NCBI GenBank assembly: GCA_000165345.1 | Contig: CM000434.1 | Span: 832,001-896,000 of the forward strand | Length of the DNA: 64,000 bases | Direction of reading: 5' to 3' | Part shown: positions 1 to 64,000 of the stretch, one piece after another | How the letters are laid out: every line of letters starts with the position of its first letter | Numbering within the stretch: position 1 is the first letter of the stretch | Position numbers and translations under genes: made by a program | Notes under the pieces: model-generated | Told to the model about the DNA's origin: nothing | The model's input: only the letters and a program-made list of their open reading frames with translations | Database searches by the model: none

Positions 1-144
1 TTCATAAATTTACGGAGAATTATATTGTCCAAAAAAGTGGAATATGAAGAACTACAGCAAAGGAAAATTTGATTTGGAAGTTTTATCAGGAAAAAAACAC
101 TGAGGGGGATGGCTTTCCCGAAAATAAATAGGCGCCATAAAGAC

Positions 145-153
145 AAAAAAAAA
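145..153 (-). terminator. Pol III terminator candidate (T9 run on minus strand) downstream of tRNA-Gln
   Basis: A9 on the plus strand at 145-153 equals T9 on the tRNA strand. It starts 10 nt past the tRNA 3' end at 164. Confidence 0.6.
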
Positions 154-163
154 GTGGAAATAC

Positions 164-234
164 AGGAGCTACTGGGAATCGAACCCAGGCTACCGGAATC
201 AAAATCCGGGGTCCTACCGCTAGACTATAGCTCC
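164..234 (-). tRNA. tRNA-Gln (anticodon UUG)
   Basis: The reverse complement reads GGAGCTATAGTCTAGCGGTAGGACCCCGGATTTTGATTCCGGTAGCCTGGGTTCGATTCCCAGTAGCTCCT. It has a 7-bp acceptor stem (GGAGCTA/TAGCTCC), a D-loop AGCGGTA, an anticodon stem CCGGA/TCCGG with loop TTTTGAT (anticodon TTG), and a T-arm CTGGG-TTCGATT-CCCAG. No intron and no encoded CCA. Confidence 0.9.
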
Positions 235-487
235 TTACGCCGCTATGGTGATTTTATAAAGAGTTAATCTATACAAATCAAAATATTAAGCTTAATAAAA
301 CTCAGATAAATTTTTGTTCAAGAAGGAAATTAACAAGGCATTCTATTTAAAGATTAATAAATAGATTATTCAATTAAATATTTTGGAAAATAAACGAAGT
401 TTAAAAAAATTTTTGATGAACTATTATGGAAGAAAATGATCAATGTTAAGTTTTGAGAGATAAAAGTATTAAGAAATAAATAAATAT

Positions 488-3220
488 TTAGTAGTTACTA
501 TATAAAAGTGGGTTAGATACAGTCTTTGCATTAATTGGAGTGAATCTGAACCAAAAAGGCATCCAAGGAGTAATTCCAAAAGAAGAAGAATCTAGTATTA
601 ATACATCAGCATGCGTCCTGACTTGTGTATGTGTGGGATTATAAAGAGGATTTACAAGCTCTTTGTGGAATATTATAGAGGAATTTAGAGAAAGAAGGGA
701 TTCAACTTGGCCATTATCCAGATTACCTTTAGAATTATTCTTAATAGAATACATTATTGTATCCCATAAAGAAACCGTCGAATTTCTAGAATCTATACAA
801 AATCTCTCATACTCATTATCACAATGAAAATTCCCAAATAAACTATTATTTAAGTGATCAGCAATAATAATTAATAGGTTTGGATGAAATTGGAATTCTG
901 TTGGAAACTGATTATAGCATTGGTAAACACAATCTAACCATTGGATAAATATTGGAGATCTTTCTGACTCGTTTTCTAAACAAGATTCTTTGCCAGGAGT
1001 ACCAGATCTGGAATGAAATTTGTGACCAGAAAGTATGAATTCTTTTTCTATAAGTGAAAGAAATCCCTGAATTGTTCTGTAATAAGGGTCCATACAAAGC
1101 ATTGCAAGTGCTGTTAGTTGTGAAGTTCTATCCCATCCATCACTACAATGTACCAAAACTCCTTTTTCCCTAATCAAATGATCAACAATCTTATTTGATG
1201 ATGCAAGGATCATACTAATTAAGTCATACCAGCCTGTTGAATCTATTTCTGAAATCAACTTTAATCCCGTTAAATTCTCTGAATTATTCATTCTATTCAA
1301 AGAAGCAAGTACTGATTGAGCTTGAACAGAACTGATATCTCCTTGGTTAAGTAAATTCATCACTTTCTCAAAATTAGCATTACCAACACTCAAATCTTGA
1401 TTTGATGAAGTTTTTTGAATTACTGAAACCAACTTATTCCAAGAATCACGAACCTTATGGATATTTTCAATATTCAAAAACTCTAATTTACAATTGGTAT
1501 AATGATCAATATTCTCAAATCCAGCTCCTGTTGCTTTATTAGCAAATGCATTCAATTTTGGTCTAGCATCCAGTATTGCAAAAGGTCTTTCTTCTTTTGG
1601 GTCTCCATTATTTTTGTAAAAGCTGGAAATGGTTGTTATCATCATCTCGTCCTCAATACATCTTTTAAACGCAGATTTTGGCTGACTAGACCTCCATAGA
1701 GTGCACTTTAAATCTGGGTTTGTCCAGCTTAAAATTGGTATTCTTCCCTTTGATCTAAATGCTGCTACTTTAATTAGTTGTGAATCGGATATGTTTTCAG
1801 GAACCACAATTATTCTTGGGTATGAAGAACAAAGCTCGAAGTTTTGATTCACATTTGTGAATCTTAAAGGAAATCTTGAAGTATTTTCATTAATTAAACC
1901 TGATGATATTGGAACTCCTTGTCTATTATATTCTTTCAAAATATCAAACTCAAAAATCCCATTAATTGAAGAAAATAATGGTAAACTCTCAAAATTCTCC
2001 CTAAAAGTATACGAAAACAAGTTTTTATGCAAAGTCTCGTTCAGAATATTTTGAATACTATTTTGAATTAGCTTTTTGTCTTGCTCAGAGCTTACTATTA
2101 GAATTTGGATCGATCTCAAATCTTTGGTTGAAATATCCAATGTGTAAGTACAACTTTTGGAATTCATATTTATTTGGCCATTCTGCCCAATTCCTGAACC
2201 TCCAATTGTTGTACCTAATGACCCTACTAGATTCAAGTTATTTCCAATATATTGTCCTGGAATTGTATGGTTATTACTGCCTTCTGTGTTTACTCCATTA
2301 TTATCATTACCAGAAATCAAAGAGCTAACCCCAATCTGAGTTATTGAATGAATTGGAATATGAAGAAAGCCTGATTTGTACATCCAAGATACTGAAAATC
2401 TTTTTACTATTGTCAATGCTTTATTGTTAATATTCTTTTGGAAAAGAGGAGCAAGAATTATTCTAAAGTTTGTCATAATGAAGGATCCAAAAATAGGACC
2501 TACCAGACCTTGAGCAGAAATTCCACACTCTTTACTAAATAACAACAACTTTTCACCAGGAAGAAGTATAATACTCATATTTTTAGTTATATTCTCCGCA
2601 TCAGCCTCACAAATTTCCAGACTTGTATTTGATATTGGACCTTTATTATTATGAATCTTGGAAAGGATCTCTGACCATCTGGATAGATCCTGAGCCTTTT
2701 GATTATTGCTATTACTCACTATCATATTCGAAGTGGTTTCTCTTAATGCATTCTGTATTTGAGAACTAATATTCTGCGTTACTGTGTTTGCTAAAGAAGA
2801 AAATAAACCTGAAACACTTGTGGATGTTCTTAAATTTGAACTGGATTTATTAATATTTGTTGTGGGGTTACTGATATTACTTCGGCTCTCTGGTACTATT
2901 GTTGGAGAAGCTAGCATAGGCTTAACTTCAACTGATCTTCCTTGTGTGCTTGGAAATGGATCAAATAATGAAAGATCTTCTAAAGTTTTATTCAACGGCT
3001 TTTTATCCATATCAAAGTTCTGATATTGTGAATTTAAGTTATTATTATCTCTACCTTCAAAACAATCATTCAAGGATGAAACCTGCTTGTATATTGAAAG
3101 AGGATCATTACCAGCTTCTAATGACTGAAGATTTATTTCTTCACTCCCCTTATACACTGAGTTATATAATCTATCAGTGGAGTCATTTTCAGTACTAATA
3201 CTTCCTAATTCCCCATTCAT
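488..3220 (-). CDS. Myotubularin-family phosphoinositide 3-phosphatase (catalytically intact)
   Basis: Single ORF. The track start at 3259 is a TTG, and the first ATG is at 3220 (MNGELGS...). It contains the myotubularin-type CX5R active site VLVHCSDGWDRTSQLTALAMLCMDPYYRTIQGF and the conserved SGHKF region. The N-terminal half is long, Asn/Ser-rich and low in complexity. Confidence 0.85.
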   Translation of the reverse strand: MNGELGSISTENDSTDRLYNSVYKGSEEINLQSLEAGNDPLSIYKQVSSLNDCFEGRDNNNLNSQYQNFDMDKKPLNKTLEDLSLFDPFPSTQGRSVEVKPMLASPTIVPESRSNISNPTTNINKSSSNLRTSTSVSGLFSSLANTVTQNISSQIQNALRETTSNMIVSNSNNQKAQDLSRWSEILSKIHNNKGPISNTSLEICEADAENITKNMSIILLPGEKLLLFSKECGISAQGLVGPIFGSFIMTNFRIILAPLFQKNINNKALTIVKRFSVSWMYKSGFLHIPIHSITQIGVSSLISGNDNNGVNTEGSNNHTIPGQYIGNNLNLVGSLGTTIGGSGIGQNGQINMNSKSCTYTLDISTKDLRSIQILIVSSEQDKKLIQNSIQNILNETLHKNLFSYTFRENFESLPLFSSINGIFEFDILKEYNRQGVPISSGLINENTSRFPLRFTNVNQNFELCSSYPRIIVVPENISDSQLIKVAAFRSKGRIPILSWTNPDLKCTLWRSSQPKSAFKRCIEDEMMITTISSFYKNNGDPKEERPFAILDARPKLNAFANKATGAGFENIDHYTNCKLEFLNIENIHKVRDSWNKLVSVIQKTSSNQDLSVGNANFEKVMNLLNQGDISSVQAQSVLASLNRMNNSENLTGLKLISEIDSTGWYDLISMILASSNKIVDHLIREKGVLVHCSDGWDRTSQLTALAMLCMDPYYRTIQGFLSLIEKEFILSGHKFHSRSGTPGKESCLENESERSPIFIQWLDCVYQCYNQFPTEFQFHPNLLIIIADHLNNSLFGNFHCDNEYERFCIDSRNSTVSLWDTIMYSIKNNSKGNLDNGQVESLLSLNSSIIFHKELVNPLYNPTHTQVRTHADVLILDSSSFGITPWMPFWFRFTPINAKTVSNPLLYSNY

Positions 3221-3499
3221 ATTGTATGAATTATTTAGAATTATAAATACCAATATCAATTACTTATTACAATAAGAAGCAACAAAAAGATTTCAAGATT
3301 TGGTGGATTCTTCTTTATCCTAAATTAGATTACTTTTCCACTCTTCTTATATCATTCAAGTCACCCTGAACCTCATCAAACAATATATTCAATTTCCCTA
3401 ACTCTTTAAATCATTCAGCAAATTCTTTAATCCGCACTTCATCTATTATTGAAAGTTATACTTTATATGTTAATACAAGAATATTATTAATTAACCATA

Positions 3500-3601
3500 T
3501 TGGCGCCATAACTCCCCTTAGAAATTGAGAATATTTTTATTATAGGGGGAAAAATGGCAAAGTAAAAAAAAAAAAAAAAGTTATATACCGGTAATGACGT
3601 G
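3500..3601. promoter_or_regulatory. Candidate divergent promoter elements (E2F-type TTGGCGCCA; ATACCGGTAA-TGACGTG)
   Basis: TTGGCGCCA lies at 3500-3508, and ATACCGGTAA at 3585-3594 directly abuts TGACGTG at 3595-3601. They sit between the divergent myotubularin (-) and derlin (+) start codons. Confidence 0.45.
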
Positions 3602-3675
3602 TTAATTTTTTTTGAGAAATTATATTAAAAAAATAAAATTGCTTAAAAAGACCAGAATTATTATAAAAGGAAAAT

Positions 3676-4503
3676 ATGTTCAATGATTCATCTCCACAAG
3701 GTTGGTATAAGAACTTACCTCCAATCACGAGGAGTATCCTCACAATAACATTTTTTTCAACTTTATTAATAACTTTTGGTATGTTGAATCCATGGTATAT
3801 TCTCTTTGATTGGGAGTACATTTTTCGCAAGGCACAAATTTGGAGATTCCTCACAAGCTTCTTTTTTGTGGGTCCATTTAGTATTGGATGGATTATGAGC
3901 CAATGGATGTTTACATCATTTTCATCAAAATTAGAGAGAAGTGGGTCGGTTGGTTCCTCATCTGGGTCTTATTTGTATTTTATATTGATTTTAATGACAG
4001 GAATTAACATAATAGGTACTGCTTTTGATTACCCCACAGGAAGAAAAATTGGAGGCTCTTCATTGATTTTTGGTATAATTTATTACTGGAGTAAGAAATT
4101 CCCAACTTCTTTGGTAAGTATTTGGGGATTCACTTTGCAAGCTTATCAGTTACCATATGCATTGTTATTTTTGGATGTTTTGACTGGTAACTCTTTGATT
4201 GACGATTTGATTGGATTATTAGCTGGACATTCTTATTACTATATTAGAGATATTATATATGAGAATAACGCAAATAACTTCTTAGCCAGAACTCCAAAGC
4301 ATTTTGACAAATTTGTTGACTACTCTTCTTTACTGATTAAGAACTATGTCTATGACTTTTCATCTTTAAATGGCCATCCTAATGTAATTAACTATCCAAA
4401 TTCAAATGTAAATAGAGCTGGTTCTTCTTACAATCCATTTTCAGGAAACTCTGCTCAACCTAGAGCCTTTTCAGGAAGGGGATTTAGGCTGGGTTCAGAT
4501 TAA
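3676..4503 (+). CDS. Derlin (Der1-like ERAD membrane protein)
   Basis: 275-aa ORF starting at an ATG. It has four hydrophobic segments and the Der1-family motif region AQIWRFLTSFFFVGPFS plus SLIFGIIYYWSKKFP. Confidence 0.8.
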   Translation: MFNDSSPQGWYKNLPPITRSILTITFFSTLLITFGMLNPWYILFDWEYIFRKAQIWRFLTSFFFVGPFSIGWIMSQWMFTSFSSKLERSGSVGSSSGSYLYFILILMTGINIIGTAFDYPTGRKIGGSSLIFGIIYYWSKKFPTSLVSIWGFTLQAYQLPYALLFLDVLTGNSLIDDLIGLLAGHSYYYIRDIIYENNANNFLARTPKHFDKFVDYSSLLIKNYVYDFSSLNGHPNVINYPNSNVNRAGSSYNPFSGNSAQPRAFSGRGFRLGSD

Positions 4504-4851
4504 GCTCAGAAAAGTTGAACTAGAAGATATATAAGTTAGTATTTTCTTACCATAGTATGGCTTTCCTTTATTATTTTAACTGCTAGTTTATAAATCTAAT
4601 ATAATTTTACATCCTAGTTATATATGTATATGATTATTTCAATCGATAAGAATTTGAAGATACAGGAGGAGAGAAACAATGAAGAAGAAAAAGGTGATCG
4701 TTTTCTAGATAATTATTTAGTTGCTATTAGCCGAGTAGAATTTTGCATTGATAGTATTGATATATAAATAATTCAATAGATCTATATACCCAATTAAGGG
4801 AACACAAGACTCCATCGAATAAATTAACTACTCTCTTCATCAATCTTTCTT

Positions 4852-6120
4852 TTATACTGTCCTGGTAGCTTTTTCATATAAAACATCAACGACATTTGAA
4901 AGATTGTCGAATGTAGAGATAAGTTCAGGAATCTTTAAATTAGAATTCTGATTCTCATCATAGATAGTAAGAACTTCAGTTCTTTGATCAATATTTCCCT
5001 GAATCAACTTGTTTAAAATCATTTCAATAACCTTGGAATAAACTCTTTCGGAAGAAAGATTGAGGAATAAAGCAAGTTGAGAGATTTCAATGTGTGAATA
5101 AGATTCCAAAATTCTTAAAATATTCTGTTCCATCAAACTTTCATACAAGTTATTAATATGTCTGTGAATGACCATATCACTGCTTAACTCGGTTTCATAA
5201 TTCTTTAAAACATCCTCGAACATACTAAGAGATCTATTTTCGCAGCAAGATGCAACCATTCTCAAGGCTTCAATCTCTCTCATCTGGAACTTAACTTTAT
5301 TTTTACCAGAAAGTAGAGAAGCTAAATTATTGGTTTGTTGGGACATGATCTTTGATAACAACATATACTTTAATGATTGCAAGGCTCTTTCATCATTTGC
5401 AATATTAAATGCCTCGAAAGCTTCATAAAAGTACGAGAATGATGTCTTAAAATCTTCTTCATCAGCAAGTATAATGCCAGATTGTAGATCTATATCAGCC
5501 TGTAAGAGAGGAGGACAGTGAATGGAGTTTGCATTAGTTCTAGCTGCTGTCAAAGCTGCCTTAGACTTGGGTAAGTTACGAATTCTATACTCAAGTTTAC
5601 TTTCTATCAAATAAGCCTCCACTAATAGAATCTTATCGTCAACCTTTTTAACTTCTTTAATCAACTTTTCAATATAGTCTAAACCTTTAACAAATTGACT
5701 AGAGTTCAAATAAACCATTGCTAAACGAGCAGTAATTCTATGTCTCAAGAATGTACGCTTCTCTTCTAAGCACCATTCAATACACTCCAAACAAAGTTGT
5801 TCTTGTAGTTTTTCGGTATCTGGAATTTTTGACATCATATCCATTAGATTTCGAATAATCTTTGCAACTCTAGCTTTTGGTAGTCCACCAATTATTGGTC
5901 TAATAGTTTTAATAAGCTCTTTCAATTCATTTGCCATGCCTTGTTTCATATATATTTCTCCTAATGTATAGATTGCCTGCTCTTGAATTTTGGTTCCATC
6001 TTCTATTTCATCCAAGTTGTCTTTTTTAATCAATTCGATTAATATTGGAATTGATAATTTGAAGTCTGTCTCCATCAGAGACTTTGCCTTCTCAAAATCA
6101 TCCTTAATACTTATTTCCAT
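4852..6120 (-). CDS. RPN6: 26S proteasome lid subunit Rpn6 / PSMD11 (PCI domain)
   Basis: 422-aa ORF. The block LLVEAYLIESKLEYRIRNLPKSKAALTAARTNANSIHCPPLLQADIDLQSGIILADEEDFKTSFSYFYEAFEAF matches the highly conserved Rpn6 core as I recall it. The C-terminal part is PCI-like. Confidence 0.9.
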   Translation of the reverse strand: MEISIKDDFEKAKSLMETDFKLSIPILIELIKKDNLDEIEDGTKIQEQAIYTLGEIYMKQGMANELKELIKTIRPIIGGLPKARVAKIIRNLMDMMSKIPDTEKLQEQLCLECIEWCLEEKRTFLRHRITARLAMVYLNSSQFVKGLDYIEKLIKEVKKVDDKILLVEAYLIESKLEYRIRNLPKSKAALTAARTNANSIHCPPLLQADIDLQSGIILADEEDFKTSFSYFYEAFEAFNIANDERALQSLKYMLLSKIMSQQTNNLASLLSGKNKVKFQMREIEALRMVASCCENRSLSMFEDVLKNYETELSSDMVIHRHINNLYESLMEQNILRILESYSHIEISQLALFLNLSSERVYSKVIEMILNKLIQGNIDQRTEVLTIYDENQNSNLKIPELISTFDNLSNVVDVLYEKATRTV

Positions 6121-6375
6121 TATTACTACTCACTCAATCCCTAGTTTGTTTTTCTTTCTTCCTTTCAAATAAGGAGGGTGGCTTTTGGTGAAATCAAAAT
6201 TTGAATTTGTCGCACCTTCTTACTTGTCAAACTTTAAGAGTTGATTCTCAAATTAATGTATGAAATTATTAATTTAAAAAAAAAATTGTCGTTTTAAATA
6301 ATAATTTTGTATTTTTCCCCCTTTATTATTATGTTACAATTATTCTCTTCTTGAACTTATTAGCTTAGATGCATA

Positions 6376-6389
6376 TTGGGCGCGCCCAA
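6376..6389. promoter_or_regulatory. 14-bp perfect palindrome TTGGGCGCGCCCAA (double E2F-type site)
   Basis: The sequence is self-complementary when read directly. It lies in the divergent intergenic region between RPN6 (-) and the 6583 gene (+). Confidence 0.5.
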
Positions 6390-6582
6390 ATAACCCCACG
6401 AAATACATAAATGTGCTGTTCAATGAATATCGAAAATAGATTAACATGCCAGAATAAATGTGATATTATAACTTTAGCTTCATTGAATAATTTGAATACG
6501 AAATGTGTCATTATTATTATTGAATTATATTGAAAGTTTGCTATAAGTGTTGTATGTATAAATATTTTGATGAAAAAAGAAA

Positions 6583-7588
6583 ATGAAATTCCAAAGTGAG
6601 AAAAATGAGGAAAATAAAGAAAGCATAAATAAGTCATCTTCAGCATTGATAAACTCATTAAGAAACCAAATTAATAAAGTATCAGCCTTGAATAAATTTC
6701 GCTTCATAAATAGTAATAAAAAGCCACTTGAAAATGAAGTCCAAATAAGTGATATTGCAGATAAAATTCGCAATAAGATCTCAATAAATAAGTTAAACAA
6801 GAGTCCAGGGCTTGAGCATACAAACAATAAGTATTCTGAAGAAATTGGAGGCGCTTATTCACCATTTAGAAAGAGAAATAAAAATAATGAAAAATATTCC
6901 TTGCAAAATAAAATGTCAAATTTTGAACAAACCAGATCAGAACTTGAGAATCTCTTACTTTATAATATCAACAAGCTGCGTCATGAGAGAATTAAGCTGA
7001 AAAACTGCCAAATGAATAAAAATAATAGTCATGATGAGAATGAAATTCTATTTCCAAATATTTATACACCTCTATCTTCAATGAAGTTTATGAATATCCA
7101 AGAATTATTTTTGTTTCTTTCATTGTTTTATCATAATTACCAAAGAGAGTGGATCTTACCATTATTAAATAACTTGAAAAATCTCGAAATAATCTTTTTC
7201 ACCCCAGAAAGTACTTCATCTTCATACTCTTCAACAATAATTACAGGTAGATACACTAAAATTTTAAATGAGGAATATTTGTTTTCAAGCAATGCACCAA
7301 TTTCAAAACTGATTTTAAATTCCGCAAAGTAAGTTACATTTATTAATTCCACTTTATAGCTTAATGCTTACTTAAAATTTCCTGAATAAATATTAATTTA
7401 TCTTTTATTTAAGGTGGCAAAAGGTTTCAAAAATTATAGAATCAGAAAATATTCAAGATTTCTCAACTGCTGTGTTTATATTTATTAACCCAAATATAAT
7501 TCAAACAAGTGAATGTGTATTTATCTCATCAGGTCTTTTCTTCATTTGCAACTTTGCACACCTCTTAACTTGTTTTGTTAGCAAGTAA
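6583..7588 (+). CDS. Hypothetical protein, 2 exons (306 aa)
   Basis: Exon 1 is 6583-7328. The intron is 7329-7413 (GTAAGT...TTTAAG). Exon 2 is 7414-7588. The splice restores the frame (746+175=921 nt) and opens a 58-codon stop-free extension ending in TAA at 7586-7588. No recognisable domain. Confidence 0.55.
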
Positions 7589-7702
7589 AACACTAGAAAT
7601 TGTCGAACTTGGTCTTTTACCAACATTTAATATTATTTGTCTACTTCAACTTTTATTTACTCTTTTTTTAATTATTAATACTATTTCTATTTCAAAAATA
7701 TT

Positions 7703-7847
7703 TTGTCCACATGAAATTTATTAATTTTCACACATACCGGTACTAAATATTTCTGATGACGTGTATAATTTTTTTTAATAAGTTTGCATGTGGAAATTGT
7801 CATACCGGTATATGCAATTACTATTATGTGTGGAAAAATTGCATGTA
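7703..7847. promoter_or_regulatory. Composite motif module (instance 1)
   Basis: TTGTCCACATG 7703-7713; ATACCGGTAC 7734-7743; GACGTGT 7758-7764; GCATGTGGAA 7786-7795; CATACCGGTATATGCA 7801-7816; TTGCATGTA 7839-7847. The module lies 115 bp after the previous stop codon and about 520 bp before the WD40 gene ATG. Confidence 0.45.
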
Positions 7848-8253
7848 AGAAGTAGATGTTTAGAAGTGGTTGCATTGATGAATTTTAAATATTAAAAATA
7901 TAATTTCGAGAGTTAATTAAAAAAAAATGCATATATAATAATAATAATTGTGGATGTAAATTTAATAAATAATGTTTCTTATTTATTATTGAATTGGCTA
8001 TAATCCAGAAAATAATCTACAATAAGTGAAATTGAGAAGAAAGTAACCTATGCTTAAAAAATACAAGTAAAAAAGTAAATAATTTGAATCAAGGGTAATA
8101 ACTAAAAATCAACAAATAATCATTTTTATCTACCCTTATATATTGCAAGAGATTCATTAATATTGATCGACTCATAATATTTAATATTAGCAAATCGGAA
8201 TTTTTTTTTATTCCATAATTCTAAAATGGTAATTAATTGCCTTTTTTAGACTG

Positions 8254-8261
8254 GGCGGGAA
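8254..8261. promoter_or_regulatory. E2F-type site GGCGGGAA
   Basis: Exact GGCGGGAA, 106 bp upstream of the ATG at 8367. Confidence 0.4.
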
Positions 8262-8366
8262 GTCGAAATATTATTTAAAGTTTAAGCTTGACATTAAGAA
8301 AAAAAAATTTGGATTTGGTGTTATTTAGGAAAAAGTTGTGAGAATTTGTTTGTTTAAGTACTAAAG

Positions 8367-9725
8367 ATGGATATGGAAATAGATTCAAATATTTCAGATG
8401 AAGAATATACTGGAATGGATGAAGATCCAGTATTGATAGTATCTGGAGATGAGCTTGATAGGTAAGTTAAAAGAAAATAACATTAGAACTTGATTAATAT
8501 TAAAATCGCACTAAATAAAACTTTTAGGGATGATGAAGATGAGGAAATGCCACTCTTTGATGTTCCTGATGAATCATCAGCTACAATCTTATCAATTGAT
8601 TCTCCAATTTGCTGTATAGATATAGATCCTACAAGAAGAGGTCGAATATTATTCGGAGGATGTGACGATAAAGCATATGTATCAAATTTACCAGAAAATC
8701 CTGTCTATTCTAGTGAGCAGGGAACTGAGAGACTTAACTTAGGTTTTGAAAAAGTATTTCAAGGTCATTCAGATACAGTTTCATGCGTTTCTTATTCAAC
8801 GGATGGAAAATATTTTGCAACAGGAGGTTGTGATGGAACTATAAGAGTTTATGGTAATGAAGTTTCAAATGAAGGCCAACTTATTTCAATTCTGGAGGGT
8901 CCATCTGATGAGCTTGAATTCATAAGGTGGCATCCGCGTGGACCATGTATATTTGGAGGTGGAGTAGATGGAACAGGATGGCTATGGATGGCTCCTGATG
9001 GAAGAGTATTATCTGTACTTTCTGGTCATGGAGATAGTATTACATGCGGAGATTTTAGTAATGAAGGTAAAATAGTTTGCACAGGATCTCTAGATGGAAG
9101 CGTAATTATTTGGAATCCAAAAAATGGAGAAAGTTTGCACAAAATTACAAGAAATAGTTTTGTTAATAACGCAGGTGACTCATCTTATTTAGAGGAATTG
9201 GGTATAGTTTCAATGAGAAGTCACAAAAAGAATCCGTTACTTGCTGTTGGGTTTACTAATGGTTTATTTTCTCTAATTCAACCTGATACTGGCAAAGTTC
9301 TAAGCTTAAACAACAGACATCATGATTCTCTAGATTGCATTGAATTCATTAATCATTTAGAAGATCCTCTGTTAGCTACTGGAGATATGTCTGGAGAATT
9401 AATTGTTTGGAATTATGAATACAATAGAGAAAATTTTGTAATGAAGAATCAGGAATTGGAACATTCAAATGGAGTCTTGCCTGGTATTACTAGTATATGC
9501 TGGGGTGGAGATAGAAACAATACCTTAATTGCAACGGGGTGTTTAGATGGAACTATTAGATTATGGGACTTTAGAACAGGAGAAAATGTTAAAATTCTTA
9601 AAGGGCATAAAAGTGGAATATTATCCATGAAAATCGTAGAATTCGGTTTTCAAGGAACCAACGTATTAAGGATGGTATCTACAGGAGATGATGGAAGATG
9701 CTTACTTTGGGATGTAAGAATGTAA
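8367..9725 (+). CDS. WD40-repeat protein, AAMP/Sqt1-like, 2 exons
   Basis: Exon 1 is 8367-8461 (MDMEIDSNISDEEYTGMDEDPVLIVSGDELD). The intron is 8462-8527 (GTAAGT...TTTTAG). Exon 2 is 8528-9725. An acidic N-terminus is followed by about 7 WD repeats (GHSDTVSCVSYSTDGKYFATGGCDGTIRVY, GHGDSITCGDFSNEGKIVCTGSLDGSVIIWN, GHKSGILSM...). The family assignment to AAMP/Sqt1 is from memory. Confidence 0.6.
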
Positions 9726-9790
9726 TAAGGAAAAAAAACAAGATTCAAATCATAATAATTTTAAAAGTGACTAAATTCTGTCTATAATCA

Positions 9791-10981
9791 TTAACAAATT
9801 ATCTTTAATACATCTTGAAGAGCTTTTGTATACTGGTTTAAGGCCTGGACAATGTCATCATCTGCAGCTTCTCTATTTTGGGATTCTTTTGCAATATCGT
9901 TTTTTATGTGAGCAATCTCCTCAAGTACGAAGTTTTGGAATTTATCTTGAGTCTTTTCAATCTTATCTTTGAGCTGGTTAAAACTATCATTTATTGAACT
10001 CAAAACCATTTCTTTATTATTAACTTCTCTCCCAATCTCCTCCTCTACATGATTCTCAAGCTCCTTCAAGAACAGTTTCATTTGCTCCTCCTTTTCTTCT
10101 GCTATATTATATTCTCTCTCAGCAATTGACTTGGCATTCATTATTTCATTCACAAGACTTTGGTGCTTATGTTCGAATTCCTCAATTATTTGTGATTTTT
10201 CGCTCACCATCTCTTTCTCAATTACAGATAACCTTTCGTCCAAACTCTTGCAAGCTATAGAAAGCTGGTCCAATTTTCCAGAAAACACATCCTCTAATCT
10301 TTGTTGTATTGAAGACATTTGTTCCTCAAAATTTCTCTTCATGTTTGATTGGATTTCATTTCTTTGTTGGTTCTCAGCTTCTATGGCCTTCTTTAACTTC
10401 ATTGTATTCTCCTTTAATACTTGGAGCCTATTCTCCTCATATTCCCTTTTTTGGCGAGTATCATTTCTTAATTGTTTCTCTAACCCAAGTAATTGGCCTT
10501 GAATTTGTCCAAGCTTTTGTTTTGTTGATAGGGGAAGAGACGAATTACCGATTAAAGATGTAGGAGAATGAATAAGCCCGCTAGTACTTGTTTCTGCTAC
10601 AGTTATTGGACTCAAACTTGTTGTAGCAATTGATGTATTATTTGTTGAATTTAAATTACTAATGGTACCTCCTAATTGTTGAGAAAATAAAGCACTGAGA
10701 GACCCATTCTTTCTACCAAGTGAATTTTTTAAATTTGTCTGGTTCTGTTTTATGTTTCTACTTGATAAACTTAATTGCAAATGCTTTGGTGATTGTGAAG
10801 TTCCTCCTGTTTGGCTGTTAAATCCTGAAAGATTAAGATTCTCATTACCCACAACAACTTCATCAAGGTTTGTTGTAATATCCAAATTGGTCTTTATTTC
10901 GTTTACTGGTGCTACAATTCCTCCTGTTGATATTGTTAAAGACGACTTATTAATCAAATCCATTATTTCTTCTTTTAACAT
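9791..10981 (-). CDS. SF-assemblin (striated fibre assemblin) family coiled-coil protein
   Basis: 396-aa ORF. The C-terminal 250 aa are heptad-rich and end in ADDDIVQALNQYTKALQDVLKII. This closely matches the SF-assemblin C-terminal signature recalled from algal SFA (EDDEIVQAINDYTKALQEGLKLV). Confidence 0.75.
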   Translation of the reverse strand: MLKEEIMDLINKSSLTISTGGIVAPVNEIKTNLDITTNLDEVVVGNENLNLSGFNSQTGGTSQSPKHLQLSLSSRNIKQNQTNLKNSLGRKNGSLSALFSQQLGGTISNLNSTNNTSIATTSLSPITVAETSTSGLIHSPTSLIGNSSLPLSTKQKLGQIQGQLLGLEKQLRNDTRQKREYEENRLQVLKENTMKLKKAIEAENQQRNEIQSNMKRNFEEQMSSIQQRLEDVFSGKLDQLSIACKSLDERLSVIEKEMVSEKSQIIEEFEHKHQSLVNEIMNAKSIAEREYNIAEEKEEQMKLFLKELENHVEEEIGREVNNKEMVLSSINDSFNQLKDKIEKTQDKFQNFVLEEIAHIKNDIAKESQNREAADDDIVQALNQYTKALQDVLKIIC

Positions 10982-11335
10982 TATTCAAAATTCCAATTAA
11001 TCAATCAATTTTAAATTCCACATACAATTCACACACACTAAGTGCATCACAAAATAATAAACACTCAAGTACCTCACAATTAATACGTCTATTCAAGTCT
11101 TATTCCAAAGTTATAATATTTAATGTGAATACTAACTATTTGGATGATCCACTCGTGTTAATAAACCAATCAAATCCGAAAAATGTTTCAATAATATTCC
11201 TTTTCAGCTCTTTTTATTATGTAATTATTCCTATTCCATCCTTCTATTCCAGTATTATAGAAGAAACTAAATTTAATACAAGGATTTTCCTTATATATTA
11301 ATCCTTTTATTAAACCAATTTTTCTATTACAAGCA

Positions 11336-11597
11336 TTGGCGCCTAATTCTCATTCATACAAAAAGAATTTACTCTATAAAAAATTAATATATAATACTAA
11401 ATTATAACAGATTCAAGATTCACAGCTTAAAAAAAATCATCCTTTCCTCAAATGTTATCTGAGCTTCGATATCCTTGTTTCTTATTCAACTAAGAAAATC
11501 AACATTTATTCACTCCAGATAACTATTATATATACTTTCTTTATTCAGCCAAAATATGGCTGATTTCGAGATCTCACATACCCGCCAAAAGGCGCCA
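11336..11597. promoter_or_regulatory. E2F-type sites upstream of the SF-assemblin gene
   Basis: TTGGCGCC at 11336-11343, and back-to-back CCCGCCAAAAGGCGCCA at 11581-11597. Confidence 0.4.
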
Positions 11598-11716
11598 CAT
11601 TTAAATTATGCATGGTATCTGGTTAGCAGATAAATTCGATACTTTCTTTTTTTCTTTATTTGGCAAAGTAACTTTGTGTGATAATTAATCAAAAAAGAGA
11701 GGAATAGAAGATGTAG

Positions 11717-12989
11717 TTACTTTTTTAAGAGGCATACACAAGATATCATAAAGATCAGTAATGCAATGGTGCATGTAATGGCTAGAATCATCTTGCTATC
11801 AAAGATGTTTCTTTTTTGTTCTGCTGCAATCATTCCATTCAAATCAATATATCCTTTATTATGGAGTCTGGAATAGTCCTCCTCACTATCTAAAGGAGAA
11901 AAGCTTTCAGAGTAGTCGTGTTTTAGTTCATTCCTCCTTTTTTCTTTGCTATTAACTCTTCTAATATTCTTTTTAGTAGTATTTGACTTACTGTCACTCC
12001 TCTCTTCACTGGAATCATCATCCAAGTTCTTATTTCCATCTTCATAATCATTTGTTTCAACACTTTGCAGCACTTCCAACTCTGGAATATGAGGAACTGG
12101 AGGAGGCGGTGGTAATTCCTATAGACTAAGGTTATTCATTTCCATAAGATTACTTATTTTCTATTAACTTACCGATAAATGAGCTTGAGAAGTTATTCTA
12201 TATATTTCTTTAAGTCTAGTTGTACATGTTGTACATCTAATTTCCTCTGAGAGGTCTACTGGTCTTTCATCACTATAATTCTTTTCATCTAGAAGAAATC
12301 TTATTTGGTTGCTTAGATGTTTCCATAGCAAATCTATTAGAATCACTGACTCTGCTCTAACTGCTAAGTGGACAACATTTTCTTTAGAAGAATCTCTTGC
12401 ATGAAGCAAATGTTGGATTCCATAGATTTTTCTGTTAATCAGTTCTTTGGTTGCATAAAAAAACCCATTTCTGATTATTGCCGTCAATAATGTGTCAATT
12501 TTCTGAGTTAAAGTTTAAGTTAAGTTAATTAATTTGAGATATTTTCTCGCTAATAACTTACTTTTACTGTACATGTATAAAATAATGTACCTATAAACTG
12601 AGTTGGGATTTCCTGCATTATATTATCCATACTTTCAATTGCAGATCTTGCCCTATCCTCTAAATCAGTCTCATGCTTGGGGTTCTCAAGACAATCTATC
12701 AGCTCAAAGTATCCAACTACTGAAGGTGGAGTTTCTTGCATTGTCTGGCTAAGATAGTTGGCTATATCATAACCTAAGAAAAATAATGAGTAATAAGGAT
12801 TTATAATGTTTTTACATTGTAAAACTTACAAGAACTTCTCAAACTTGTATTAATTTCTTTAAAAACCTCTCCCTTTTTATCTTCAGGAAAACTCTGAATT
12901 AACCCTAGAAATAAAGTATTAAATAGAATCAAACAAAATAGATAATACTTATAATGGATATAAGGAAAGATGAAGATTTGTCTCCTCAT
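11717..12989 (-). CDS. Signal-peptide / ankyrin-like / C-terminal TM protein, 4 exons (367 aa); paralogue of the 13474-15486 gene
   Basis: Exons are 12989-12830, 12773-12562, 12502-12173 and 12118-11717 (160+212+330+402=1104 nt, in frame). All three introns (56, 59 and 54 nt) start GTAAGT and end AG. The N-terminus MRRQIFIFPYIHYKYYLFCLILFNTLFLGLIQS is signal-like. The block DSSKENVVHLAVRAESVILIDLLWKHL...LLDEKNYSDERPVDL...RLKEIYRIT aligns with the neighbouring gene. The C-terminal TM segment is ILAITCTIALLIFMISCVCLL. Confidence 0.7.
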
Positions 12990-13222
12990 CTTTGTCGACT
13001 CTTCCTCTTATTATACCAAATATAGTATTACACAAATTAAGATTTGTTAGATTTCATAAATACATCAAACTTAAACTTTCTTTTAAAAATAAAATTTATT
13101 TAGAATTACCAAAAAAAAATTCAGACACACATAATTTTTTAAAAAAAAGATTTTCTTCATTATATTTAAACCAATATTTTTGAAGTTGCACACACACAAA
13201 TTTTTTTAATCAGAATTGAAAA

Positions 13223-13230
13223 GGCGGGAA
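13223..13230. promoter_or_regulatory. E2F-type site GGCGGGAA
   Basis: Exact GGCGGGAA, 234 bp upstream of the minus-strand ATG at 12989. Confidence 0.4.
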
Positions 13231-13473
13231 GATGCACTTTCATGTTCAGGTACCGAAAGAATAATATTTGATTATAAAGGGGAGAGAGAAAAAAATAGAA
13301 GATAGAAATAATTAGTAAAATCTGGTGGTTATAATATTAATAATAAAAGCTTAAACTTAATTTAAATAATACTTAAATAATTGAGTGGTTTAATATTAAT
13401 TTTCTCTAATCATTTTCTCTGTTTTGACTTAATAGATGATCCCAAATATTTTTTTTTATTGGAAATGGGTAAC

Positions 13474-15486
13474 TTAAACTTTAGTTGCAAACCAAATGAG
13501 TAAAAGAACCACAGTGAAGACAATACAGAAGATGATAATTGACCAGAAAAGAACTTTTTCAAGGAAGCTTTTTGGTTTTGTACTTTGCTCATCCTCGCCT
13601 TTATCAGACTCCTGAGCTTTTTTATCATCAACTTCACTTTGTTCTTCATGAGAAGCTTTCTTTTCAATGTTGTTTTCACTATTACTTTCATTAGCCTCAT
13701 CTAAAATTTCCCCTTGTATGTCTTGAAGCTCAATGGCATGATGGTGATGATTATGACGGTGGTGATCATCATCATGTTCAAATTTAATAACTTCGTCCTC
13801 GAGAATACTTTCAGAAAGTTCAACAGGATTATGAGGCTGGATTTTCTGGTGTTTATGTGCAGATAAGAGTAACTCCTTTCTATCATTATATTCCTTTCTT
13901 TTAGCACGAAGATTCTTTTGAACAGATTCTTTGTTTAATTCCTCTAAGGCATAATTATCCATAATTCGACTAACTTCCTTTCCTTTTTCAATAGCTGTAT
14001 TAACTACTTCTTCATAATTTGAACTCATTTTTAAAACAGGCTTACAGAACAGTGCAGCAGTTTCTGTCATAATTTTCTGTTTTCTCTTCTCCTCCATTAC
14101 AGCTTCAGGATCAAGCTTCTTAACAAAGTTAGACATAGTCCTGTATGTAGTTTTAAGTCTTCTAATAATACTAGGGCGTCTTTCATCAACAGCAACATCG
14201 AGTGGAGTCTGGTTGGAGTTATTTTTCTCCTCTAAAGCAATCTTAATCTCAACAGGATCTTTAATTAATCTTAAAACAAAGTCAACAACTTGTAAACTGT
14301 TAGACATTGCTGCAAGATGCAAAGGATTATTACCAGCAGAATCATAATAATGACCATATTTAACACATCCCCACATTTTATGAGCAATTGGATGAAGTAG
14401 AGATGAAAGATATCCATATTCTATCAATTTCTGGTAAACTGATCTCCCATGATCTTTATCAGCTTCGCAAACATACAAAGCTAAGGCCTCTTGAGGATTG
14501 ATCCCTTCTGCAGCAGGATCCTTAAGAACGTCAAAGGCTGCAGTAATAGTCTTTTCAGCTTGAATATTTGTCATAGACTTTAGAGCCGTAATTTCACCGA
14601 ATATTATTTTAAAAGCTGCCTGAGATGAGGTACCAATTAAATCTTTATTCCACTCAAACTTTTCTATAACATCAGAACATGTTGGAGTTGGCAAATACTT
14701 TGATGATTTGGGTTCTTCGCCATCATCTATGCTTCTTTTTCTTCCAAATTGTGTCTGCAATGGCCTGGTTTGTGGCTCACTGGTAAAAGATCTTGTTGGC
14801 TGTACTACGCCTAACAATACATCAAGAGTTGCTGGTGCAACATGGCCAATAGCATTTCCAGAAATTCCATCCTTAATAGAATCTGAAGCCTTTTGTACAT
14901 TTGGATCTTCAGTAGGTAATACATCTTTGACTATATCATCATCATCATCCTTTGAACTTTCAACTTGATTTTGGCCTGATAAGGCTGGAACTATTGACTC
15001 CTCTGGAGTGACCTCGGATCTTTTTGAGCTTTCTTTATCACTTAAAACAAAGTCTCCTGATAAAGATGCTCCTCCGCCCTCCTCTTCATTTTGAATCTGG
15101 ACATCTTGTTTTTGTTCTGTTTGGCTATTCAATTGCTGGCTTTCACTCTGATTTATTGGAATCTCCTCACTATTTTTTTCCGATAATTTTGAGCCTTCCT
15201 TCATCTCAGATTCTGAAGCTTCTCCCTCAGAACTTAATTCGCCAGAACCTTCATCATCATCATCAGCGTAGGTGCTTTGAACAGAACCTTCATTTTTTGT
15301 AAAACCTTTATCATCAGGCTTACTTAAATCTGAAGCTGATGCTGAATCCTCAGCTTTGCTACCTTCAGTTTCTTCATATGAAGACTCAGAACTTGATTGG
15401 TTTACAACATCAGTTGCCAACATACCATTCTGTGCCAGCTTTAAGAGCACGATACATAAAAATAATATGATGTATTGTATTCTCAT
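13474..15486 (-). CDS. Signal-peptide / acidic low-complexity / ankyrin-like / His-rich / C-terminal TM protein (670 aa)
   Basis: Single ORF. The N-terminus MRIQYIILFLCIVLLKLAQNG is signal-like. The first third is rich in Asp, Glu and Ser. An ANK-like repeat reads DSAGNNPLHLAAMSNSLQVVDFVLRLI...EEKNNSNQTPLDVAV. There is an HDDDHHRHNHHHH tract. The terminal TM segment is VLFWSIIIFCIVFTVVLLLIWF. Confidence 0.75.
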   Translation of the reverse strand: MRIQYIILFLCIVLLKLAQNGMLATDVVNQSSSESSYEETEGSKAEDSASASDLSKPDDKGFTKNEGSVQSTYADDDDEGSGELSSEGEASESEMKEGSKLSEKNSEEIPINQSESQQLNSQTEQKQDVQIQNEEEGGGASLSGDFVLSDKESSKRSEVTPEESIVPALSGQNQVESSKDDDDDIVKDVLPTEDPNVQKASDSIKDGISGNAIGHVAPATLDVLLGVVQPTRSFTSEPQTRPLQTQFGRKRSIDDGEEPKSSKYLPTPTCSDVIEKFEWNKDLIGTSSQAAFKIIFGEITALKSMTNIQAEKTITAAFDVLKDPAAEGINPQEALALYVCEADKDHGRSVYQKLIEYGYLSSLLHPIAHKMWGCVKYGHYYDSAGNNPLHLAAMSNSLQVVDFVLRLIKDPVEIKIALEEKNNSNQTPLDVAVDERRPSIIRRLKTTYRTMSNFVKKLDPEAVMEEKRKQKIMTETAALFCKPVLKMSSNYEEVVNTAIEKGKEVSRIMDNYALEELNKESVQKNLRAKRKEYNDRKELLLSAHKHQKIQPHNPVELSESILEDEVIKFEHDDDHHRHNHHHHAIELQDIQGEILDEANESNSENNIEKKASHEEQSEVDDKKAQESDKGEDEQSTKPKSFLEKVLFWSIIIFCIVFTVVLLLIWFATKV

Positions 15487-16025
15487 CTTTTTCTCATATA
15501 TATCTTTTTACATAAATTTTGTTTATTTGTAATCTTATTAAAATATTTATTAATTCTTTAATATTCTCAAATATCTCTTTTTAATTAAATATATTAAAAC
15601 CTTTAAAGAAATTCGTTTTAAAGTTCATTAAAAAAAGTTTGGTTTCCCCTTTGGTTTTTGTTACTGTGAATATTTTTGATTTATTCAATAAATGACTATA
15701 ATATTGTTTATAAATTTTATATATGTATATATTTATATATATAATATATATAAATATATATTATATACTTATTTGCAATAAAATGTTATTATATTCTTAT
15801 TCAAGTATAGACTCTCACTTATCTAATATTAAATGTACTTTATTATTAATTTCATCCAAATTTATCCATTTGTTTATTATAGGATTATTCACACTATTTT
15901 AATTCCATGCACCTTAAATACCTTTCTCTATCACACAATCCCATATTTCTCGTTGGTTTTTTTAAATATTATTTCTTTATGTTATTTATTTATTTCAGTG
16001 TGCATTAACACACCAATTGCACACA

Positions 16026-16037
16026 TTGGCGCCGCCA
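16026..16037. promoter_or_regulatory. E2F-type site TTGGCGCCGCCA
   Basis: Read directly, in the 1.16-kb divergent intergenic region between the genes starting at 15486 (-) and 16645 (+). Confidence 0.4.
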
Positions 16038-16293
16038 CATGGTATCGATTAATGAATTAAATTGATTGCAAACGGAAAAAATTAAGATGGATGGAAGCCA
16101 AATAATAAACAAAAGCAAACTTGAAAATTTATTAATTTGATTTTGATCTTCTCTTTTCAATATTCCCTATCATACAAATCACTCATAATCACTAATAATT
16201 ATATTAGCTCTTGTATTTTTTTTTTTGTAATATATTCAAATTTATTCAAAATTCTGAAACTCCATCCTTAAACTTATCTATTCTGATTTGTAG

Positions 16294-16391
16294 TTTGTCC
16301 ACATGAACTTGCAAATGTTTGCAAGTTGCATGCAATTACCTGCATTACACGTAATTGGTGAAATTCAATACCGGTATATAGGCGGGGCCCC
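16294..16391. promoter_or_regulatory. Composite motif module (instance 2)
   Basis: TTTGTCCACATG 16294-16305; TGCATGCA 16327-16334; ACACGTAA 16347-16354; ATACCGGTAT 16368-16377; GGCGGGGCCCC 16381-16391. The module lies about 255-350 bp upstream of the ATG at 16645. Confidence 0.5.
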
Positions 16392-16644
16392 ACAAAATAA
16401 TGGATTTACATGTATTAGCATACGTAAGAAATAATATTAACGAAAAAATGGGATATTTCGTCGGTGATTAGAGTGGAATACGTATATAAGATATGGACGT
16501 AAGGTAGGAGAAATATTATGTTGAAGATATTTTAAGTTTTAATGTTATAGAATTATTAATCAGTGATATTTGGTGTGATTTTGTTTTTGAGATTTCAATT
16601 AAGGAAAAAAGTAAATAATCAAAAGATTGATAAGAGATAAAGAT

Positions 16645-18372
16645 ATGAAGATTTTTACGGAAAAACTGGCTGTATTTATTGCCGTCTTGGTAATATTAAT
16701 TTCGAATATCTCATGCAATAAAGAAATTGAAATCCCTGAAGATGTTACAAAATTGAATGATGACAACTTTGAAGAATTCATTGATGGAAATAATCTTGTA
16801 CTAGTATTATTTTATGATTCTTCCACTACTTCAAAAAATATAATCCATGGTCTTGGATATGTTTACTCAAACGTAGTAATGTCAAAAGGAACAGGAAAAA
16901 TTGCTGTTTTAAATTGTGAGGAATCTTCAATTCAAAAGAAATTTGAAATTCACCATCCTCCAAAGCTGCTATTCTTTTTTGGAAGTATAAACAAATTTGA
17001 GGCATATCCAAGCCATCTAACTGGTTTGGAAAGAGAATCAATGATTTCGATTATCCTTGCAAAAGAAAATGCTCTCTTCATTGAACATGATGCCAGAGAT
17101 AGTGAATCATTGGAAAAGGCTATGATAGAGTTTGACTTGGAAACAAAAGTTCGCTCCTCCAATCTCCCTGTTATTGTTTATTATGGTAAACCAGGTACTA
17201 AGAGAACTGATGTCGTAAAAAACACACTCGAAAAGTTAAGACTAACTGGAGTTTCCGTTAAAGCATTCATTATTTATGTTAAATACAAGGCCGATATTGG
17301 ATTACATATTTATAGATTGCCTGATTCAGATAAGCATGACTCTATGAATATTCAGCCAAAAGAACTTTATATTGCAAAGAAAAAGATCTTGGGATTATTA
17401 GAGTGGAACAAAGATATTTTATCTGTCTTTATTGAAGCTTGCATAAGGCCATATGTCTCTTTTAAAGGTAATGAAATTATGTATGTACACGAAAGTTCTA
17501 ACTCTTTAATAGCTTTCCTTAAGGGAAGCAACACTCTAGATCGGTATGGATCTAGCAATATTCAGTACTTAGATCATGATTCAATGGAATCTTTGAGAGC
17601 TTTTGCAAAGGCTAACTTTTTCCCAGAAGATCCAGATAAGGATTTAATGATTGGGCTTGTATTACCAGGATTAGAACAGGAGGTAGAAAACTTTACTGGT
17701 TTTCGAAGGGATGCTCATGTGAATGATGGAACCTTCCTCTTGAAACTTCGACAATCCAAATTTGAGCTTGGGAACTCCGGGAAGTCTGATAAATTCCTGC
17801 TTACTGAAGGGGAAATTAAAAAACATGGATTTGAATATTTACTTTCTCAGGCTAAGAATAGAAAATTACCCATTTTTTATAAAAGTAAGAGAATAATGAA
17901 ACAGCAAAAGGTCTCTGCTAGTGTTGAACAATATTTCACAACCCCATATCATTTTCTTGAGCTAAATCCTTCTTCCATCAGAGAGCTAATCCAAGACCCA
18001 AATAATGCACTGATAGTCCTTTACTATTCTGAAATGTGCTCAGGGTGCATGGATCTCCTTCCAATTTGGAACTCGATCTCTTCAAAAATTGCTTCAAAAT
18101 TTGGAAAAGATTCCAAATTCCGTGTTTTTGTCTCCGCTTTCGATGTAGAGTTTAATGACAATCCAATTGATATGCAAATTGAGAAAATTCCTTTAGTATA
18201 CTATTTCCCATTTGGAGAAGATAAAGTTTCCAAGATGTTCTTATATGATGAGGAAATAACCTCTAAAACTGTTACTACATTTATAACTGATAGAGTTCTA
18301 GAGGTTTCTGAAGATAATGATCAAGCTGAGCAAAATATTAGTCCGGATTCTCAAATCAGGGATGAGCTTTAA
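16645..18372 (+). CDS. ER-resident thioredoxin-fold protein (PDI-like), C-terminal RDEL
   Basis: The track start at 16627 is a TTG, and the first ATG is at 16645 (MKIFTEKLAVFIAVLVILISNISC, signal-like). The N-terminal Trx-like segment VTKLNDDNFEEFIDGNNLVLVLFYD has no CXXC. The C-terminal Trx segment ALIVLYYSEMCSGCMDLLPIWN carries CSGC. The protein ends QIRDEL, a KDEL-type ER retrieval signal. Confidence 0.75.
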   Translation: MKIFTEKLAVFIAVLVILISNISCNKEIEIPEDVTKLNDDNFEEFIDGNNLVLVLFYDSSTTSKNIIHGLGYVYSNVVMSKGTGKIAVLNCEESSIQKKFEIHHPPKLLFFFGSINKFEAYPSHLTGLERESMISIILAKENALFIEHDARDSESLEKAMIEFDLETKVRSSNLPVIVYYGKPGTKRTDVVKNTLEKLRLTGVSVKAFIIYVKYKADIGLHIYRLPDSDKHDSMNIQPKELYIAKKKILGLLEWNKDILSVFIEACIRPYVSFKGNEIMYVHESSNSLIAFLKGSNTLDRYGSSNIQYLDHDSMESLRAFAKANFFPEDPDKDLMIGLVLPGLEQEVENFTGFRRDAHVNDGTFLLKLRQSKFELGNSGKSDKFLLTEGEIKKHGFEYLLSQAKNRKLPIFYKSKRIMKQQKVSASVEQYFTTPYHFLELNPSSIRELIQDPNNALIVLYYSEMCSGCMDLLPIWNSISSKIASKFGKDSKFRVFVSAFDVEFNDNPIDMQIEKIPLVYYFPFGEDKVSKMFLYDEEITSKTVTTFITDRVLEVSEDNDQAEQNISPDSQIRDEL

Positions 18373-18526
18373 ACTTCTAATTCATTCTTTCTTTTTTTGA
18401 AGATTTCTTTTAATTTAATAACTTTCTATCTAATTACAAACAAAATCATAAATTTAATGTTAAAATTTATATGCCTAAAACTAGTGGCTCATGTATGTAT
18501 ATTATATTTATATATTTTTTATCCCA

Positions 18527-18590
18527 CCCCGGTACCTGGTTAAGTGCAGCACGTGCATGCGCATGTTTGCGCGGGGATTGGGCGGGAAAA
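18527..18590. promoter_or_regulatory. Composite motif patch between two convergent 3' ends
   Basis: CCCCGGTACC 18527-18536; CACGTGCATGCGCATG 18550-18565; TTGGGCGGGAAAA 18578-18590. It lies 155 bp after the stop of the + gene (18372) and 11 bp after the stop of the - gene (18601). Confidence 0.4.
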
Positions 18591-18600
18591 TTTGCTCTTC

Positions 18601-21600
18601 TTAAGTTGTAAACTTGAAAAAGGTTAATATTGCAAGTGGTGTAAAAATATAAAGACAAAACCCTGACAATTTTTCTGTTATATCAAATCCACAAATCTTA
18701 AGCAAAGGTGGTGTTGAGTTAATTACAAGTAGAACCTTCTCTATCACAATATAAATCCCTGCTCCTGGTGGAGTTCTATGTAAAATATTTTGCAACCAAG
18801 AATGAGTTCTTACTGATGTTCTGTTTATTTGATAAAGTAGCCTTATTACATATGAAGAAAAAATAAACATAACTATTCCCATTGTTAGAAAAATTGTCTC
18901 ACAATTTGAATAAGTATTGATCATATTATTTTCTGAAGATGATGGAATTGTTCCTTGATAAGATAAATATGAAGTTGCATATTGAGGAATTGTTAACATA
19001 AATGAAAGAGCTGAAGTTTTAATGTTTGATATACTTGCTAGATTTGAATATGTTAATGTTGAATGTGAAATTACTGGATTATTATCATTGTTATTCATAC
19101 CAGAACGTATTGATCTCATCAAATTTATATTATTTATAAAATTGTTGGTACCTTCTCCTGGAATATTAGTATAATAATGATCATTTAAATCTATCATTGA
19201 TGATATATCATTATATTTATTCATATTATAATTATCCTCATTATTTGAGTTTAAAATATAATCAATATTTGAAATTGAATCCATAAATTGATTTTTATTT
19301 GTTGAAAAAGATCCTGTCTTAAAAAAGTTATTCATAAAATGATCCCCTATTGATCTTGAATTTAACTCATTTAACAAATTTGTACTAATTCCTCCACCTA
19401 TAATATTTGGAGATGTAGTTAATATTCTTGAAATATCTTTATCAAAAGAACCTCTTACAATATTTGTTGAACCAGAAGCTGATAATCCATTCAAATTTTG
19501 ATTTGAACTTGGATTCTTACTCAACATTGTAGAAGATGAAAGATCTGAAACTCGATTATTATATATTCTATTCTTTTTGTTATATATTGCAACAAGCATA
19601 ATTTTCCCAATACAAAAGAAAATTAAAGTATTTATAGATACAGAAGCATTTAAGAAAGATGTCCAAAGCTTTGTATTCTTATAAAGGATATGTTGTATTG
19701 CACTTCTCCAATAACTAACAATTTGAATAAATTCTTGAACATTTGAATATTTAAATTGGGTTGGAATATGTTGAACTAATACAATACAAAGTCTTTTTCT
19801 TTGTTTCACAAAGAATAATAAAATAATCAAACCTTTCAAAATCTCAAAAATTAAGTTGGAAATCCAATATGTAAATATACATTCAATAATATAAACTGTT
19901 ATTGGAGATTTATTATAAAGGAAATATAAAGTTGAATCCCTTATTAAATATGAATTACTTTTAAATAATGTTATTGATATATTTGATGACATTGCCACAA
20001 TACAACTTATTATCTTGCAAGTAATAACAACATTAAAGTATTCATATGGAGTATTATAACTCACTTCATCCACTAATCGATATAATGGTTTATGAATCTG
20101 ATTATTAGTTACAACATTTCCAATATTTGTTCTAATATTATCACAACTTAAATTATCTTCTGCACTTGAAATAATGTTCCTAATTTTTCTTAATCTAATA
20201 GATCTTTTAACTTGGTTATTACTTTTTATGAAATTATTAAAGTTATCATTAATACTTGGAATTTTTTTCTGCCGTTTAGAATTAATATAAATACTTGTTT
20301 TACTTGATATGTTAGTATCACTTTGATATATTTGTTGTGTATTTTTTATTCTATTACAATAATTAGATAAAACTGACTTAAAACGTTTGTTTGCTGTGTT
20401 ACTTCGGGTTATTCTAATAGCTGGACCACTCAAAGTTGAACAAAATTTATCATTTACTAACCCAAAAGATGAAGATTTTGAAGAATTAATGTCAAAAGCA
20501 ATATTAATATCATTTGATTCAATTTTTGAATTATAATTTTGAATCCAAGGTGTTCTCAAATATTTATCTCCTGAGCTAGTATCATTAGAAATGGTTGAAG
20601 TAATTGATAATAAATCAGGCAAACAAATATATTCTCCTCCTGTTGAAGATTTTTTTACTTTAACTGAACTTTTCTTCATTACTTTCACTTTATTTACTTT
20701 AGAATGATTTGGATTTAATTTTATCCTATTGATATATTTATCATCATCATTTTTTTTTGTTATAGATTCTAAATCTGAACCAAGTGAATTTGTATCTTCA
20801 TTTGATTCACTCGAACTCAAATTCTCATCATCCGCAAAGTTATTATTTTCAAAATATTTTGAAGATGATGATGAATATGAGGTAAAACGAGAATAAGATC
20901 TCGATCCAAAAGTTGTCACATTTGAAGAAGAAACTCCCAATAAATTAAACCTTGCAGTATTTGGTGAAGAAAAATTAGATGAAGAATCTGGTTGAGAAGT
21001 TACTGAACAACCATTTACTTCATTTGAATAAGAATGACTGGCCTTTGTGTTAATGTAGTAATTACTAGTTGAAAAACTTGATCCTGATTGACTATTATTT
21101 AATTCTGATATAAAACTCCCGCCAAATCTATGATGCACTTGTGCATGTAACTCCGGTATTAAATCCATATGAGACTTATTTCTAGAACTTAATTTTTGAC
21201 TTGATAATTTTTGTGGAATCAACATATTTGGTGAAATTTCAATTTGATTGTCTAAGATTGGAACTTCACTATTAATTTTATTATTAGAATTCTTGTCAAT
21301 ATCACTTTTGTCGCAATCAAAGTCATAGTCATACTCATTATTATTATTATGACTGAAATAGTTGTTTTTAATTAAAGTACTTGAATTCATTGCACAGTTT
21401 AAAAGGTTTGAATATATATTTCTGATATTTTTTCTGTTTTCTACAGATTTCTTATAATAGTAATAATTATATAAGTAATATTCTTTAGAAAATCCACAAA
21501 AGTATTTGTTACAATAGTTGGAAACAAATTCATGTGTGTAATATATTCTAACACTTGAACAGAGTGTGGCTGTGATAATGACTCCAATTAAGAACCATAT

Positions 21601-24600
21601 ATAGTCATATTCACTAATTAGGAAAAGTATCGTGAATAAGTAAATTAATGAAATAATTTGTATGAAGAAGAATAAGTATTTGATAATAGACTGAAGATTT
21701 GTATTTTTTTGAGAGTTTTTTTGCTTAAAATAATTCATTGGAGCATTCAACAAATTACTCTTTGTAGTTTTAATAGTATTCATAGACTTTTTATCCTTAA
21801 TATTTTCTTTTAAAGAGTTATCCTTATAAATATACCAAGGTGATGTGAAAATTAAAGACAATGCCAACAATACTGAATCAATGACTTTTCCTGATGCAGA
21901 TACTGGGAAAATTTCTGCAAAATCTCTTAATCTAAATACAGAATATGGCAATGTATTTAAAAAAGCTTTTCTCGTATATTTGAGAATATTTTTTGTTAAT
22001 AACTGAATTGATGATTTTGACTTAAAATTTGAATTTTGGCTTTCATTAGTTACACCCGATATTCCTCTTTTTTTTTCTTTTTTATTTTGTCTGATTAACC
22101 CACTTTTTGTTTTTTTATTTGAATTTATTTTCTTTTTAATCTTTTCCTTACTCCAATCGTTTATCATGTTTTTGATATAAAAGACTTTGAGATATGATAT
22201 AATTGCCCAAAGTAATATGTAAATTATAGATGTCAATAGAATTGCAGAAGAAACTCGAATAGCTGATGGAATTATATGATTATGAGGACTTGTATTTAAT
22301 AAAGTAATGAATTTTGCTTTTTTAGCCAATAGTTCTTCAAACGTAGTATATGAACTTGATTTATCACAGATTGGATGTTTATTCATCATTCCATAAAGTT
22401 TACTTCTACTTATTAAGGGACCTAAATCAGTAACATTAGCTTTAGCTGGTATTTCTGGTATGTAACCAAGATGAATTTTTTGATAATCACTATTTAGACT
22501 TGGAATATAACATTCAGTTTTTTCACCAATACATTGAGAATCTATCAGCAATGTACTGGATGGATCAAATTCATGTTCATGATCTTGACTAAAAATCATG
22601 GGTACCCATAAGACCTCTTTTATTTGCATAATATTACAAATGTTTGGTAGCTCTATTAAGCAGTTACCCAAATATGTATTTATTCCCATTTTTTTATCCA
22701 TCTTTTTATATAATGCATCAATTCCAGTTTCATGTGTAGGTGTTGTTTCCATATTATCTTGACCAAAATAGTCAAAGTCGTCCAATATTCCTTGTATCTT
22801 CTCATTTAAATTGTTGCTTTGAGTATTTTCAATAGCATCATTAATATTTAGATTCTCTAATCTGTTTTTAAGAGTATGAAGTCCTTGAATCTTTGAAAAA
22901 TCCACGTTCTTTCCTAAGAAGAGTTCAGCTTCATTATTTCTTGGATAATTACAGGTGGAGTTCTGTAAAATTTTGATAATATGTTCAAAACTACTGGAAC
23001 GTACAAATTTGGTCATTTCTGGAGACAATAATTGTTTTACTAGATTGATAGCTTCTCCTAAAGAATCAGTTTTTCGATATTCTGTTTTAGTCTTTGATAA
23101 ATTAACTAATTCATCATTTTTGTCAGTATAATTTTGGAAAAGTTTAGTCTTTTGAGAAAAAATGGTGTCAAAGTTACTAAAAATAGATTCATATTCTCCG
23201 CTAGTATCGTGTTGAGAAATATGATCATCTTCTTCAAAATAACCTCTTCTCATTTCACTTCTCACAAAATTCATTTGTTCTTCAAGTTCATTCTGCTCGT
23301 CCAGCTCATTCTGTTTTTCCACTTCCTTATTGTTTTCAGTAAAATCAAATTGATACTGCAAAAAGAAATCGCGACTAAATTCTGGATTAGAGTAAATACT
23401 ACCTTCAACGGAACTACTGCTCTTTACTTTCTCATTAAAAGTAGTATTTTCTAGCTTTACTGAAACATTTACATCTCTTCCATTTGAATCAGAAGCTGTC
23501 AAACTTTCATTAATATACTGGAAGATTTTATTGTGTTCAATACTATTAATTTTAGCCAAATTATCTAGCTCAGTCTCATCTGAATCAGTCTCTGAATTAG
23601 AATCAATTTCACGAATTTCTCCTTCAATACCATTCGAAAGAATAATAATTCTAACCAAAAGTGTAACGGGAATAGCCATCAAATCATCTAAATTTGGAAA
23701 TTCTGGAGGTAATGAACCCAATAATCTGGAAGCAACTTGGATACTCACTTCTGATGAGTAATCAAGACTTGAAAGTACTTCTGATAGTGTCTGGACTCTT
23801 CCTAAAAGAATATTTCGAATAATATCATCCTTTCCTAAAATTGTTGCAGTAATAAGAGCATGCTGTAATGCATGAATACACCAAAAGCTTTGTAACATTG
23901 CCTCCCTTAATATTGACTGTAATACCACTTTTGACGTATAATTTTTATTTAATAAAAGTAGTAATGATAAGATCGAAATTGAATTATCATACTCTGAAGT
24001 ACCTATAATAGGTATCGATCGTGGTGTAGGAATTGAGTACCTTTTTAAAGGCTTACAAAAACATCTCACGACAAATGAACTGACGTGGAAGTCTATGGCT
24101 GGTGATGAGAGATATTCAACAATTTTATGTTCACCTGTAATATCGTTTCCTGAGCTAACCGCAAGTTCGTACCAAAGAGTTGTATTGGTTTTTGGATTTT
24201 GAAACATAAGCATTTCCTCGAGAATTTGGAACTTAGGCAACTTATTGTTATTGTTTCCAGAAAATTTGAACTCATTAATTTGATCAAACTCTTCAAACAT
24301 TTTAAAAGATTTTTTACTGCTAATAGTTGGTTTATATAAAAGTGAATTTTCTTTATTAAGTTCTCTGCTCTCTTTTAACATCAATTCCTCCTGATAATTG
24401 ATTTTGTAAATAAGGTGGCCAATAGGAAGGTTCCCATATATATCAGGTTCATGAAGTTCGCAAAGTTCAAAATCCAATACCCCAGTATTAGTCTGAAACT
24501 TGTAGAAACTAACCAAAATCCTAATCAGATCTTCATCTCCAAGATGAGCCATCCACCAAAGCAAGTTCCGGCCTTCATTATCCCTAACAATGCATATATC

Positions 24601-25593
24601 CTTGTTATATGCCTTGATTTCTGGGAGTAATAGAGAAAAGATGACTTTTTTATCAAATCCTCTTTTAATTGCAGTAATAATACGAAGAATTTTATCCTTT
24701 GCATTGGCCAACTTTCTGTTAATTTCGGAAAGAGTTGAATTTAAAGGTAACTTTTCATTACTGGAAATATACTCGTTATCAATATTATTCCTCACAATAT
24801 ACTTGGAAAAGGAGGAATGTTCAATTAATTTATTTAATAACTTTTTGTTTCCTGACTCAATAATAAACGAAATCGCATCTTTTCCTTCAAGGGTTAAATC
24901 AGTCATAGATGCTCCGTAGTCCAAAAGCAACTCCAAGAATTCCTCGGTATTTGTTGACATTCCGTCTTTTAATAAGAAATAAAATGGGGTTAGCCCATTT
25001 CTGTCTGGAATATTTGGGTTTGATCCACATTTTAACAGAAAATGAGTCATCCTCAAATTCTTTGAGATTACACTGTAAAATAATGGAGACAAATCCCTAT
25101 TATCTGAGTAATCAATATTGGCTCCGTTAAGTAATAATAATGCCACTAATGGTAAGTTGCTTCTTTGAACAGCATTAATCAATGGACTGATTCCATTCGC
25201 ACCAACTATGTTTACATCTGCTCCATGTTCTATCAAATATAACGAGATAGTATAGGAAATATATCCATTTTGTCTAGTTGAAATGAGTAAGGCAGTTTCT
25301 CCTGTTGAATTAGAAATTGAATTAATATTATTAACGCATAACCTATCAAGCATAGCAGTGATTGCCTCAAGATCCTGTAGCCTAATACTTTCATGGAATT
25401 CATCCACTAAATCAAGACATTCTTCTGTGTAAGCAATATCTTTTTGGCATTCACAGTTATTTTTCTGGATTACATTTACCAATGAATCTGAAATACTGTT
25501 TAATGGGCAACCAATAGGAAATATTTGTTTGGTTCCTATGCAAAACAATATCTTAAACGTTAAAAGAAAAATTGAACATAGATAAATCTTCAT
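18601..25593 (-). CDS. Giant (2330 aa) signal-peptide, ankyrin-repeat, multi-pass membrane protein
   Basis: Single uninterrupted ORF. The N-terminus MKIYLCSIFLLTFKILFCIG is signal-like. It has at least 4 canonical ANK repeats (TGETALLISTRQNG...LIEHGADVN, NGISPLINAVQRSNLPLVALLLLNGANID, DLSPLFYSVISKNLRMTHFLLKCGSNPN, NGLTPFYFLLKDG). There are at least 8 strongly hydrophobic 20-aa segments in the C-terminal 1250 aa, separated by Asn/Ser-rich low-complexity tracts. Confidence 0.8.
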   Translation of the reverse strand: MKIYLCSIFLLTFKILFCIGTKQIFPIGCPLNSISDSLVNVIQKNNCECQKDIAYTEECLDLVDEFHESIRLQDLEAITAMLDRLCVNNINSISNSTGETALLISTRQNGYISYTISLYLIEHGADVNIVGANGISPLINAVQRSNLPLVALLLLNGANIDYSDNRDLSPLFYSVISKNLRMTHFLLKCGSNPNIPDRNGLTPFYFLLKDGMSTNTEEFLELLLDYGASMTDLTLEGKDAISFIIESGNKKLLNKLIEHSSFSKYIVRNNIDNEYISSNEKLPLNSTLSEINRKLANAKDKILRIITAIKRGFDKKVIFSLLLPEIKAYNKDICIVRDNEGRNLLWWMAHLGDEDLIRILVSFYKFQTNTGVLDFELCELHEPDIYGNLPIGHLIYKINYQEELMLKESRELNKENSLLYKPTISSKKSFKMFEEFDQINEFKFSGNNNNKLPKFQILEEMLMFQNPKTNTTLWYELAVSSGNDITGEHKIVEYLSSPAIDFHVSSFVVRCFCKPLKRYSIPTPRSIPIIGTSEYDNSISILSLLLLLNKNYTSKVVLQSILREAMLQSFWCIHALQHALITATILGKDDIIRNILLGRVQTLSEVLSSLDYSSEVSIQVASRLLGSLPPEFPNLDDLMAIPVTLLVRIIILSNGIEGEIREIDSNSETDSDETELDNLAKINSIEHNKIFQYINESLTASDSNGRDVNVSVKLENTTFNEKVKSSSSVEGSIYSNPEFSRDFFLQYQFDFTENNKEVEKQNELDEQNELEEQMNFVRSEMRRGYFEEDDHISQHDTSGEYESIFSNFDTIFSQKTKLFQNYTDKNDELVNLSKTKTEYRKTDSLGEAINLVKQLLSPEMTKFVRSSSFEHIIKILQNSTCNYPRNNEAELFLGKNVDFSKIQGLHTLKNRLENLNINDAIENTQSNNLNEKIQGILDDFDYFGQDNMETTPTHETGIDALYKKMDKKMGINTYLGNCLIELPNICNIMQIKEVLWVPMIFSQDHEHEFDPSSTLLIDSQCIGEKTECYIPSLNSDYQKIHLGYIPEIPAKANVTDLGPLISRSKLYGMMNKHPICDKSSSYTTFEELLAKKAKFITLLNTSPHNHIIPSAIRVSSAILLTSIIYILLWAIISYLKVFYIKNMINDWSKEKIKKKINSNKKTKSGLIRQNKKEKKRGISGVTNESQNSNFKSKSSIQLLTKNILKYTRKAFLNTLPYSVFRLRDFAEIFPVSASGKVIDSVLLALSLIFTSPWYIYKDNSLKENIKDKKSMNTIKTTKSNLLNAPMNYFKQKNSQKNTNLQSIIKYLFFFIQIISLIYLFTILFLISEYDYIWFLIGVIITATLCSSVRIYYTHEFVSNYCNKYFCGFSKEYYLYNYYYYKKSVENRKNIRNIYSNLLNCAMNSSTLIKNNYFSHNNNNEYDYDFDCDKSDIDKNSNNKINSEVPILDNQIEISPNMLIPQKLSSQKLSSRNKSHMDLIPELHAQVHHRFGGSFISELNNSQSGSSFSTSNYYINTKASHSYSNEVNGCSVTSQPDSSSNFSSPNTARFNLLGVSSSNVTTFGSRSYSRFTSYSSSSSKYFENNNFADDENLSSSESNEDTNSLGSDLESITKKNDDDKYINRIKLNPNHSKVNKVKVMKKSSVKVKKSSTGGEYICLPDLLSITSTISNDTSSGDKYLRTPWIQNYNSKIESNDINIAFDINSSKSSSFGLVNDKFCSTLSGPAIRITRSNTANKRFKSVLSNYCNRIKNTQQIYQSDTNISSKTSIYINSKRQKKIPSINDNFNNFIKSNNQVKRSIRLRKIRNIISSAEDNLSCDNIRTNIGNVVTNNQIHKPLYRLVDEVSYNTPYEYFNVVITCKIISCIVAMSSNISITLFKSNSYLIRDSTLYFLYNKSPITVYIIECIFTYWISNLIFEILKGLIILLFFVKQRKRLCIVLVQHIPTQFKYSNVQEFIQIVSYWRSAIQHILYKNTKLWTSFLNASVSINTLIFFCIGKIMLVAIYNKKNRIYNNRVSDLSSSTMLSKNPSSNQNLNGLSASGSTNIVRGSFDKDISRILTTSPNIIGGGISTNLLNELNSRSIGDHFMNNFFKTGSFSTNKNQFMDSISNIDYILNSNNEDNYNMNKYNDISSMIDLNDHYYTNIPGEGTNNFINNINLMRSIRSGMNNNDNNPVISHSTLTYSNLASISNIKTSALSFMLTIPQYATSYLSYQGTIPSSSENNMINTYSNCETIFLTMGIVMFIFSSYVIRLLYQINRTSVRTHSWLQNILHRTPPGAGIYIVIEKVLLVINSTPPLLKICGFDITEKLSGFCLYIFTPLAILTFFKFTT

Positions 25594-26153
25594 CTTTATA
25601 ATTCACCTTGATAACTTCAAGTTCATTAAATTTTCATATTATTTGCAGTTTATCTTAATCCAATTTAAATAGTAAATTATCTCATTAATCAGACTTGGAC
25701 TCTGCCTATGAGTTTATTACTTTATTTGATTTCTGAATAACTCTATCGGTGTGTTCAGTTTAATGTTATTGAATTTATTTCAATAGTGTCATTTCAAAGT
25801 TCTGGCACCTAGCTCCTTATAATAGCAAGCTGTATTAATCTTTTTGAAAATGTCTTATTAATTACTGCTGAAATACTAATAACCCGTTTTATTCAACTAA
25901 ATTACCTTATTAAAATTAAATTTCTTTCCTATTTCATTTATTAACATCGCCTTCACCATTAAACTCCCCCCATGTCGGTACCATAAAATAGCAATTTTTC
26001 CGCTCATTAATTGTAAAATTAATTTGCCCACATTAATTTGACAAAAAATTTCAAATCTTTAAATTAATTTACCATTTTTTGTTTTTAATTTAATTTCTTT
26101 AATAATTTTTTTTTTAACCTTTTTAACCCAAAACAATACAATTGCAATATAAA

Positions 26154-26286
26154 TTGTCCACATTGAAAAAAAAAATTTATTGCATGCATGCAATTTACAC
26201 GTAAGATTAAAAAAAGTGTGCATGTGGATGAATAACAATTGAACGAAGCTAATACCGGTATGTGAATTTTACATATTTACGTGGGA
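26154..26286. promoter_or_regulatory. Composite motif module (instance 4)
   Basis: TTGTCCACATT 26154-26164; TTGCATGCATGCAATTTACACGTAAG 26180-26205; GTGCATGTGGAT 26218-26229; AATACCGGTATG 26251-26262; TTACGTGGGA 26277-26286. The module lies upstream of the giant gene (ATG 25593) and 53 bp past the stop of the 26339 gene. Confidence 0.45.
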
Positions 26287-26338
26287 GAAAAAAAATTATT
26301 TGGAGAAAAAATAAATTATAAAATTAATATTTTAAAAG

Positions 26339-27562
26339 CTAACTATCCCATTGAAAATGGTCAGCAATTGTTAAGAAAACTTCAATAACAAGATCATCAG
26401 GGTTGTTTGACCCAATTCCACTTTTACTATTTGAAGTACTCGACTTGTTCTTATTAGTCGTTTTTGTGATTCTGGCAGAACCATCGGAAAGTCTTTTTGG
26501 CTTGCCGCCCGAAAGAGATGAATCATGCTGTTCTGAAGATTTATTGCCTAAATCTTTATCTTCTTTTCCTGAATTAGCATCAATTGACTTTTTGACATTA
26601 ATTGAGCTACCCCAAGATGCATAGAGTTGGTGCCATATCCTATGTCTTAGAATAGTCCCTGTGTTTACAAGATACTCAATTCTGGAAAGTTTGAAAACAC
26701 CATTTCCCTTCTCAGTAAGCATTTTTATTGACTTTAAAAACTCATAGAAATACATTGCAAGACGGTATCTTGTTAACTGCCTACTCCCTCTTATTAATTC
26801 ATCATCCATAACTTCCAGATGCATAAAATATTGCCTCACAAACCTAACAATATCAATCTCATCAAAAAAGACCTTTGATTGTCCTTTTATTTCTAATCTT
26901 GTATCGCATGTGTGTGGCTGAGGATGCTGGTGATCACAGAAGACTATATGTTCAGCTAAAAGTTTATCTAAAGTCACCACAACATGAGACTTCATTTGAT
27001 CTACAGAAACTGGTAATAACTTGTGATTATGTTTTAGAGCTGCAACTATTGGACTATATTTGAATCTATTAAGAGGTAAATTTCTTCCAGCTTCCAAAAA
27101 GAAAAATCTTATTGCTGCAAACCAGAAATCCATTGTCATTCTAGTTAGTGGAACATTAAAGAAATAGCAATTCTTTAAAGAATATCTAATATAGCCATCA
27201 CAATATCTATTTAACATCTTGCAAACAAGCCTCAATTCTAACAAATATTTATCTTCTACAAAATCAAACAAATTTCTTTTTGCTCTAAGACTCAGCTTTG
27301 AAAATACTTCCAACAATGTTACATTTACTATTGTTATTTCACGCTTTATTACAGGTTTTACTTCTTCTTTTACTTCATTATTTTTATCAGAATTTCCAAC
27401 CAATTTTTTTTCTTCGTTATTCTCATTATCGCTAGAGTGTTTACTTTCATTTCTGTCTAATTCATCTTCGCTTGTATTTGAGCTGCCACTGTTGGATCTC
27501 TCATTGCTACTTTCCTCATTTAATATAGAATTCCAGTTTACTACAAACTCTGATCTTACCAT
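26339..27562 (-). CDS. Hypothetical protein (407 aa)
   Basis: Single ORF from an ATG, with an acidic/Ser-rich N-terminus and a Ser/Lys-rich C-terminus. The segment LLEVFSKLSLRAKRNLFDFVEDKYLLELRLVCKMLNRY is weakly F-box-like, which is a low-confidence impression only. Confidence 0.6.
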   Translation of the reverse strand: MVRSEFVVNWNSILNEESSNERSNSGSSNTSEDELDRNESKHSSDNENNEEKKLVGNSDKNNEVKEEVKPVIKREITIVNVTLLEVFSKLSLRAKRNLFDFVEDKYLLELRLVCKMLNRYCDGYIRYSLKNCYFFNVPLTRMTMDFWFAAIRFFFLEAGRNLPLNRFKYSPIVAALKHNHKLLPVSVDQMKSHVVVTLDKLLAEHIVFCDHQHPQPHTCDTRLEIKGQSKVFFDEIDIVRFVRQYFMHLEVMDDELIRGSRQLTRYRLAMYFYEFLKSIKMLTEKGNGVFKLSRIEYLVNTGTILRHRIWHQLYASWGSSINVKKSIDANSGKEDKDLGNKSSEQHDSSLSGGKPKRLSDGSARITKTTNKNKSSTSNSKSGIGSNNPDDLVIEVFLTIADHFQWDS

Positions 27563-27752
27563 TCCTTATCTCCTCTCCAATAATTAATTTTTTTTTAAAT
27601 TCGTCTTTTTTTCATTATTATATATTTAGACGCTGTGTGAACACACGGCAATTTCCATCTAAATCCTCTAACACTAAGAAAAAAAAAAGAGGCAAGGCAT
27701 TTTTTTTCAATATTAACCTGCAAGCTAACCATTTTCCTAATTATAACTAACG

Positions 27753-28393
27753 TTAAATCTCCTCTCCACTTTCCTCTGTATCAATATCGCTTATATTCAT
27801 TCCATTATCATCCACAATGTATGATTGCATCTTGCAATTTTCCAATGGTGCTTTTTGAATATTCATTATCTATATAAAGAAAAATTAATTAAAACAATAA
27901 ATTTTTTCGAAATTATTAATAAAAACTCTCAATAATCACTTACCTTCTCGACTAAAGAATAGTCACCTTTCGAACATTGGTCGTACATTTCACAAATCAA
28001 CTCAGCGACCTCCAAATCACTATCATCTTCTACAATAGTAGAAAATCTTGTTTCCATTGCTTCCATTAAGAAATTTGCCAAATTATTCGAATTTACCTTC
28101 CTTCCTATAAATTATTAAAAGTTAATTTTTCAATGATTTTTTCCCACCTCTAGTAATAAAGAGTAACAGACGTTTCTACCTACCTGATTGAAAAGACATT
28201 ATTACTTCCTGAATTAATTCTTCACGCTTCTTATTTGCAAACCTGCCTGACCATCCTCCTTCTACTGAAAGGTTCAAAATAGTCCTTAAAATTGTTACTA
28301 TTGATCAAGAATAACATTACAGAACTCAACTCACCATGTGGAAAATACTTGGTTGACTCCTTGTACAAAAACTTGAAAACGTTGTGAGTCCAT
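27753..28393 (-). CDS. TSR2: Pre-rRNA processing protein TSR2 homologue, 4 exons (145 aa); absent from the ORF track
   Basis: Exons are 28393-28335, 28284-28184, 28104-27944 and 27869-27753 (59+101+161+117=438 nt). The donors are GTGAGT, GTAGGT and GTAAGT, and all acceptors are AG. The product is MDSQRFQVFVQGVNQVFSTWTILNLSVEGGWSGRFANKKREELIQEVIMSFQSGRKVNSNNLANFLMEAMETRFSTIVEDDSDLEVAELICEMYDQCSKGDYSLVEK.... It follows the TSR2 pattern (F..GV...W..L...V..G.GG...K...L......LE.FL...M...F.T.VEDxS...V...L......GD) as recalled from human TSR2. Confidence 0.8.
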
Positions 28394-28556
28394 TGGAATA
28401 TTAAAGCGAGAAAAAATCTTAAAATAATACTAAATGGTCTATATTGTAAATATTCAAGCTATAATTTAGAAAGTTTAAATAAATTATACTTATTCTTCAC
28501 TAATTCTTATATACCTTTTTTTTACCTATTATCTCTCAAATATTTAAAAAAGACTG

Positions 28557-28654
28557 TTGGCGCCTCTTTGTCGAAAAAGTCATGCACAGGTATATGCAAT
28601 ACTTTTGCATGTAGCTATATAAAATGTCATGCACTCATGTGGATAACACGTAAT
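28557..28654. promoter_or_regulatory. Composite motif module (instance 5, partly degenerate)
   Basis: TTGGCGCC 28557-28564; CATGCACAGGTATATGCA 28581-28598 (ACAGGTAT in place of ACCGGTAT); TTGCATGTA 28605-28613; CATGTGGATAACACGTAAT 28636-28654. The module lies 164-261 bp upstream of the TSR2 ATG. Confidence 0.4.
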
Positions 28655-28726
28655 AAATGAAAATAATAATAGTGAAAGTTAAGAATGAGTGCTTGAATCA
28701 TTATAAAAAATGAGCTTGGAATCTAT

Positions 28727-29359
28727 TTAATTTTTCTCTAAATAATTAGAGATAATTTCTAATTCAGCTTGGCAGTTATAGCAATTAAATTTCTCAATTT
28801 TGTGAATTTCATCCAGAACTTTGTTATCAAATGGAGTTGACGAATTGTTTGGATATTTCTTATTCGAATCTATTAGCTTCTGCTGAACAAATTCATCAAT
28901 ATTATTTGCGATTATGCAAGTAAAGCTCAAAATAAAGTCATAATTCGATTTAATTAAAGTACAAAGTTTCAAAGAATTATGTAATACTTGGACTCTTTTA
29001 ATACTTGTTATTTTAGAATCTTTATCAGAATTATAATGATTAAAAGTTGAGTACTCATCATTAATCCATTTAATTGTTTTTTCAAGATTTGAAAAATGTT
29101 CTTTAAAAAACTGATTAACATAACTACGTAATTCTGAAGATAAATTTTTGATTCTAGTGGTAAGATCATTTATTATATTAAATCTGCTTGATTGAAGAGT
29201 TTCTTCTGAAGTTTGATTACAAATAATATCATTGGAGAAATGCAGCTCAAGAGTTGCAAGTAAATGAGATATGGCATTAACGGATCTCTGTATATACTTC
29301 GAAAGTGTATTCCAACCTTTCCCAATTTGGTGAGCTATTTCTATGTAAGTTTCCTTCAT
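28727..29359 (-). CDS. Hypothetical protein (210 aa)
   Basis: Single ORF from an ATG, predicted helical. No recognisable motif. Confidence 0.55.
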   Translation of the reverse strand: MKETYIEIAHQIGKGWNTLSKYIQRSVNAISHLLATLELHFSNDIICNQTSEETLQSSRFNIINDLTTRIKNLSSELRSYVNQFFKEHFSNLEKTIKWINDEYSTFNHYNSDKDSKITSIKRVQVLHNSLKLCTLIKSNYDFILSFTCIIANNIDEFVQQKLIDSNKKYPNNSSTPFDNKVLDEIHKIEKFNCYNCQAELEIISNYLEKN

Positions 29360-29977
29360 TTTTTCCTATCTGTAATAAGCTACCCTCTCACAAGATAAGA
29401 AAATTGGCAATATAGAAATACTTTGGATCAAGGCAACTATTGGAAACTGGAATAAGTGAATATTTACAAATAAAAATTCAAGTCAAGTCCCCACATTCAC
29501 CCAACAAACTTGAATCAATGCAGAATGTGCTCCATGGAGTAAATATGATAATCTCAATTGCTATAAATTCAACATCAGACAAATCTAAATTGCTCAAGAA
29601 AAAATAAAGCTTATTTTATTCACCTACTATACAAATTTAATTAACCCAATTATATCTTTGTGTTAATATATAATATTTATATTATTATATGGCGACCCTT
29701 TGTTGAGACAAGACGTGCGAGCCCTTAGCACACTAGTAACACGCAGTCTTAATATGAATTTGTATAGATCTTTAAATGGTAATCTGTTGATGAGGGGAAA
29801 GGTCTGAATTTGAAGGTATTAAAAAATTAATCAGTTAAAAAAAAGGTCATGTCAAATTGAGGAGGTAAAGACAAGTAATATTTGCACGAAGGAAAATATC
29901 GAATAAAACTGAGGGTAATTAACCTTGGTGATCTATAAATTATATTAATTAAGTAAATTAATTTAATATAGTTAAAG

Positions 29978-31711
29978 ATGACTACAGTTAGCGAAGCAGT
30001 GAGAAATAGCTGGATGCATATCTTTTCTTTTGACAGTGCTATTCCTAGAAGTAACCAAAGGGAAACGATTGGGGAAGTTTTAAAAGAAATTAATCGCATA
30101 AAGGATGAAATGCAAACATTGCATTTAAGGTTTTCTGACATTGAGCAGGGCAAATTAGACATATTATCAATTGAAAATGTAGAATCTCAATTTGAGAAAC
30201 TTAAACAGCAACTTCAGTTACATACTCTTTTAATCAGCGAGTTAAGAAAGTATCATACTGAAATAGAAGATTTGAAGAATAAGGAAGAATATAGAACTCA
30301 AGAAGAGAGAGAATTGAAGAATGAAATTAGGAAGTTAAAAAGTGATTTCCATTTATTATCCGAGACTGTTAATAGCAGAAATTCAATTCAAAACTCTAAT
30401 ATTCCAAGTATTATATCAAAACTAGAAGGTTTACAGATAGAATTTGATTCTTTAAATAATAGAATGATTAAGAATGAGAAAACTAAGGCTGAAGTTGAAT
30501 CATTAAAAAGAGATGTTGAAAATTTATCAATTATGAAGAAGTCATATGATGATCAGAGTTTTATTATTAAACAAATGAAAGAAGATATTCACTCAATTCA
30601 ATCGGTAATACAAGAAGACATTCCTCAACTCAAAAACGAAATTCAAAGAAAGATGAACAAAACTATACAAGCTACTAATGAGCTTAAGGAAAACTTTGGG
30701 GAGCTTAAGGATCAATTTAAACAGATTACTGAAGAAAGAAGACATGATCACAATGTAATTACTCAATTAGCAACCCAAGCAGAGCAGCTAAGAATACAGA
30801 TACAAACAATAAAGATGAGTCAAAAAGACAGTTCATCTAGTAAAATGAGGCAAGAGGAATTGGTGAATCAATGTGTGAAAAATATCGCAAAATTGGCGGA
30901 AAGTGTTAACAACCTTCAAGAAAAAATTTCCAATCATCTTATCGGATTATCTATCGCAAAGTCTAATAATAGTTTTTCAGTTGTTGGGTCAAAAAGTAAT
31001 TCGCATATTAAAACTCCAATCGTAATTAACAAAACTACTCCAAAAGGTAATTACTATGAAGTAGCAACCAATGGAAGTGAAAACTATAAAAGAATGTCTA
31101 GCAAGTCAAAGAACTCACCAAGAAGTCATAATAAATATACAGGCAATCATTTCACTCTTCCTGATACTCCCTCAACCCAAGCTCCCCCAGTTTTATCATC
31201 CAGTTCTGTGGGAAGACTTAGTTCATTCTTTGGTAACAGAGAGTTGAGTGGAATTGCAAGCTCAAGTAGTCTTACCTCAAGTAACTACATTGAAAGTAGC
31301 AATATTGATAGTGCCAATAATAGTAGACCAACTACAAACAATACTTGTGATCAAGAAGATGATATTATCACGCCTTCAACTATTGAAGAGGAAAGAATTA
31401 TTACAAAAAGAAGAGTATCAACAGATGGATTTTTGCAGGATTGTAGTTTAAAGCACTCTTCCACTAGCTTCCTAGAGATCAAAAGCAGTGTGAACTCTTC
31501 TGAAGAAACCAACTGTACAACTTCTAGTGAAAATTTCTTAATTAGAAATACTCTTCATCCAAGAAGTGATTTAGTTATGATGTCTACATTAACTGAGTCC
31601 AATTCAAAGTTATCATCAAGTATCACCACTCCAAAAAAGTCGGGAGATAGATCCAAGACTACGAGTTGCAATGGCAATCATGCTATATCTGACTTTCTGA
31701 GTCATTTTTAA
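29978..31711 (+). CDS. Coiled-coil protein with Ser-rich C-terminal half (577 aa)
   Basis: Single ORF from an ATG. Residues about 40-330 are heptad-rich (E/K/L/Q). The C-terminal 240 aa are Ser/Thr/Asn-rich. No catalytic motif. Confidence 0.65.
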   Translation: MTTVSEAVRNSWMHIFSFDSAIPRSNQRETIGEVLKEINRIKDEMQTLHLRFSDIEQGKLDILSIENVESQFEKLKQQLQLHTLLISELRKYHTEIEDLKNKEEYRTQEERELKNEIRKLKSDFHLLSETVNSRNSIQNSNIPSIISKLEGLQIEFDSLNNRMIKNEKTKAEVESLKRDVENLSIMKKSYDDQSFIIKQMKEDIHSIQSVIQEDIPQLKNEIQRKMNKTIQATNELKENFGELKDQFKQITEERRHDHNVITQLATQAEQLRIQIQTIKMSQKDSSSSKMRQEELVNQCVKNIAKLAESVNNLQEKISNHLIGLSIAKSNNSFSVVGSKSNSHIKTPIVINKTTPKGNYYEVATNGSENYKRMSSKSKNSPRSHNKYTGNHFTLPDTPSTQAPPVLSSSSVGRLSSFFGNRELSGIASSSSLTSSNYIESSNIDSANNSRPTTNNTCDQEDDIITPSTIEEERIITKRRVSTDGFLQDCSLKHSSTSFLEIKSSVNSSEETNCTTSSENFLIRNTLHPRSDLVMMSTLTESNSKLSSSITTPKKSGDRSKTTSCNGNHAISDFLSHF

Positions 31712-42900: not shown

Positions 42901-43716
42901 GAGAATATTGTAGCAAAGTATATTAGAGTCCATTTTCCTCAAGCAGGAAACTTTTCAAATATGACAATGGTAAAACTATTAAACAAAGAGACTAAGAGAG
43001 AATTTGCAGCAAAAATGATTAATGAGGAGGAAATACCAAAAAACAATACTATTGAGGATGTATTAATTGACGAGAATTCAAATTTTGAGTATCTTGGTAA
43101 GGTAGAGATAGTTACTCAAGATGAAAATGATGAGGACTACTCAACTATTAAATATGAAAATACATCAATTATTTCTGATAGAATGGGAGTTGATATTGAA
43201 AATAAGGATGTTATTTTCAGTCATCTTATAAAGTCAAGCAACGAAAGTAAAATATACAAAGAACCTTTGCTTTTAGATAAATATCAACCAGATTTTACAG
43301 GTGAATCATTTCCTGAATTCAAGATGGAGAAAGTTGTAATTCCTAATGAAAAAAGTACTGAAAATGAAATATCTCAGAGTTTTAATAAAGATTACAACTC
43401 TGAATCAAAATTAGGAACAAACGAAAAAAAAGAAAATTGGAATAATCACCAAAATGAAAATGGAGATTTGGATGAATATGAAGACTTATACTACTATGGA
43501 TTTGAAAATGATTATGGAAGCAATCATAGCAAGAATCAAATTAGTGACTTTATTCCTTTCATTTCAACCAATAACAAGAAAAACAAATGGGAAGTTCAAA
43601 TAAACAAATCTTCTGGAGATAATAGAAATATACAATATAAAATAACCAAAAAGAATATTCTTTTATTTATATTTGCTTGTTATACTCCTATAATTCTCAT
43701 GTTTGGTTTTATTTAA
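36907..43716 (+). CDS. Giant secreted/membrane glycoprotein (2269 aa): signal peptide, degenerate subtilisin-like (S8) domain, Thr/Ser/Pro mucin repeats, PAN/Apple domain, Cys-rich modules, C-terminal TM
   Basis: The track start at 36898 is a TTG, and the first ATG is at 36907. There is a signal-like LVLKTLLLLLLEYLIINFPGVSS.
- The subtilase-like block at about 39355-39960 reads ILFALPTGNNG...FPCDDLTGMYAFCVGSIN...SSFSN...IYANGEDVESI...FSGTGIALAQSIGALNII, compared with the AAGN...VGA...FSN...APG...GTSMAAPHVAG pattern.
- The mucin region is at about 40336-40755.
- The PAN-like module is at 41035-41258 (C...CILSCSNTPDCRYYSY...GTCILM...C).
- The terminal hydrophobic segment is ILLFIFACYTPIILMFGFI. 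Confidence 0.8.
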   Translation: MFTGSDLKNLVLKTLLLLLLEYLIINFPGVSSIDEKVQERKDDPVAHMDPAPPILFKEMKSPIVGVGDICFGNNCNYYQESKENSPSKDRESYHSVGSKVTRYICILLSENTFTREKEADLFFERLNEYTETSELPFSYVEFYEKLGVFVIDVRSSIKEYEERSIFPLAEGLKLIKKLDILNKADCTKDSLLSEQSVFTSGNEDKSTENYSNSYKWNWSSIPNNFVNFNRILKSEESQGNITNNNQGTEYLTDEAKLYKELDGYFLKKFNEASNLLNKLNMFSSPSSSSSNFNNPTVSSTSFSGGRQSSLWNALNFLSSFSNKEEKSRSTPIQEIEDPIFGKMDPTDGNSKLTISPLYLLGMNLKGKNITELSQKFKNQTSPIVPVDMSREDISLDNDLAMNIATVIFKGMSDSAAKLPPPFGNPAVKNEQKFPEYNYKNHINYLETNANNNYYNSPSISNWSYKPIPQGNNNVIGGYENDQSQLNIQSDHFKGGSFHPSSSNNAINTIDNSIIGFNSVSQVNSNSNSNKVGVHSQSGSGLAPNIFESIDTWGKQSSAYQSTSSSASPPSYYATNGIKTINPNQVTSNGKSNPDLKVPTINSPSTSEWMRKTISKQNEGGIKQPSFINSQNNQTEINKFANNMNQNTPPIVNSNGNHFNSPFSQLSKFSNNPFHGNSAGTTFVKMNGSVFDDDNDITSFHPEGFINKLPEHVQKNMTQSQRDKINLINAFIGTGFDTILQMNNIDSSSSYGNQNNDFFRSSPPKRRLFEIDSSTRGNKMVIDENMKDPNLSDQSNKEYEMYAKLLSNIDTNQGQDTAMAYVTGCDCDRFPEGVACPMVLSGEANIECIGYKVWNSARKGAPLSEIASAIDSAITSKARNIILPLKFDTKTIEENRAAPRILRHIMRRTSRENGILFALPTGNNGKQELDGSLDFPCDDLTGMYAFCVGSINNKNGMPSSFSNVPQLNNAIYANGEDVESIGINQQRRLFSGTGIALAQSIGALNIIQGITKDKTSSFDQLAILYSAPKKLPSRNFLEQLFANSSPITFKPQQQQQQFQKQSSRNETGSSDPVLMFGMGSGNNTNGALGSVSHERIMNSSLMSGNRDNDLDAIMARIESIEKSLAKSGLDGGTVFKGEFPVGGPFSSPSDSSTFSSSSTTTTTTTTSPVSTTTSNASTLTNITTEIPQILNYTNISSSSTSTPSISLNTSTPNIVTTLPSNITTNPPSSITTNPPSSIKTNPPSSIVTTPSSNIATNTPSNITTTTTTSPSRTPRASNPPLTENKEEEYGHYKESNYSPEIIGVVLDPKEVTEVSRLVHSSNEHYNEYYDRYGNHDTVDHEYENDDGYRQYYIDGNEDKNHNYGNTFNSEENMSRNLCYEEETRFYSPLEMAIPVDNIEQCILSCSNTPDCRYYSYGAFLKGPGSIIGTCILMPDKQGSVALPNFQSGALGCPVSASIAYAQAMEERLIQGISNANENSQKSSSAQVNNNLNSDWPGILSTSTVAVKSMSGFLSRFPLNDILQTSISLYNSGFLDQKGALRPSGAFEKQSILPPPGVGSPHVVCTLQGMQCCVPQKSAKGWRKKPPSFLRVEDPSCEAIYVSKTDMFCATTSLYDNQDISSSGYNSLDDFRSQPSFSSNSYSTNPKPSGSCGMVIIETSEHLIFQNTLKMPSKEMNNALCECKLNKRDKSIHGSGTWEYSVQAVQAAMSRKVEGDQLSSGVAQALAWVEAVGNDPNPAVNGLGELISQVAQRPNSDVELITQIPAISQNAVSNMLYNQQQQQIEEQEQIIKKQQSIQQYNNMRYLLSQNETDTNNANTQSQSDQCVTSWPEKCQIWKSKCEDNLIYGYKNPQCVPLTILENGCPMKQVGFKVNQINPGILSFSFKPMRFSDNSPFRIACQFSLIKCTLANIKSKCKSNGTNNFKKPKNLNGDDENNAINNIRKHLNNHKNQNNNKNNNLFHRKDTNDKSKNNELKHLFKIPMNYLPYIPKDTGESDEKSENIVAKYIRVHFPQAGNFSNMTMVKLLNKETKREFAAKMINEEEIPKNNTIEDVLIDENSNFEYLGKVEIVTQDENDEDYSTIKYENTSIISDRMGVDIENKDVIFSHLIKSSNESKIYKEPLLLDKYQPDFTGESFPEFKMEKVVIPNEKSTENEISQSFNKDYNSESKLGTNEKKENWNNHQNENGDLDEYEDLYYYGFENDYGSNHSKNQISDFIPFISTNNKKNKWEVQINKSSGDNRNIQYKITKKNILLFIFACYTPIILMFGFI
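40522..40689 (+). repeat. 24-nt (8-aa) tandem repeat, 7 copies, inside the mucin region
   Basis: The unit is ACAACAAACCCTCCTTCCAGCATC (TTNPPSSI). Three near-identical core copies lie at 40570-40593, 40594-40617 and 40618-40641. They are flanked by two degenerate copies on each side (40522-40545, 40546-40569, 40642-40665, 40666-40689). Confidence 0.9.
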
Positions 43717-43896
43717 GCATAGGAAAAACTACCCCACAGAATAATCATTCCAACTCTTCATGAATTACTTTGAAATAAAAAAAAAGATTTAAAAGGGAAC
43801 TAAGAAAAATTACAAAAATACCTAAGCAATAAAATTTGATTTCTTCCTCCTTCCCCCCATAAATCTAATATTAAAAATTTTTTAAAAAAAATATAT

Positions 43897-43948
43897 AAAA
43901 AGGTACCCGGTACCTTTTTTTTGAAAGAAATTATATATGCCGGTATAT
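43897..43948. promoter_or_regulatory. Near-perfect palindrome AAAAAGGTACC-C-GGTACCTTTTT plus ATGCCGGTATAT
   Basis: The 11-nt inverted arms at 43897-43907 and 43909-43919 flank a single C. The CCGGTAT-type word is at 43937-43948. The patch lies 180 bp after the giant gene stop and about 215-260 bp before the TRAPPC5 ATG. Confidence 0.4.
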
Positions 43949-44160
43949 TATTTAACGGTGTGAAGATTAGCAAGAAAACTTTTTTTTTATTTAGGATCAT
44001 GGAAACTTGAAAGATTTGAGTTTTAATAGAGAAACAGTCAAAGCAGCTTTTTTTTTTTCTTCCTTTTATAACTCTAACTTAAGACACCAATAAATGGTGG
44101 ATCTGGAAATAAATATATATTAATATATTTCGATAATTCACCCGAAGTAAAAATTTGAAA

Positions 44161-45111
44161 ATGCTGAAAATTGATAGGCAAAATAAAAAAGGGGCCTCTC
44201 AACCATTAGAAAGAAATATTATGAAATGTTCTCCTGAAGTAAGTTTTGAAAATGAGTAGGAAAGTTGGAGAAATGTATTTATAAATGTTATATTATATGC
44301 ATTACCAATTCCTTTATTTATTTGATTTCAACGTTATTATTATTCTATTTATATAAAATTCAAATTTTAAATATTTAAATATTAGATTAATTTAAGTTCC
44401 TTTGCATTTTTATTTTCTGAAATGGTTCAATATTCCCTATCTTGCCTGAAACCAGGAATTAGGCTTGAAGATAAGTAAGTTGATAAAATATTGACTTTAT
44501 TACCTTTGATGGATTGCAAATTGTTAATTATTAACTCTTTTAAAATTAAAGACTTCATGAAATGGGGATTTCTGTTGGATTTAAAATAGTTGAGCTAATT
44601 TCAATTAGAGATAAAGCTCATCAAAAAAGAGAAACTAGAATACTTCAAATTCTTTCTTTTATATCTCAAAAGTGTTGGAAGTATTTATTTGGACATACTG
44701 GGGATTTACTTAAAGGGCAGGAATCTGATGATGAATGTAAGTTGAAAAATTATGATTTAAAGCTCAGAAAACCAAGAATATTTAAATTTCTTTTTCTCAG
44801 ATATGATCAATGATAAAAATCTTCTTTTAAACAAATTCATCTCTGTACCAAGGGTAGGTAGTGTTTGAATATTATTACAATAATAATAATTTTAACAAAA
44901 TGATTAATTAACCAATATTTAGGATCTTGAACATATTAATTGTGGTGCATATGCTGCAGGAATTGTATCAGGTATTCTAGATAGTTCAGAATTTCCTGCC
45001 AATGTGACAGCTCATACCACTGAAGATACCCCAAATAACTATAGTACAACCATTTTGATTAAATTCGACAAATCTGTACTTCTTAGAGATAAATCTATTC
45101 AATCATTTTAG
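44161..45111 (+). CDS. TRAPPC5: TRAPP complex subunit 5 (Trs31/TRAPPC5), 5 exons (197 aa); only one exon visible in the ORF track
   Basis: Exons are 44161-44238, 44386-44474, 44552-44736, 44801-44853 and 44923-45111 (78+89+185+53+189=594 nt). The donors are GTAAGT three times and GTAGGT once, and all acceptors are AG. The product MLKIDRQNKKGASQPLERNIMKCSPEINLSSFAFLFSEMVQY...RETRILQILSFISQKCWKYLFGHTGDLL...YMINDKNLLLNKFISVPR...INCGAYAAGIVSGILDSSEFPANVTAH...TTILIKFDKSVLLRDK is collinear with human TRAPPC5 as recalled (EVSLSAFALLFSELVQ, RETKVLGALLFVKGAVWKALFGKEADKL, YISVPKE, NCASFTAGIVEAVLTHSGFPAKVTAH, TTLMIKFEEAVIARD). Confidence 0.85.
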
Positions 45112-45225
45112 TGAATAACTTTTTACTCATTTTCACTCTTATTTACAGAATTAGCTTGAATAATTATTTATATCAATATTAGATTATATACTTGATTACC
45201 AATAATTGTTGAATAATAAAAACCA

Positions 45226-47136
45226 TTATAAATTACAGAATCTATATATAGTCACAGAATATTTAGGCACATTCAACATATAGGATACATTATTTTCTGC
45301 AGAATCTTGTATTGAATACTTGATTTGCCCTTTTTTAGGGCTTGTATAGCTACCATCCCATCCTCCGTATTCTTCAGATTGAGAATTAAACTCTTGCTTC
45401 AATTCCCTACCAAAAGATTGGATAATGTTCTGATCTATCTTAACTTGGTAATTATTTTCAAGCCATTCAGTTTTATCCATATTTACAACACATAAAAATG
45501 CTTTGTCCTTGCTTTTTCTAATAAAAACAACGACAAAGTTTGACGTGTTTACATTAAAATGAGAGAAGTTATTGTAATTTGAGGCAAATACTTCTTTTTC
45601 TTTAGTTTTAAGAAGATTGATATCTTTAACCAATTTTCTCATTTGTTGTGTGACTTGGTCATTATTCTTAATTAATCCCCAATCATAGTTATAAGCTTTA
45701 TCTTTAGCTGACCACCATTTCCCTTGTAGATTCTCTGTACCCATAAAAACCATTGGTATTCCAAAAGATATACAAGATAATGAATACAATAACCTACAGT
45801 ATGCTCTTGCATCCCAATTTTGTCTTCCACCAAATTGATCTACTATATATCTCCCAATGCGATCATCACCAGAGGGATTACCACCATTACATCTATTCCC
45901 AGCTTGATCATGATTCCCTAACATTGTTAGAATGCATTGACTAGTGGAATCAAACCCACTGTGACCTTGTATTAGAGATTTAGAATATCCAGAATTCCAT
46001 TCTTGCTGAGTTTTTTGGTTCCTAAACTGAGAAATAATATCATAATATGATGAGTGAATCCAACATGAATCAAATCCACATTCTTTTAAATAGTTTGGGT
46101 TTTCAGGTACAACTTCTGCAATTAGAAACCTACCAGGAAATTCTTCCTTCAATCTAAATGTGATATTCTTCAATAACCAGTTTGGCATATTATGAACACT
46201 ATCAAAACGTATTCCATCAACTCCATACTCACCCAAAAGTACTCTACATGCTTCATATAACATATCTTGTACTTCTTTTTTATGGAAATTGAATTTGGCT
46301 CCCCAGCCAGTATCACCACCTCCCTCAAAGTATATTCCTCCTTGGTGATTATATCCATCAAAATTCCATAGTGAGTTAAGCTTGGATGCTCCGTGATGAA
46401 GAACTAAATCTACAACAATAAATAAATCTTTTTCATGGACTTTCTGGACTAAATATATGAAGTCATCAACCGACCCTAAGTGACTATTAATACTTAATAG
46501 TAGCCTTGGGTTATAGCCCCATTCTCCACAATACTCTACAATAGGCATAAGCTCTAAACAATTAAAGTTTAAATCCTTAATGTTGTCGAGCCCATAGTCA
46601 GCAATTTGCCTAAAAAAGCTCGGGTTCTTGCTAAATTTTGCTTCAGATTGAAGTGGAAAGTACTCTGAAAATCTTCGAATGTAACTTTCAACGTGTAACT
46701 CATAAATAATTAAATGATTAAACTCATGTTTTTTTAAATATTCTCGAATTGACTTATTAAAGTTTCCAAGAGTATCAGTAATGTAAGATGAATCAGTATC
46801 ATAATCAGTATATCTAGCATAAGGATCCCTCCTTGTTATTTTTTCTCCATTTGATGTTTCCAACAGAAAGTGATACCTTTCATTCATATTCACATTTTTC
46901 ATTATCACTCTTTTTATATTTATTTCATCGTCATTTTCCATTAAGAAGCTTTCATTTGTACCACTATTTACGAGCCAAACATTCTTACAATGCACTACCC
47001 ATAACCTAAAAATACATATACCAAATTCTTTATAAAACATTGCTCCCATCTTTTTTTCCTGTTTCTTAATGTAATTTGGCAACTCTTCATATTTAATTTG
47101 ACTCCATTCAACCTTTTCATTTCTCAATTCACTCAT
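45226..47136 (-). CDS. GH13 alpha-glucan enzyme, branching-enzyme-like (N-terminal E-set/CBM48-like plus alpha-amylase catalytic domain)
   Basis: 636-aa ORF.
- The N-terminal segment is FRLWVVHCKNVWLV...YHFLLETSNGEKITRRDPYARY.
- The GH13 conserved regions are IIYELHVESY, IVVDLVLHHGA (region I), GVDGIRFDSVHNM (region II, catalytic Asp), FLIAEVV (region III, Glu) and MLGNHDQAGN (region IV).
- Whether it is a branching enzyme or another GH13 activity cannot be decided by eye. Confidence 0.75.
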   Translation of the reverse strand: MSELRNEKVEWSQIKYEELPNYIKKQEKKMGAMFYKEFGICIFRLWVVHCKNVWLVNSGTNESFLMENDDEINIKRVIMKNVNMNERYHFLLETSNGEKITRRDPYARYTDYDTDSSYITDTLGNFNKSIREYLKKHEFNHLIIYELHVESYIRRFSEYFPLQSEAKFSKNPSFFRQIADYGLDNIKDLNFNCLELMPIVEYCGEWGYNPRLLLSINSHLGSVDDFIYLVQKVHEKDLFIVVDLVLHHGASKLNSLWNFDGYNHQGGIYFEGGGDTGWGAKFNFHKKEVQDMLYEACRVLLGEYGVDGIRFDSVHNMPNWLLKNITFRLKEEFPGRFLIAEVVPENPNYLKECGFDSCWIHSSYYDIISQFRNQKTQQEWNSGYSKSLIQGHSGFDSTSQCILTMLGNHDQAGNRCNGGNPSGDDRIGRYIVDQFGGRQNWDARAYCRLLYSLSCISFGIPMVFMGTENLQGKWWSAKDKAYNYDWGLIKNNDQVTQQMRKLVKDINLLKTKEKEVFASNYNNFSHFNVNTSNFVVVFIRKSKDKAFLCVVNMDKTEWLENNYQVKIDQNIIQSFGRELKQEFNSQSEEYGGWDGSYTSPKKGQIKYSIQDSAENNVSYMLNVPKYSVTIYRFCNL

Positions 47137-47271
47137 ATTAATTACTTGATTTGATTATTCAGTTTTGAAGCTTTTTATATATTCTTGTAAAAAGAATTTC
47201 TTTTTTTTTTTAAAAAAAAAAATAACTTTTTTTAAAGAATTATTTAATTAAAACAAATGTTAAACTATTTT

Positions 47272-47394
47272 TTTCCACATGCATTTGTACAGCTCTATAA
47301 ATTTGTTGTATACCGGCATTTTAACAAATTTGCATGCATACGAAGTGACGTGTCATTTTTTTTTAAATGACTAATCGACACGTATGTGGACAAA
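47272..47394. promoter_or_regulatory. Composite motif module (instance 8)
   Basis: TTTCCACATGCAT 47272-47284; GTATACCGGCAT 47308-47319; TTTGCATGCATAC 47329-47341; GTGACGTGTCA 47345-47355; GACACGTATGTGGACAAA 47377-47394. The module lies 136 bp from the GH13 ATG. TTGGCGCG at 47727-47734 lies further on. Confidence 0.5.
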
Positions 47395-48102
47395 TATGTT
47401 ACAAAGAATAAATAACAAAGATTCGCTAAAATTTAGAATTTTGATTTTTTTTCCAATTTTTTTTTAAAAAAAGGGAATAAATGTAAAAATAAAATCATCG
47501 TAATAAGTGTCAAATACTACAATCGAAAGAAAAGAAAATCGATCTGGATATTTCTCTTCCATTTTAAATAATCATATTCAAAAAATAATATTATAGTTAA
47601 CTGAATATCATGGTAAATATATTTGGTGAAGAGTAATATTTTCAAATATTAAGTTAAACTCGATAAAAAAAAAATAATTTTTTGAAATATTTACAATATA
47701 TATCAATATTAAATAAATTATTAAAGTTGGCGCGTAAATGTTAATGTCAAATAGAAATAGCCAGATACTTTAAAACAGTCAAAAAGGGAAGATAAGTAGT
47801 TATTATATATTAAATTTCAATTGAAATTTAATATGTTTTTGCGTCAAAAATTTTAATATAAAAATTCAAAAATAGTTATTTGAGACTAAAAAAAAATTCA
47901 ACAAATACTTTAATATTTAATAAAAAGACTTTCAATATATAAGTTATACTCTTAAATAACAATTTATTATAGTAAAAGATTCATTGATAAAACAATTGAC
48001 TAAAAGCTATTCTTTTTGGTATTTATGAGCAAAAGTTCAAGTGTAGTTTTCTTTGGGTTTTATTGGGATTAGACAAAATAGATGAGACTGTGAGTATACA
48101 AG

Positions 48103-50520
48103 ATGAGCCAAGATCGAAATAATTCATATAAATTGGATAAATCTAATTTAAATATTAGACAGATTATTTCAAAAAATATATATCCAATTGAGGTTTTATT
48201 AAAACTTTATAAGCCTTTAAATGTTCCAAGAAGTATCTTCAAATTGGAAACAGCTATTCAAAGGAGTAATATTCACACTTCGAATAATTTTGGATTTTCA
48301 AGAAATTCTGGCTCTAATAGACAATACTCTAATTATTTAGAAAGAAAACATAAAAATGGATATTTTAATAATCAAAATAAAGCTTTCAGTACGTTTGATA
48401 CAAATCACTCCCCCACAAAAAATCCACAAGTTTTTGAAGAGGGAGGAGCTAATGGAATAAATAATGGGTATTCTTGGAGGAAGAATAAGCCTATAACAGA
48501 TAATAATGTTAATCAAGAATCTAAACGTGGAAATCATACCAAACCAAGTAAAAACACTGAAAAAGTGGAGACTGCAATAGGATTTAGCGCTCGTAACCAA
48601 TTAACTGATTTAGAGAAAGATATGTCATCCATTGAGAAAATCTTAAACAATAGGTTTGAAAAGGAGAGCATTGATTCTGAGAAATTTATTAGAAATAAGC
48701 TTGTTATGGCATTAGAAGGAATTGACTCGAGAATTTCTCAAAGTCACAATACCGAAACGCTGTCGGGTGTTAATAATAGTGAGAAAATCAAAGTGCCATT
48801 TTCTGATAAGTTAATTGATACTGGAAGTGATTTAACTGATGAAAAGGCTCATAATGTAATTCACAGTGATTTCAAAGACATAATGTTATCTAATTACTAT
48901 TATCATGGTAATTGTGCAACAGCAGATTCAAGACTATTTAAGAGTAATATAGTCAAAAACAATGTATTGAATGGTAAGTTTGTAAACAATTCAAGAACCG
49001 TTCAGAATATAAGCTGTAACAATGATCTTAATAGCTTTAATGAGAGTAATATAGGAATTGATAGCAATAATATAAATGTTAATTTATTGGGTATTGAAAC
49101 TAATAAAGACCATTCAAGGGTAAATAATATCCAAAACAACTTTAATAATTTCAGAATTGATAACCAATTAATTCAAAATCAACATAAAGTTGGTCTGGAA
49201 ATGAGACAAGAAATAGATATGCTTAATATTCCGATTTGGTTATATAAAGAATCAGGTTCTTTAACAGTGAATGGACCTTTTTCAACAAGACATATGAGCA
49301 GTTTATGGAAAAGTTATACATTTACTCATGAAACATTGTTTACAATGACTTCAAAACATGTTTGGGGACCAATAAACTTATTTTACCCAGATGTTAAATC
49401 AACATTTACTTATATTCCTGATTTGGAAGTAATATTACAAAGACTTACAGATTCTTCAATCCAAAATGATAAAGTAGAGAAAATTAAAAGTGAGGATATT
49501 TCATCTATTATTTCAGAAATCAATGAGCTACAATTAGATGTTGGTGATCACCATATTTCTGCTCCGAAGTTGATTAGTAATGAAAAGGTGAATAAAAGTT
49601 TTAATACTGAAAAGAATTTATCCAGTACTCTAAGTTCTGGAAAAGATTCAGTTAAAGTGAAAGATTTAAAGTCTGATCGTGATAACTCAGTTGTCGAATC
49701 ACAAAAAAGTGAGAATAATTGTGATCTTGTATCAGAAATAATACAACCTTCATCCGCAAAAGTTCCTTGGGGAGGGGTTACTACTGAAAATTTTAAAGCA
49801 AAGAGAGAAGTTGTGAATTTCCAGGATATATTAAGAGAGGAAGAGATCACTTCTAAGGAAAAGCTTAGAATAGAAGCTATGAATCGAGCAAATAATAAGA
49901 GCAATAATTTGGAAGCTTTCAATAATAAAGATACACCTAAAGGTTGGAAAAGAATTCCGAAGGAAAGATCGTGTATTTTTTTGGATTCAATTGATGAACA
50001 AGATTCTTCAGTCAATGATCAAACTAATCAGATCTTATATAAAGTACCTTACTCGAATAATATTAATATTAATAATGGGAATAAATGGAAAGGTTGGGGA
50101 ATCAAATCTGGAGAATCAACAAATGCTGATTTATTTGAAACCATTGCTTTGAATTCGGTCAATAACTTTTCAACGAATCAAATACAACGAAACAATCAAA
50201 AGGGTTTCTGGGAAATGTGTAATTCCGACTCTTTACACAAAAGTTATATGTGGGGTAATAATAATCGTATTATGACATGTAATCAAGTTAATGAAAACAT
50301 TGGTTCAGAGGTAATCGATCATAAAGCAGAATGTAGTTTTGATGAGATTGAGAAGGAAGAAATAAATAAAGACCTTTACAAGGAATCTGAGCTTAATACC
50401 ACAACCAAACTTTTAAATCATAAAAATAAGAGAAAAAAAGGAAAGAAAGTAGACTCATCTCTGTTAGCTTTTGGAATCCGTTCAGACAAACCACGAAATT
50501 TGAATTATGATTTGGATTAG
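48103..50520 (+). CDS. Low-complexity protein with a GYF-like domain (805 aa)
   Basis: Single ORF from an ATG. The segment PIWLYKESGSLTVNGPFSTRHMSSLWKSYTFTHETLF resembles the GYF domain core (W.Y.D..G...GPF....M..W...GYF). The rest is Asn/Ser-rich. Confidence 0.5.
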   Translation: MSQDRNNSYKLDKSNLNIRQIISKNIYPIEVLLKLYKPLNVPRSIFKLETAIQRSNIHTSNNFGFSRNSGSNRQYSNYLERKHKNGYFNNQNKAFSTFDTNHSPTKNPQVFEEGGANGINNGYSWRKNKPITDNNVNQESKRGNHTKPSKNTEKVETAIGFSARNQLTDLEKDMSSIEKILNNRFEKESIDSEKFIRNKLVMALEGIDSRISQSHNTETLSGVNNSEKIKVPFSDKLIDTGSDLTDEKAHNVIHSDFKDIMLSNYYYHGNCATADSRLFKSNIVKNNVLNGKFVNNSRTVQNISCNNDLNSFNESNIGIDSNNINVNLLGIETNKDHSRVNNIQNNFNNFRIDNQLIQNQHKVGLEMRQEIDMLNIPIWLYKESGSLTVNGPFSTRHMSSLWKSYTFTHETLFTMTSKHVWGPINLFYPDVKSTFTYIPDLEVILQRLTDSSIQNDKVEKIKSEDISSIISEINELQLDVGDHHISAPKLISNEKVNKSFNTEKNLSSTLSSGKDSVKVKDLKSDRDNSVVESQKSENNCDLVSEIIQPSSAKVPWGGVTTENFKAKREVVNFQDILREEEITSKEKLRIEAMNRANNKSNNLEAFNNKDTPKGWKRIPKERSCIFLDSIDEQDSSVNDQTNQILYKVPYSNNININNGNKWKGWGIKSGESTNADLFETIALNSVNNFSTNQIQRNNQKGFWEMCNSDSLHKSYMWGNNNRIMTCNQVNENIGSEVIDHKAECSFDEIEKEEINKDLYKESELNTTTKLLNHKNKRKKGKKVDSSLLAFGIRSDKPRNLNYDLD

Positions 50521-50635
50521 GGATCAAATATAGTTAAATATTTAAAATGATCATTTATCAATCTTTTTTTTTACTATTTTTGAATATTTCTTGTATATTA
50601 TTTAATGTATATAATTGTAGAATTTTTCTTTCCCC

Positions 50636-50739
50636 CCACATACACACACATGTGGACAAATAATTCAATACCGGTATTTCGTAATATGACAAAATTGCAT
50701 GCACATACGTGTAAAAAAAGTTTGCATGCAATTACGTGG
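50636..50739. promoter_or_regulatory. Composite motif module (instance 9)
   Basis: CCCACATACACACACATGTGGACAAA 50635-50660; AATACCGGTATT 50667-50678; TTGCATGCACATACGTGTA 50695-50713; TTTGCATGCAATTACGTGG 50721-50739. The module lies 115 bp after the stop at 50520 and 700 bp before the ATG at 51438. Confidence 0.5.
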
Positions 50740-51437
50740 TAGAAAGTAGATTATTATGCGAATAAGTAAATGCGATTAGTTTTTATAAAGTTAGTTTTAA
50801 TATATGAAATATAAGATTTTTTTTTCTTCTAAATTTGTTTCATCAGAAAAAAATTGGTAAAGAATAAATTTAGTTGAATAAAAAATAATAATAATAATAG
50901 GAAAACTTTAACTTTGATAAATAGTGGTTAAGTGAGTTATTATGGCCTTTAGCTACAAAAAAAATGGCTACACAGTTTGGCGGCAAGTGCGTAGAAATTG
51001 TGGATGTGTGTGAGAATGGAAATAAATTAAGCTGGAGAAAAAAAAAAAATCGTATTTAATAAAGTAAATGGAAAAGGCCTGCTCAAATAGAGAGGAAAGA
51101 AAGACCAAGAAAGAGAAATAGTATTGATCCAGCGAGAAGTGAAGAAAAGTAGGCGAGTAAAGATAGGAAAGAACGAAGATTGTGAAGTTGAAATATTGGA
51201 GTAGATGAACATAAATTGAGCCATAATAAAGAGGTATATATACATATATCTATATATGTATATATGCAATATATACGTGGAATGCATAATTAATAGAGAT
51301 ACAAGTTTCGAAGCAAAGGCATTTTCACGCACAAAATAATTTATTTTCTAGGTATTAAATTAAATTACATGAAATTAAATCGGAAATTTCAAAAGGAAAG
51401 CAAATATAATTGAAATTTTAGTGGATAATTCAATGAG

Positions 51438-52787
51438 ATGAGTTACAATATTGACTGGCCAAGGCAGGATTCCATTGATAATATTGGTTGTTCATATGAA
51501 AACTTAAATTATGAACATAGATCAAGTACCGCATCTAATGGTGGGAAGAGCAGAGAAAATAGCATATATGCTAACACTGCGTTATTCGAAGATCATTTTT
51601 CCCCAAGACTTTCGGAGGGTCTGAACTCAATGAGATTTTCGGATATTGGGGATATGACAGAGGAAGAGTGGTAAGTTGAGAAGCAAACATTTGTTTCATC
51701 TAATACGTTATCTAATTATTATTATCATTATTATTCTAGGAATAAACAACAACAAAGACAAAACTCACAGAGATATGATGCTTTGTATATTGTAAGTGAG
51801 AAAGAAGAAGATATCATGAAGATGAAGGGTACTAAGGACAAGTTGAAATTCAAGGAAATTGGTAATGAATCAAGAAAAACCAATAAAGATTCAATTTCAG
51901 ACACTTCACTGGGATATATTTGTAGTTTGATATATAACTTCAGAAACAATAATACAATAAGAAGTAAACAGTCACAACTTACTTTATGGGAAATTATGAA
52001 ACAGTTTTACCTGATTAACAATTTATTTTTTATACTTAAAGTCTTAAAAACTTTAATTTCAAGTAATAAGACTCATAGACTAAGTCAAGATATGGGATGG
52101 GTTTCTTTTATGTGCCTATTATCAACTTTCATGACCAGTATATTGGCATATTTAACGAGATCATTCATATTTTATCATCGTATTGCTGATAAATATACAA
52201 ACAAGTTATTTTCACCTTTTCATGTTTATTGCCAAATAAGAAAAGTTGGTGACGAAATGCCTGAAGCTTTATTCATGCTGGAAAGAGTTAATTGGACTTA
52301 TACTTTAATAATGCATATATTGGAAGACATTCCCCAATTATTTGCATCTTCAATTTTCTTATCATACTATGGAAATGATTTTTATGCATTCTTCATGATC
52401 ACATGGAGTTCTTGTATGATCATTACAACTTCCATCAGAATGGGTATTTCTTATCCTCTTATTGGAACTTTAAGTCTTATTTTCTCCAGAAAACCTCCCG
52501 TTGATTCGCCTACTTTGAATGAAGCAACCACAACAACATTGCATTTTCCTCTGTTTATGGCTGCAATCACTTTTATTTGGGCAGTTTCAGATAGTTTATG
52601 TCTATATTTCACTCATGGTTTCTGGACTATCCTTTTTTATTTTGGTCTAACAGCAAATATTCTTGCATCTACATTGTTTATATTATATTATGTACATCTT
52701 TCTAAGCAAGCATCAGCATATACGCGCCAATTAAATTCACTTTATTTTACAGAAGACTTTAGCAGAATTCAGTCAAGACATTTTTAA
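51438..52787 (+). CDS. Multi-pass membrane protein, 2 exons (426 aa), no recognised family
   Basis: Exon 1 is 51438-51670. The intron is 51671-51739 (GTAAGT...TTCTAG). Exon 2 is 51740-52787 (233+1048=1281 nt). The splice regenerates a Trp codon and joins two stop-free frames. There are at least 6 hydrophobic segments in the C-terminal 250 aa. Confidence 0.6.
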
Positions 52788-52903
52788 GTTTTAGTATATT
52801 TTAGAAAAACTGGTAAAGTTATTGCAAGACTCAAGTCTATTTTCTTTATTGTCAGAAAATAGGCTAGCTAGGTTTTGAAATGAAAGTATGACGTGGTAAT
52901 ATT

Positions 52904-53533
52904 ATGCAAAGACTAACTCATGTAACTTGCTTTTTTCTAATTGTGTGTGGATGGGTAATTAATGTATTTTGGCCTTTTGTTGAAGGAATAGGAATAAGAG
53001 ACTTAGAAATTCATGGTACTTCAAAAAATAGTCAAAAAAATTCTTCTAATATTACATACTCTTGGTTTTTAGAAAATCCCAATGAGTTTGTAGAAGGAGA
53101 AAGTAGCAATAATGATACTAACTTAATAGGTACTTCGATACCATATAAAATTGAAGATGAAGATTATAAGTTAACTAAAGATACATCATATTATCAAAGA
53201 AAACATCATGATTTACTCTACTTAGATCAAGTTGGGATCTGGGTAAAGTTTCACGATTATGCCTCAAATGTTGATATATTAGTAGAAAGTACACAAACAA
53301 GAAATACTTTAACAGATTCTAGTCGCAAATATGGAAGATTGTTGGAAGATCAAATCAAAGGAAATCTAAGTAGAAATGGTTCAAATGAAGATCTTGGGTT
53401 ACACTCCTTAAGAAAAAATGGCAGGAAAAGTGGTTGGTGTTTGTTTCATTCATTTTTCCAAGTAGTTTCAAAAGATTGGTTGCTTGGCTGGAACTTTATA
53501 TGCAATTATTTTAAAGAATTCATACTGAAATAA
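52904..53533 (+). CDS. Hypothetical protein with N-terminal signal/anchor (209 aa)
   Basis: Single ORF from an ATG. The N-terminus is MQRLTHVTCFFLIVCGWVINVFWPFVEG. No recognised domain. Confidence 0.5.
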   Translation: MQRLTHVTCFFLIVCGWVINVFWPFVEGIGIRDLEIHGTSKNSQKNSSNITYSWFLENPNEFVEGESSNNDTNLIGTSIPYKIEDEDYKLTKDTSYYQRKHHDLLYLDQVGIWVKFHDYASNVDILVESTQTRNTLTDSSRKYGRLLEDQIKGNLSRNGSNEDLGLHSLRKNGRKSGWCLFHSFFQVVSKDWLLGWNFICNYFKEFILK

Positions 53534-54074
53534 TTGGATAACTTTAAAAATAACAAGTTAAAAGGGCAAATGTTTATTTAATATTTTGAAATGTATAGTT
53601 TATCTACAGTACAGAGCTCATTGTTTGAGTGATGAACTTTAAGTCTTGGCTAATGGGAGAAGCAGGAAAGTCAGAACAGGAAACAAAAGATTTAACTTCT
53701 TTAGAAAATTAAAATCTTTTTATTAGACAGATTAGGATAACTATTTCAGATAAATGTTTATAAACACCCATAAATTCCAGTAATATTTATGGAGATACGT
53801 GGTAGTGGCGATATGGTTGGCGGGCCATAAGAGGAAAAGTTATAAAATAACTCAAAGCAGATAAGCCAAAGAGTTGTTAATTAAGAGCGGAAAGATTAAG
53901 TACAATAAAAAGAAATAGAAATTTATGTTAGATGATGGAACATTAGAATTAGGAAATGTGTTGATTCAGTTTAATTCCTTTAAATTTTTTAATATCAAAT
54001 TTGCATGTAAATTTTTTTTTTATCAAATAATTCAGTATCGATAATATATAAATTTATGCTTGGAATTTAGCCAA

Positions 54075-54111
54075 AAAGGCGCCAACCAGGCTTGCATGTC
54101 TCGTATTCGAG
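54075..54111. promoter_or_regulatory. GGCGCCA plus CATGTCTCGTATTCGAG element upstream of GAPDH
   Basis: AAAAGGCGCCAA lies at 54075-54086 and CATGTCTCGTATTCGAG at 54095-54111, which is 272 bp before the GAPDH ATG. It matches 15 of 17 positions of the RPS30 upstream element. Confidence 0.5.
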
Positions 54112-54324
54112 TATACTAAGGATAGTATATTATATTGGATATTGGGGGAATTAATAATATAAAAAAGATAGGCGCATGGACAGAGAGGATACTGCACACC
54201 AATATTGTATATATAAAGAAATAACCCACTTTATTTAGTTGAATCTTAGATAGATAAACTAATATTTTCGATATTTCTTAATTTTTTTTTTAAAAATTTG
54301 GAAGTGAAGCAAAACTTTTGCTAA

Positions 54325-55386
<1,062 letters not shown>

Positions 55387-55879
55387 ACTAGAACTTAAAG
55401 ATAAGTAAGAACGGAGTAAAACTTTTCGATACATAAACTCTCAAATTGGCATCATTTTATCGGCAATTGTTTTGCAAACCCTTTCAATGTCAACATGTTT
55501 TTCTCTGGCGCAAGCTACCATCTATCTCAATCGGATTTAAACATAAATGCCAACTTTCCCTGCTTCAAATCATCCTCTGCCACCACAGTTCTCTCGACTA
55601 CTCGTAGGGAAATACTGATGTTAAATTGCTAGCGTTGAAAGTGGTTCTTTGGGGGGTCCAGGGAGTTAGCGAGTTGTGTGTAAATGAACATTTACTACCA
55701 AGACTTACTATCGCATGCAGTTTAATCGCCTTTGAAGACTTTCTTCATTATTAGTGTCAAATAGTTTATTTCTCTGTTAATCGAAATGTTAATTACTCAA
55801 TTTCAATCTCAATTAGACCCTTTTTTCTCGAAAAATCGATCTGAGCTTTACTTCATTTAGTTTAATGTTTAGGAGCGAA

Positions 55880-56018
55880 CTGTCCACATAAAATTAGTCA
55901 AGCATTACGTATATTGCTATTATGCTTTGCATGAATGGGGGGCGAAATAGTATTTTTTTATACCGGTATGCAAGTGGAGTGCAAAGAAATTACTAATTTG
56001 CATGTTTTTGGCGCCAAA
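55880..56018. promoter_or_regulatory. Composite motif module (instance 10) ending in the 12-bp palindrome TTTGGCGCCAAA
   Basis: CTGTCCACATA 55880-55890; ATTACGTAT 55904-55912; TTTGCATGA 55927-55935; TATACCGGTATGCA 55959-55972; TTTGCATGT 55998-56006; TTTGGCGCCAAA 56007-56018. The module lies 217-355 bp upstream of the hexokinase ATG. Confidence 0.55.
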
Positions 56019-56234
56019 GTTTGTGAAAAATTTCTGAATTTATTAATTATTTAGAATTATCATTTAATATAAATTAATAAAGTTATTGGTAGAAATTAGT
56101 AAGTGTGATATAAGTATCAGTATAATTGAACGGTCTGATTAATATTTCTGAGCAAGGTAAAGATAGAAAAGAAATAAATTAGAAATTTACGACTATAATA
56201 TAAATATATATAATTAAATTAAAACAAAGCTAAA

Positions 56235-57791
56235 ATGGAAGAGGAAAATCAAGCCAAGAGGCTGTTTGATTTATATGAAGAATATTTTTTCCTTTCAAAT
56301 TTAAAGCTGCTGGAGTTGGTTGATGATTTTCACAAATCTTTAGAAGACGGACTTGAAAATCACGCAAATCGACTAAAAATTGACAAATACCATTCCAATT
56401 ACAAGCCTTTTAAAATGTTAGACTCTTGTGTTGATAGACTTCCAACTGGGAAGGAAAAAGGAGTTTATTATGCTATTGATATGGGTGGCACTAATTTACG
56501 ATGTGTTAGAGTAAATTTACTTGGTAATGGCCAAAGTGAAACAAAATTTAAAAAGGTTAAATTGTCAGAAATGAAAGTGTCTTCTACTGGGAAGGTTGTA
56601 AATAGCAACAAAATTTCCAAAGTTGATCAAGAAGTCAATATTTTTGATAAAACTGTATCTTCAGAAACAATGTTTAATTCAATTGCAGTTTTCTTTAATG
56701 AGTTTTTGGATGAATGTGGCGACTTAAATGATTTGACCAATGATAATAATGTAGGCAATCTCCCATTAGAAGTTGGCTTCACCTTTTCTTTTCCTATCGT
56801 GCAATCTAAAATTGCAAGTGCAAAACTGGTAATATGGACAAAAGAAATTGAAACAGGTAGATTAACTGATGATCCTGTTGAAGGAAAAGATATTGGTGAT
56901 TTATTGAATTTAGCCTTTAAAAGAAATGGAGTACCAGCTCAATGTAAATGCGTTTTAAATGATACAGTTGGAACCCTTATATCAGCAATGTATGATTTAA
57001 ATATTAATAATTATTGCGACAATAACCACTCTTTAAAAGTTAATTTTCCAAATAATATATCTGAAAATCAACCATTAATTGGAATTGTGGTTGGAACTGG
57101 AGTAAATGCTTGCTACCTTGAACCAAATTCTTCAAATTTTGGTTATAAAGGAGTTATTATTAATACAGAGTGTGGAGACTTTTATTCAACCAAATTACCC
57201 ATAACTGATTGTGATTACTCTATGGATTGGTTTAGTGATAATAGAGGAGAACAGATATTTGAAAAAATGATTAGTGGAACTTATTTAGGAGAAATCTCTC
57301 GGTTATTAATTATCAATTTTTTAAAAAACAAAACTCCAGAGATTTTCTTCCAAAAGAATTCATTAAAAACTGAACATATTGCCAAAATTATTAGCCATTT
57401 CAATGATAATCATCAAAAATATAACCAAAACCATGATTTAAAGTCTATTGAAAATTATTTAAAGGAAACATTTTCTTCAAATCTTGATCATAATTCCACT
57501 TATATTATTGCAAAAATATCACAGATGGTACTCATGAGAGCAGCATCTCTTGTCTCAGCCATTATTGCTGCATTTTTCAAAAGGTTTAATAAGCCACGCA
57601 ATCAAATTACCATTGCCATAGATGGATCAGTTTGGACTAAAATACCCAAATTCCAAAAATACGTTAAAGATTCACTCTCATCTTTGATTCAAGAGAGCGG
57701 ATATCTTGGCTCAATACATTTTTATGAATCAGATGATGGATCTGGAAGAGGTGCTGCTATTCTTGCTAGCACTACAGTCAATACACATTGA
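56235..57791 (+). CDS. HK: Hexokinase
   Basis: 518-aa ORF. It has hexokinase signatures YYAIDMGGTNLRCVRV (phosphate-1), GFTFSFP, LNDTVGTL, GIVVGTGVNACY, TECGDF (as in E.G.F), ISGTYLGEI and a C-terminal DGSGRGAA. Confidence 0.92.
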   Translation: MEEENQAKRLFDLYEEYFFLSNLKLLELVDDFHKSLEDGLENHANRLKIDKYHSNYKPFKMLDSCVDRLPTGKEKGVYYAIDMGGTNLRCVRVNLLGNGQSETKFKKVKLSEMKVSSTGKVVNSNKISKVDQEVNIFDKTVSSETMFNSIAVFFNEFLDECGDLNDLTNDNNVGNLPLEVGFTFSFPIVQSKIASAKLVIWTKEIETGRLTDDPVEGKDIGDLLNLAFKRNGVPAQCKCVLNDTVGTLISAMYDLNINNYCDNNHSLKVNFPNNISENQPLIGIVVGTGVNACYLEPNSSNFGYKGVIINTECGDFYSTKLPITDCDYSMDWFSDNRGEQIFEKMISGTYLGEISRLLIINFLKNKTPEIFFQKNSLKTEHIAKIISHFNDNHQKYNQNHDLKSIENYLKETFSSNLDHNSTYIIAKISQMVLMRAASLVSAIIAAFFKRFNKPRNQITIAIDGSVWTKIPKFQKYVKDSLSSLIQESGYLGSIHFYESDDGSGRGAAILASTTVNTH

Positions 57792-57932
57792 CCTTTTTAT
57801 AGTCCATCCTACTTTTTTGTAATTTCATTTCCGGTCATTTATTGTTTATACTTATTGTTCTTATTCATTGAAAATAATAGTAATTAATTCATCTTATTCA
57901 GATTTGTACATGCCAATGTTCATAGAAATAAC

Positions 57933-57960
57933 AAAAATTTGGCGCGCGCGCCAAATTTTT
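57933..57960. promoter_or_regulatory. 28-bp perfect palindrome AAAAATTTGGCGCGCGCGCCAAATTTTT
   Basis: The sequence is self-complementary over all 28 nt with a (GC)-alternating core. It lies 142 bp after the hexokinase stop and 225 bp before the CFIm25 ATG. Confidence 0.55.
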
Positions 57961-58184
57961 ATTTTATTTAGAATTTAAAGAATTTCAATATTAATTTAAG
58001 GTTTTATTCTCAATATTTTTTTTTTTTTAATTAATAAATACCTTTTAAAGTTTAAATAATCCATTTGTTTGAAGTTGGAGTCCATTCTTGGCAGATATTT
58101 CTGCATAGATCTTTTAGGTCATAATTAATTTTAATCTTTAATTGAAAGTATTTTTTATGCACATTTTTTTGAATCTTTATACAA

Positions 58185-59018
58185 ATGCAGGAGGGTTCGA
58201 ATAATGTTAGTAACAATCTGATGAACGATAATAAAATTGAGGAGGATGTTTTAGAGCAGCCAACATTTTTAACAAACCAAAGTCTTTTGAACGAAGAGCA
58301 GAGTATGGCTACAAACGTTGATCATGAACCATCATGGTTAATTTATCCATTGAAGAATTATGGAATTCGAGTTCAAGATAATAGTGACGAAATTCAATCA
58401 AGTATCCCAATTAATGAAATGAATGGGTTTAATGTAAAGGTTGATAACTTTTTAAAAGATGGAATTGGACGTAGCGTTGCTGCATTAATGCTTACTCATC
58501 GTTATTTATGTCCACATGTAGTTTTACTTCAGAATGATTTAACGAGTGAATGGATGCTTCCAAATTGTACTTATAAGGCCTGGGAAAATCCTCGCATAGT
58601 ATTAGCAAACTTTTTAAAGTCAATGTTCCTTACAAGTTCGAGCATTAATAGTAATACTAATAACAGTGGAAGTAATAATGGCAATAATAATAGCTCGACA
58701 AATAATAACAATATAAATAATGCTTGTTCTGATAATGCAGTGGAAGTTGGGGAATACTTGGGAACTTGGTGGAGAACTGAGTTTAATTATTCTCCTTTGC
58801 CTTATTTACCTCCCCATTCAACAAGGCCCAAAGAAACAATAAGGATTTACCAGGTTATTCTTCCTCCAAAATTGCTATTTAAATTACCAAAGCACCATGT
58901 GTTAAAGAGCTTACCTCTGTTTGATTTGGACCCAAATATATTTGGAATAGCATGCGGTAGTATTCCCCAGCTTATTTCAAGATTTCAAATTCAATCAATG
59001 GTTCAGTCGGATAATTAG
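58185..59018 (+). CDS. NUDT21: Cleavage factor Im 25-kDa subunit (CFIm25 / NUDT21, Nudix fold)
   Basis: 277-aa ORF. It has YPLKNYGI, GRSVAALMLTHRYLCPHVVLLQ, GTWWRTEFNYSPLPYLPPHSTRPKETIRIYQVILP and LPLFDL...GSIPQLISRFQI, collinear with the conserved CFIm25 blocks. An Asn-rich insertion is present. Confidence 0.85.
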   Translation: MQEGSNNVSNNLMNDNKIEEDVLEQPTFLTNQSLLNEEQSMATNVDHEPSWLIYPLKNYGIRVQDNSDEIQSSIPINEMNGFNVKVDNFLKDGIGRSVAALMLTHRYLCPHVVLLQNDLTSEWMLPNCTYKAWENPRIVLANFLKSMFLTSSSINSNTNNSGSNNGNNNSSTNNNNINNACSDNAVEVGEYLGTWWRTEFNYSPLPYLPPHSTRPKETIRIYQVILPPKLLFKLPKHHVLKSLPLFDLDPNIFGIACGSIPQLISRFQIQSMVQSDN

Positions 59019-59141
59019 AATTTATATTGAAAAGTTATTTTATTATTAGTAAAAGAAATAGATTTTGCTACATAATATTTTATATTATTCTCTTTTTGAT
59101 CGATTATGATAATAATCAATTTATTATTTTTATTAAATATA

Positions 59142-60545
59142 TTAATAAATAATAAATAGTAGCAGGCTGAGGATAATGGTTATTCCAAATGTAGCCATTT
59201 TAAGAACAGATTCTGAATTGGATGATAATGAGATGAACATAGGCCCATATTTACTATGTTTTGCCAATGTGAAGCCCACCATTAGGTTATCTCTATCAAA
59301 TATTGAGTAGTACTTTCGAATGAAGTTATTTCCAAGTACAAAAAGTGGACCTCTAGGAGCTGGAATATCAAGAGGGATATATCCAATGCTACAATAATGT
59401 TCTTGCGGGCCCCAATAATAGCTAAAAGCATTAAATGATGAAGGCCCTCCTTCATCAATTACATAGTCTTGAGGATCCATATGCATTTCTATCTCATTTC
59501 CATGAATATCTTCTATCACATAAGTTATTCTAGGAGAAGATAGATATCTATTACATTCTCCCTCCATGGGTATAACTTTGGTGATCTTTCTCATAAAACT
59601 ACTTGGGGCTGTGGAGACAGATGAACCAGTATCTATAGCTGCCTTGCAGTCCCCGAAGCAATAGTTCGTGCTAACCCCATTAATCTTTATATCTTTGATC
59701 TTGATTTCCCAGTAATGAGACCCAGTAAGTCGATGCCAGGTTATTTTTTGACCACTTATTGTGTATTTAGGATCAGCAGCTCCAAAAGAAATTGAACCTG
59801 GAGTACTTGAATCTCTGGAAATGTAAACTCCAAAAAGATTTCTTGGTAAAATGTTTCGTTCTTTAATATTCTCAACAATTGTTGGGATATTATTTTTTTT
59901 ACTGTTCTTATCTGGAAATCCAAGTCCTACCAAACCATCGAATGGTAATTCAGCAAAAGGAGATGTACTTTCCTCAATAGCCATCCCGAAAGACTGATCT
60001 TCTATCTTCAGCTTTCCAATATTTATGACTTCTTTACCAAACTTTAACACACAAGAACCCGTACCATATTGGATATATGTCTCCAATGATCCATCCCCCA
60101 ATTTTTGATAAGAGGTACTCAACTTTGGATCATACTTGTTGTGGGGCTCACAACCTTTATGCTTACATTCAATACTTGGAATCCATACACTGGAGCTTCC
60201 TGTATCAAAAATGACAACGAACTCTCTTGGAGGCGTTCCCACCTCAATTTTACCAAAATATTGACTATTTTGGTAATTTCTAAGATCCTGAGAGTCCATT
60301 GTCTCTGAATACTTACTCTTGGTAATCCACCTTGAAAAATAGTTGCCTTCTGAATATTTCATTCCTCCCTCAGATAGACTTAATTTTAACTCAACTTTTT
60401 GAGCATTTGAATTAAATAAGCCATTACTTAGTATAGCCTCCATTCCTAACTCTGCCCTAGCATTTGACCTAATCTTGTTTGATAATCCTTCACAAAAAGC
60501 TGATATTTTCAGCATCATTAAAATAAAAAACACTTGAAACACCAT
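59142..60545 (-). CDS. Pepsin-family (A1) aspartyl protease with signal peptide and C-terminal TM segment
   Basis: 467-aa ORF. The N-terminus is MVFQVFFILMMLKISAFCEG. The two catalytic motifs are VVIFDTGSSSVWIPS and AAIDTGSSVSTAP. YFGKIEVGTPPREF is cathepsin-D/plasmepsin-like. The terminal hydrophobic segment is MATFGITIILSLLLFIIY. Confidence 0.88.
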   Translation of the reverse strand: MVFQVFFILMMLKISAFCEGLSNKIRSNARAELGMEAILSNGLFNSNAQKVELKLSLSEGGMKYSEGNYFSRWITKSKYSETMDSQDLRNYQNSQYFGKIEVGTPPREFVVIFDTGSSSVWIPSIECKHKGCEPHNKYDPKLSTSYQKLGDGSLETYIQYGTGSCVLKFGKEVINIGKLKIEDQSFGMAIEESTSPFAELPFDGLVGLGFPDKNSKKNNIPTIVENIKERNILPRNLFGVYISRDSSTPGSISFGAADPKYTISGQKITWHRLTGSHYWEIKIKDIKINGVSTNYCFGDCKAAIDTGSSVSTAPSSFMRKITKVIPMEGECNRYLSSPRITYVIEDIHGNEIEMHMDPQDYVIDEGGPSSFNAFSYYWGPQEHYCSIGYIPLDIPAPRGPLFVLGNNFIRKYYSIFDRDNLMVGFTLAKHSKYGPMFISLSSNSESVLKMATFGITIILSLLLFIIY

Positions 60546-60789
60546 CTTGTATGTTGCACACTACTACGTTAAACTCTCTTTTATTTTATTTTGAATCTCA
60601 TTAGTTCTTTACACTTTAATTTCTCTTTAATTAATGTTTGTTTCAGAGTAGCTCCTACCTATATTGATGATTTGCAATTACTTTATTTTATTATTATTAT
60701 ATATACATGTAAATATTTACATATATATCTATATATATTTTTTTTTTGGTTTGAATTACATGTAATTATTGACTTTTCATGTTTTTTTA

Positions 60790-60870
60790 TTTGCATGTAA
60801 ACACCGGTACGTGGCCTCTAGCAATAACCACGTAATAGGCGGTAAAAAAGCCAACCATTTGCCGCCAAAA
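60790..60870. promoter_or_regulatory. Composite motif module (instance 11)
   Basis: TTTGCATGTAAACACCGGTACGTGG 60790-60814; ACCACGTAAT 60827-60836; TAGGCGGTAAAA 60836-60847; TTGCCGCCAAAA 60859-60870. The module lies in a divergent intergenic region, 245 bp from the protease ATG and about 330 bp from the Rab1 ATG. Confidence 0.5.
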
Positions 60871-61198
60871 TACAGATAGCATGCTAATTATTTAAAATTT
60901 TGTAAGATTGCGGATTTTAAGGCAAATTAAAAGGAGGCAGGCTTTAATTTAAATAAGCTTCATGACAAAAAGTTGAGAAGAAAGAGATCTTATTTTTATT
61001 GAATATTTGTGTGTGTCTTTTCTCTTTTCAAAAGTATATTTGTCTCGAGAGAAAATTGAGATTATTCAGGAATAAAGTTGGTTTGTTTGAGGCATTTTGA
61101 TAAATAAAAGGAATAAGGGGTGTATAATATTCTCAAAATTAGAATATCATATACGCACACAGACATATTTGTTTATTTATTTACATATCAGGGTAAAG

Positions 61199-62095
61199 AT
61201 GTCAGCAGTTAGACAAAAGGAATAGTAAGTTGAGTATTTTTGGGCAAAGCGGGTATATTCATAACATGAGATAAAGATTGATTTTTGAAGTAAATATGAG
61301 GTGGAATATAATAGTGTAGATCTCATAAGTTTCTTGGCTTTTGCTCAGATCAGCTATTGGATGGCAAAATTCTAACATTATTAATTCATTTTTAGCGATT
61401 TTCTGTTCAAATTGGTTCTTATTGGAGATAGTGGAGTCGGAAAATCTTGCCTATTATTGAGATTTGCAGTAAGTTTTTACTTAAATTCAGGCAAATGTTC
61501 ATTCTTTGCCTAAATTCTATATTAGAGCGCAAAGTAATTTTCTTTTACTTAACAGGATGATTCTTTTACTGACAGCTATATCACTACAATTGGTGTGGAT
61601 TTCCGATTCAGAACTATCAAAATTGATGATAAAATAATAAAATTACAAATCTGGGATACTGCAGGACAAGAAAGGTTTAGAACCATTACTTCAGCATACT
61701 ACAGAGGTGCTGATGGAGTAGTACTTGTATATGATACAACTTCAACTTCATCTTTTGACCACATTGACGAGTGGGTAACTGAAGTTAACCGTTATACAAC
61801 CGACTCCACAAAAATCCTTATTGGAAACAAGTGCGATTTAACCTCACAGAAGATGGTTGACTTTGCTACCGGACAAAAAAAAGCTCAAGAGCTTCAAGTT
61901 GATTTCATGGAATCGAGCGCCAAAAATTCTACTAATGTCGAAGAATGCTTTGTAAACATAGCAAGAAAACTTCTAGAGAAAAAGCTGAAGAATGGCGAAA
62001 CTTCATCCAAACCCATTAATTCCCAGAATATCTACTTAAACCAGCATGGAGATGGTGGTTTAATTTCAGGTGTACTTTCTTCTTGTTGTAAGTAA
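61199..62095 (+). CDS. RAB1: Rab1-family small GTPase, 3 exons (212 aa)
   Basis: Exons are 61199-61224, 61396-61468 and 61556-62095 (26+73+540=639 nt). Both donors are GTAAGT and both acceptors are AG. The spliced product is [85 protein letters not shown]...GNKCDL...SAK.... It restores the P-loop and the Rab1 effector region YISTIGVDF, and ends in CCK for prenylation. Confidence 0.9.
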
Positions 62096-62119
62096 TTTAA
62101 AATGATCCGTTAAATTTAG

Positions 62120-62132
62120 ATGGCGCCAAATT
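62120..62132. promoter_or_regulatory. E2F-type site ATGGCGCCAAATT
   Basis: Read directly. It lies 25 bp after the Rab1 stop and 128 bp before the ATG at 62260. Confidence 0.4.
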
Positions 62133-62259
62133 CAAATAGAATAGTCTTGAATTTACAAATTCATTGAATACCAAAGGATTGCCAATATTAGTAAATTTCT
62201 TTAAGTAAACTCATTTTTTGAAACAATTTCTGTTATCTAATTGTATATAATGTACTAAT

Positions 62260-64000
62260 ATGGACTTCGTAGTAAAATTACCAGTTGAATTGGATGCAGA
62301 TGAGTCTCTTGTGAACAATAGGAAAAAGTTATTGGAGGAATGGGGATTGCCAGGAACATACGTAACTCTATGGTTAAAGGAGGAATTGGGAGAGGACTTG
62401 AAAACTCAAGATAATTTAAAGAAAATCTTTGAGAAGCTAGTCAAGTTAATTCATTCTATGTATATTTCAAGCATGACATTTAAAGATACATATTTAGCAT
62501 TAGCATATAGTAGAGATGAGTACATTTCAAAATTCAATTCAGGAAAGTTTCAGGTTGATTCTCCAGAGTCTTTATTTGAGATTTACACTCATAAGATTAC
62601 TAATATTCCATCTTATAACCCCATTGTAATGATTAAGGCACTACTTGTTCTGAAAAGCATAATTAAGGATGAAATTTCCCAAGTTACCCAAAATGCTGAG
62701 AACTCTAATTTTCATATGGATAACTATCAATATCTATTAAACCAGTGCCTTTCCTTTGTTATGTCATCCTTAGAAAATATTTGCAAACCTTCTCTACAAG
62801 ATGTTTCCAATTTAGATATTGATGTTGATTCAACATATTTAGACGATATTATTCAAAGCCTTTCTGGGGGAGAACAAACAAAGTATCCTATTATACTTAG
62901 AAAACTCGGAGTAGGAACTCATCCTACTCATGGAAGAGGATTCTACTCTACAGAGAAAATTGAAGCTGATACAAATATTGTCGAAATTTCTTTGTATCAT
63001 GCACTTTCATTTTACAATGCAATTTACTCTGAAGATTTTGGATATATTGCAAGATTTCTATCTAACCCAACTCAGTACATTCTTGAAATGAAATCAATCA
63101 TCTCTGAAACTTCAAATTTATTCAATGACTCTAACCAAAACATTATGTATGAACCAATTGACAGCGACTCCATTCTACTTCTTTTTACTATATTTCAAGT
63201 TTTTCAAGGAGAAAAATCAAAGTGGAATAAAGTCATTTCTATGTGGCAAAATCCATTGCATGCATGCAACCAAAACATGTATATGGCGCCAAAAGAAGTT
63301 AGAGATTTCTTATCCCATGGTGGAAATGACTTTGGGAGTCGAATTTCTAATAGTATTGATGAACTTTATAGTTTAATCAAACATGTATATTTTCTTTTGG
63401 ATACCGTACAGGAAGAAGCAAAAAGGTTAAGTGAAAAGCTTGGAGATAAAAAATTATCAGAATCTATCCGGTTTTTCAAGGATTTGGATTATAAGGCCAT
63501 ATTCACATGGAAGAGATTTAACCAAATTAAGTACGTATTGGATACTAGATCATTCAGCATAAAGTGGTGGCCTTTAAACGAAAAATTCTATAAACATGAA
63601 AAGTTAGGAGATAAAAGTGGTTTAAAAATGGTTAATAACTTTTCTGACAATAGCAACAACCTTGAGCTCATTAGCATACCAGTTACAGATTTTTCCTTGA
63701 ATGGTGAATCTAAGAATTTGATATTGCCTGTACCTATTGATGGAATACGTACAATATTACCAGTTGCTGATATGTTTAATCATTCTCATTTGGCACAATG
63801 CTCGTCTCCATTATTGGACTTTGAGAATAATATGATTTCTATTAAGAATGAGGTAGAAATTCCAATTCATTCTGAGGTATATATTAGATATGGAATTTTA
63901 TCAAGTAGTGAATGCTTATTTGGATATGGTTTTATCCCTAAAACTGAGCCTGTTTCTGGTTTATTTGACACTTTAACATTAAACTTGGAGCCTGAAGATG
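62260..64000 (+). CDS. SET-domain protein-lysine methyltransferase (SETD6/RuBisCO-LSMT-like), 3'-truncated by the window edge
   Basis: The frame stays open from the ATG at 62260 to the end of the window, which is why it is missing from the ORF track. SET-type blocks are LRKLGVGTHPTHGRGFYSTEKIEADTNIVEISL, LPVADMFNHS and EVYIRYGILSSSECLFGYGFIP. Confidence 0.7.
   Translation, partial: MDFVVKLPVELDADESLVNNRKKLLEEWGLPGTYVTLWLKEELGEDLKTQDNLKKIFEKLVKLIHSMYISSMTFKDTYLALAYSRDEYISKFNSGKFQVDSPESLFEIYTHKITNIPSYNPIVMIKALLVLKSIIKDEISQVTQNAENSNFHMDNYQYLLNQCLSFVMSSLENICKPSLQDVSNLDIDVDSTYLDDIIQSLSGGEQTKYPIILRKLGVGTHPTHGRGFYSTEKIEADTNIVEISLYHALSFYNAIYSEDFGYIARFLSNPTQYILEMKSIISETSNLFNDSNQNIMYEPIDSDSILLLFTIFQVFQGEKSKWNKVISMWQNPLHACNQNMYMAPKEVRDFLSHGGNDFGSRISNSIDELYSLIKHVYFLLDTVQEEAKRLSEKLGDKKLSESIRFFKDLDYKAIFTWKRFNQIKYVLDTRSFSIKWWPLNEKFYKHEKLGDKSGLKMVNNFSDNSNNLELISIPVTDFSLNGESKNLILPVPIDGIRTILPVADMFNHSHLAQCSSPLLDFENNMISIKNEVEIPIHSEVYIRYGILSSSECLFGYGFIPKTEPVSGLFDTLTLNLEPED

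Follow-up and report, generated by a model that had tools for sequence, protein, structure and literature searches.

Co-clustered intergenic words as candidate regulatory modules of female-stage genes in Cryptosporidium parvum

The top motif of 65 macrogamont promoters is TGCATG(T/C)(G/A), which agrees with the motifs obtained on microarrays for cgd2_3490 and cgd1_3520 (Hasan 2024, PMC11078545), and the AP2_1 motif is TGCATGCA (De Silva 2008; Oberstaller 2013, 2014). The consensus A[T/A]G[T/A]GGA.A was described in 2013 upstream of the Class II oocyst-wall-protein genes, where it concerned five genes only, received no name and was called unrelated to 25 genome-wide motifs (Oberstaller et al., PMC3734150). 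The most abundant promoter motif of Cryptosporidium is the E2F/DP site, TTGGCGCCAA (PMC3734150; bioRxiv 10.1101/2025.01.17.633476).

The region studied here lies on C. parvum chromosome 6 and reaches from cgd6_3570 to cgd6_3840; the whole stretch analysed, 64,000 nucleotides long, is referred to as the window. Its modules, patches of co-clustered words, have the word and the macrogamont promoter class in common with the Hasan 2024 motif, and cgd6_3730 belongs to the 65 macrogamont genes of that study. While a single motif was reported there, here four or five words cluster together, among them TGCATGCA, which outnumbers the others in every module. The 2013 consensus is fitted exactly by ATGTGGACA and also by CATGTGGACA, but is extended here to yCATGTGGA(C/T)AA, which is conserved across species and co-occurs with ATACCGGTAT. 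An initial annotation of this DNA had assigned TGCATGCA to ApiAP2 and GGCGCC to E2F/DP factors, in agreement with PMC3734150, PMC4117751, and PMC12246861. The TGCATG(Y)(R) macrogamont motif and the E2F sites are already published, and the 2013 work already described a degenerate form of CATGTGGACA; no mention of ATACCGGTAT or the ACGT-core word was found in the Cryptosporidium literature.

The motif of Plasmodium AP2-FG is TGTRNNYACA. The arms TGT and ACA also occur in TGTGGACA, but four bases separate them in the Plasmodium motif and two here, and the likeness drawn here is one of motifs. We know of no equivalent of ATACCGGTAT in the Plasmodium sets. AP2-FG and its partner PFG are female-gametocyte factors (PMC10945693), and that system resembles the present one in its sex-specific apicomplexan promoter words and, as would apply here, in AP2-family readers and more than one factor per promoter. 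Among oomycetes, another lineage of the SAR supergroup, the stage-specific promoter palindrome M94 of Phytophthora infestans is TACCGGTA (PMC3597505) and streme-5 of Plasmopara halstedii is ATACCGGTAT (PMC10031896). The 10-mer matches base for base (an 8-mer in Phytophthora) and likewise lies 5' of co-expressed stage-regulated genes, a resemblance that could be coincidence.

Exact counts over both strands of the whole window gave five copies of ATACCGGTAT (7802, 16368, 26252, 50668, and 55960), seven of TGTGGACA, four of CATGTGGACA, nine of TGCATGCA, and 11 of TACGTG. One CATGTGGACA copy, unmentioned in the initial annotation, is situated inside the cgd6_3810 coding sequence (58509). ACCGGT occurs ten times, and the copy at 39880 is the only coding one, as had been claimed; the coordinates of the two examples worked out earlier were all right on re-checking. 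Against 300 dinucleotide-preserving shuffles of the non-coding DNA of the window, ATACCGGTAT, ATGTGGACA, TGCATGCA, TACGTG, and GGCGCC were observed 5, 6, 8, 11, and 11 times with 0.00, 0.08, 0.22, 2.1, and 0.22 expected, respectively. The proposed non-coding enrichment was thereby borne out, the observed count being reached in none of the 300 shuffles for any word. None of these words was enriched in the coding DNA of the window, and TACGTG and GGCGCC had no copies in its masked coding sequence.

With random re-placement of each word class over non-coding positions as the null, 7 of the 14 CCGG-type words had a GTGGA-type word at most 120 nt away (null mean 2.0, P = 0.0016). For TGCATG and for the ACGT-core word the figure was 10 of 14 each (both P <= 0.0002). 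The claim that the words recur together therefore holds, with inter-word clustering at P <= 0.002. Intergenic regions of the window were bimodal, ten having at least three of the four word classes within 150 bp and 15 having at most two. Ten of the 11 patches listed earlier match the former, and the recurring patches are confirmed as real; the eleventh does not. This weakest entry, at 3585..3601 in the divergent region of cgd6_3570 and cgd6_3580, is a two-word mini-patch, ATACCGGTAATGACGTG (ATACCGGT and TGACGTG), with two word classes only and neither flanking gene female-up.

The full module at 7704..7847, between the 3' end of cgd6_3600 and the 5' end of cgd6_3610, contains all four word classes and 13 word matches in 150 bp: TGTCCACATG (7704), ATACCGGT (7734), TGACGTG (7757), TGCATGTGGAA (7785), ATACCGGTAT (7802), and TGCATG (7840). 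Four classes and 13 matches also occur in the full module at 26155..26284, upstream of cgd6_3650 (minus strand) and a short way past the stop codon of cgd6_3660, with TGTCCACAT (26155), TGCATGCATGCA (26181), CACGTAA (26198), TGCATGTGGAT (26219), ATACCGGTAT (26252), and TTACGTG (26277). A full module at 16296..16387 lies in the divergent region of cgd6_3630 (minus) and cgd6_3640 (plus, protein disulfide isomerase), about 260-350 bp 5' of the cgd6_3640 start codon, and consists of TGTCCACATG (16296), TGCATGCA (16327), CACGTAA (16348), ATACCGGTAT (16368), and GGCGGGG (16381). Two further full modules are found at 47273..47392, 135-255 bp upstream of cgd6_3750 (minus, alpha-amylase/branching-enzyme family), with TTCCACATGCA (47273), ATACCGGC (47310), TGCATGCA (47331), TGACGTGTCA (47346), and CACGTATGTGGACA (47379), and at 50649..50739, which follows the stop codon of cgd6_3760 and precedes cgd6_3770 by about 700 bp, with CATGTGGACAAA (50649), ATACCGGTAT (50668), TGCATGCA (50696 and 50723), TACGTG (50706), and TTACGTGG (50732).

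The module at 36410..36558 occupies the divergent region of cgd6_3720 (minus, pyrroline-5-carboxylate reductase) and cgd6_3730 (plus, large secreted protein) and comprises TTCCCGCC (36410), TGCATG (36431 and 36454), GTCGTCCACAAA (36441), ATACCGGT (36463), CACGTG (36491), and TGCATGC (36552). At 55881..56015, 220-355 bp upstream of cgd6_3800 (plus, hexokinase), TGTCCACAT (55881) is followed by ATTACGT (55904), TGCATG with GGGGGG (55928-55942), ATACCGGTAT (55960), TGCATG (55999), and TTGGCGCC (56008). The module at 60792..60884, in the divergent region of cgd6_3820 (minus, aspartyl protease) and cgd6_3830 (plus, small GTPase), has TGCATG (60792), ACCGGTACGTGG (60803), CCACGTAA (60828), and GCATGC (60879), without a GTGGA word. 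A partial module without a CCGG word is present at 28557..28654, upstream of cgd6_3660 (minus) and downstream of cgd6_3670, with TTGGCGCC (28557), three TGCATG/CATGCA words, and CATGTGGATAACACGTAA (28636). The weaker patch at 18529..18588, with three word classes (CCGGTA 18529, CACGTGCATGC 18550, GGCGGGAA 18581), sits where the 3' ends of cgd6_3640 and cgd6_3650 converge and is faced by no annotated gene start, which counts against a promoter role for this patch.

Four modules (7704, 16296, 26155, and 55881) have a similar word order, as would be expected if they had decayed from a dispersed repeat or mobile element. Such an origin is scarcely credible: order and orientation of the words vary between modules and among 63 macrogamont promoters elsewhere in the genome, terminal repeats and target-site duplications are absent, and orthologous positions are retained across the genus. 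No repeat family covers the modules, which have no alignable sequence beyond the words and no spacer sequence in common, supporting the earlier view of a motif grammar with unconserved spacers.

Five-species alignments of three module-bearing intergenic regions were used for footprinting, with 63-72% of columns invariant within words vs 21-27% elsewhere. Most invariant runs of at least seven bases were module words or the E2F word, namely ATACCGG (three times), ACACGTATGTGGACA, AATTGCATG, TTGCATG, ATTACGT, and TTGGCGCC; the main exception was a conserved block at 50976-51016. ATACCGG and ACACGTATGTGGACA were invariant in the amylase (cgd6_3750) module, ATACCGG, AATTGCATG, and TTGCATG in 50649..50739, and ATTACGT, ATACCGG, and TTGGCGCC in the hexokinase (cgd6_3800) module. 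All four modules examined are kept in C. canis and two of four in C. bovis. The words of 36410..36558 are retained in both species, and C. andersoni retains TGCATGCA with TTACGTG at cgd6_3720/cgd6_3730. Amylase module words are retained in C. canis, C. bovis, and C. felis; ATACCGG adjoining GCATGC is kept there out to C. andersoni (TATACCGGTA with GCATGC, or ATACCGGTA with GCATGC). C. canis retains the module at 50649..50739 and C. felis has it re-ordered; in C. bovis and C. andersoni it is absent. The hexokinase module persists in C. canis but not in C. felis or C. andersoni, and its TGTGGACA is flipped in species L014. In orthologous intergenic regions from as many as nine further Cryptosporidium species, the words were kept and the spacers had diverged. 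Words were sometimes flipped or re-ordered, which favours sites rather than inherited sequence.

Expression was compared for 36 genes over about 80 kb (cgd6_3520 to cgd6_3870), which makes for a small negative control. Only eight were up in sorted females vs asexual stages (Tandel 2019 supplement): cgd6_3640 (log2FC 1.31), cgd6_3720 and cgd6_3730 (7.31 and 9.25, the two most female-specific genes of the window), cgd6_3750 (3.83), cgd6_3790, cgd6_3800 (1.59), and cgd6_3820 and cgd6_3830 (4.17 and 2.21). A module was present in the 5' intergenic region of 7 of these 8 genes vs 7 of the 28 others (Fisher P = 0.0026), which supports modules as marks of female (macrogamont) programme genes, a point beyond the initial annotation. 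In vivo vs in vitro females gave +2.45 for cgd6_3630 and +2.42 for cgd6_3660. The specificity of the modules for the female stage is imperfect. The GAPDH gene cgd6_3790 is female-up yet has TGCATG and E2F words only, without a full module, and full modules lie upstream of cgd6_3610, cgd6_3650, cgd6_3770, and, beyond the window, cgd6_3550, none of which is in the sorted-female up list. The supplements searched held no expression record for cgd6_3650 and cgd6_3770; cgd6_3610 had bulk RNA-seq values of 7.2, 4.1, and 6.2 in sporozoites, at 24 h, and at 48 h, respectively, and shares its bulk RNA-seq cluster with the amylase and hexokinase genes (Tandel 2019 supplement). The prediction that the flanks would be free of modules partly failed, as one of eight new intergenic regions carried a module and seven had at most two word classes.

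The modules 5' of genes that are not female-up, and the wide occurrence of TGCATG in apicomplexan promoters (PMC3734150), would also be expected if the words were generic promoter or nucleosome-free-region elements of most Cryptosporidium genes and the female link an accident of a gene-dense region. This is unlikely, since female-up status is tracked by module presence, and 15 of 25 window regions and 7 of 8 flank regions have at most two classes, most with E2F words instead. Sporozoite open chromatin contains E2F motifs and no AP2 motifs (bioRxiv 10.1101/2025.01.17.633476), which fits stage-restricted module promoters, and the words rank top in promoters picked solely by macrogamont expression.

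These external promoters, 63 from other loci with their sequences truncated at about 390 nt (Hasan 2024, file S6), were evaluated against shuffles and a Markov background rather than matched non-female promoters, and against that background ATGTGGAYA was observed 21 times (0.24 expected; 16 of 63 promoters), ATACCGG 23 times (0.73), TACGTG 11 times (1.9), and ATACCGGTAT six times (0.01), while CCGGTAT was present in 16 of the 63 (0.35 expected). Co-occurrence of ATGTGGA with CCGG words had an odds ratio of 10.9 (P = 1.5e-4), and the COWP8 promoter (cgd6_200) has two ATGTGGACA copies with ATACCGGTAT. Poly-A aside, the TGCATGCA family led an unbiased k-mer ranking, followed by ATACCGG and CATGTGG, which are missing from the text of the Hasan 2024 paper though next-ranked in its promoters. 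The patches could also be homotypic TGCATG clusters, with CATGTGGACA a variant of TGCATGTG and ATACCGGTAT and ACGTG as passengers: TGCATG is the commonest word in every module, the Hasan 2024 motif overlaps GCATGTGG, and GC precedes GTGGA in 15 of 44 instances. We consider this quite improbable, as GTGGA appears without GC in the other 29 (e.g., TTTTATGTGGACA, TCAATGTGGACA, and CGTATGTGGACA), ATACCGG is independently enriched and, in three modules, the run with the strongest conservation, and the ACGT-core words are invariant in footprints (ATTACGT, ACACGTA).

The claim that modules usually sit beside an E2F-type word fared poorly, with E2F words near GTGGA-type words in 2 of 13 cases (null 2.8) and near CCGG-type words in 6 of 14 (P = 0.06). 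TGCATG was the only module word associating with them (13 of 25, P = 0.0006). Most GGCGCC sites of the window are away from modules, and in the external promoters GGCGCC occurred in 0 of 18 with a GTGGA word vs 9 of 45 others. E2F words are a separate promoter element and regular membership does not hold; they occur, conserved, in some module regions (28557, 56008, 36410, and 16381), but are typical of window promoters without a module.

Several modules lie 50-220 nt past stop codons (26155 for cgd6_3660, 28557 for cgd6_3670, 50649 for cgd6_3760, and L015 16831 for cgd6_3540), and maternal mRNA control is active in females (bioRxiv 10.64898/2026.09.01.748511), so that the words might act in RNA as elements of the 3' or 5' UTR, e.g., in maternal mRNA storage or translational repression. 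This is highly improbable. The modules at 16296, 36410, 47273, and 60792 lie in divergent regions where a 3' UTR is impossible, and the motif published for the female mRNA-binding protein, CAMCAACAR, is another word and belongs to coding sequence. Perfect palindromes account for four of the words, and CATGTGGA occurs in both orientations with respect to the gene (18 plus, 7 minus), which points to binding of double-stranded DNA.

Both the binding proteins and transcriptional activation by the modules are inferred. TGCATGCA/TGCATG(Y)(R) would be read by female-expressed ApiAP2 factors, candidates being cgd2_3490 (protein-binding-microarray data) and AP2-F, cgd4_1110 (TGCAT-like motif), and the occasional G-run by the female AP2 cgd8_810. 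The 10-bp palindrome ATACCGGTAT may have its own factor, probably a homodimer. A second factor, possibly an AP2, may read yCATGTGGA(C/T)AA, which has a weak link to AP2-F-dependent genes, and the ACGT-core word (TTACGTG, TGACGTG, CACGTAA) may be read by an AP2 or bZIP-like factor. The arrangement would be flexible from gene to gene, like that of a billboard enhancer, and held by selection across species within a gene, with GGCGCC-type E2F words as a separate general promoter element sometimes in the same intergenic region. As the words were seen here to be enriched, clustered, conserved, and associated with female expression, the patches are likely cis-regulatory modules, candidate clusters of transcription-factor sites, which from about 130-770 bp 5' of start codons would drive or help drive macrogamont and transmission-stage genes.

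Intergenic modules, patches in which several short word classes (CCGG-type, GTGGA-type, TGCATG, and ACGT-core) occur together within 150 bp, are a real, conserved, and biologically meaningful feature. The GAPDH protein (54367-55386) matched C. parvum chromosome 6 records exactly (e.g., CP029785.1 at ~883 kb, and BX526834.1), and the C. hominis and C. meleagridis assemblies encode the identical protein sequence. The gene order from cgd6_3570 to cgd6_3840 was set from cluster-member names, a Pfam scan, and published gene descriptions. G+C content was 30.6% window-wide and 27% in non-coding DNA. When the non-coding DNA of the window was compared with 300 dinucleotide-preserving shuffles, ATACCGGTAT, ATGTGGACA, TGCATGCA, TACGTG, and GGCGCC were observed 5, 6, 8, 11, and 11 times, with expectations of 0.00, 0.08, 0.22, 2.1, and 0.22, respectively, and none of the 300 shuffles matched the observed count of any of the five. 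In the coding DNA of the window the same words were not enriched, with counts at or below expectation; among the coding-sequence copies were one CATGTGGACA at 58509 and one TACCGGTA at 39879. Across all instances, the consensus words were yCATGTGGA(C/T)AA, the palindrome (T)ATACCGGTAT, and an ACGT core flanked by TTAC, TGAC, or CAC half-sites. Since GC precedes GTGGA in only 15 of 44 instances, the GTGGA word is not merely a variant of TGCATG.

Clustering was evaluated by re-placing word positions at random over the non-coding positions, with proximity defined as within 120 nt. Seven of the 14 CCGG-type words lay near a GTGGA-type word (null 2.0, P = 0.0016), and 10 of 14 lay near TGCATG, as did 10 of 14 near an ACGT-core word (P <= 0.0002 each). 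Distinct words in the window thus cluster beyond chance, as in a heterotypic cis-regulatory module. Intergenic regions scored by the number of word classes falling in any 150-bp stretch were bimodal, 10 having three or four classes and 15 having zero to two. The coordinates and strings of the initial annotation proved correct on re-checking against the sequence, and both the intergenic enrichment and the tight co-occurrence it had proposed were borne out in the window (P <= 0.002 for CCGG-type words with each of the other three classes). Of the 11 regions it had listed, ten carry at least three classes, and the eleventh, 3585-3601, carries ATACCGGT and TGACGTG only.

A dispersed repeat or miniature mobile element as the source of the modules was rejected. 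A repeat search of the whole window returned no family covering any module, the top families being chance matches in A+T-rich sequence and a single tandem repeat within coding sequence, and the variable order and orientation of words among modules also contradict it; the modules are better described, as had been suggested, as a motif grammar. A non-coding RNA gene at the modules was likewise rejected, as Rfam and tRNA scans matched only two tRNAs, both elsewhere: tRNA-Gln (TTG) at 163-235 and tRNA-Pro (CGG) at 35223-35294, both on the minus strand. These two genes account for the CCGG matches at 191 and near 35240, which are not module words.

E2F-type words (GGCGCC or GGCGGG), which the initial annotation had placed beside most modules, were not supported as regular members in the window or in 63 external promoters. 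In the window, only 2 of 13 GTGGA words (null 2.8) and 6 of 14 CCGG words (P = 0.06) lay near one, and TGCATG was the only module word associated with them. The majority of GGCGCC sites in the window occurred in promoters without any of the module words. Among the 63 external promoters, E2F words showed no positive association with the module words, and GGCGCC occurred in none of the 18 GTGGA-bearing promoters versus 9 of the 45 others.

Orthologous regions were compared in C. hominis, C. meleagridis, chipmunk genotype I, C. ubiquitum, a further Cryptosporidium species obtained by assembling a public sequencing run (L014), C. canis, C. felis, C. bovis, and C. andersoni, and the gene order was the same in all nine. 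Five intergenic regions, namely three with modules, the GAPDH promoter, and one control, were aligned across C. parvum, C. meleagridis, chipmunk genotype I, C. ubiquitum, and L014. Invariant columns made up 63-72% of the words versus 21-27% of the positions elsewhere. ATACCGG was an invariant run in all three aligned modules, and the other invariant runs of at least 7 bases were also mostly module words, including ACACGTATGTGGACA, AATTGCATG, TTGCATG, ATTACGT, and TTGGCGCC. Those that were not words comprised the block at 50976-51016 and a few short runs (poly-A, TAGATGA, and ACCCACTT). The control region, between hexokinase (cgd6_3800) and cgd6_3810, contained no invariant run of at least 7 bases in this alignment. 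In L014, TGTGGACA upstream of hexokinase was retained in flipped orientation, and TGACGTCA occurred in place of TGACGTGTCA.

The pattern extended to four more distant species. All four modules examined in C. canis were retained nearly word for word, and the cgd6_3770 module of C. felis retained ATACCGGTAT, TGCATGCATGCA, and TGTGTGGATA in a changed order. C. bovis retained the amylase (cgd6_3750) module, with ATCCACATG, CATACCGGTAT, and TGCATGC, as well as the module between cgd6_3720 and cgd6_3730. In the gastric species C. andersoni, the amylase gene still has TATACCGGTA beside GCATGC ~130 bp ahead of its start codon, and the region between cgd6_3720 and cgd6_3730 contains TGCATGCA, TTACGTG, and TGCATGCA; the hexokinase and cgd6_3770 modules were lost. 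The expectation that words would be kept as spacers diverged, a second mark of a heterotypic module, therefore held in the five-species alignments and in C. canis, C. bovis, C. felis, and C. andersoni. Judged from these comparisons, the pattern is that which would be expected for protein-binding sites under selection.

Two further conserved elements were observed near modules. The 41-nt block at 50976-51016, TTTGGCGGCAAGTGCGTAGAAATTGTGGATGTGTGTGAGAA, hardly varies across the five aligned species and has a near-identical counterpart in both C. canis and C. felis, a conservation far above its surroundings. It precedes the start codon of cgd6_3770 (426-aa model) by ~420 nt, and may be a core promoter, an extended E2F-like site, or a piece of an unannotated exon or RNA. 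The element at 36573-36594, AAATTTTACATAAATTCGAGAG, located between the cgd6_3720 and cgd6_3730 module and the cgd6_3730 start codon, is recognisable in C. canis, C. bovis, and C. andersoni and may be an initiator or transcription-start element.

Expression values came from the Tandel et al. 2019 supplement (PMC6877471), which compares sorted asexual and female parasites. Only eight genes between cgd6_3520 and cgd6_3870 were up in females: cgd6_3640, cgd6_3720, cgd6_3730, cgd6_3750, cgd6_3790, cgd6_3800, cgd6_3820, and cgd6_3830, with log2 fold changes of 1.31, 7.31, 9.25, 3.83, 2.53, 1.59, 4.17, and 2.21, respectively. A module occurred in the 5' intergenic region of seven of these eight genes versus 7 of 28 others (Fisher P = 0.0026, with a small control set), the latter being all other genes with a 5' intergenic region, including those of both flanks beyond the window. 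The association with a co-expressed gene set that characterizes a heterotypic module was thus present, with the same small control set. The female-up exception was GAPDH (cgd6_3790), with conserved TGCATG and E2F words only. The coding sequence of cgd6_3730, a strongly female-specific secreted protein, contains a tandem repeat of ~7-8 units of 24 nt at 40518-40709.

Full modules were also found upstream of three genes outside the female-up list, cgd6_3610, cgd6_3650, and cgd6_3770. Transcripts of cgd6_3610 rise four-fold from 24 h to 48 h in bulk culture, and this gene belongs to the same expression cluster as amylase and hexokinase; cgd6_3630 and cgd6_3660 are higher in in-vivo than in in-vitro females. 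Since these genes rise by 48 h or are up in vivo, it is plausible that some modules act in late females or after fertilisation. Modules were predicted to be absent from the flanks on either side of the window, where no gene is female-up, and seven of eight new intergenic regions bore this out. The prediction failed upstream of cgd6_3550 (Kae1/TsaD). There, at 16831-16955 of the chromosome 6 stretch left of the window (L015), a full module of ACACGTAA, TTCCACAT, TGCATGCA, ATACCGGT, ATCCACATG, and TTACGTG lies 380-500 bp upstream of the gene. cgd6_3550 is not female-up in sorted cells and has abundant sporozoite mRNA (8.6 in sporozoites, 4.1 at 24 h, and 4.8 at 48 h).

Module words also occurred in less usual settings. 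cgd6_3640 and cgd6_3650 converge, 3' end to 3' end, on a three-class patch at 18529-18588 (CCGGTA, CACGTGCATGC, and GGCGGGAA), a site with no annotated gene start; the patch may act as promoter for an antisense or non-coding transcript. At 63257-63295, the open reading frame of cgd6_3840 contains TGCATGCATGCA and TGGCGCCAAAAG separated by 17 nt, in-frame as PLHACNQNMYMAPKEV; this site is 1.2 kb upstream of cgd6_3850, an L7Ae-family (L30e-like) ribosomal-protein gene whose own intergenic region is just 64 nt. These words may form an intragenic promoter or be tied to polycistronic transcription, which was recently reported in C. parvum. Two solitary CCGG palindromes, GGTACCCGGTACC and ATATGCCGGTATAT, without other module words, were found at 43902-43948 upstream of the TRAPP subunit gene cgd6_3740.

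An independent set was provided by Hasan et al. 2024 (PMC11078545), who published the promoter sequences of 65 genes chosen by their response to modulators of macrogamont (female-stage) differentiation and reported one enriched motif, TGCATG(T/C)(G/A). Of these, the 63 promoters outside the window (file S6) were analyzed, each truncated at ~390 nt, which biases distances measured to their ends. ATGTGGAYA was observed 21 times, with 0.24 expected, in 16 of the 63, and CCGGTAT also occurred in 16 promoters, with 0.35 expected. The counts of ATACCGGTAT, TACGTG, and GGGGGG were 6, 11, and 18, with 0.01, 1.9, and 0.9 expected, respectively. Words resembling TACATGTA were enriched as well (ACATGTA, 17 observed and 3.4 expected). 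In an unbiased 7-mer ranking, poly-A aside, the TGCATGCA family came first, followed by ATACCGG and CATGTGG. GTGGA and CCGG words shared promoters with an odds ratio of 10.9 (P = 1.5e-4). Clear examples among the external promoters include COWP8 (cgd6_200), the branching enzyme cgd6_3280, the UDP-glucose dehydrogenase cgd8_920, the divergent pair cgd8_4290 / cgd8_4300, NEK5 (cgd7_5050), and CCP2 (cgd7_300). Because word order and orientation varied from gene to gene, the grammar is loose between genes, yet fixed within the lineage of each gene.

The modules are, with high confidence, clusters of binding sites linked to expression in the female stage; in the best-supported reading, these heterotypic clusters, on double-stranded DNA, would activate female and transmission-stage transcription. 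Confidence in naming any specific binding protein is low. Exact copies of TGCATGCA, at 16327, 26181, 26185, 47331, 50696, and 50723, match the protein-binding-microarray motif AP2_1 of the ApiAP2 proteins cgd2_3490 and cgd1_3520 (PMC4117751, PMC11078545). cgd2_3490, AP2-F (cgd4_1110), and cgd8_810 are all female-expressed and have in-vitro motifs that match module words; on these grounds, TGCATGCA could reasonably be occupied by cgd2_3490 and AP2-F, and G-runs by cgd8_810. CATGTGGA occurred in five of seven AP2-F-dependent promoters versus 13 of 56 others (P = 0.017), and a stricter form of the word was not significant (P = 0.36), so a tie to AP2-F-dependent genes is suggestive and not robust. 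The ACGT-core words (TTACGTG, TGACGTG, CACGTAA, TGACGTCA, and CACGTG) fit a bZIP-type element (CRE, G-box, and PAR half-site hybrids), which makes a bZIP protein the obvious candidate, and an AP2 domain could be an alternative reader.

The palindromic form of ATACCGGTAT suggests that it is read by a homodimer. An AP2 protein is conceivable as its reader, since plant DREB-type AP2 domains read ACCGAC. A Grainyhead/CP2-type site (AACCGGTT) was not adopted for this word, as only a 6-base core is shared and the flanks are ATA/TAT versus A/T; to our knowledge, there is no CP2-domain protein in Apicomplexa. Sporozoite ATAC-seq peaks have E2F motifs and lack AP2 motifs (bioRxiv 10.1101/2025.01.17.633476), which fits a closed state of module promoters in non-sexual stages.

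The feature is partly published. Both the ApiAP2 assignment of TGCATGCA and the place of E2F as the most common promoter word in Cryptosporidium are established (PMC3734150, PMC4117751), in line with the initial annotation, and a 2024 paper reported TGCATGYR as enriched in macrogamont promoters (PMC11078545). ATGTGGACA fits the consensus A[T/A]G[T/A]GGA.A, which was noted in 2013 in front of Class II oocyst-wall genes and given no name (PMC3734150). AP2_1, AP2_2, G-box, E2F, GAGA, and CAAT are the only motifs tabulated in a 2025 review. Full-text search turned up no paper on Cryptosporidium in which an ACCGG or ACGT-core motif is named, and text search turned up no Cryptosporidium motif report for ACCGGT, TACCGG, or TGTGGA, figure-only logos lying outside the reach of both. 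Beyond the published parts, the modules contain two or three unassigned words placed immediately after the established AP2 site in the ranking.

ATACCGGTAT is also a stage-specific promoter word in the oomycete Plasmopara halstedii. In Phytophthora infestans, the same palindrome occurs as M94 (TACCGGTA), likewise stage-specific, which differs from its partner M93 (TACATGTA) in two central bases only. ATACCGGTAT, perhaps with CATGTGGA(C/T)AA, might be the site of a yet-to-be-found regulator of the female programme and, as the 10-bp palindrome is stage-specific in oomycetes too, maybe part of an old SAR-wide pair of factor and motif, a reading that we consider rather unlikely.

Cryptosporidium needs sex to sustain infection and to transmit, and its blockade cures infected mice. 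Myb-M is the known male switch. According to reviews and a preprint from 2025-2026, a female determinant has not been found, and the three female AP2 factors are late, too late for early female genes. The single published macrogamont motif is only one part of a composite. The words could be used as DNA-affinity baits (ATACCGGTAT, CATGTGGACA, and CATGTGGACAA) and for building minimal female-specific promoters in genetic tools. The conserved word set marks female-stage promoters and offers a concrete handle on the control of the female programme.

What the first reader, a model, noticed from the sequence alone, without database searches (positions are those of the whole stretch)
11717..15486. 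Tandem paralogues placing an ankyrin-like domain between a signal peptide and a C-terminal TM anchor
The two adjacent minus-strand genes, 11717-12989 (4 exons) and 13474-15486 (intronless), share an architecture. Each has a hydrophobic N-terminus, a variable region, a conserved block and a terminal TM helix.

The conserved block aligns by eye:
- DSAGNNPLHLAAMSNSLQVVDFVLRLIKDPVEIKIALEEKNNSNQTPLDVAVDERRPSIIRRLKTTYRTM
- DSSKENVVHLAVRAESVILIDLLWKHLSNQIRFLLDEKNYSDERPVDLSEEIRCTTCTTRLKEIYRIT

ANK repeats are normally cytosolic. A signal peptide plus a type-I anchor would put them in the secretory lumen or on the parasite surface. One copy has three introns and the other has none, which hints at retroposition or intron loss after duplication.
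Basis: partly seen in the sequence, partly recalled or inferred. Interest (0 to 1): 0.55.

Follow-up and report, generated by a model that had tools for sequence, protein, structure and literature searches.

The report
Known rhoptry protein ROP6 and paralogue
The two genes are real relatives in Cryptosporidium parvum: the larger is the already described rhoptry protein ROP6 (cgd6_3630), and the smaller (cgd6_3625) is an unstudied, anciently diverged member of the same signal-peptide / ankyrin / membrane-anchor family, which also includes ROP5.

Summary
The window is C. parvum chromosome 6. The 670-aa intronless ORF is identical to XP_627704.1, which has been annotated since the first genome as [quoted passage not shown]. 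By position it is cgd6_3630, that is ROP6. [quoted passage not shown]

The four-exon model gives 367 aa, identical to the curated cgd6_3625 protein, which is annotated "hypothetical". The shared block is significant (BLASTP 3e-11; hhalign 96%). On profile search it is two ankyrin repeats.

New here:
- An exhaustive HMM search shows a family of about 200-aa domains: two conserved Cys, helices and 2 ANK repeats, set between an N-terminal hydrophobic leader and a C-terminal TM.
- The family also contains ROP5 (cgd1_950) and proteins from the blastogregarine Siedleckia.
- ROP6 groups with ROP5, and cgd6_3625 groups with Siedleckia, so the tandem pair is ancient.
- Retroposition is not supported.

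The invariant TM argues for a true anchor rather than a GPI signal. The likely role is a membrane-anchored ANK module delivered through the rhoptry to the host interface. The novelty is modest.

The parts
13474..15486 (-). Gene B: intronless CDS of 670 aa plus stop. It is C. parvum cgd6_3630 / ROP6 (protein identical to XP_627704.1 / EAK89980.1).
   Evidence: ORF. Zero differences from P0012. Cluster names. Chromosome position and order relative to 6g3625. The ROP6 = cgd6_3630 assignment comes.
15424..15486 (-). B residues 1-21, MRIQYIILFLCIVLLKLAQNG: a signal-peptide-like leader with basic residue R2, a 13-residue hydrophobic core and a polar end.
   Evidence: A leader is present in all 10 orthologues. 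The alternative start M22, used in some 649-aa annotations, is not conserved.
14893..15423 (-). B residues 22-198: an acidic, Ser-rich, low-complexity region. It is poorly conserved and holds most of the C. parvum / C. hominis differences.
   Evidence: (pLDDT 25-37).
14122..14694 (-). B residues 265-455: the family core domain. It runs from conserved Cys270 and Cys340 through helices to two ANK repeats.
   Evidence: family HMM 261 bits over 256-478.
14143..14343 (-). B residues 382-448: two ankyrin repeats (DSAGNNPLHLAAMSNSLQVVDFVLRL ... NNSNQTPLDVAVDERRPSIIRRLK).
   Evidence: Pfam Ank_3 25.1 bits against a 22.3 cut-off. AF2 pLDDT 70-89 for this region. Foldseek top hits are DARPins. hmmsearch against PDB.
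13486..13554 (-). B residues 645-667, VLFWSIIIFCIVFTVVLLLIWFA: the C-terminal TM helix, followed only by TKV.
   Evidence: The segment LEKVLFWSII.FC.VFT..LLLIWFATK is almost invariant from C. parvum to C. muris.
11717..12989 (-). Gene A: a 4-exon gene of 367 aa, cgd6_3625 (CPHLJ_6g3625 / CPATCC_0015210), annotated hypothetical. Exons are 12989-12830, 12773-12562, 12502-12173 and 12118-11717.
12774..12829 (-). Intron 1 of A (56 nt, GTAAGT...TAG).
12503..12561 (-). Intron 2 of A (59 nt, GTAAGT...CAG). It lies inside the shared domain, after codon 124. An intron falls at the matching place in C. serpentis and C. bovis.
12119..12172 (-). Intron 3 of A (54 nt, GTAAGT...TAG), just after the shared domain. 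The position is conserved in C. serpentis and C. bovis.
12894..12989 (-). A residues 1-32: a basic N-terminus (MRR) and a hydrophobic stretch (YYLFCLILFNTLFLGLI). It is leader-like.
   Evidence: A hydrophobic leader is present in all 6 orthologues although its sequence is not conserved.
12179..12830 (-). A residues 54-232: the family core domain, with Cys54 and Cys121 (spans introns 1 and 2).
12194..12397 (-). A residues 160-227: two degenerate ANK repeats (RDSSKENVVHLAVRAESVILIDLLWK ... NYSDERPVDLSEEIRCTTCTTRLK).
   Evidence: Homology to B. The family profile, built with A as first sequence, matches DARPins over positions 121-188. On its own A has no Pfam hit; 2 of 6 orthologues give Ank_2 at best E=0.016.
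12068..12118 (-). A residues 235-251, ELPPPPPVPHIPELEVL: a polyproline / IPELEV motif. It is invariant or nearly so in the genus and recognisable in Siedleckia (VPPPRRTKVKIPELAVV).
11726..11791 (-). A residues 344-365, MILAITCTIALLIFMISCVCLL: the C-terminal TM helix, followed only by KK.

Best explanation
These are two anciently diverged members of one apicomplexan family of single-pass (type I) secretory membrane proteins. The family is seen in Cryptosporidium and in at least one gregarine-grade lineage.

Architecture: an N-terminal signal peptide; variable acidic linkers; a domain of about 200 aa (two conserved Cys, helices, then two ankyrin repeats); and a TM helix at the very C-terminus.

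Shown here or taken from the literature:
- Gene B is cgd6_3630 = ROP6.
- A third C. parvum member is cgd1_950 = ROP5.

Inferred mechanism:
1. The signal peptide takes the ANK domain into the ER lumen.
2. The C-terminal helix stops transfer and anchors the protein in the rhoptry membrane, with the ANK module in the rhoptry lumen.
3. On discharge the rhoptry lumen becomes continuous with the host side, and its membrane persists as the interface / feeder-organelle membrane.
4. The anchored ANK protein-binding module is then displayed at the host-parasite junction. There it could tether host or parasite-secreted partners.

Gene A (cgd6_3625) is predicted to travel the same route. That prediction is untested.
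For: Identity of the genes
- The window is 100% identical in DNA to C. parvum chromosome 6 over 20 kb, and B is identical to XP_627704.1.
- A carries the tag 6g3625. B lies at the next higher chromosome coordinate, at about 0.64 of chromosome length.
- cgd6_3630 = ROP6 and cgd1_950 = ROP5 are listed as rhoptry bulb proteins. ROP5 and ROP6 form a ring at the interface.

The family
- An exhaustive HMMER search with the A profile recovers the cgd1_950 cluster, Siedleckia nematoides proteins and five unnamed eukaryote-like proteins.
- ROP5 against B gives E=5e-23. ROP5 against A gives E=7e-9.
- The common domain has near-invariant Cys at two positions.

ANK repeats.

Signal-peptide-like leader
- It is present in every full-length member that starts with Met (A, B, ROP5, Siedleckia, P0040, P0045, P0046).
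- The hydrophobicity is conserved while the sequence is not.

True TM anchor
- B's helix is almost invariant across the genus.
- ROP5 and P0044 have 11- and 26-residue tails after the helix.

Fate of the rhoptry membrane: it persists as the feeder-organelle membrane and a conduit into the host (PMC13419397; PMC13432881).

Purifying selection on the domain: there is only one C. parvum / C. hominis difference in B residues 199-455, against many in the linkers.
Against: - No signal-peptide, TM-topology or GPI predictor was available. Leader cleavage and orientation rest on heuristics.
- The primary ROP5/ROP6 localisation papers (Guerin 2021, 2023) could not be read. Only secondary citations were seen.
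- The mapping of B to cgd6_3630 is positional plus the neighbour's locus tag. It is not a direct tag look-up.
- A's AF2 model failed (pLDDT 39). B's model is confident only for residues about 380-470 and 490-545. The proposed disulfide and the overall domain fold are therefore unverified.
- Nothing is known about A's location. A is much more conserved than B and has gregarine relatives, so it may have a different, parasite-internal role.
- No binding partner is known.
Confidence: 0.62

Rival explanations
1. Tail-anchored topology. The C-terminal helix, within 3-11 residues of the end, is inserted post-translationally. The ANK domain then stays in the parasite cytosol on the outer face of the rhoptry, like ARO. 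It follows the rhoptry membrane to the interface ring without ever being lumenal.
For: - The TM lies at the extreme C-terminus in A, B, ROP5 and Siedleckia, which is the hallmark of tail-anchored proteins.
- Three deposited annotations start B at M22 (649 aa) and so lack the leader.
- ANK repeats are typically cytosolic.
- The cytosolic-face rhoptry marker CpARO also ends at the interface.
Against: - Every full-length family member has a hydrophobic leader right after the initiator Met.
- In B the leader is conserved in all 10 species while M22 is not.
- There are two near-invariant Cys in the domain, and the acidic low-complexity linkers are typical of secreted apicomplexan proteins.
- Annotators' predictors called a signal peptide (name).
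Confidence: 0.13
2. GPI-anchored surface proteins. The C-terminal hydrophobic stretch is a GPI-attachment signal that is removed, and the ANK domain sits on the parasite surface.
For: - A leader plus a hydrophobic stretch at the extreme C-terminus is the GPI precursor layout.
- The GenBank name leaves this open ('transmembrane domain or GPI anchor').
- Small residues precede the helix (KPKS in B, FDSK in A).
Against: - B's 23-residue helix and its flanks are almost invariant from C. parvum to C. muris. That is unexpected for a cleaved signal.
- Basic residues follow the helix (TKV, KK).
- The paralogue ROP5 and relative P0044 carry 11- and 26-residue polar tails.
- The reported location is the rhoptry and the interface ring, not the sporozoite surface.
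Confidence: 0.05
3. B arose by retroposition of a spliced A-like mRNA, which is the first reader's hint for the difference in intron content.
For: B and ROP5 have no introns, while A has three. Two of A's introns lie in or at the edge of the shared domain.
Against: - B lies 484 nt upstream of A on the same strand.
- The order big-ANK / Trx / B / A / SF-assemblin / WD40 is conserved in C. serpentis and C. bovis. A retrocopy would be expected at an unrelated site.
- A and B are not sisters (0 of 200 bootstraps).
- The split appears older than the genus, so any retrocopy hallmarks would have decayed.
- Cryptosporidium genomes are generally intron-poor, so plain intron loss is an adequate explanation (established knowledge).
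Confidence: 0.08
4. Gene A shares only the fold with ROP5/ROP6. It is a conserved housekeeping membrane protein of the parasite's own secretory system, for example in the ER, Golgi or rhoptry biogenesis, and is not delivered to the host interface.
For: - A's domain is 61-85% identical across the genus, with long invariant runs.
- A groups with Siedleckia rather than with the ROPs.
- A has its own conserved PPPPP..IPELEV motif, which B and ROP5 lack.
- A was not among the ROPs named in the reviews.
Against: - A has the same overall architecture as two validated rhoptry proteins.
- A was missing from the 2004 gene set (inferred from its intercalated number), so earlier screens may simply have missed it.
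Confidence: 0.3

Closest known systems
[quoted passage not shown]
   Same: - Gene B is ROP6 itself (sequence identical to XP_627704.1; positional mapping).
- Gene A shares with both the leader, the Cys-helical-2xANK domain and the C-terminal TM. BLASTP gives E=3e-11 to ROP6 and 7e-9 to ROP5.
   Different: - A is shorter (367 aa) and has three introns.
- A lacks the long acidic N-terminal linker and the post-ANK helical region of ROP6.
- A has a PPPPP..IPELEV motif of its own.
- A belongs to a different, older subfamily that includes a Siedleckia protein.
- A's localisation is unknown.
Canonical ankyrin-repeat proteins (Pfam Ank clan; DARPins as structural reference)
   Same: - Two consecutive repeats carry the G-x-x-P-L-H-L-A-A and x-T-P-L-D-x-A signatures.
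- They align to the last internal repeat plus the C-cap of DARPins.
   Different: - There are only two recognisable repeats.
- They are embedded in a larger helical domain with two conserved Cys.
- The inter-repeat loop is lengthened.
- The domain lies behind a signal peptide rather than in a cytosolic protein.
Secreted ANK effectors of intracellular pathogens (for example Legionella, Coxiella and Anaplasma Ank proteins). This comparison is from general knowledge and was not tested here.
   Same: The logic is the same: a eukaryote-type protein-binding repeat is exported by a pathogen so that it acts at or in the host cell.
   Different: Those effectors are soluble and are translocated by type IV secretion. 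Here the module is membrane-anchored and travels through a eukaryotic secretory organelle. There is no sequence relationship beyond the repeat itself.
Other Cryptosporidium secretory ANK proteins: cgd4_2420 (a Sushi + ANK rhoptry candidate) and the 2330-aa protein two genes upstream in this window
   Same: A signal-like N-terminus is combined with ANK repeats, which shows that lumenal ANK is recurrent in this parasite.
   Different: The 2330-aa neighbour does not match the family HMM. It has canonical ANK repeats at residues 72-195 and many hydrophobic segments.

Membership tests
Ankyrin repeat (Pfam Ank clan) | Sequence match to ANK profiles above the curated threshold | tested here: met
   - B: Ank_3 25.1 bits against a cut-off of 22.3. 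Ank_2 26.1 against 27.3 and Ank 21.0 against 21.1 fall just below.
- A alone has no hit. 2 of 6 A orthologues give Ank_2, best E=0.016.
- The family profile with A as reference hits 157-aa DARPins at E about 1e-13.
- The feature is therefore met for B and for the family. For A it is met only through the profile.
Ankyrin repeat (Pfam Ank clan) | Helix-turn-helix repeat fold stacked in tandem | tested here: inconclusive
   - The B model has pLDDT 70-89 over about 380-470, with paired short helices. Foldseek top 50 hits are ANK proteins or DARPins, but E is only 6e-4 to 1e-2 and RMSD is high because the rest of the model is poor.
- The A model is unusable (pLDDT 39).
C. parvum ROP5/ROP6 family (rhoptry bulb, then interface ring) | Sequence identity or homology to cgd6_3630 / cgd1_950 | tested here: met
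   - B is identical to XP_627704.1.
- A against B: E=3e-11.
- ROP5 against B: E=5e-23. ROP5 against A: E=7e-9.
- The family HMM scores 212-287 bits on all three.
C. parvum ROP5/ROP6 family (rhoptry bulb, then interface ring) | Localisation to the rhoptry and relocation to the interface | not testable with these tools
   For B and ROP5 this is taken from reviews citing Guerin et al. 2021 and 2023. There are no data for A.
Type I membrane protein (cleaved signal peptide + one TM) | N-terminal signal peptide (n-, h- and c-regions) | tested here: inconclusive
   - Basic residues are followed by a 13-17-residue hydrophobic core in all orthologues and paralogues.
- No SignalP-type predictor was available.
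- No clean -3/-1 cleavage site is evident by eye in B.
Type I membrane protein (cleaved signal peptide + one TM) | A single further TM helix, C-terminal to the ectodomain | tested here: met
   Apart from the leader there is only one hydrophobic window with Kyte-Doolittle >1.6, spanning 22-23 residues at the C-terminus.
GPI-anchored protein | A cleavable, weakly conserved C-terminal hydrophobic signal ending the protein, with an omega site | tested here: not met
   - The helix is almost invariant across the genus in B.
- It is followed by basic residues.
- Relatives have polar tails of 11 and 26 residues.
- No GPI predictor was run.
Tail-anchored protein | No N-terminal signal sequence; a single TM within about 30-40 residues of the C-terminus | tested here: not met
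   The TM position fits. However, a hydrophobic N-terminal leader is present in all members with complete N-termini.
Retrogene | Intronless copy of an intron-bearing parent at an unrelated locus, with poly(A) or target-site-duplication remnants | tested here: not met
   - B is intronless. However, it is adjacent to A, on the same strand, and syntenic across the genus.
- A is not its closest relative.
- The A-run 3' of B lies in a 24% GC spacer and is uninformative.

The most novel reading that the evidence does not exclude
cgd6_3625, ROP5 and ROP6 define a previously unnamed family of membrane-anchored ANK proteins shared by Cryptosporidium and gregarine-grade apicomplexans (Siedleckia). No relative was detected at E<=0.001 among the named coccidian or haemosporidian proteins in the representative library. 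Under this reading the family would be a structural component of the ring / feeder-type attachment interface that these epicellular parasites have in common, with the rhoptry-delivered ANK modules tethering host or parasite partners at the junction. The older, more conserved member, cgd6_3625, would be the ancestral core component.
Probability: 0.25. Interest if true: 0.55.

Novelty: new member of a known kind. Interest (0 to 1): 0.3.

Why it matters
How Cryptosporidium builds and holds its unusual epicellular interface is an open question. ROP5 and ROP6 are reported as the two rhoptry proteins that stay there as a ring. This work shows three things:
- ROP5 and ROP6 are paralogues with a membrane anchor.
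- A third, unstudied member (cgd6_3625) sits next to ROP6.
- Relatives exist in a blastogregarine.

Together these give a concrete, testable gene set for the interface: triple knock-outs, topology mapping and partner identification. The work also flags an annotation problem. Several public C. parvum and C. hominis gene models start ROP6 at Met22 and so lose the signal peptide.

The core facts about gene B are already in the databases and the literature, so the surprise value is limited.

Tried and rejected
- AlphaFold2 on A with its 6 orthologues gave an unusable model (pLDDT 39). No fold search was attempted on it.
- AF2 on B was confident only around the ANK and post-ANK helices. The Cys270-Cys340 disulfide idea could not be checked.
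- The A-family profile against PDB gave only a low-complexity match of the PPPP..IPELE motif to RAD21 (E=0.012) and NF-kB p100 ANK at E=0.18. I treated both as non-evidence.
- The third word-indexed protein search, with the family alignment, returned only A orthologues and added nothing.
- The primary ROP papers were not held.
- No supplementary tables were available to check hyperLOPIT or expression data for cgd6_3625.
- No paper mentions cgd6_3625.
- The SRA runs carrying the unnamed relatives could not be linked to organisms.
- I considered whether the 2330-aa ANK protein upstream belongs to the family. It does not match the family HMM.
- I considered the SFLE sequence before B's TM as a rhoptry-maturase (S-phi-x-E) site. 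The Ser is Asn in C. bovis and C. ryanae, so I left it as a note only.


Full report
**What is there**

The region is AT-rich eukaryotic DNA (GC 0.30-0.39 in genes, about 0.22 in spacers). ORF 13474-15486(-) encodes 670 aa without interruption.

Downstream on the same strand there are four ORF pieces. They are joined by three short introns with perfect GTAAGT donors and AG acceptors, at 12829-12774, 12561-12503 and 12172-12119. This is the only simple combination that restores one frame from ATG 12989 to the stop at 11717.

The resulting 367-aa protein is identical to deposited C. parvum proteins: QOY41248.1, CPATCC_0015210 and CPHLJ_6g3625. The window matches C. parvum chromosome 6 (CP141123.1) at 100% over 20 kb. 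The 670-aa protein is identical to XP_627704.1 / EAK89980.1.

**The shared block is real and is ankyrin-like**

- BLASTP aligns A118-229 with B337-452 at 28% identity, E=3e-11.
- Profiles of the two orthologue sets align at 95.9% probability.
- B passes the Pfam Ank_3 threshold.
- B's profile hits designed and natural ANK proteins in the PDB.
- The only confident part of B's AF2 model near this block (residues about 380-470, pLDDT 70-89) finds ANK proteins exclusively with Foldseek.
- A alone gives no Pfam hit. A profile of the whole family with A as reference matches 157-aa DARPins at about 1e-13. The match runs over the last internal repeat plus the C-cap, that is two repeats.

**Identity of the genes**

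A carries the locus tag 6g3625. It lies on the minus strand at about 841 kb of the 1.31-Mb chromosome, and B is at the next higher coordinate. B is therefore cgd6_3630.

GenBank calls B [quoted passage not shown].

Reviews list cgd6_3630 as ROP6, a validated rhoptry-bulb protein (PMC12688253, PMC13432881). [quoted passage not shown] I could not read the primary papers.

**A wider family**

I ran an exhaustive HMMER search of 1.8 billion representatives with the A-family profile. It returned A orthologues and nine weaker hits. Seven of the nine share the whole domain:

- a 481-aa C. parvum / hominis / meleagridis / tyzzeri protein tagged CHM_1g950, that is cgd1_950 = ROP5;
- a protein from the blastogregarine Siedleckia nematoides;
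- five unnamed proteins from SRA or IMG assemblies.

The other two hits (P0042, P0043) are repeat proteins that match only the repeat segment of the profile.

ROP5 aligns to B at E=5e-23 and to A at E=7e-9.

An alignment of the family defines a domain of about 200 aa:

- a near-invariant Cys (A C54, B C270, ROP5 C58);
- two or three helices;
- a second near-invariant Cys (A C121, B C340, ROP5 C128);
- a helical stretch with an invariant Gly;
- two ANK repeats.

All members with complete ends have an N-terminal hydrophobic leader. Most have a C-terminal TM.

**Age of the duplication and the introns**

The order big-ANK protein / thioredoxin-like / B / A / SF-assemblin / WD40 is the same in C. 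parvum, C. bovis and the gastric species C. serpentis. In each species B is intronless and A is interrupted, with introns at the positions matching C. parvum introns 2 and 3. ROP5 is also intronless.

In a rough NJ tree of the domain, B groups with ROP5 (70% bootstrap). A groups with Siedleckia (69%). A+B was never recovered (0 of 200).

The pair is therefore not a recent tandem duplication. The adjacent, same-strand, syntenic position argues against retroposition. Intron loss in the B/ROP5 lineage, or gain in A, cannot be resolved with these data.

**Topology**

No signal-peptide or GPI predictor was available, so this part rests on heuristics.

For a signal peptide:
- There are basic residues and then 13-17 hydrophobic residues at the very N-terminus in every orthologue and paralogue. 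The sequence diverges while the hydrophobicity is kept.
- In B the leader is conserved in ten species. Met22, used as the start in three deposited 649-aa models, is not conserved.

For a real anchor rather than a GPI signal:
- B's helix and flanks (LEKVLFWSII.FC.VFT..LLLIWFATK) are essentially invariant from C. parvum to C. muris.
- Basic residues end both proteins.
- ROP5 and one relative have polar tails after the helix.

A tail-anchored, cytosol-facing orientation remains the main rival. I put it at about 0.13.

**Likely mechanism (inferred)**

- The leader takes the domain into the secretory lumen and the C-terminal helix anchors it in the rhoptry membrane.
[quoted passage not shown] Its membrane then persists as the boundary that becomes the feeder organelle (PMC13419397; PMC13432881).
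- A type I rhoptry membrane protein would then present its lumenal ANK module at the host-parasite junction.
- This fits a further observation. Among the six ROPs described first, the two said to remain as an interface ring are the two shown here to be TM-anchored paralogues.
- ANK repeats in the lumen are then no paradox. They are a protein-binding module in transit to a host-facing position.
- For cgd6_3625 this is a prediction. It is more strongly conserved and has its own PPPPP..IPELEV motif, so a parasite-internal role is also possible (about 0.3).

**Novelty**

- Gene B and its architecture are already known.
- Three points were not found in any text I could search: that cgd6_3625 belongs with ROP5 and ROP6, that ROP5 and ROP6 are paralogues, and that the family reaches a gregarine. 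I could not check the primary papers.
- I rate this as a new member of a known kind, with modest interest.

Noticed in passing
window 18601-25593 (-): A 2330-aa ORF two genes upstream has a signal-like N-terminus (MKIYLCSIFLLTFKILFCIG). It has canonical ANK repeats at residues 72-195 (Ank_2 65.7 bits), many internal hydrophobic segments and a hydrophobic C-terminus. It is another secretory or membrane ANK protein, but it does not match the ROP5/ROP6/3625 family HMM. Orthologues occupy the same position in C. serpentis and C. bovis.
   Followed up: partly
window 15424-15486 (-), start of gene B: Public gene models disagree on the start of ROP6. The 670-aa form has the hydrophobic leader. The 649-aa form (WKS78478.1, KAL5368242.1, KAL3127716.1) starts at Met22 and lacks it. 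Cross-species conservation favours the 670-aa start, because Met22 is not conserved.
   Followed up: yes
window 12068-12118 (-), A residues 235-251: The motif ELPPPPPVPHIPELEVL is invariant or nearly so in Cryptosporidium A orthologues and recognisable in Siedleckia (VPPPRRTKVKIPELAVV). It gave a weak PDB match to a RAD21 linear segment ([20 protein letters not shown], E=0.012). It could be a proline-motif docking site, or the match could be chance.
   Followed up: no
window 13555-13566 (-), B residues 641-644: SFLE lies immediately before ROP6's TM helix. It resembles the S-phi-x-E maturation site of Toxoplasma rhoptry proproteins (from memory). Cleavage there would free the ectodomain from its anchor. 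The Ser is Asn in C. bovis and C. ryanae.
   Followed up: no
window 13723-13767 (-), B residues 574-588: There is a His-rich tract (DDDHHRHNHHHHAIE) in the membrane-proximal linker of ROP6. Its length varies between species and it is absent from the C. muris, C. serpentis, C. bovis and C. ryanae orthologues.
   Followed up: no
window 14893-15423 (-), B residues 22-198: Most C. parvum versus C. hominis / C. tyzzeri differences in ROP6, including an indel near residue 136, fall in the acidic N-terminal linker. The conserved block 199-455 has a single substitution (V431I).
   Followed up: partly
window 16645-18372 (+) and 9791-10981 (-): The flanking genes are a 575-aa thioredoxin / OST3-like protein with a signal-like N-terminus (the listed ORF starts at an upstream TTG) and a 396-aa SF-assemblin-family coiled-coil protein. 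Both are syntenic across the genus.
   Followed up: partly
L004 9315-13734 (C. serpentis): The spacer between the A orthologue and SF-assemblin is about 4.4 kb with no called gene in C. serpentis. It is about 0.7-1 kb in C. parvum and C. bovis. This may be an insertion or an unannotated gene.
   Followed up: no
gene A, older annotations: Earlier models of gene A are truncated (CAD98404.1, 262 aa), and ORF-only callers report 118-120-aa fragments. The gene number 3625 is intercalated, which suggests it was absent from the original 2004 gene set.
   Followed up: partly

Follow-up and report, generated by a model that had tools for sequence, protein, structure and literature searches.

A promoter-type motif patch between the convergent 3' ends of two genes on Cryptosporidium parvum chromosome 6

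The window, the whole stretch of 64,000 nucleotides that was analysed, belongs to chromosome 6 of Cryptosporidium parvum, and the locus studied here lies at about 0.85 Mb in complete C. parvum assemblies. Since the genome of this organism is nearly free of introns, long open reading frames serve as a gene map. The left neighbour of the locus is a gene for a PDI-like protein of the thioredoxin family that ends in RDEL (16645-18372, plus strand). Its ORF is identical to C. parvum EAK89981/QOY41250 and shares 96% identity with the C. hominis thioredoxin family protein. The right neighbour (18601-25593, minus strand), which we call the giant gene, encodes a 2330-aa ankyrin-repeat, multi-TM protein identical to C. 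parvum EAK89983/QOY41251. A preliminary description had placed a patch of promoter-type words between these two genes, and all of its coordinates and words agreed with the sequence. The TAA stop codon of the PDI-like gene occupies 18370-18372 and the stop codon of the giant gene 18601-18603 on the minus strand, so that the 3' ends of both genes face a gap of 228 bp (18373-18600). We located the orthologous loci of ten other Cryptosporidium species or samples via the PDI-like protein, and the convergent arrangement of the two genes was kept in all ten.

The middle of the gap is taken up by a conserved AT-rich block (18432-18496). For C. hominis, C. meleagridis and the chipmunk genotype, its identity to C. 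parvum was 1.00, 0.95 and 0.79, respectively, compared with 0.97, 0.84 and 0.66 at the 4-fold sites of the PDI-like gene, which we used as a neutral yardstick. The block contains the inverted repeat ATAAATTT (18448-18455) / AAATTTAT (18463-18470), and this symmetric ATAAATTT-N7-AAATTTAT arrangement would offer AUAAAU to both convergent mRNAs. The block is probably a 3'-end processing region common to the two mRNAs, possibly a bidirectional poly(A) region. A structured RNA in the AT-rich block, with the GC-rich patch next to it as promoter, was considered and rejected: RNAalifold gave -6.4 and -4.2 kcal/mol with a positive covariation term, and no compensatory pair was present. Closer to the PDI-like gene, 7 nt past its stop codon, the string AATTCAT(T) at 18379-18386 is invariant in six of six aligned species despite the poor conservation of this 3' flank.

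Next to the giant gene lies the GC-rich patch, a putative cis-regulatory element of 68 bases (18523-18590) that comprises the entire motif cluster and was delimited by its GC content and its retention in orthologous gaps. In the CpBGF assembly it corresponds to about 847,903-847,970 of CP141123.1. It is separated by 10 nt from the giant-gene stop codon and by 150 nt from that of the PDI-like gene. The patch thus sits at the tail of a protein-coding sense gene, a trait of the promoters of antisense lncRNAs. Because it begins 10 nt past the giant-gene stop codon, it must be transcribed in the 3'UTR of that gene. The GC content of C. parvum is about 30%, and the mean of the 64-kb window is 30.6% (sd 7.3%). 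Against this background bases 18523-18586 reach 65.6% GC (z = 4.8), the highest value among 63,937 segments of 64 nt. The runners-up at this scale are two tRNA genes (57.8% and 54.7% GC), and the best value elsewhere is 54.7%. The claim that this is the densest GC patch of the window therefore holds at the 64-nt scale; at 30 nt the patch ties with 46297-46326, and at 100 nt it ranks fourth.

By its sequence, the patch is a cluster of mostly palindromic words of the kind found in double-stranded DNA elements. The leftmost word is CCCCGGTACC (18527-18536). The near-palindrome CCCGGTACCTGG (18528-18539) includes the phylogenetically footprinted box CG[GA]TACC (GGTAYCG) at 18530-18536. The next word, CACGTGCATGCGCATG (18550-18565), overlaps three elements that run into each other: the perfect palindrome GCACGTGC (18549-18556) with CACGTG at 18550-18555, the AP2_1 site CGCATGCAC on the minus strand (18553-18561), which matches BGCATGCAH with 0 mismatches and has its core TGCATGC at 18554-18560, and the perfect 10-nt palindrome CATGCGCATG (18556-18565), which overlaps the AP2_1 site. 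The word GCGCGGGG (18569-18576) matches G.GGGG and can be read as a weak G-box or as E2F-like. In two assemblies of C. parvum, one from Logan (DRR729207) and GCA_048859185.1, the G-run of this word (18573-18576) lacks 1 nt. The cluster ends with the E2F-like site TTGGGCGGGAAAA on the plus strand (18578-18590). Within it, TTGGGCGGGAAA (18578-18589) has one mismatch to E2F-like motif 4, TTTGGCGGGAAV, and an intact GGCGGG core; the window holds no exact copy of TTTGGCGGGAAV and five matches with one mismatch, including that of the patch. The strict E2F/DP1 core [C/G]GCGC[G/C] was not found in 18373-18600, where the nearest strings are TGCGCG and TGCGCA.

The definitions of the AP2_1 and E2F-like motifs were those published for C. 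parvum upstream regions (PMC3734150). The AP2_1 motif family and its AP2 binders have been described (PMC3734150; PMC4117751), and several ApiAP2 domains of C. parvum bind TGCATGCA in vitro (PMC4117751). The ApiAP2 proteins that bind TGCATGCA include cgd2_3490 and cgd1_3520, and sites of this type may be specific to certain life-cycle stages. The proposal that the words of the patch are promoter elements gained support from the exact AP2_1 site, from the E2F-like site with a single mismatch, and from the recurrence of GGTAYCG and CACGTG in real promoters of the window.

The same words were counted over the whole window. CG[GA]TACC occurs nine times where 1.26 copies are expected, with intergenic copies at 13249, 16041, 18530, 25976 and 43908, and the longer AGGTACCG occurs three times where 0.12 are expected. 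The copy at 16041 corresponds to ATGGTATCG, which is invariant in the PDI-side promoter of five species, and the copy at 25976 lies upstream of the giant gene. At 43902-43914 a tandem GGTACCCGGTACC lies 190 bp past the stop codon of a gene of 2270 aa, in a 1.5-kb gap that has no long ORF. All three copies of CACGTG in the window are intergenic. Intergenic DNA of the window holds GCATGC, SGCGCS, GGCGGG and CACGTG at 4 to 20 times the density of genic DNA, and such words are present in every divergent gap and in most tandem gaps. None of them was found in the four other short convergent gaps (4504-4851, 9726-9790, 31712-32266 and 59019-59141).

A set of four words (TGCATG, an ACGT core, CCGGTA and GGCGGG) falls within 70 bp at only two places in the 64 kb, the patch and the PDI promoter (16327-16381); a looser copy within 120 bp is present at 36412-36491. 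In 300 composition-preserving shuffles the set was never reached within 70 bp and once within 200 bp, a significance that is inflated because the four words were picked post hoc from the data. A trio of TACCGGTA, (C/T)ACGTG and TGCATG(CA) occurs in nine gaps that contain a 5' end, including 26181-26279 upstream of the giant gene, and together with CGGTACC a related trio covers 25976-26279 upstream of this gene. As judged from these words, both flanking promoters and the 3' junction shared by the two genes use the same vocabulary. In the real promoters of the window the words vary in order and orientation, with no fixed grammar that would point to the strand of a putative transcript from the patch.

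The palindrome TACCGGTA is an observation in its own right. It occurs seven times in 19 kb of intergenic DNA (3586, 7735, 7803, 16369, 26253, 50669 and 55961) where 0.11 copies are expected, and TGCATGCA occurs six times against the same expectation of 0.11. Half-sites of TACCGGTA are present at 36464, 47311, 60804 and 18529. The palindrome is nearly always found 50-150 bp or less from TGCATG(CA) and (C/T)ACGTG. The 25-motif list of Oberstaller et al. (2013; PMC3734150) contains neither TACCGGTA nor GGTAYCG, though both are as enriched in intergenic DNA as TGCATGCA, and a literature search found no paper tying TACCGGTA to Cryptosporidium. Together with TGCATGCA, the words TACCGGTA, GGTAYCG and CACGTG may form an undescribed composite promoter module in Cryptosporidium, and the enrichment of TACCGGTA and GGTAYCG may be of wider use than the patch itself. 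Three long gaps of 1.2-1.5 kb (43717-45225, 50521-51815 and 7333-8546) have no ORF of at least 110 aa and contain clusters of promoter-type words; they may hold unannotated genes that are small, spliced or non-coding.

Conservation in related species, on which the preliminary description had made its reading depend, was observed: the cluster is retained in orthologous loci at the same position. It was found at the same place in the orthologous 3'-3' gaps of eight species or samples of the intestinal clade. In C. hominis, C. meleagridis and the chipmunk genotype a GC-rich, recognisably homologous patch adjoins the giant-gene stop codon. C. ubiquitum and SRR18693150 retain CGGTACC and TGCATGC, and the right half of the patch is gone in both. 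C. canis has CACGTG, TGCATGC and GCGCGCGCC. SRR31860986 has CGGTGCC, TTTCCCGCGCC and CACATGTG, with GCGCGGGAAAC 14 nt from the stop codon. The gaps of C. ryanae, C. bovis and C. serpentis are short or AT-rich and lack the patch. The distance of the patch to the giant-gene stop codon is kept in several species.

In the six-species alignment, CG[GA]TACC (CG.TACC) and TGCATGC are the sole invariant blocks of the patch. CACGTG reads CATGTG in C. meleagridis and is intact in C. canis, and CATGCGCATG is conserved in C. parvum and C. hominis only. The GCGCGGGG word is present in C. parvum, C. hominis (as CCGCGGGG) and C. meleagridis and absent from C. ubiquitum. C. meleagridis retains the E2F word (GGGCGGGAAAG); the chipmunk genotype has GGGGCGGAAAAA and SRR31860986 has GCGCGGGAAAC in its place. 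The word is disrupted in C. hominis (GGGCGAGAAAA) and missing from C. ubiquitum. When the strict E2F type is compared, the C. canis ortholog carries GCGCGCGCC, whereas the C. parvum gap is without [C/G]GCGC[G/C]. In C. ubiquitum the AP2_1 site has grown into a (GCAT)7-type microsatellite, ACGCATGCATGCATGCATGCATGCATGCATGCAG (5880-5935 of the C. ubiquitum sequence).

The rate of change was judged from identity to C. parvum. For C. hominis, C. meleagridis, the chipmunk genotype and C. ubiquitum, the patch gave 0.91, 0.79, 0.59 and 0.49, respectively, and the 4-fold sites gave 0.97, 0.84, 0.66 and 0.58. In C. canis and SRR31860986 the 4-fold identity is near saturation (0.34 and 0.31), and the word set is still present in both. 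Between C. parvum and C. hominis, 7 of 78 positions differ in the patch and its tail, whereas the remaining 150 positions of the gap show 2 differences (Fisher p = 0.008); the E2F word of C. hominis was lost through one of the seven. Taken as a whole, the patch changes at least as fast as neutral sites, and its two boxes are kept. Retention beyond the neutral expectation, a trait of cis-regulatory modules, thus applies to the two boxes and to the presence of the word set and not to the whole patch. The last 100 codons of the giant gene showed no extra synonymous constraint, as their 4-fold identity was not raised.

The patch is far less conserved than the adjacent PDI promoter. A promoter block of about 110 bp (16280-16400 in the window) is almost invariant from C. 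parvum to C. ubiquitum, far above synonymous sites, and reads GTCCACATGAA...TTGCATGCAATTAC.TGCATT.C.CGTAATTG...AATACCGG...GGCG.GGCCCCACAAAA. In the patch, the pattern of words that are kept or replaced and filler that drifts is typical of turnover in regulatory DNA, weaker than in the core promoter of an essential gene.

Several other readings of the patch were tried and rejected. Rfam gave no match in the gap at the gathering score when the whole window was searched; with E <= 10 on 18200-18800 only chance-level matches appeared (E of at least 1.4), none of them in the patch, and ARAGORN called no tRNA in the gap. A known RNA family or a tRNA was rejected on these grounds. Folding of the patch yields -25.9 kcal/mol for the minus and -30.3 kcal/mol for the plus strand, with unremarkable z-scores of -1.3 to -2.35. 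A conserved stem-loop gained no clear support, as pair counts in the alignments of four species did not beat those of shuffles on either strand: the observed pairing was reached in 36 of 500 shuffles for the plus strand and in 205 of 500 for the minus strand, a comparison of low power with only four sequences. The outer stem is broken without compensation in C. hominis, C. meleagridis and the chipmunk genotype, and its right arm is absent in C. ubiquitum, a loss that argues against an RNA structure. A plus-strand ORF of 46 aa (18471-18611), reported by some gene callers on Logan contigs, is not conserved: it is shortened to 23 aa in C. hominis, C. meleagridis has a frameshift, and the chipmunk genotype lacks the ATG. 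The plus strand has three G-runs (GGGG, GGG and GGG), one short of the four required for a G-quadruplex. Logan contigs were also discarded as a proxy for transcripts, since those matching the PDI-like protein are genomic and 33-42 kb long.

We consider it likely that the patch is a functional cluster of transcription factor sites. That such a cluster also acts as a non-coding promoter, transcript included, is a tentative proposal to which we give somewhat less than an even chance. What the sequences show directly are the words, their enrichment, their confinement to promoters in the remainder of the window and their persistence in related species; transcription factor binding, and the start and direction of a transcript at the patch, are what we infer here. 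The proposed element would be a compact cis-regulatory module composed of a GGTAYCG/CCGGTACC box, CACGTG, the AP2_1 word TGCATGC and the E2F-like GGCGGGAAA. It would act as an autonomous, probably bidirectional promoter. Non-coding transcription from it would proceed antisense on the plus strand into the giant gene, on the minus strand into the PDI-like gene, or in both directions, and the ApiAP2 and E2F/DP factors that regulate the sense genes would regulate this transcription as well. Because no gene starts at the patch and it sits in a tail-to-tail gap, inside the 3'UTR DNA of the giant gene, an autonomous non-coding promoter appears the most likely function. The conserved words are palindromic (GGTACC, GCACGTGC, GCATGC and CATGCGCATG), a feature that is easier to reconcile with DNA-binding proteins acting as dimers than with an RNA signal tied to one strand and that suggests bidirectional use.

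The patch probably belongs, as its words and position suggest, to a class of elements described by Li et al. (2021; PMC7840661). In that study the antisense lncRNAs of C. parvum were biased to the 3' end of the sense gene, and in the 100 bp upstream of lncRNAs the two highest-ranking motifs were E2F and AP2_1. The patch shares with these promoters its location at a gene 3' end and its E2F/DP1- and ApiAP2_1-type motifs, and this fit favours an autonomous, possibly bidirectional non-coding promoter. It differs from them in having an E2F word of the GGCGGG type and in standing alone between 3' ends; of the 363 published antisense RNAs, 309 use a promoter that is shared head-to-head with a neighbouring gene. 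The locus also lacks a catalogued lncRNA: the tables of Li et al. (2021; PMC7840661) contained none with CPATCC_00292xx as sense or neighbour gene, on the assumption that GenBank CPATCC_002924 equals CryptoDB CPATCC_0029240, and local 20-mers had no match among 324 of the 396 lncRNA sequences of that study. [quoted passage not shown] The newer CpBGF annotation has 766 lncRNAs. In sporozoites, ATAC-seq peaks reportedly lack AP2 motifs, and 888 of 984 peaks lie upstream of genes (10.1101/2025.01.17.633476). These features of the peaks, the negative look-up in the tables and sequences of Li et al., the loss of words in C. hominis, C. ubiquitum and SRR18693150, the divergence at or above the neutral rate, the weaker conservation compared with the PDI promoter and the last 100 codons of the giant gene, free of extra constraint, count against the promoter reading. 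An antisense or non-coding transcript from the patch is plausible by analogy with the published class.

Ordinary upstream regions of C. parvum (PMC3734150) provide a second comparison. Like the PDI promoter at 16327-16381, the patch holds TGCATGC(A), an ACGT core, CCGGTA/GGTAYCG and GGCGGG within 55 bp. Unlike such regions, it has no downstream start codon on either side and is more compact and GC-richer than any real promoter of the window; moreover, the PDI promoter is almost invariant to C. ubiquitum, whereas in the patch just two short boxes are. In yeast, cryptic antisense promoters are found in the 3' nucleosome-depleted regions of genes. Giardia has a compact genome with inherently bidirectional promoters (cited in PMC7840661). 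By analogy only, transcription factor sites at 3' ends in a compact genome could yield antisense transcripts. Yeast also has roadblock terminators, at which DNA-bound factors of the Reb1/Rap1 type stop RNA polymerase II. The patch resembles these as a tight cluster of sites directly past a probable poly(A) region between close convergent genes and differs from them in that such sites are missing from the window's other convergent gaps; we know of no case of roadblock termination in Apicomplexa.

In the closest rival explanation, the patch is a 3' element that gives rise to no stable transcript itself. The factors that bind the two promoters would also bind the shared 3' junction, where they could serve as a roadblock or insulator, as a downstream enhancer or as a loop anchor for one or both genes. 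In the roadblock or insulator version, polymerase II leaving the PDI-like gene would be halted before it runs antisense into the giant gene, and the reverse. The evidence for a cluster of transcription factor sites applies equally to such an element, including the vocabulary common to both flanking promoters, and a roadblock, an insulator or a 3' enhancer looks identical to a promoter at the sequence level. The gap of merely 228 bp, the position of the patch just past the AT-rich block that probably holds both poly(A) signals, which is the point where a polymerase finishing the PDI-like gene would have to halt, and the lack of an lncRNA for the locus in the tables and sequences of PMC7840661 also speak for this explanation. 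However, nothing like the patch occurs in the window's four other short convergent gaps, which argues against a general need of tail-to-tail genes, and the orthologous gaps of C. bovis, C. ryanae and C. serpentis do without it as well. Roadblock termination, 3' enhancers and gene loops were not found described for Cryptosporidium in the literature surveyed. We regard the 3' element as unlikely. A more specific form, a shared 3' hub in which ApiAP2, E2F/DP and a further factor for GGTAYCG/TACCGGTA bind both promoters and the 3' junction and thereby loop the genes or halt polymerases, seems distinctly improbable; if true, it would be the first transcription factor roadblock terminator or gene-loop anchor described in an apicomplexan.

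The patch could instead act at the RNA level, as a 3'UTR element of the giant-gene mRNA (minus strand) in which a stem-loop or GCAUG-type protein sites affect stability, localisation or translation. The patch lies within this mRNA, is foldable and keeps its distance to the stop codon in several species, but the fold z-scores, the minus-strand shuffles that equalled the pairing and the broken stem and lost arm in relatives point the other way, and the conserved palindromes also occur, in either orientation, in untranscribed or upstream promoter DNA. We hold an RNA element to be very unlikely. An unannotated small non-coding RNA gene is suggested by the fact that ncRNAs stand out by high GC in AT-rich genomes, and the GC content of the patch exceeds that of both tRNA genes; about 68 nt and the foldability are in range. 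For C. parvum, 43 'novel intergenic' ncRNAs of intermediate size have been reported, and 15 ncRNAs conserved solely in the five closest species (PMC9465071) also count in favour of such a gene. Against it stand the Rfam search of the patch, negative even at E <= 10, the lack of a tRNA call and the covariation, which was not significant on either strand with four sequences; furthermore, the patch resolves wholly into promoter words, and in C. ubiquitum half of it consists of a (GCAT)n repeat and AT-rich DNA. Such a gene is highly improbable. Finally, the patch may have no function: it could be a relic in decay, or GC-biased gene conversion could have produced it locally, with promoter-like words in it by chance. 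Its divergence at or above the neutral rate, the excess of C. parvum-C. hominis differences, the indel polymorphism within C. parvum and the loss of individual words in several lineages agree with this. On the other hand, an island of 60-65% GC would be expected to decay in a genome of 30% GC, yet GC richness and words persist where synonymous sites are saturated, two boxes are invariant in six species, and four promoter words within 55 bp were never reached in shuffles. To an absence of function we assign a low probability.

The importance of a free-standing promoter-type module at this locus would be modest, as the general phenomenon has already been published and the patch, by analogy, would be another, unusually clean copy of a known class of element. 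Antisense transcripts are found in about one tenth of Cryptosporidium genes. Because the patch stands free and is not confounded by the promoter of a neighbour, it would offer a clean case for asking whether E2F and AP2 sites suffice, in a genome as compact as this one, to initiate antisense transcription or to halt sense transcription. Since C. hominis has lost the E2F word and the remainder of the patch turns over fast, the patch is also a candidate regulatory difference between the two main human-infecting species.

What the first reader, a model, noticed from the sequence alone, without database searches (positions are those of the whole stretch)
18601..25593. 2330-aa protein combining a signal peptide, N-terminal ANK repeats and at least 8 TM segments
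An intronless 7-kb ORF encodes at least four canonical ANK repeats immediately after a signal-like N-terminus. About 800 aa of low-complexity sequence follow, and then a C-terminal half with many 20-aa hydrophobic helices separated by Asn/Ser tracts.

ANK repeats plus a multi-pass membrane domain recall channel or transporter architectures such as TRP-like channels. I see no recognisable pore or transporter motif, and the apparent signal peptide would invert the expected topology. The gene sits directly next to the two smaller signal-peptide/ANK genes. That makes three such genes within 14 kb, interrupted only by the PDI-like gene.
Basis: partly seen in the sequence, partly recalled or inferred. 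Interest (0 to 1): 0.5.

Follow-up and report, generated by a model that had tools for sequence, protein, structure and literature searches.

The report
Cryptosporidium-only ankyrin multi-pass membrane protein
The 7-kb ORF is the already annotated but unstudied Cryptosporidium parvum gene cgd6_3650, a real membrane protein found only in this genus, with ankyrin repeats on the non-cytosolic side and no detectable kinship to any channel or transporter.

Summary
Window 18601..25593 (-) is one uninterrupted 2330-codon ORF with an N-terminal signal peptide, five canonical ANK repeats and 8-10 hydrophobic helices in the C-terminal half.

One detail is wrong. The roughly 800 aa after the ANK repeats are not low complexity. 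They contain two conserved modules and conserved cysteines.

The protein is identical to C. parvum Iowa II EAK89983.1 / CPATCC_002925. GenBank already names it [quoted passage not shown]. Published RT-PCR primers identify it as cgd6_3650.

Full-length orthologues exist across the genus Cryptosporidium, including the gastric species. Nothing outside the genus matches the non-ANK parts, even in an exhaustive profile search of 1.84 billion proteins for the C-terminal TM module. Pfam and PDB profiles give no hit to any channel or transporter. AlphaFold models of the non-ANK parts were unusable.

The TRP-like reading is not supported. The ANK domain is predicted to be luminal, and the helices lie in three clusters split by disordered loops of about 400 and 215 aa.

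The adjacent 670-aa ANK gene is cgd6_3630, the validated rhoptry protein ROP6. That shows Cryptosporidium does route ANK proteins through the secretory pathway. Function remains unknown. My best guess is a membrane-anchored luminal or surface binding scaffold of intracellular stages.

The parts
18601..25593 (-). Whole single-exon gene cgd6_3650 (2330 aa plus stop), identical to EAK89983.1 / CPATCC_002925
   Evidence: ORF listing and translation. Exact-sequence look-up. Published cgd6_3650 RT-PCR primers map to 20819-20949.
25531..25593 (-). Signal peptide, aa 1-21 (n-region MK, h-region about 17 aa, C-I-G before the predicted cut)
   Evidence: Sequence. A hydrophobic N-terminus is present in orthologue models that include the N-terminus, followed by invariant FPxxCPLN. 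Cleavage itself is inferred.
25411..25530 (-). Cys-containing N-terminal cap, aa 22-61 (C29, C47, C49, C59)
   Evidence: C29 and C59 are invariant; C47 and C49 are conserved in 6 of 7 species.
24796..25410 (-). ANK solenoid, aa 62-266: capping helices plus five canonical repeats
   Evidence: Pfam Ank_2 5.6e-18. AlphaFold pLDDT 74-92 with helix pairs every 33-37 aa. PDB profile and Foldseek hits are ankyrins and DARPins.
24394..24795 (-). aa 267-400: a linker, then two further ANK-like helix pairs (aa ~298-369)
   Evidence: AlphaFold pLDDT 64-77. Weak Pfam Ank_2 hit E=0.093 at aa ~308-362. 37-54% identity to distant orthologues.
23614..24243 (-). Conserved non-ANK ectodomain module, aa 451-660. 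It includes the invariant GSxPPEFPN motif and a buried hydrophobic helix at aa 636-655.
   Evidence: 59% identity to C. serpentis and 71% to C. xiaoi. No Pfam or PDB match. No similarity to the ANK block by hhalign. aa 636-655 loses hydrophobicity in C. xiaoi and the gastric species, so it is probably not a TM helix.
23044..23613 (-). Variable acidic stretch, aa 661-850
   Evidence: 7-27% identity and length 75-231 aa in distant orthologues.
22279..23043 (-). Conserved juxtamembrane ectodomain module, aa 851-1105 (invariant C881, C978, C986, C1076)
   Evidence: Invariant columns and regional identity. No family match.
22192..22260 (-). TM1, aa 1112-1134, followed by a Lys-rich (25% K) loop at aa 1141-1200
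   Evidence: Hessa-scale sum -2.3 to +0.1 in all orthologues. K+R is 0 before and 3 after the helix. Loop composition.
21394..21993 (-). TM cluster 1, aa 1201-1400: marginal helix 1237-1255, hairpin 1306-1327 / 1331-1351, and a Tyr-rich conserved tail (CNKYFCGFSKEYYLYNYYYY)
   Evidence: Hydropathy. Invariant D1239, Q1312, R1349.
20164..21393 (-). Long disordered Ser/Asn-rich loop, aa 1401-1810
   Evidence: S 20%, N 14%. 10-22% identity and length 211-504 aa in distant orthologues.
19564..20163 (-). TM cluster 2, aa 1811-2010: helices ~1855-1877, 1897-1912, 1913-1931 and 1983-2005, with the invariant cytosol-like segment VxQRKRLC...QHIP.QF.YSN.QEFIQ
   Evidence: 57-74% identity to distant orthologues. 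Invariant K1860, E1917, K1920, N1988, K1997 lie inside helices.
18919..19563 (-). Second disordered Asn/Ser-rich loop, aa 2011-2225
   Evidence: N 18%, S 17%. Only 54 aa long in the gastric species.
18604..18918 (-). TM cluster 3, aa 2226-2330: helix 2232-2254, the block HRTPPGAGIYIVIEKV.LVI.STPP (all specified positions invariant; possible re-entrant segment) and terminal helix 2308-2328
   Evidence: 63-67% identity to distant orthologues, the best-conserved part of the protein. Hessa sums.
13474..15486 (-). Neighbour cgd6_3630 = CpROP6, 670 aa: SP + ANK + C-terminal TM (context, not part of the gene)
   Evidence: Primer mapping. ROP6 identity and rhoptry-bulb location from PMC13432881 and PMC12688253. 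Pfam ANK hits.
11717..12989 (-). Small intron-split ROP6 paralogue: SP-like exon, ANK exon, C-terminal TM exon (context)
   Evidence: ORF pieces lie in different frames. BLASTP to ROP6 aa 354-452 gives E=4e-12. A 334-aa intron-containing gene sits at the syntenic place in C. serpentis.
16627..18372 (+). Neighbour cgd6_3640: thioredoxin/PDI-like protein with SP and C-terminal RDEL, convergent with cgd6_3650 (context)
   Evidence: Pfam Thioredoxin 2.8e-9. Primer mapping. RDEL terminus.

Best explanation
**Shown.** The ORF is the single-exon Cryptosporidium parvum gene cgd6_3650. It is single-copy, confined to the genus and conserved across it. It is transcribed in intracellular stages: almost silent at 2 h and highest at 24-72 h in vitro.

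**Inferred topology.** A cleavable signal peptide sends the first ~1,090 residues into the lumen of the secretory pathway, and so eventually to the parasite surface or the inside of an organelle. That domain consists of a Cys-containing cap, 5-7 ANK repeats and two conserved non-ANK helical modules. TM1 (aa 1112-1134) then crosses the membrane, and the Lys-rich loop after it is cytosolic. In all, 8-10 helices in three conserved clusters form the membrane core. Long disordered Ser/Asn-rich loops that evolve fast lie between the clusters.

**Inferred mechanism, low confidence.** The protein is not a TRP-like or otherwise recognisable channel or transporter. It most likely works as a membrane-anchored binding platform. 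The luminal or extracellular ANK solenoid and the conserved ectodomain modules would hold a protein partner. The membrane core carries invariant buried charged residues and a nearly invariant C-terminal segment, so it probably has its own constrained role, either assembly with other membrane proteins or an unrecognised transport activity.

Placing ANK repeats in the secretory lumen has precedents in this parasite: ROP6, encoded next door, and RON9.
For: **Identity**
- Exact match to EAK89983.1 / CPATCC_002925.
- cgd6_3650 primers map inside the ORF.

**Reality of the ORF**
- P(no stop) is about 1e-91.
- Colinear orthologues in C. hominis, C. tyzzeri, C. meleagridis, C. ubiquitum, C. canis, C. 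felis (its model is frame-shifted after about aa 470), C. xiaoi, C. serpentis, C. muris and a closely related gastric sequence (P0139).
- Gene order is conserved in C. serpentis.

**Genus restriction**
- Profile HMM of aa 1801-2330 against 1.84e9 proteins gives 3 hits, all Cryptosporidium.
- Word-indexed searches with aa 250-1400 (single sequence) and aa 400-1400 (profile) each listed one protein, a Cryptosporidium orthologue not seen before.

**Luminal N-terminus**
- SP-like N-termini are present in orthologue models that include the N-terminus.
- The N-terminal Lys and short h-region fit a signal peptide or an N-in anchor. Either one translocates the ANK domain.
- 15 of 17 ectodomain Cys are conserved.
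- K+R is 0 before and 3 after TM1, followed by a 25%-Lys loop.
- The best positive-inside topology has the N-terminus luminal with 8 TM helices.

**Membrane core under constraint**
- 57-74% identity to the distant orthologues (C. xiaoi, C. serpentis) in TM clusters 2 and 3, against 10-22% in the loops.
- Invariant D1239, Q1312, K1860, E1917, K1920, N1988, K1997, E2285 and K2286 lie inside hydrophobic segments.

**Expression**
- Mauzy et al. 2012, Table S1 (PMC3305300).

**Precedent**
- cgd6_3630 = ROP6 in the rhoptry bulb.
- RON9 = SP + ANK + TM (PMC3299665).
Against: - No localisation, proteomic or genetic data for cgd6_3650 were found. No paper in the searchable library mentions it in its main text.
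- Signal-peptide cleavage and topology come from simple rules, not a trained predictor or an experiment. Positive-inside scoring is only weakly discriminating in this Lys-rich proteome.
- AlphaFold models of the TM core (mean pLDDT 35.8, pTM 0.21) and of aa ~370-1110 (pLDDT <50) are unusable, so no fold evidence exists for most of the protein.
- Invariant charges in the helices would fit a transporter at least as well as a passive anchor.
Confidence: 0.5

Rival explanations
1. It is a new kind of channel or transporter. The conserved polytopic core conducts or carries a solute, and the ANK ectodomain acts as a regulatory or tethering module. This would be analogous to TRP channels but not homologous to them.
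For: - 8-10 conserved helices with invariant acidic and basic residues inside them (E1917/K1920, E2285/K2286, D1239, K1860, K1997).
- A Pro-flanked block, PPGAGIYIVIEKV.LVI.STPP, invariant at all specified positions, that could be a re-entrant loop.
- Cryptosporidium depends heavily on uptake from the host (general knowledge).
Against: - No match to any Pfam transporter or channel family at E<=10.
- No PDB sequence match at E<=10.
- No relatives outside the genus.
- No internal repeat or pseudo-symmetry between helix clusters.
- Helices are dispersed over 1,200 aa with disordered loops of about 400 and 215 aa.
- The ANK domain lies on the non-cytosolic side.
- No GYG motif or TRP box.
Confidence: 0.15
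2. It is a membrane protein of a secretory organelle (rhoptry, dense granule or small granule). After discharge it would end up in the host-parasite interface or feeder organelle, with its ANK ectodomain facing host-derived material, like its neighbour ROP6 and like RON9.
For: - SP + ANK is the signature of ROP6 (adjacent gene) and RON9.
- The gene arrangement is conserved across the genus.
- Polytopic rhoptry membrane proteins such as RON11 exist in Cryptosporidium (PMC13419397).
Against: - cgd6_3650 is not among the 16 hyperLOPIT rhoptry proteins listed in PMC13432881.
- Its transcript profile is low at 12 h and rises to 36-72 h. ROP6 is zero at 2-6 h, highest at 12 h and lower at 24 h; its later time points were not retrieved.
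- No sequence similarity to ROP6 beyond the generic ANK fold (E=0.4).
- It is absent from the DG8 pull-down supplementary tables that are held.
- Conserved gene order is general in this genus and so carries little weight.
Confidence: 0.2
3. The N-terminal hydrophobic segment is not a functional signal sequence. The ANK domain would then be cytosolic, as in TRP channels, KIDINS220 or ANK-DHHC enzymes, and the protein would be an ordinary cytosol-facing scaffold anchored by its C-terminal helices.
For: - ANK repeats are overwhelmingly cytosolic or nuclear in eukaryotes (general knowledge).
- The h-region contains a Lys.
- Topology here rests on simple rules only.
Against: - The hydrophobic N-terminus is kept in orthologue models that include the N-terminus even though its sequence diverges, which is typical of signal peptides.
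- The mature N-terminus starts with the invariant motif FPxxCPLN, and ectodomain cysteines are highly conserved.
- Charge distribution around TM1 fits N-out/C-in.
- No DHHC motif, and no Pfam family other than ANK (including zf-DHHC and KAP_NTPase) matches at E<=1.
- ROP6 and RON9 show that luminal ANK domains occur in this lineage.
Confidence: 0.1
4. The long ORF is an annotation artefact that fuses two or more genes, for example an ANK protein and a separate membrane protein. Alternatively, the loops are non-coding.
For: - Public gene models differ in length: 2255 aa in CAD98407.1, 1684 aa in C. muris CMU_016890.
- The loops are poorly conserved.
Against: - One open frame of 2330 codons in DNA with 28% G+C, where stops occur every ~12 codons by chance.
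- The frame stays open through the loops in every full-length orthologue model (C. felis is frame-shifted; C. muris lacks the N-terminus) even though loop length and sequence vary.
- RT-PCR detects transcript from the large loop region, nt 20819-20949.
Confidence: 0.03

Closest known systems
CpROP6 (cgd6_3630) and RON9 (TgRON9 / cgd4_2420): secretory ANK proteins of coccidia and Cryptosporidium
   Same: - A signal peptide followed by ANK repeats, with membrane anchoring C-terminal to them. The ANK domain is therefore topologically luminal.
- ROP6 is encoded about 3 kb away on the same strand.
   Different: - ROP6 and RON9 have one C-terminal TM helix, and RON9 also has a Sushi domain. cgd6_3650 has 8-10 helices and a 1,090-aa ectodomain.
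- No specific sequence similarity to ROP6 (E=0.4).
- It is not in the published hyperLOPIT rhoptry list, and its expression timing differs.
TRP channels with N-terminal ANK repeats (TRPA, TRPV, TRPN/NOMPC)
   Same: ANK repeats lie N-terminal to a multi-pass membrane domain. NOMPC and ankyrins appear among the ANK-only hits.
   Different: - TRP ANK repeats are cytosolic, whereas here they follow a signal peptide.
- TRP channels have a compact 6-TM unit with a pore loop and a TRP box. Here there are three helix clusters spread over 1,200 aa.
- No Ion_trans or TRP Pfam hit and no PDB hit.
KIDINS220/ARMS (ANK repeats + KAP NTPase with 4 TM helices) and ANK-DHHC palmitoyltransferases
   Same: N-terminal ANK repeats combined with several TM helices. 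KIDINS220 scores as an ANK hit.
   Different: - No Pfam family other than ANK (including KAP_NTPase and zf-DHHC) matches at E<=1, and there is no DHHC motif.
- Those proteins have cytosolic ANK repeats and no signal peptide.
Apicomplexan polytopic secretory-apparatus proteins with a large ectodomain (CRMPs, RON11). This comparison is from general knowledge and was not tested here.
   Same: A signal peptide or large non-cytosolic domain, followed by 7-10 helices and disordered loops. They are parasite-specific.
   Different: - CRMPs carry EGF/Kringle-type modules and RON11 carries EF-hands; neither has ANK repeats.
- No sequence similarity was detected by the exhaustive search.
- Membership was not tested directly.

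Membership tests
Ankyrin-repeat proteins (Pfam clan Ank: PF12796, PF00023, PF13637) | Tandem ~33-aa helix-turn-helix repeats that score above the Pfam gathering thresholds | tested here: met
   Ank_2 65.7 bits (cut-off 27.3), Ank 46.4 bits (cut-off 21.1), Ank_4 43.9 bits (cut-off 22.7). AlphaFold shows five regular helix pairs with pLDDT 74-92. Foldseek hits are ankyrins and DARPins.
TRP / voltage-gated-like cation channels | A 6-TM ion-transport domain (Pfam Ion_trans PF00520 or PKD_channel PF08016) with a pore loop between S5 and S6 | tested here: not met
   No such Pfam hit at E<=1 on the whole protein or E<=10 on sub-regions and on 8 orthologue constructs. The TM profile has no PDB hit at E<=10. 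No GYG or TRP-box motif.
TRP / voltage-gated-like cation channels | ANK repeats on the cytosolic side of the membrane | tested here: not met
   The conserved signal peptide and the charge distribution around TM1 place the ANK repeats on the luminal side. This is a rule-based prediction, not an experiment.
ROP6/RON9-type secreted ANK proteins | Signal peptide plus luminal ANK repeats | tested here: met
ROP6/RON9-type secreted ANK proteins | Sequence homology to ROP6 or RON9 beyond the generic ANK fold, and a single C-terminal TM helix | tested here: not met
   BLASTP against ROP6 gives best E=0.4. The protein has 8-10 helices rather than one. RON9 itself was not compared.
ROP6/RON9-type secreted ANK proteins | Localisation to the rhoptry | not testable with these tools
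   Only indirect evidence: cgd6_3650 is absent from the list of 16 hyperLOPIT rhoptry proteins quoted in PMC13432881. The hyperLOPIT paper itself is not held.
ANK-DHHC palmitoyltransferases | DHHC cysteine-rich domain (Pfam zf-DHHC) between TM helices | tested here: not met
   No Pfam family other than ANK (including zf-DHHC) matches at E<=1, and there is no D[HY][HY]C motif.
KIDINS220 / KAP NTPases | KAP P-loop NTPase domain (PF07693) with inserted TM helices | tested here: not met
   No Pfam family other than ANK (including PF07693) matches.
Cryptosporidium cgd6_3650 orthologue group (genus-specific orphan family) | Colinear SP - ANK - conserved ectodomain modules - three TM clusters, with the block HRTPPGAGIYIVIEKV.LVI.STPP invariant at its specified positions | tested here: met
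   The window protein is the C. parvum member. Alignments A1, A2, A3 and A6. Exhaustive search.

The most novel reading that the evidence does not exclude
cgd6_3650 would be the founding member of an unrecognised class of membrane proteins invented within Cryptosporidium. Its polytopic core, with buried conserved charges, would have a transport or membrane-remodelling activity. That activity would be coupled to an extracellular or luminal ANK platform that engages host or parasitophorous-vacuole components at the parasite-host interface during intracellular growth.
Probability: 0.12. Interest if true: 0.65.

Novelty: already known. Interest (0 to 1): 0.3.

Why it matters
Cryptosporidium is a major cause of childhood diarrhoea. 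It builds a unique extracytoplasmic niche, and most of the membrane proteins of that niche are unknown. A genus-wide, genus-restricted, single-copy polytopic protein with a large non-cytosolic ANK domain is a reasonable candidate for lineage-specific membrane biology. It sits beside a validated rhoptry ANK protein.

As a discovery, however, it adds little. The gene and its architecture have been in GenBank since the 2004 genome annotation. Nothing found here reveals its function.

This analysis adds:
- a firm gene identity;
- a corrected domain map (the middle region is conserved, not low complexity);
- evidence that the non-ANK parts have no detectable relatives anywhere else;
- a clear rejection of homology to TRP channels or any other known transporter.

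Tried and rejected
- **Pfam scans.** The whole protein, five sub-regions and eight orthologue TM constructs returned nothing but ANK.
- **PDB sequence-profile searches.** The TM profile gave zero hits; the ectodomain gave ANK only.
- **AlphaFold2, ectodomain (aa 22-1110).** With a 6-sequence alignment, only the ANK part was confident. Foldseek on that model returned only ankyrins and DARPins.
- **AlphaFold2, loop-deleted TM construct.** With 8 rows the mean pLDDT was 35.8 and pTM 0.21, so I did not take it to a fold search.
- **hhalign tests.** These looked for internal duplication between the three helix clusters and for hidden ANK repeats in the middle domain. All probabilities were below 1%.
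- **Paralogy with ROP6.** Rejected for the large protein and confirmed only for the small split gene.
- **Literature.**
  - No main-text mention of cgd6_3650, its accessions or its product name.
  - The hyperLOPIT paper, the ROP1 paper and the single-cell atlas are not held.
  - cgd6_3650 is absent from the differential-expression tables of Tandel 2019 that are held. Three of those files were truncated when stored, so this is inconclusive.
  - It is also absent from the DG8 pull-down tables.
- **The hydrophobic helix at aa 636-655.** I considered it as an extra TM and rejected it, because it is not hydrophobic in C. xiaoi or the gastric species.
- **The shorter CAD98407.1 model.** My early assumption that it lacked the signal peptide was wrong. 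It has the same N-terminus.

Full report
**1. The observation**

Window 18601..25593 on the minus strand is a single open reading frame of 2330 codons. It starts at the first ATG after an in-frame stop four codons upstream. The DNA is about 28% G+C, so a stop is expected roughly every 12 codons. The chance of 2330 codons without one is about 1e-91, and the other five frames of the interval stay open for at most 123 codons.

The protein begins MKIYLCSIFLLTFKILFCIG|TKQ. That is a short positively charged n-region, a ~17-residue hydrophobic core and small residues at -3 and -1.

Pfam finds only ankyrin families (Ank_2 E=5.6e-18, Ank 3.2e-12, Ank_4 2.5e-11). An AlphaFold2 model of residues 22-1110 is confident only over the ANK part. 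It shows five regular helix pairs 33-37 residues apart (aa ~101-258, pLDDT 74-92), preceded by capping helices, and two further ANK-like pairs at aa ~298-369 (pLDDT 64-77). Foldseek and a PDB profile search return ankyrins and DARPins only.

In the C-terminal half there are 8 non-overlapping 19-residue windows with Kyte-Doolittle hydropathy >=1.6. Shuffles of the same residues give 1.4 +/- 1.1, with a maximum of 6 in 1000.

So the signal-like N-terminus, "at least four ANK repeats" and "at least 8 TM segments" are all confirmed.

**2. What is wrong in the description**

The "about 800 aa of low-complexity sequence" after the ANK repeats is not low complexity. Shannon entropy per 50-residue window is 3.5-4.0 bits, the same as in the ANK domain.

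Two stretches are well conserved:
- aa 451-660: 71% identity to C. xiaoi and 59% to C. serpentis.
- aa 851-1105: 38% and 29%.

In addition, 15 of the 17 cysteines in the ectodomain (aa 22-1110) are conserved in at least 6 of 7 species.

The truly variable, compositionally biased parts are:
- aa 401-450;
- aa 661-850 (acidic);
- aa 1141-1200 (25% Lys);
- aa 1401-1810 (20% Ser, 14% Asn);
- aa 2011-2225 (18% Asn, 17% Ser).

**3. Identity**

The translated protein is found letter for letter in the public collection as C. parvum Iowa II EAK89983.1, also QOY41251.1 / CPATCC_002925. It lies on a 1.33-Mb contig. Its product name reads [quoted passage not shown].

To obtain the CryptoDB identifier I took the RT-PCR primers of Mauzy et al. 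2012 (PMC3305300, Table S2) and mapped them onto the window:

| Gene ID | Window position | Feature |
|---|---|---|
| cgd6_3650 | primers at 20819-20949 | inside this ORF |
| cgd6_3630 | 13474..15486 (-) | the 670-aa ANK gene |
| cgd6_3640 | 16627..18372 (+) | the PDI-like gene |
| cgd6_3660 to cgd6_3690 | downstream | the next genes |

cgd6_3630 is CpROP6, a validated rhoptry-bulb protein (PMC13432881; PMC12688253).

**4. Phylogenetic distribution**

Full-length colinear orthologues were found in these species:

| Species / sequence | Identity to the window protein, or note |
|---|---|
| C. hominis | 97% |
| C. tyzzeri | listed in the same 90%-identity cluster as the query |
| C. meleagridis | 91% |
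| C. ubiquitum | 70% |
| C. canis | 65% |
| Unnamed Logan assembly | 64% |
| C. xiaoi | 43-46% |
| C. felis | model frame-shifted after about aa 470 |
| C. serpentis (gastric) | 42% |
| P0139, a close relative of C. serpentis | gastric clade |
| C. muris (CMU_016890) | model lacks the N-terminus |

The family therefore spans the deepest split in the genus.

Everything else in the first search matched the ANK repeats only. Three further searches addressed the non-ANK parts:
- A profile HMM of aa 1801-2330 from seven species was scored against every one of 1.84 billion representative proteins. It gave three hits, all Cryptosporidium.
- A word-indexed search with aa 250-1400 listed one protein, the C. 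serpentis orthologue.
- A word-indexed profile search with aa 400-1400 listed one protein, the C. muris orthologue.

The gene is single-copy. In C. serpentis the local gene order is the same: PUB-domain gene, several genes, the giant ANK/TM gene, a convergent PDI-like gene, the ROP6 orthologue and a small intron-containing gene.

**5. Anatomy and topology**

Regional identity to the distant orthologues (C. xiaoi, C. serpentis) defines these modules:

| Region | aa | Identity to C. xiaoi / C. serpentis | Note |
|---|---|---|---|
| SP | 1-21 | - | |
| Cys cap | 22-61 | - | |
| ANK | 62-266 | 47-65% | |
| ANK-like | 267-400 | 37-54% | |
| Ectodomain module A | 451-660 | 59-71% | |
| Acidic variable stretch | 661-850 | - | variable |
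| Ectodomain module B | 851-1105 | 29-38% | |
| TM1 | 1112-1134 | - | |
| Lys-rich loop | 1141-1200 | - | |
| TM cluster 1 | 1201-1400 | - | |
| Loop | 1401-1810 | 10-22% | length 211-504 aa |
| TM cluster 2 | 1811-2010 | 57-74% | |
| Loop | 2011-2225 | - | 54-240 aa |
| TM cluster 3 | 2226-2330 | 63-67% | |

I graded the hydrophobic segments with the Hessa 2005 hydrophobicity scale, with values taken from memory:
- Strongly membrane-like in every clade (seven helices): 1117-1135, 1308-1326, 1332-1350, 1911-1929, 1985-2003, 2234-2252 and 2312-2330.
- Moderately so (two helices): 1856-1874 and 1898-1916.
- Marginal: 1237-1255.
- Too polar for a classical TM helix: 2280-2298, which is flanked by PP on both sides and is nearly invariant. 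It may be a re-entrant or interfacial segment.
- Probably a buried helix of a soluble domain: 636-655, which loses its hydrophobicity in C. xiaoi and the gastric species.

With the N-terminus fixed as luminal, the arrangement that best satisfies the positive-inside rule has 8 TM helices. The margin is small in this Lys-rich proteome.

Whether or not the N-terminal segment is cleaved, its N-terminal Lys and short core predict an N-in orientation. That translocates the ANK domain. TM1 has no K/R in the 15 residues before it, three after it, and then a 25%-Lys loop, which fits N-out/C-in.

Several polar or charged residues inside the hydrophobic segments are invariant across the genus: D1239, Q1312, R1349, K1860, E1917, K1920, N1988, K1997, E2232, R2251, E2285 and K2286. 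This argues that the membrane core is more than a passive anchor.

**6. Search for a known fold or family**

- No Pfam family other than ANK matches the whole protein at E<=1 or any sub-region at E<=10. Scanning eight orthologue TM constructs gave only isolated, non-recurrent noise.
- A profile of the TM regions has no PDB sequence hit at E<=10.
- hhalign shows no internal duplication among the three helix clusters and no hidden ANK repeats in the middle domain.
- There is no DHHC motif, no GYG-type filter and no TRP box.
- AlphaFold2 on a loop-deleted TM construct (564 aa, 8 rows) gave mean pLDDT 35.8 and pTM 0.21. A fold search on that model would be meaningless and was not run.

**7. Expression**

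In Mauzy et al. 2012 (Table S1, four time courses, normalised to 18S rRNA) cgd6_3650 behaves as follows:

| Time | Level |
|---|---|
| 2 h | essentially undetected (0 to 6e-7) |
| 6-12 h | about 1-6e-6 in three courses, up to 1.8e-5 in the fourth |
| 24 h | 1-5e-5 |
| 36 h | 2.4e-5 to 1.2e-4 |
| 48 h | 0.5-6e-5 |
| 72 h | 1.8-9.6e-5 |

ROP6 (cgd6_3630) is zero at 2-6 h, highest at 12 h and lower at 24 h in the part of the table I retrieved. I did not retrieve its later time points.

So cgd6_3650 is transcribed as part of this ORF, since the amplicon lies in the large loop. It belongs to intracellular, later-stage expression rather than to the 12-h pattern seen for ROP6. It does not appear in the differential-expression tables of Tandel 2019 that are held, but three of those files were truncated when stored. 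No paper in the searchable library mentions the gene in its main text.

**8. The neighbouring ANK genes**

- cgd6_3630 (ROP6) has a signal peptide, ANK repeats and a C-terminal TM helix.
- The region 11717..12989 (-) holds a small gene split into pieces in different frames. It has a signal-like first exon, an ANK exon and a C-terminal TM exon. Its ANK segment is paralogous to ROP6 residues 354-452 (29% identity, E=4e-12).
- The 2330-aa protein shows no specific similarity to ROP6 (best E=0.4).

This is therefore a ROP6 tandem pair next to an unrelated ANK membrane protein, not a three-member family. RON9 (cgd4_2420; PMC3299665) is a further example of SP + ANK + TM in this lineage. Luminal ANK domains, although unusual in eukaryotes, are an established feature here.

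**9. Interpretation**

*Shown:*
- a real, transcribed, single-exon gene;
- genus-restricted and genus-wide;
- a conserved modular architecture;
- no detectable relationship to any channel or transporter family.

*Inferred:*
- luminal or extracellular orientation of the ANK ectodomain;
- 8-10 TM helices;
- cytosolic disordered loops.

*Proposed, with low confidence:* a membrane-anchored binding platform whose ectodomain holds a protein partner, and whose conserved charged membrane core assembles with other membrane proteins or carries out an unrecognised transport step.

*Rivals:*
- a novel transporter or channel (0.15);
- an organelle or host-interface membrane protein in the manner of ROP6/RON9/RON11 (0.2; not exclusive of the main reading);
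- a cytosolic ANK domain with a non-functional signal sequence (0.1);
- a gene-model artefact (0.03).

**10. Verdict**

The finding is real but already recorded in the public annotation. The TRP-like idea is not supported. The remaining interest is that of a well-conserved, lineage-specific orphan membrane protein beside a rhoptry effector gene. That makes it a sensible candidate for tagging, but it is not a surprise to a specialist. Interest is 0.3.

Noticed in passing
window 13474-15486 (-): The 670-aa SP + ANK + C-terminal-TM gene next door is cgd6_3630 = CpROP6, a validated rhoptry-bulb protein. It lies head-to-head with the PDI-like gene cgd6_3640 across a ~1.1-kb spacer. Both transcripts are near zero at 2-6 h.
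   Followed up: partly
window 11717-12989 (-); L001:20628-21941: A small gene split over at least three reading frames, probably with three short introns, encodes an SP-like exon, an ANK segment paralogous to ROP6 (E=4e-12) and a C-terminal TM helix. It has no ID between cgd6_3620 and cgd6_3630 in the 2012 primer list. A 334-aa intron-containing gene sits at the same syntenic place in C. serpentis.
   Followed up: partly
window 16627-18372 (+): cgd6_3640 is a thioredoxin-fold, PDI-like protein with a signal peptide and a C-terminal RDEL retention signal. It is sandwiched between two secretory ANK genes with conserved cysteines, and this arrangement is kept in C. serpentis.
   Followed up: partly
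window 36898-43716 (+): A second giant ORF (2272 aa, listed from a TTG) has no Pfam hit at E<=1e-5. It is another large uncharacterised protein in the same window.
   Followed up: no
window 54367-55386 (+) and 56235-57791 (+): Glyceraldehyde-3-phosphate dehydrogenase and hexokinase genes lie side by side on the same strand. An aspartyl protease gene follows at 59142-60545 (-).
   Followed up: no
P0007 (C. felis), P0140 (C. muris CMU_016890), P0006 (C. xiaoi), P0123 (CAD98407.1): Several public gene models of the orthologues look faulty. The C. felis model switches into a wrong frame after about aa 470 and again in the C-terminal part. The C. muris model (1684 aa) lacks the signal peptide and N-terminal cap. 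The C. xiaoi model starts 28 codons upstream of the likely start Met. The older C. parvum chromosome-6 model is 75 aa shorter although it has the same N-terminus.
   Followed up: partly
window 18604-18918 (-), aa 2271-2296: The segment HRTPPGAGIYIVIEKV.LVI.STPP is invariant at all specified positions in every orthologue, including the gastric species that are only ~42% identical overall. It is too polar for a classical TM helix, carries an invariant Glu-Lys pair and is bracketed by Pro-Pro on both sides. It has no match in any library.
   Followed up: partly
window 488-6120: The start of the window carries a myotubularin-like phosphatase gene (488-3259, -), a Der1-like gene (3676-4503, +; cgd6_3580 by primer mapping) and a proteasome RPN6 gene (4852-6120, -). 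These are ordinary housekeeping genes.
   Followed up: no
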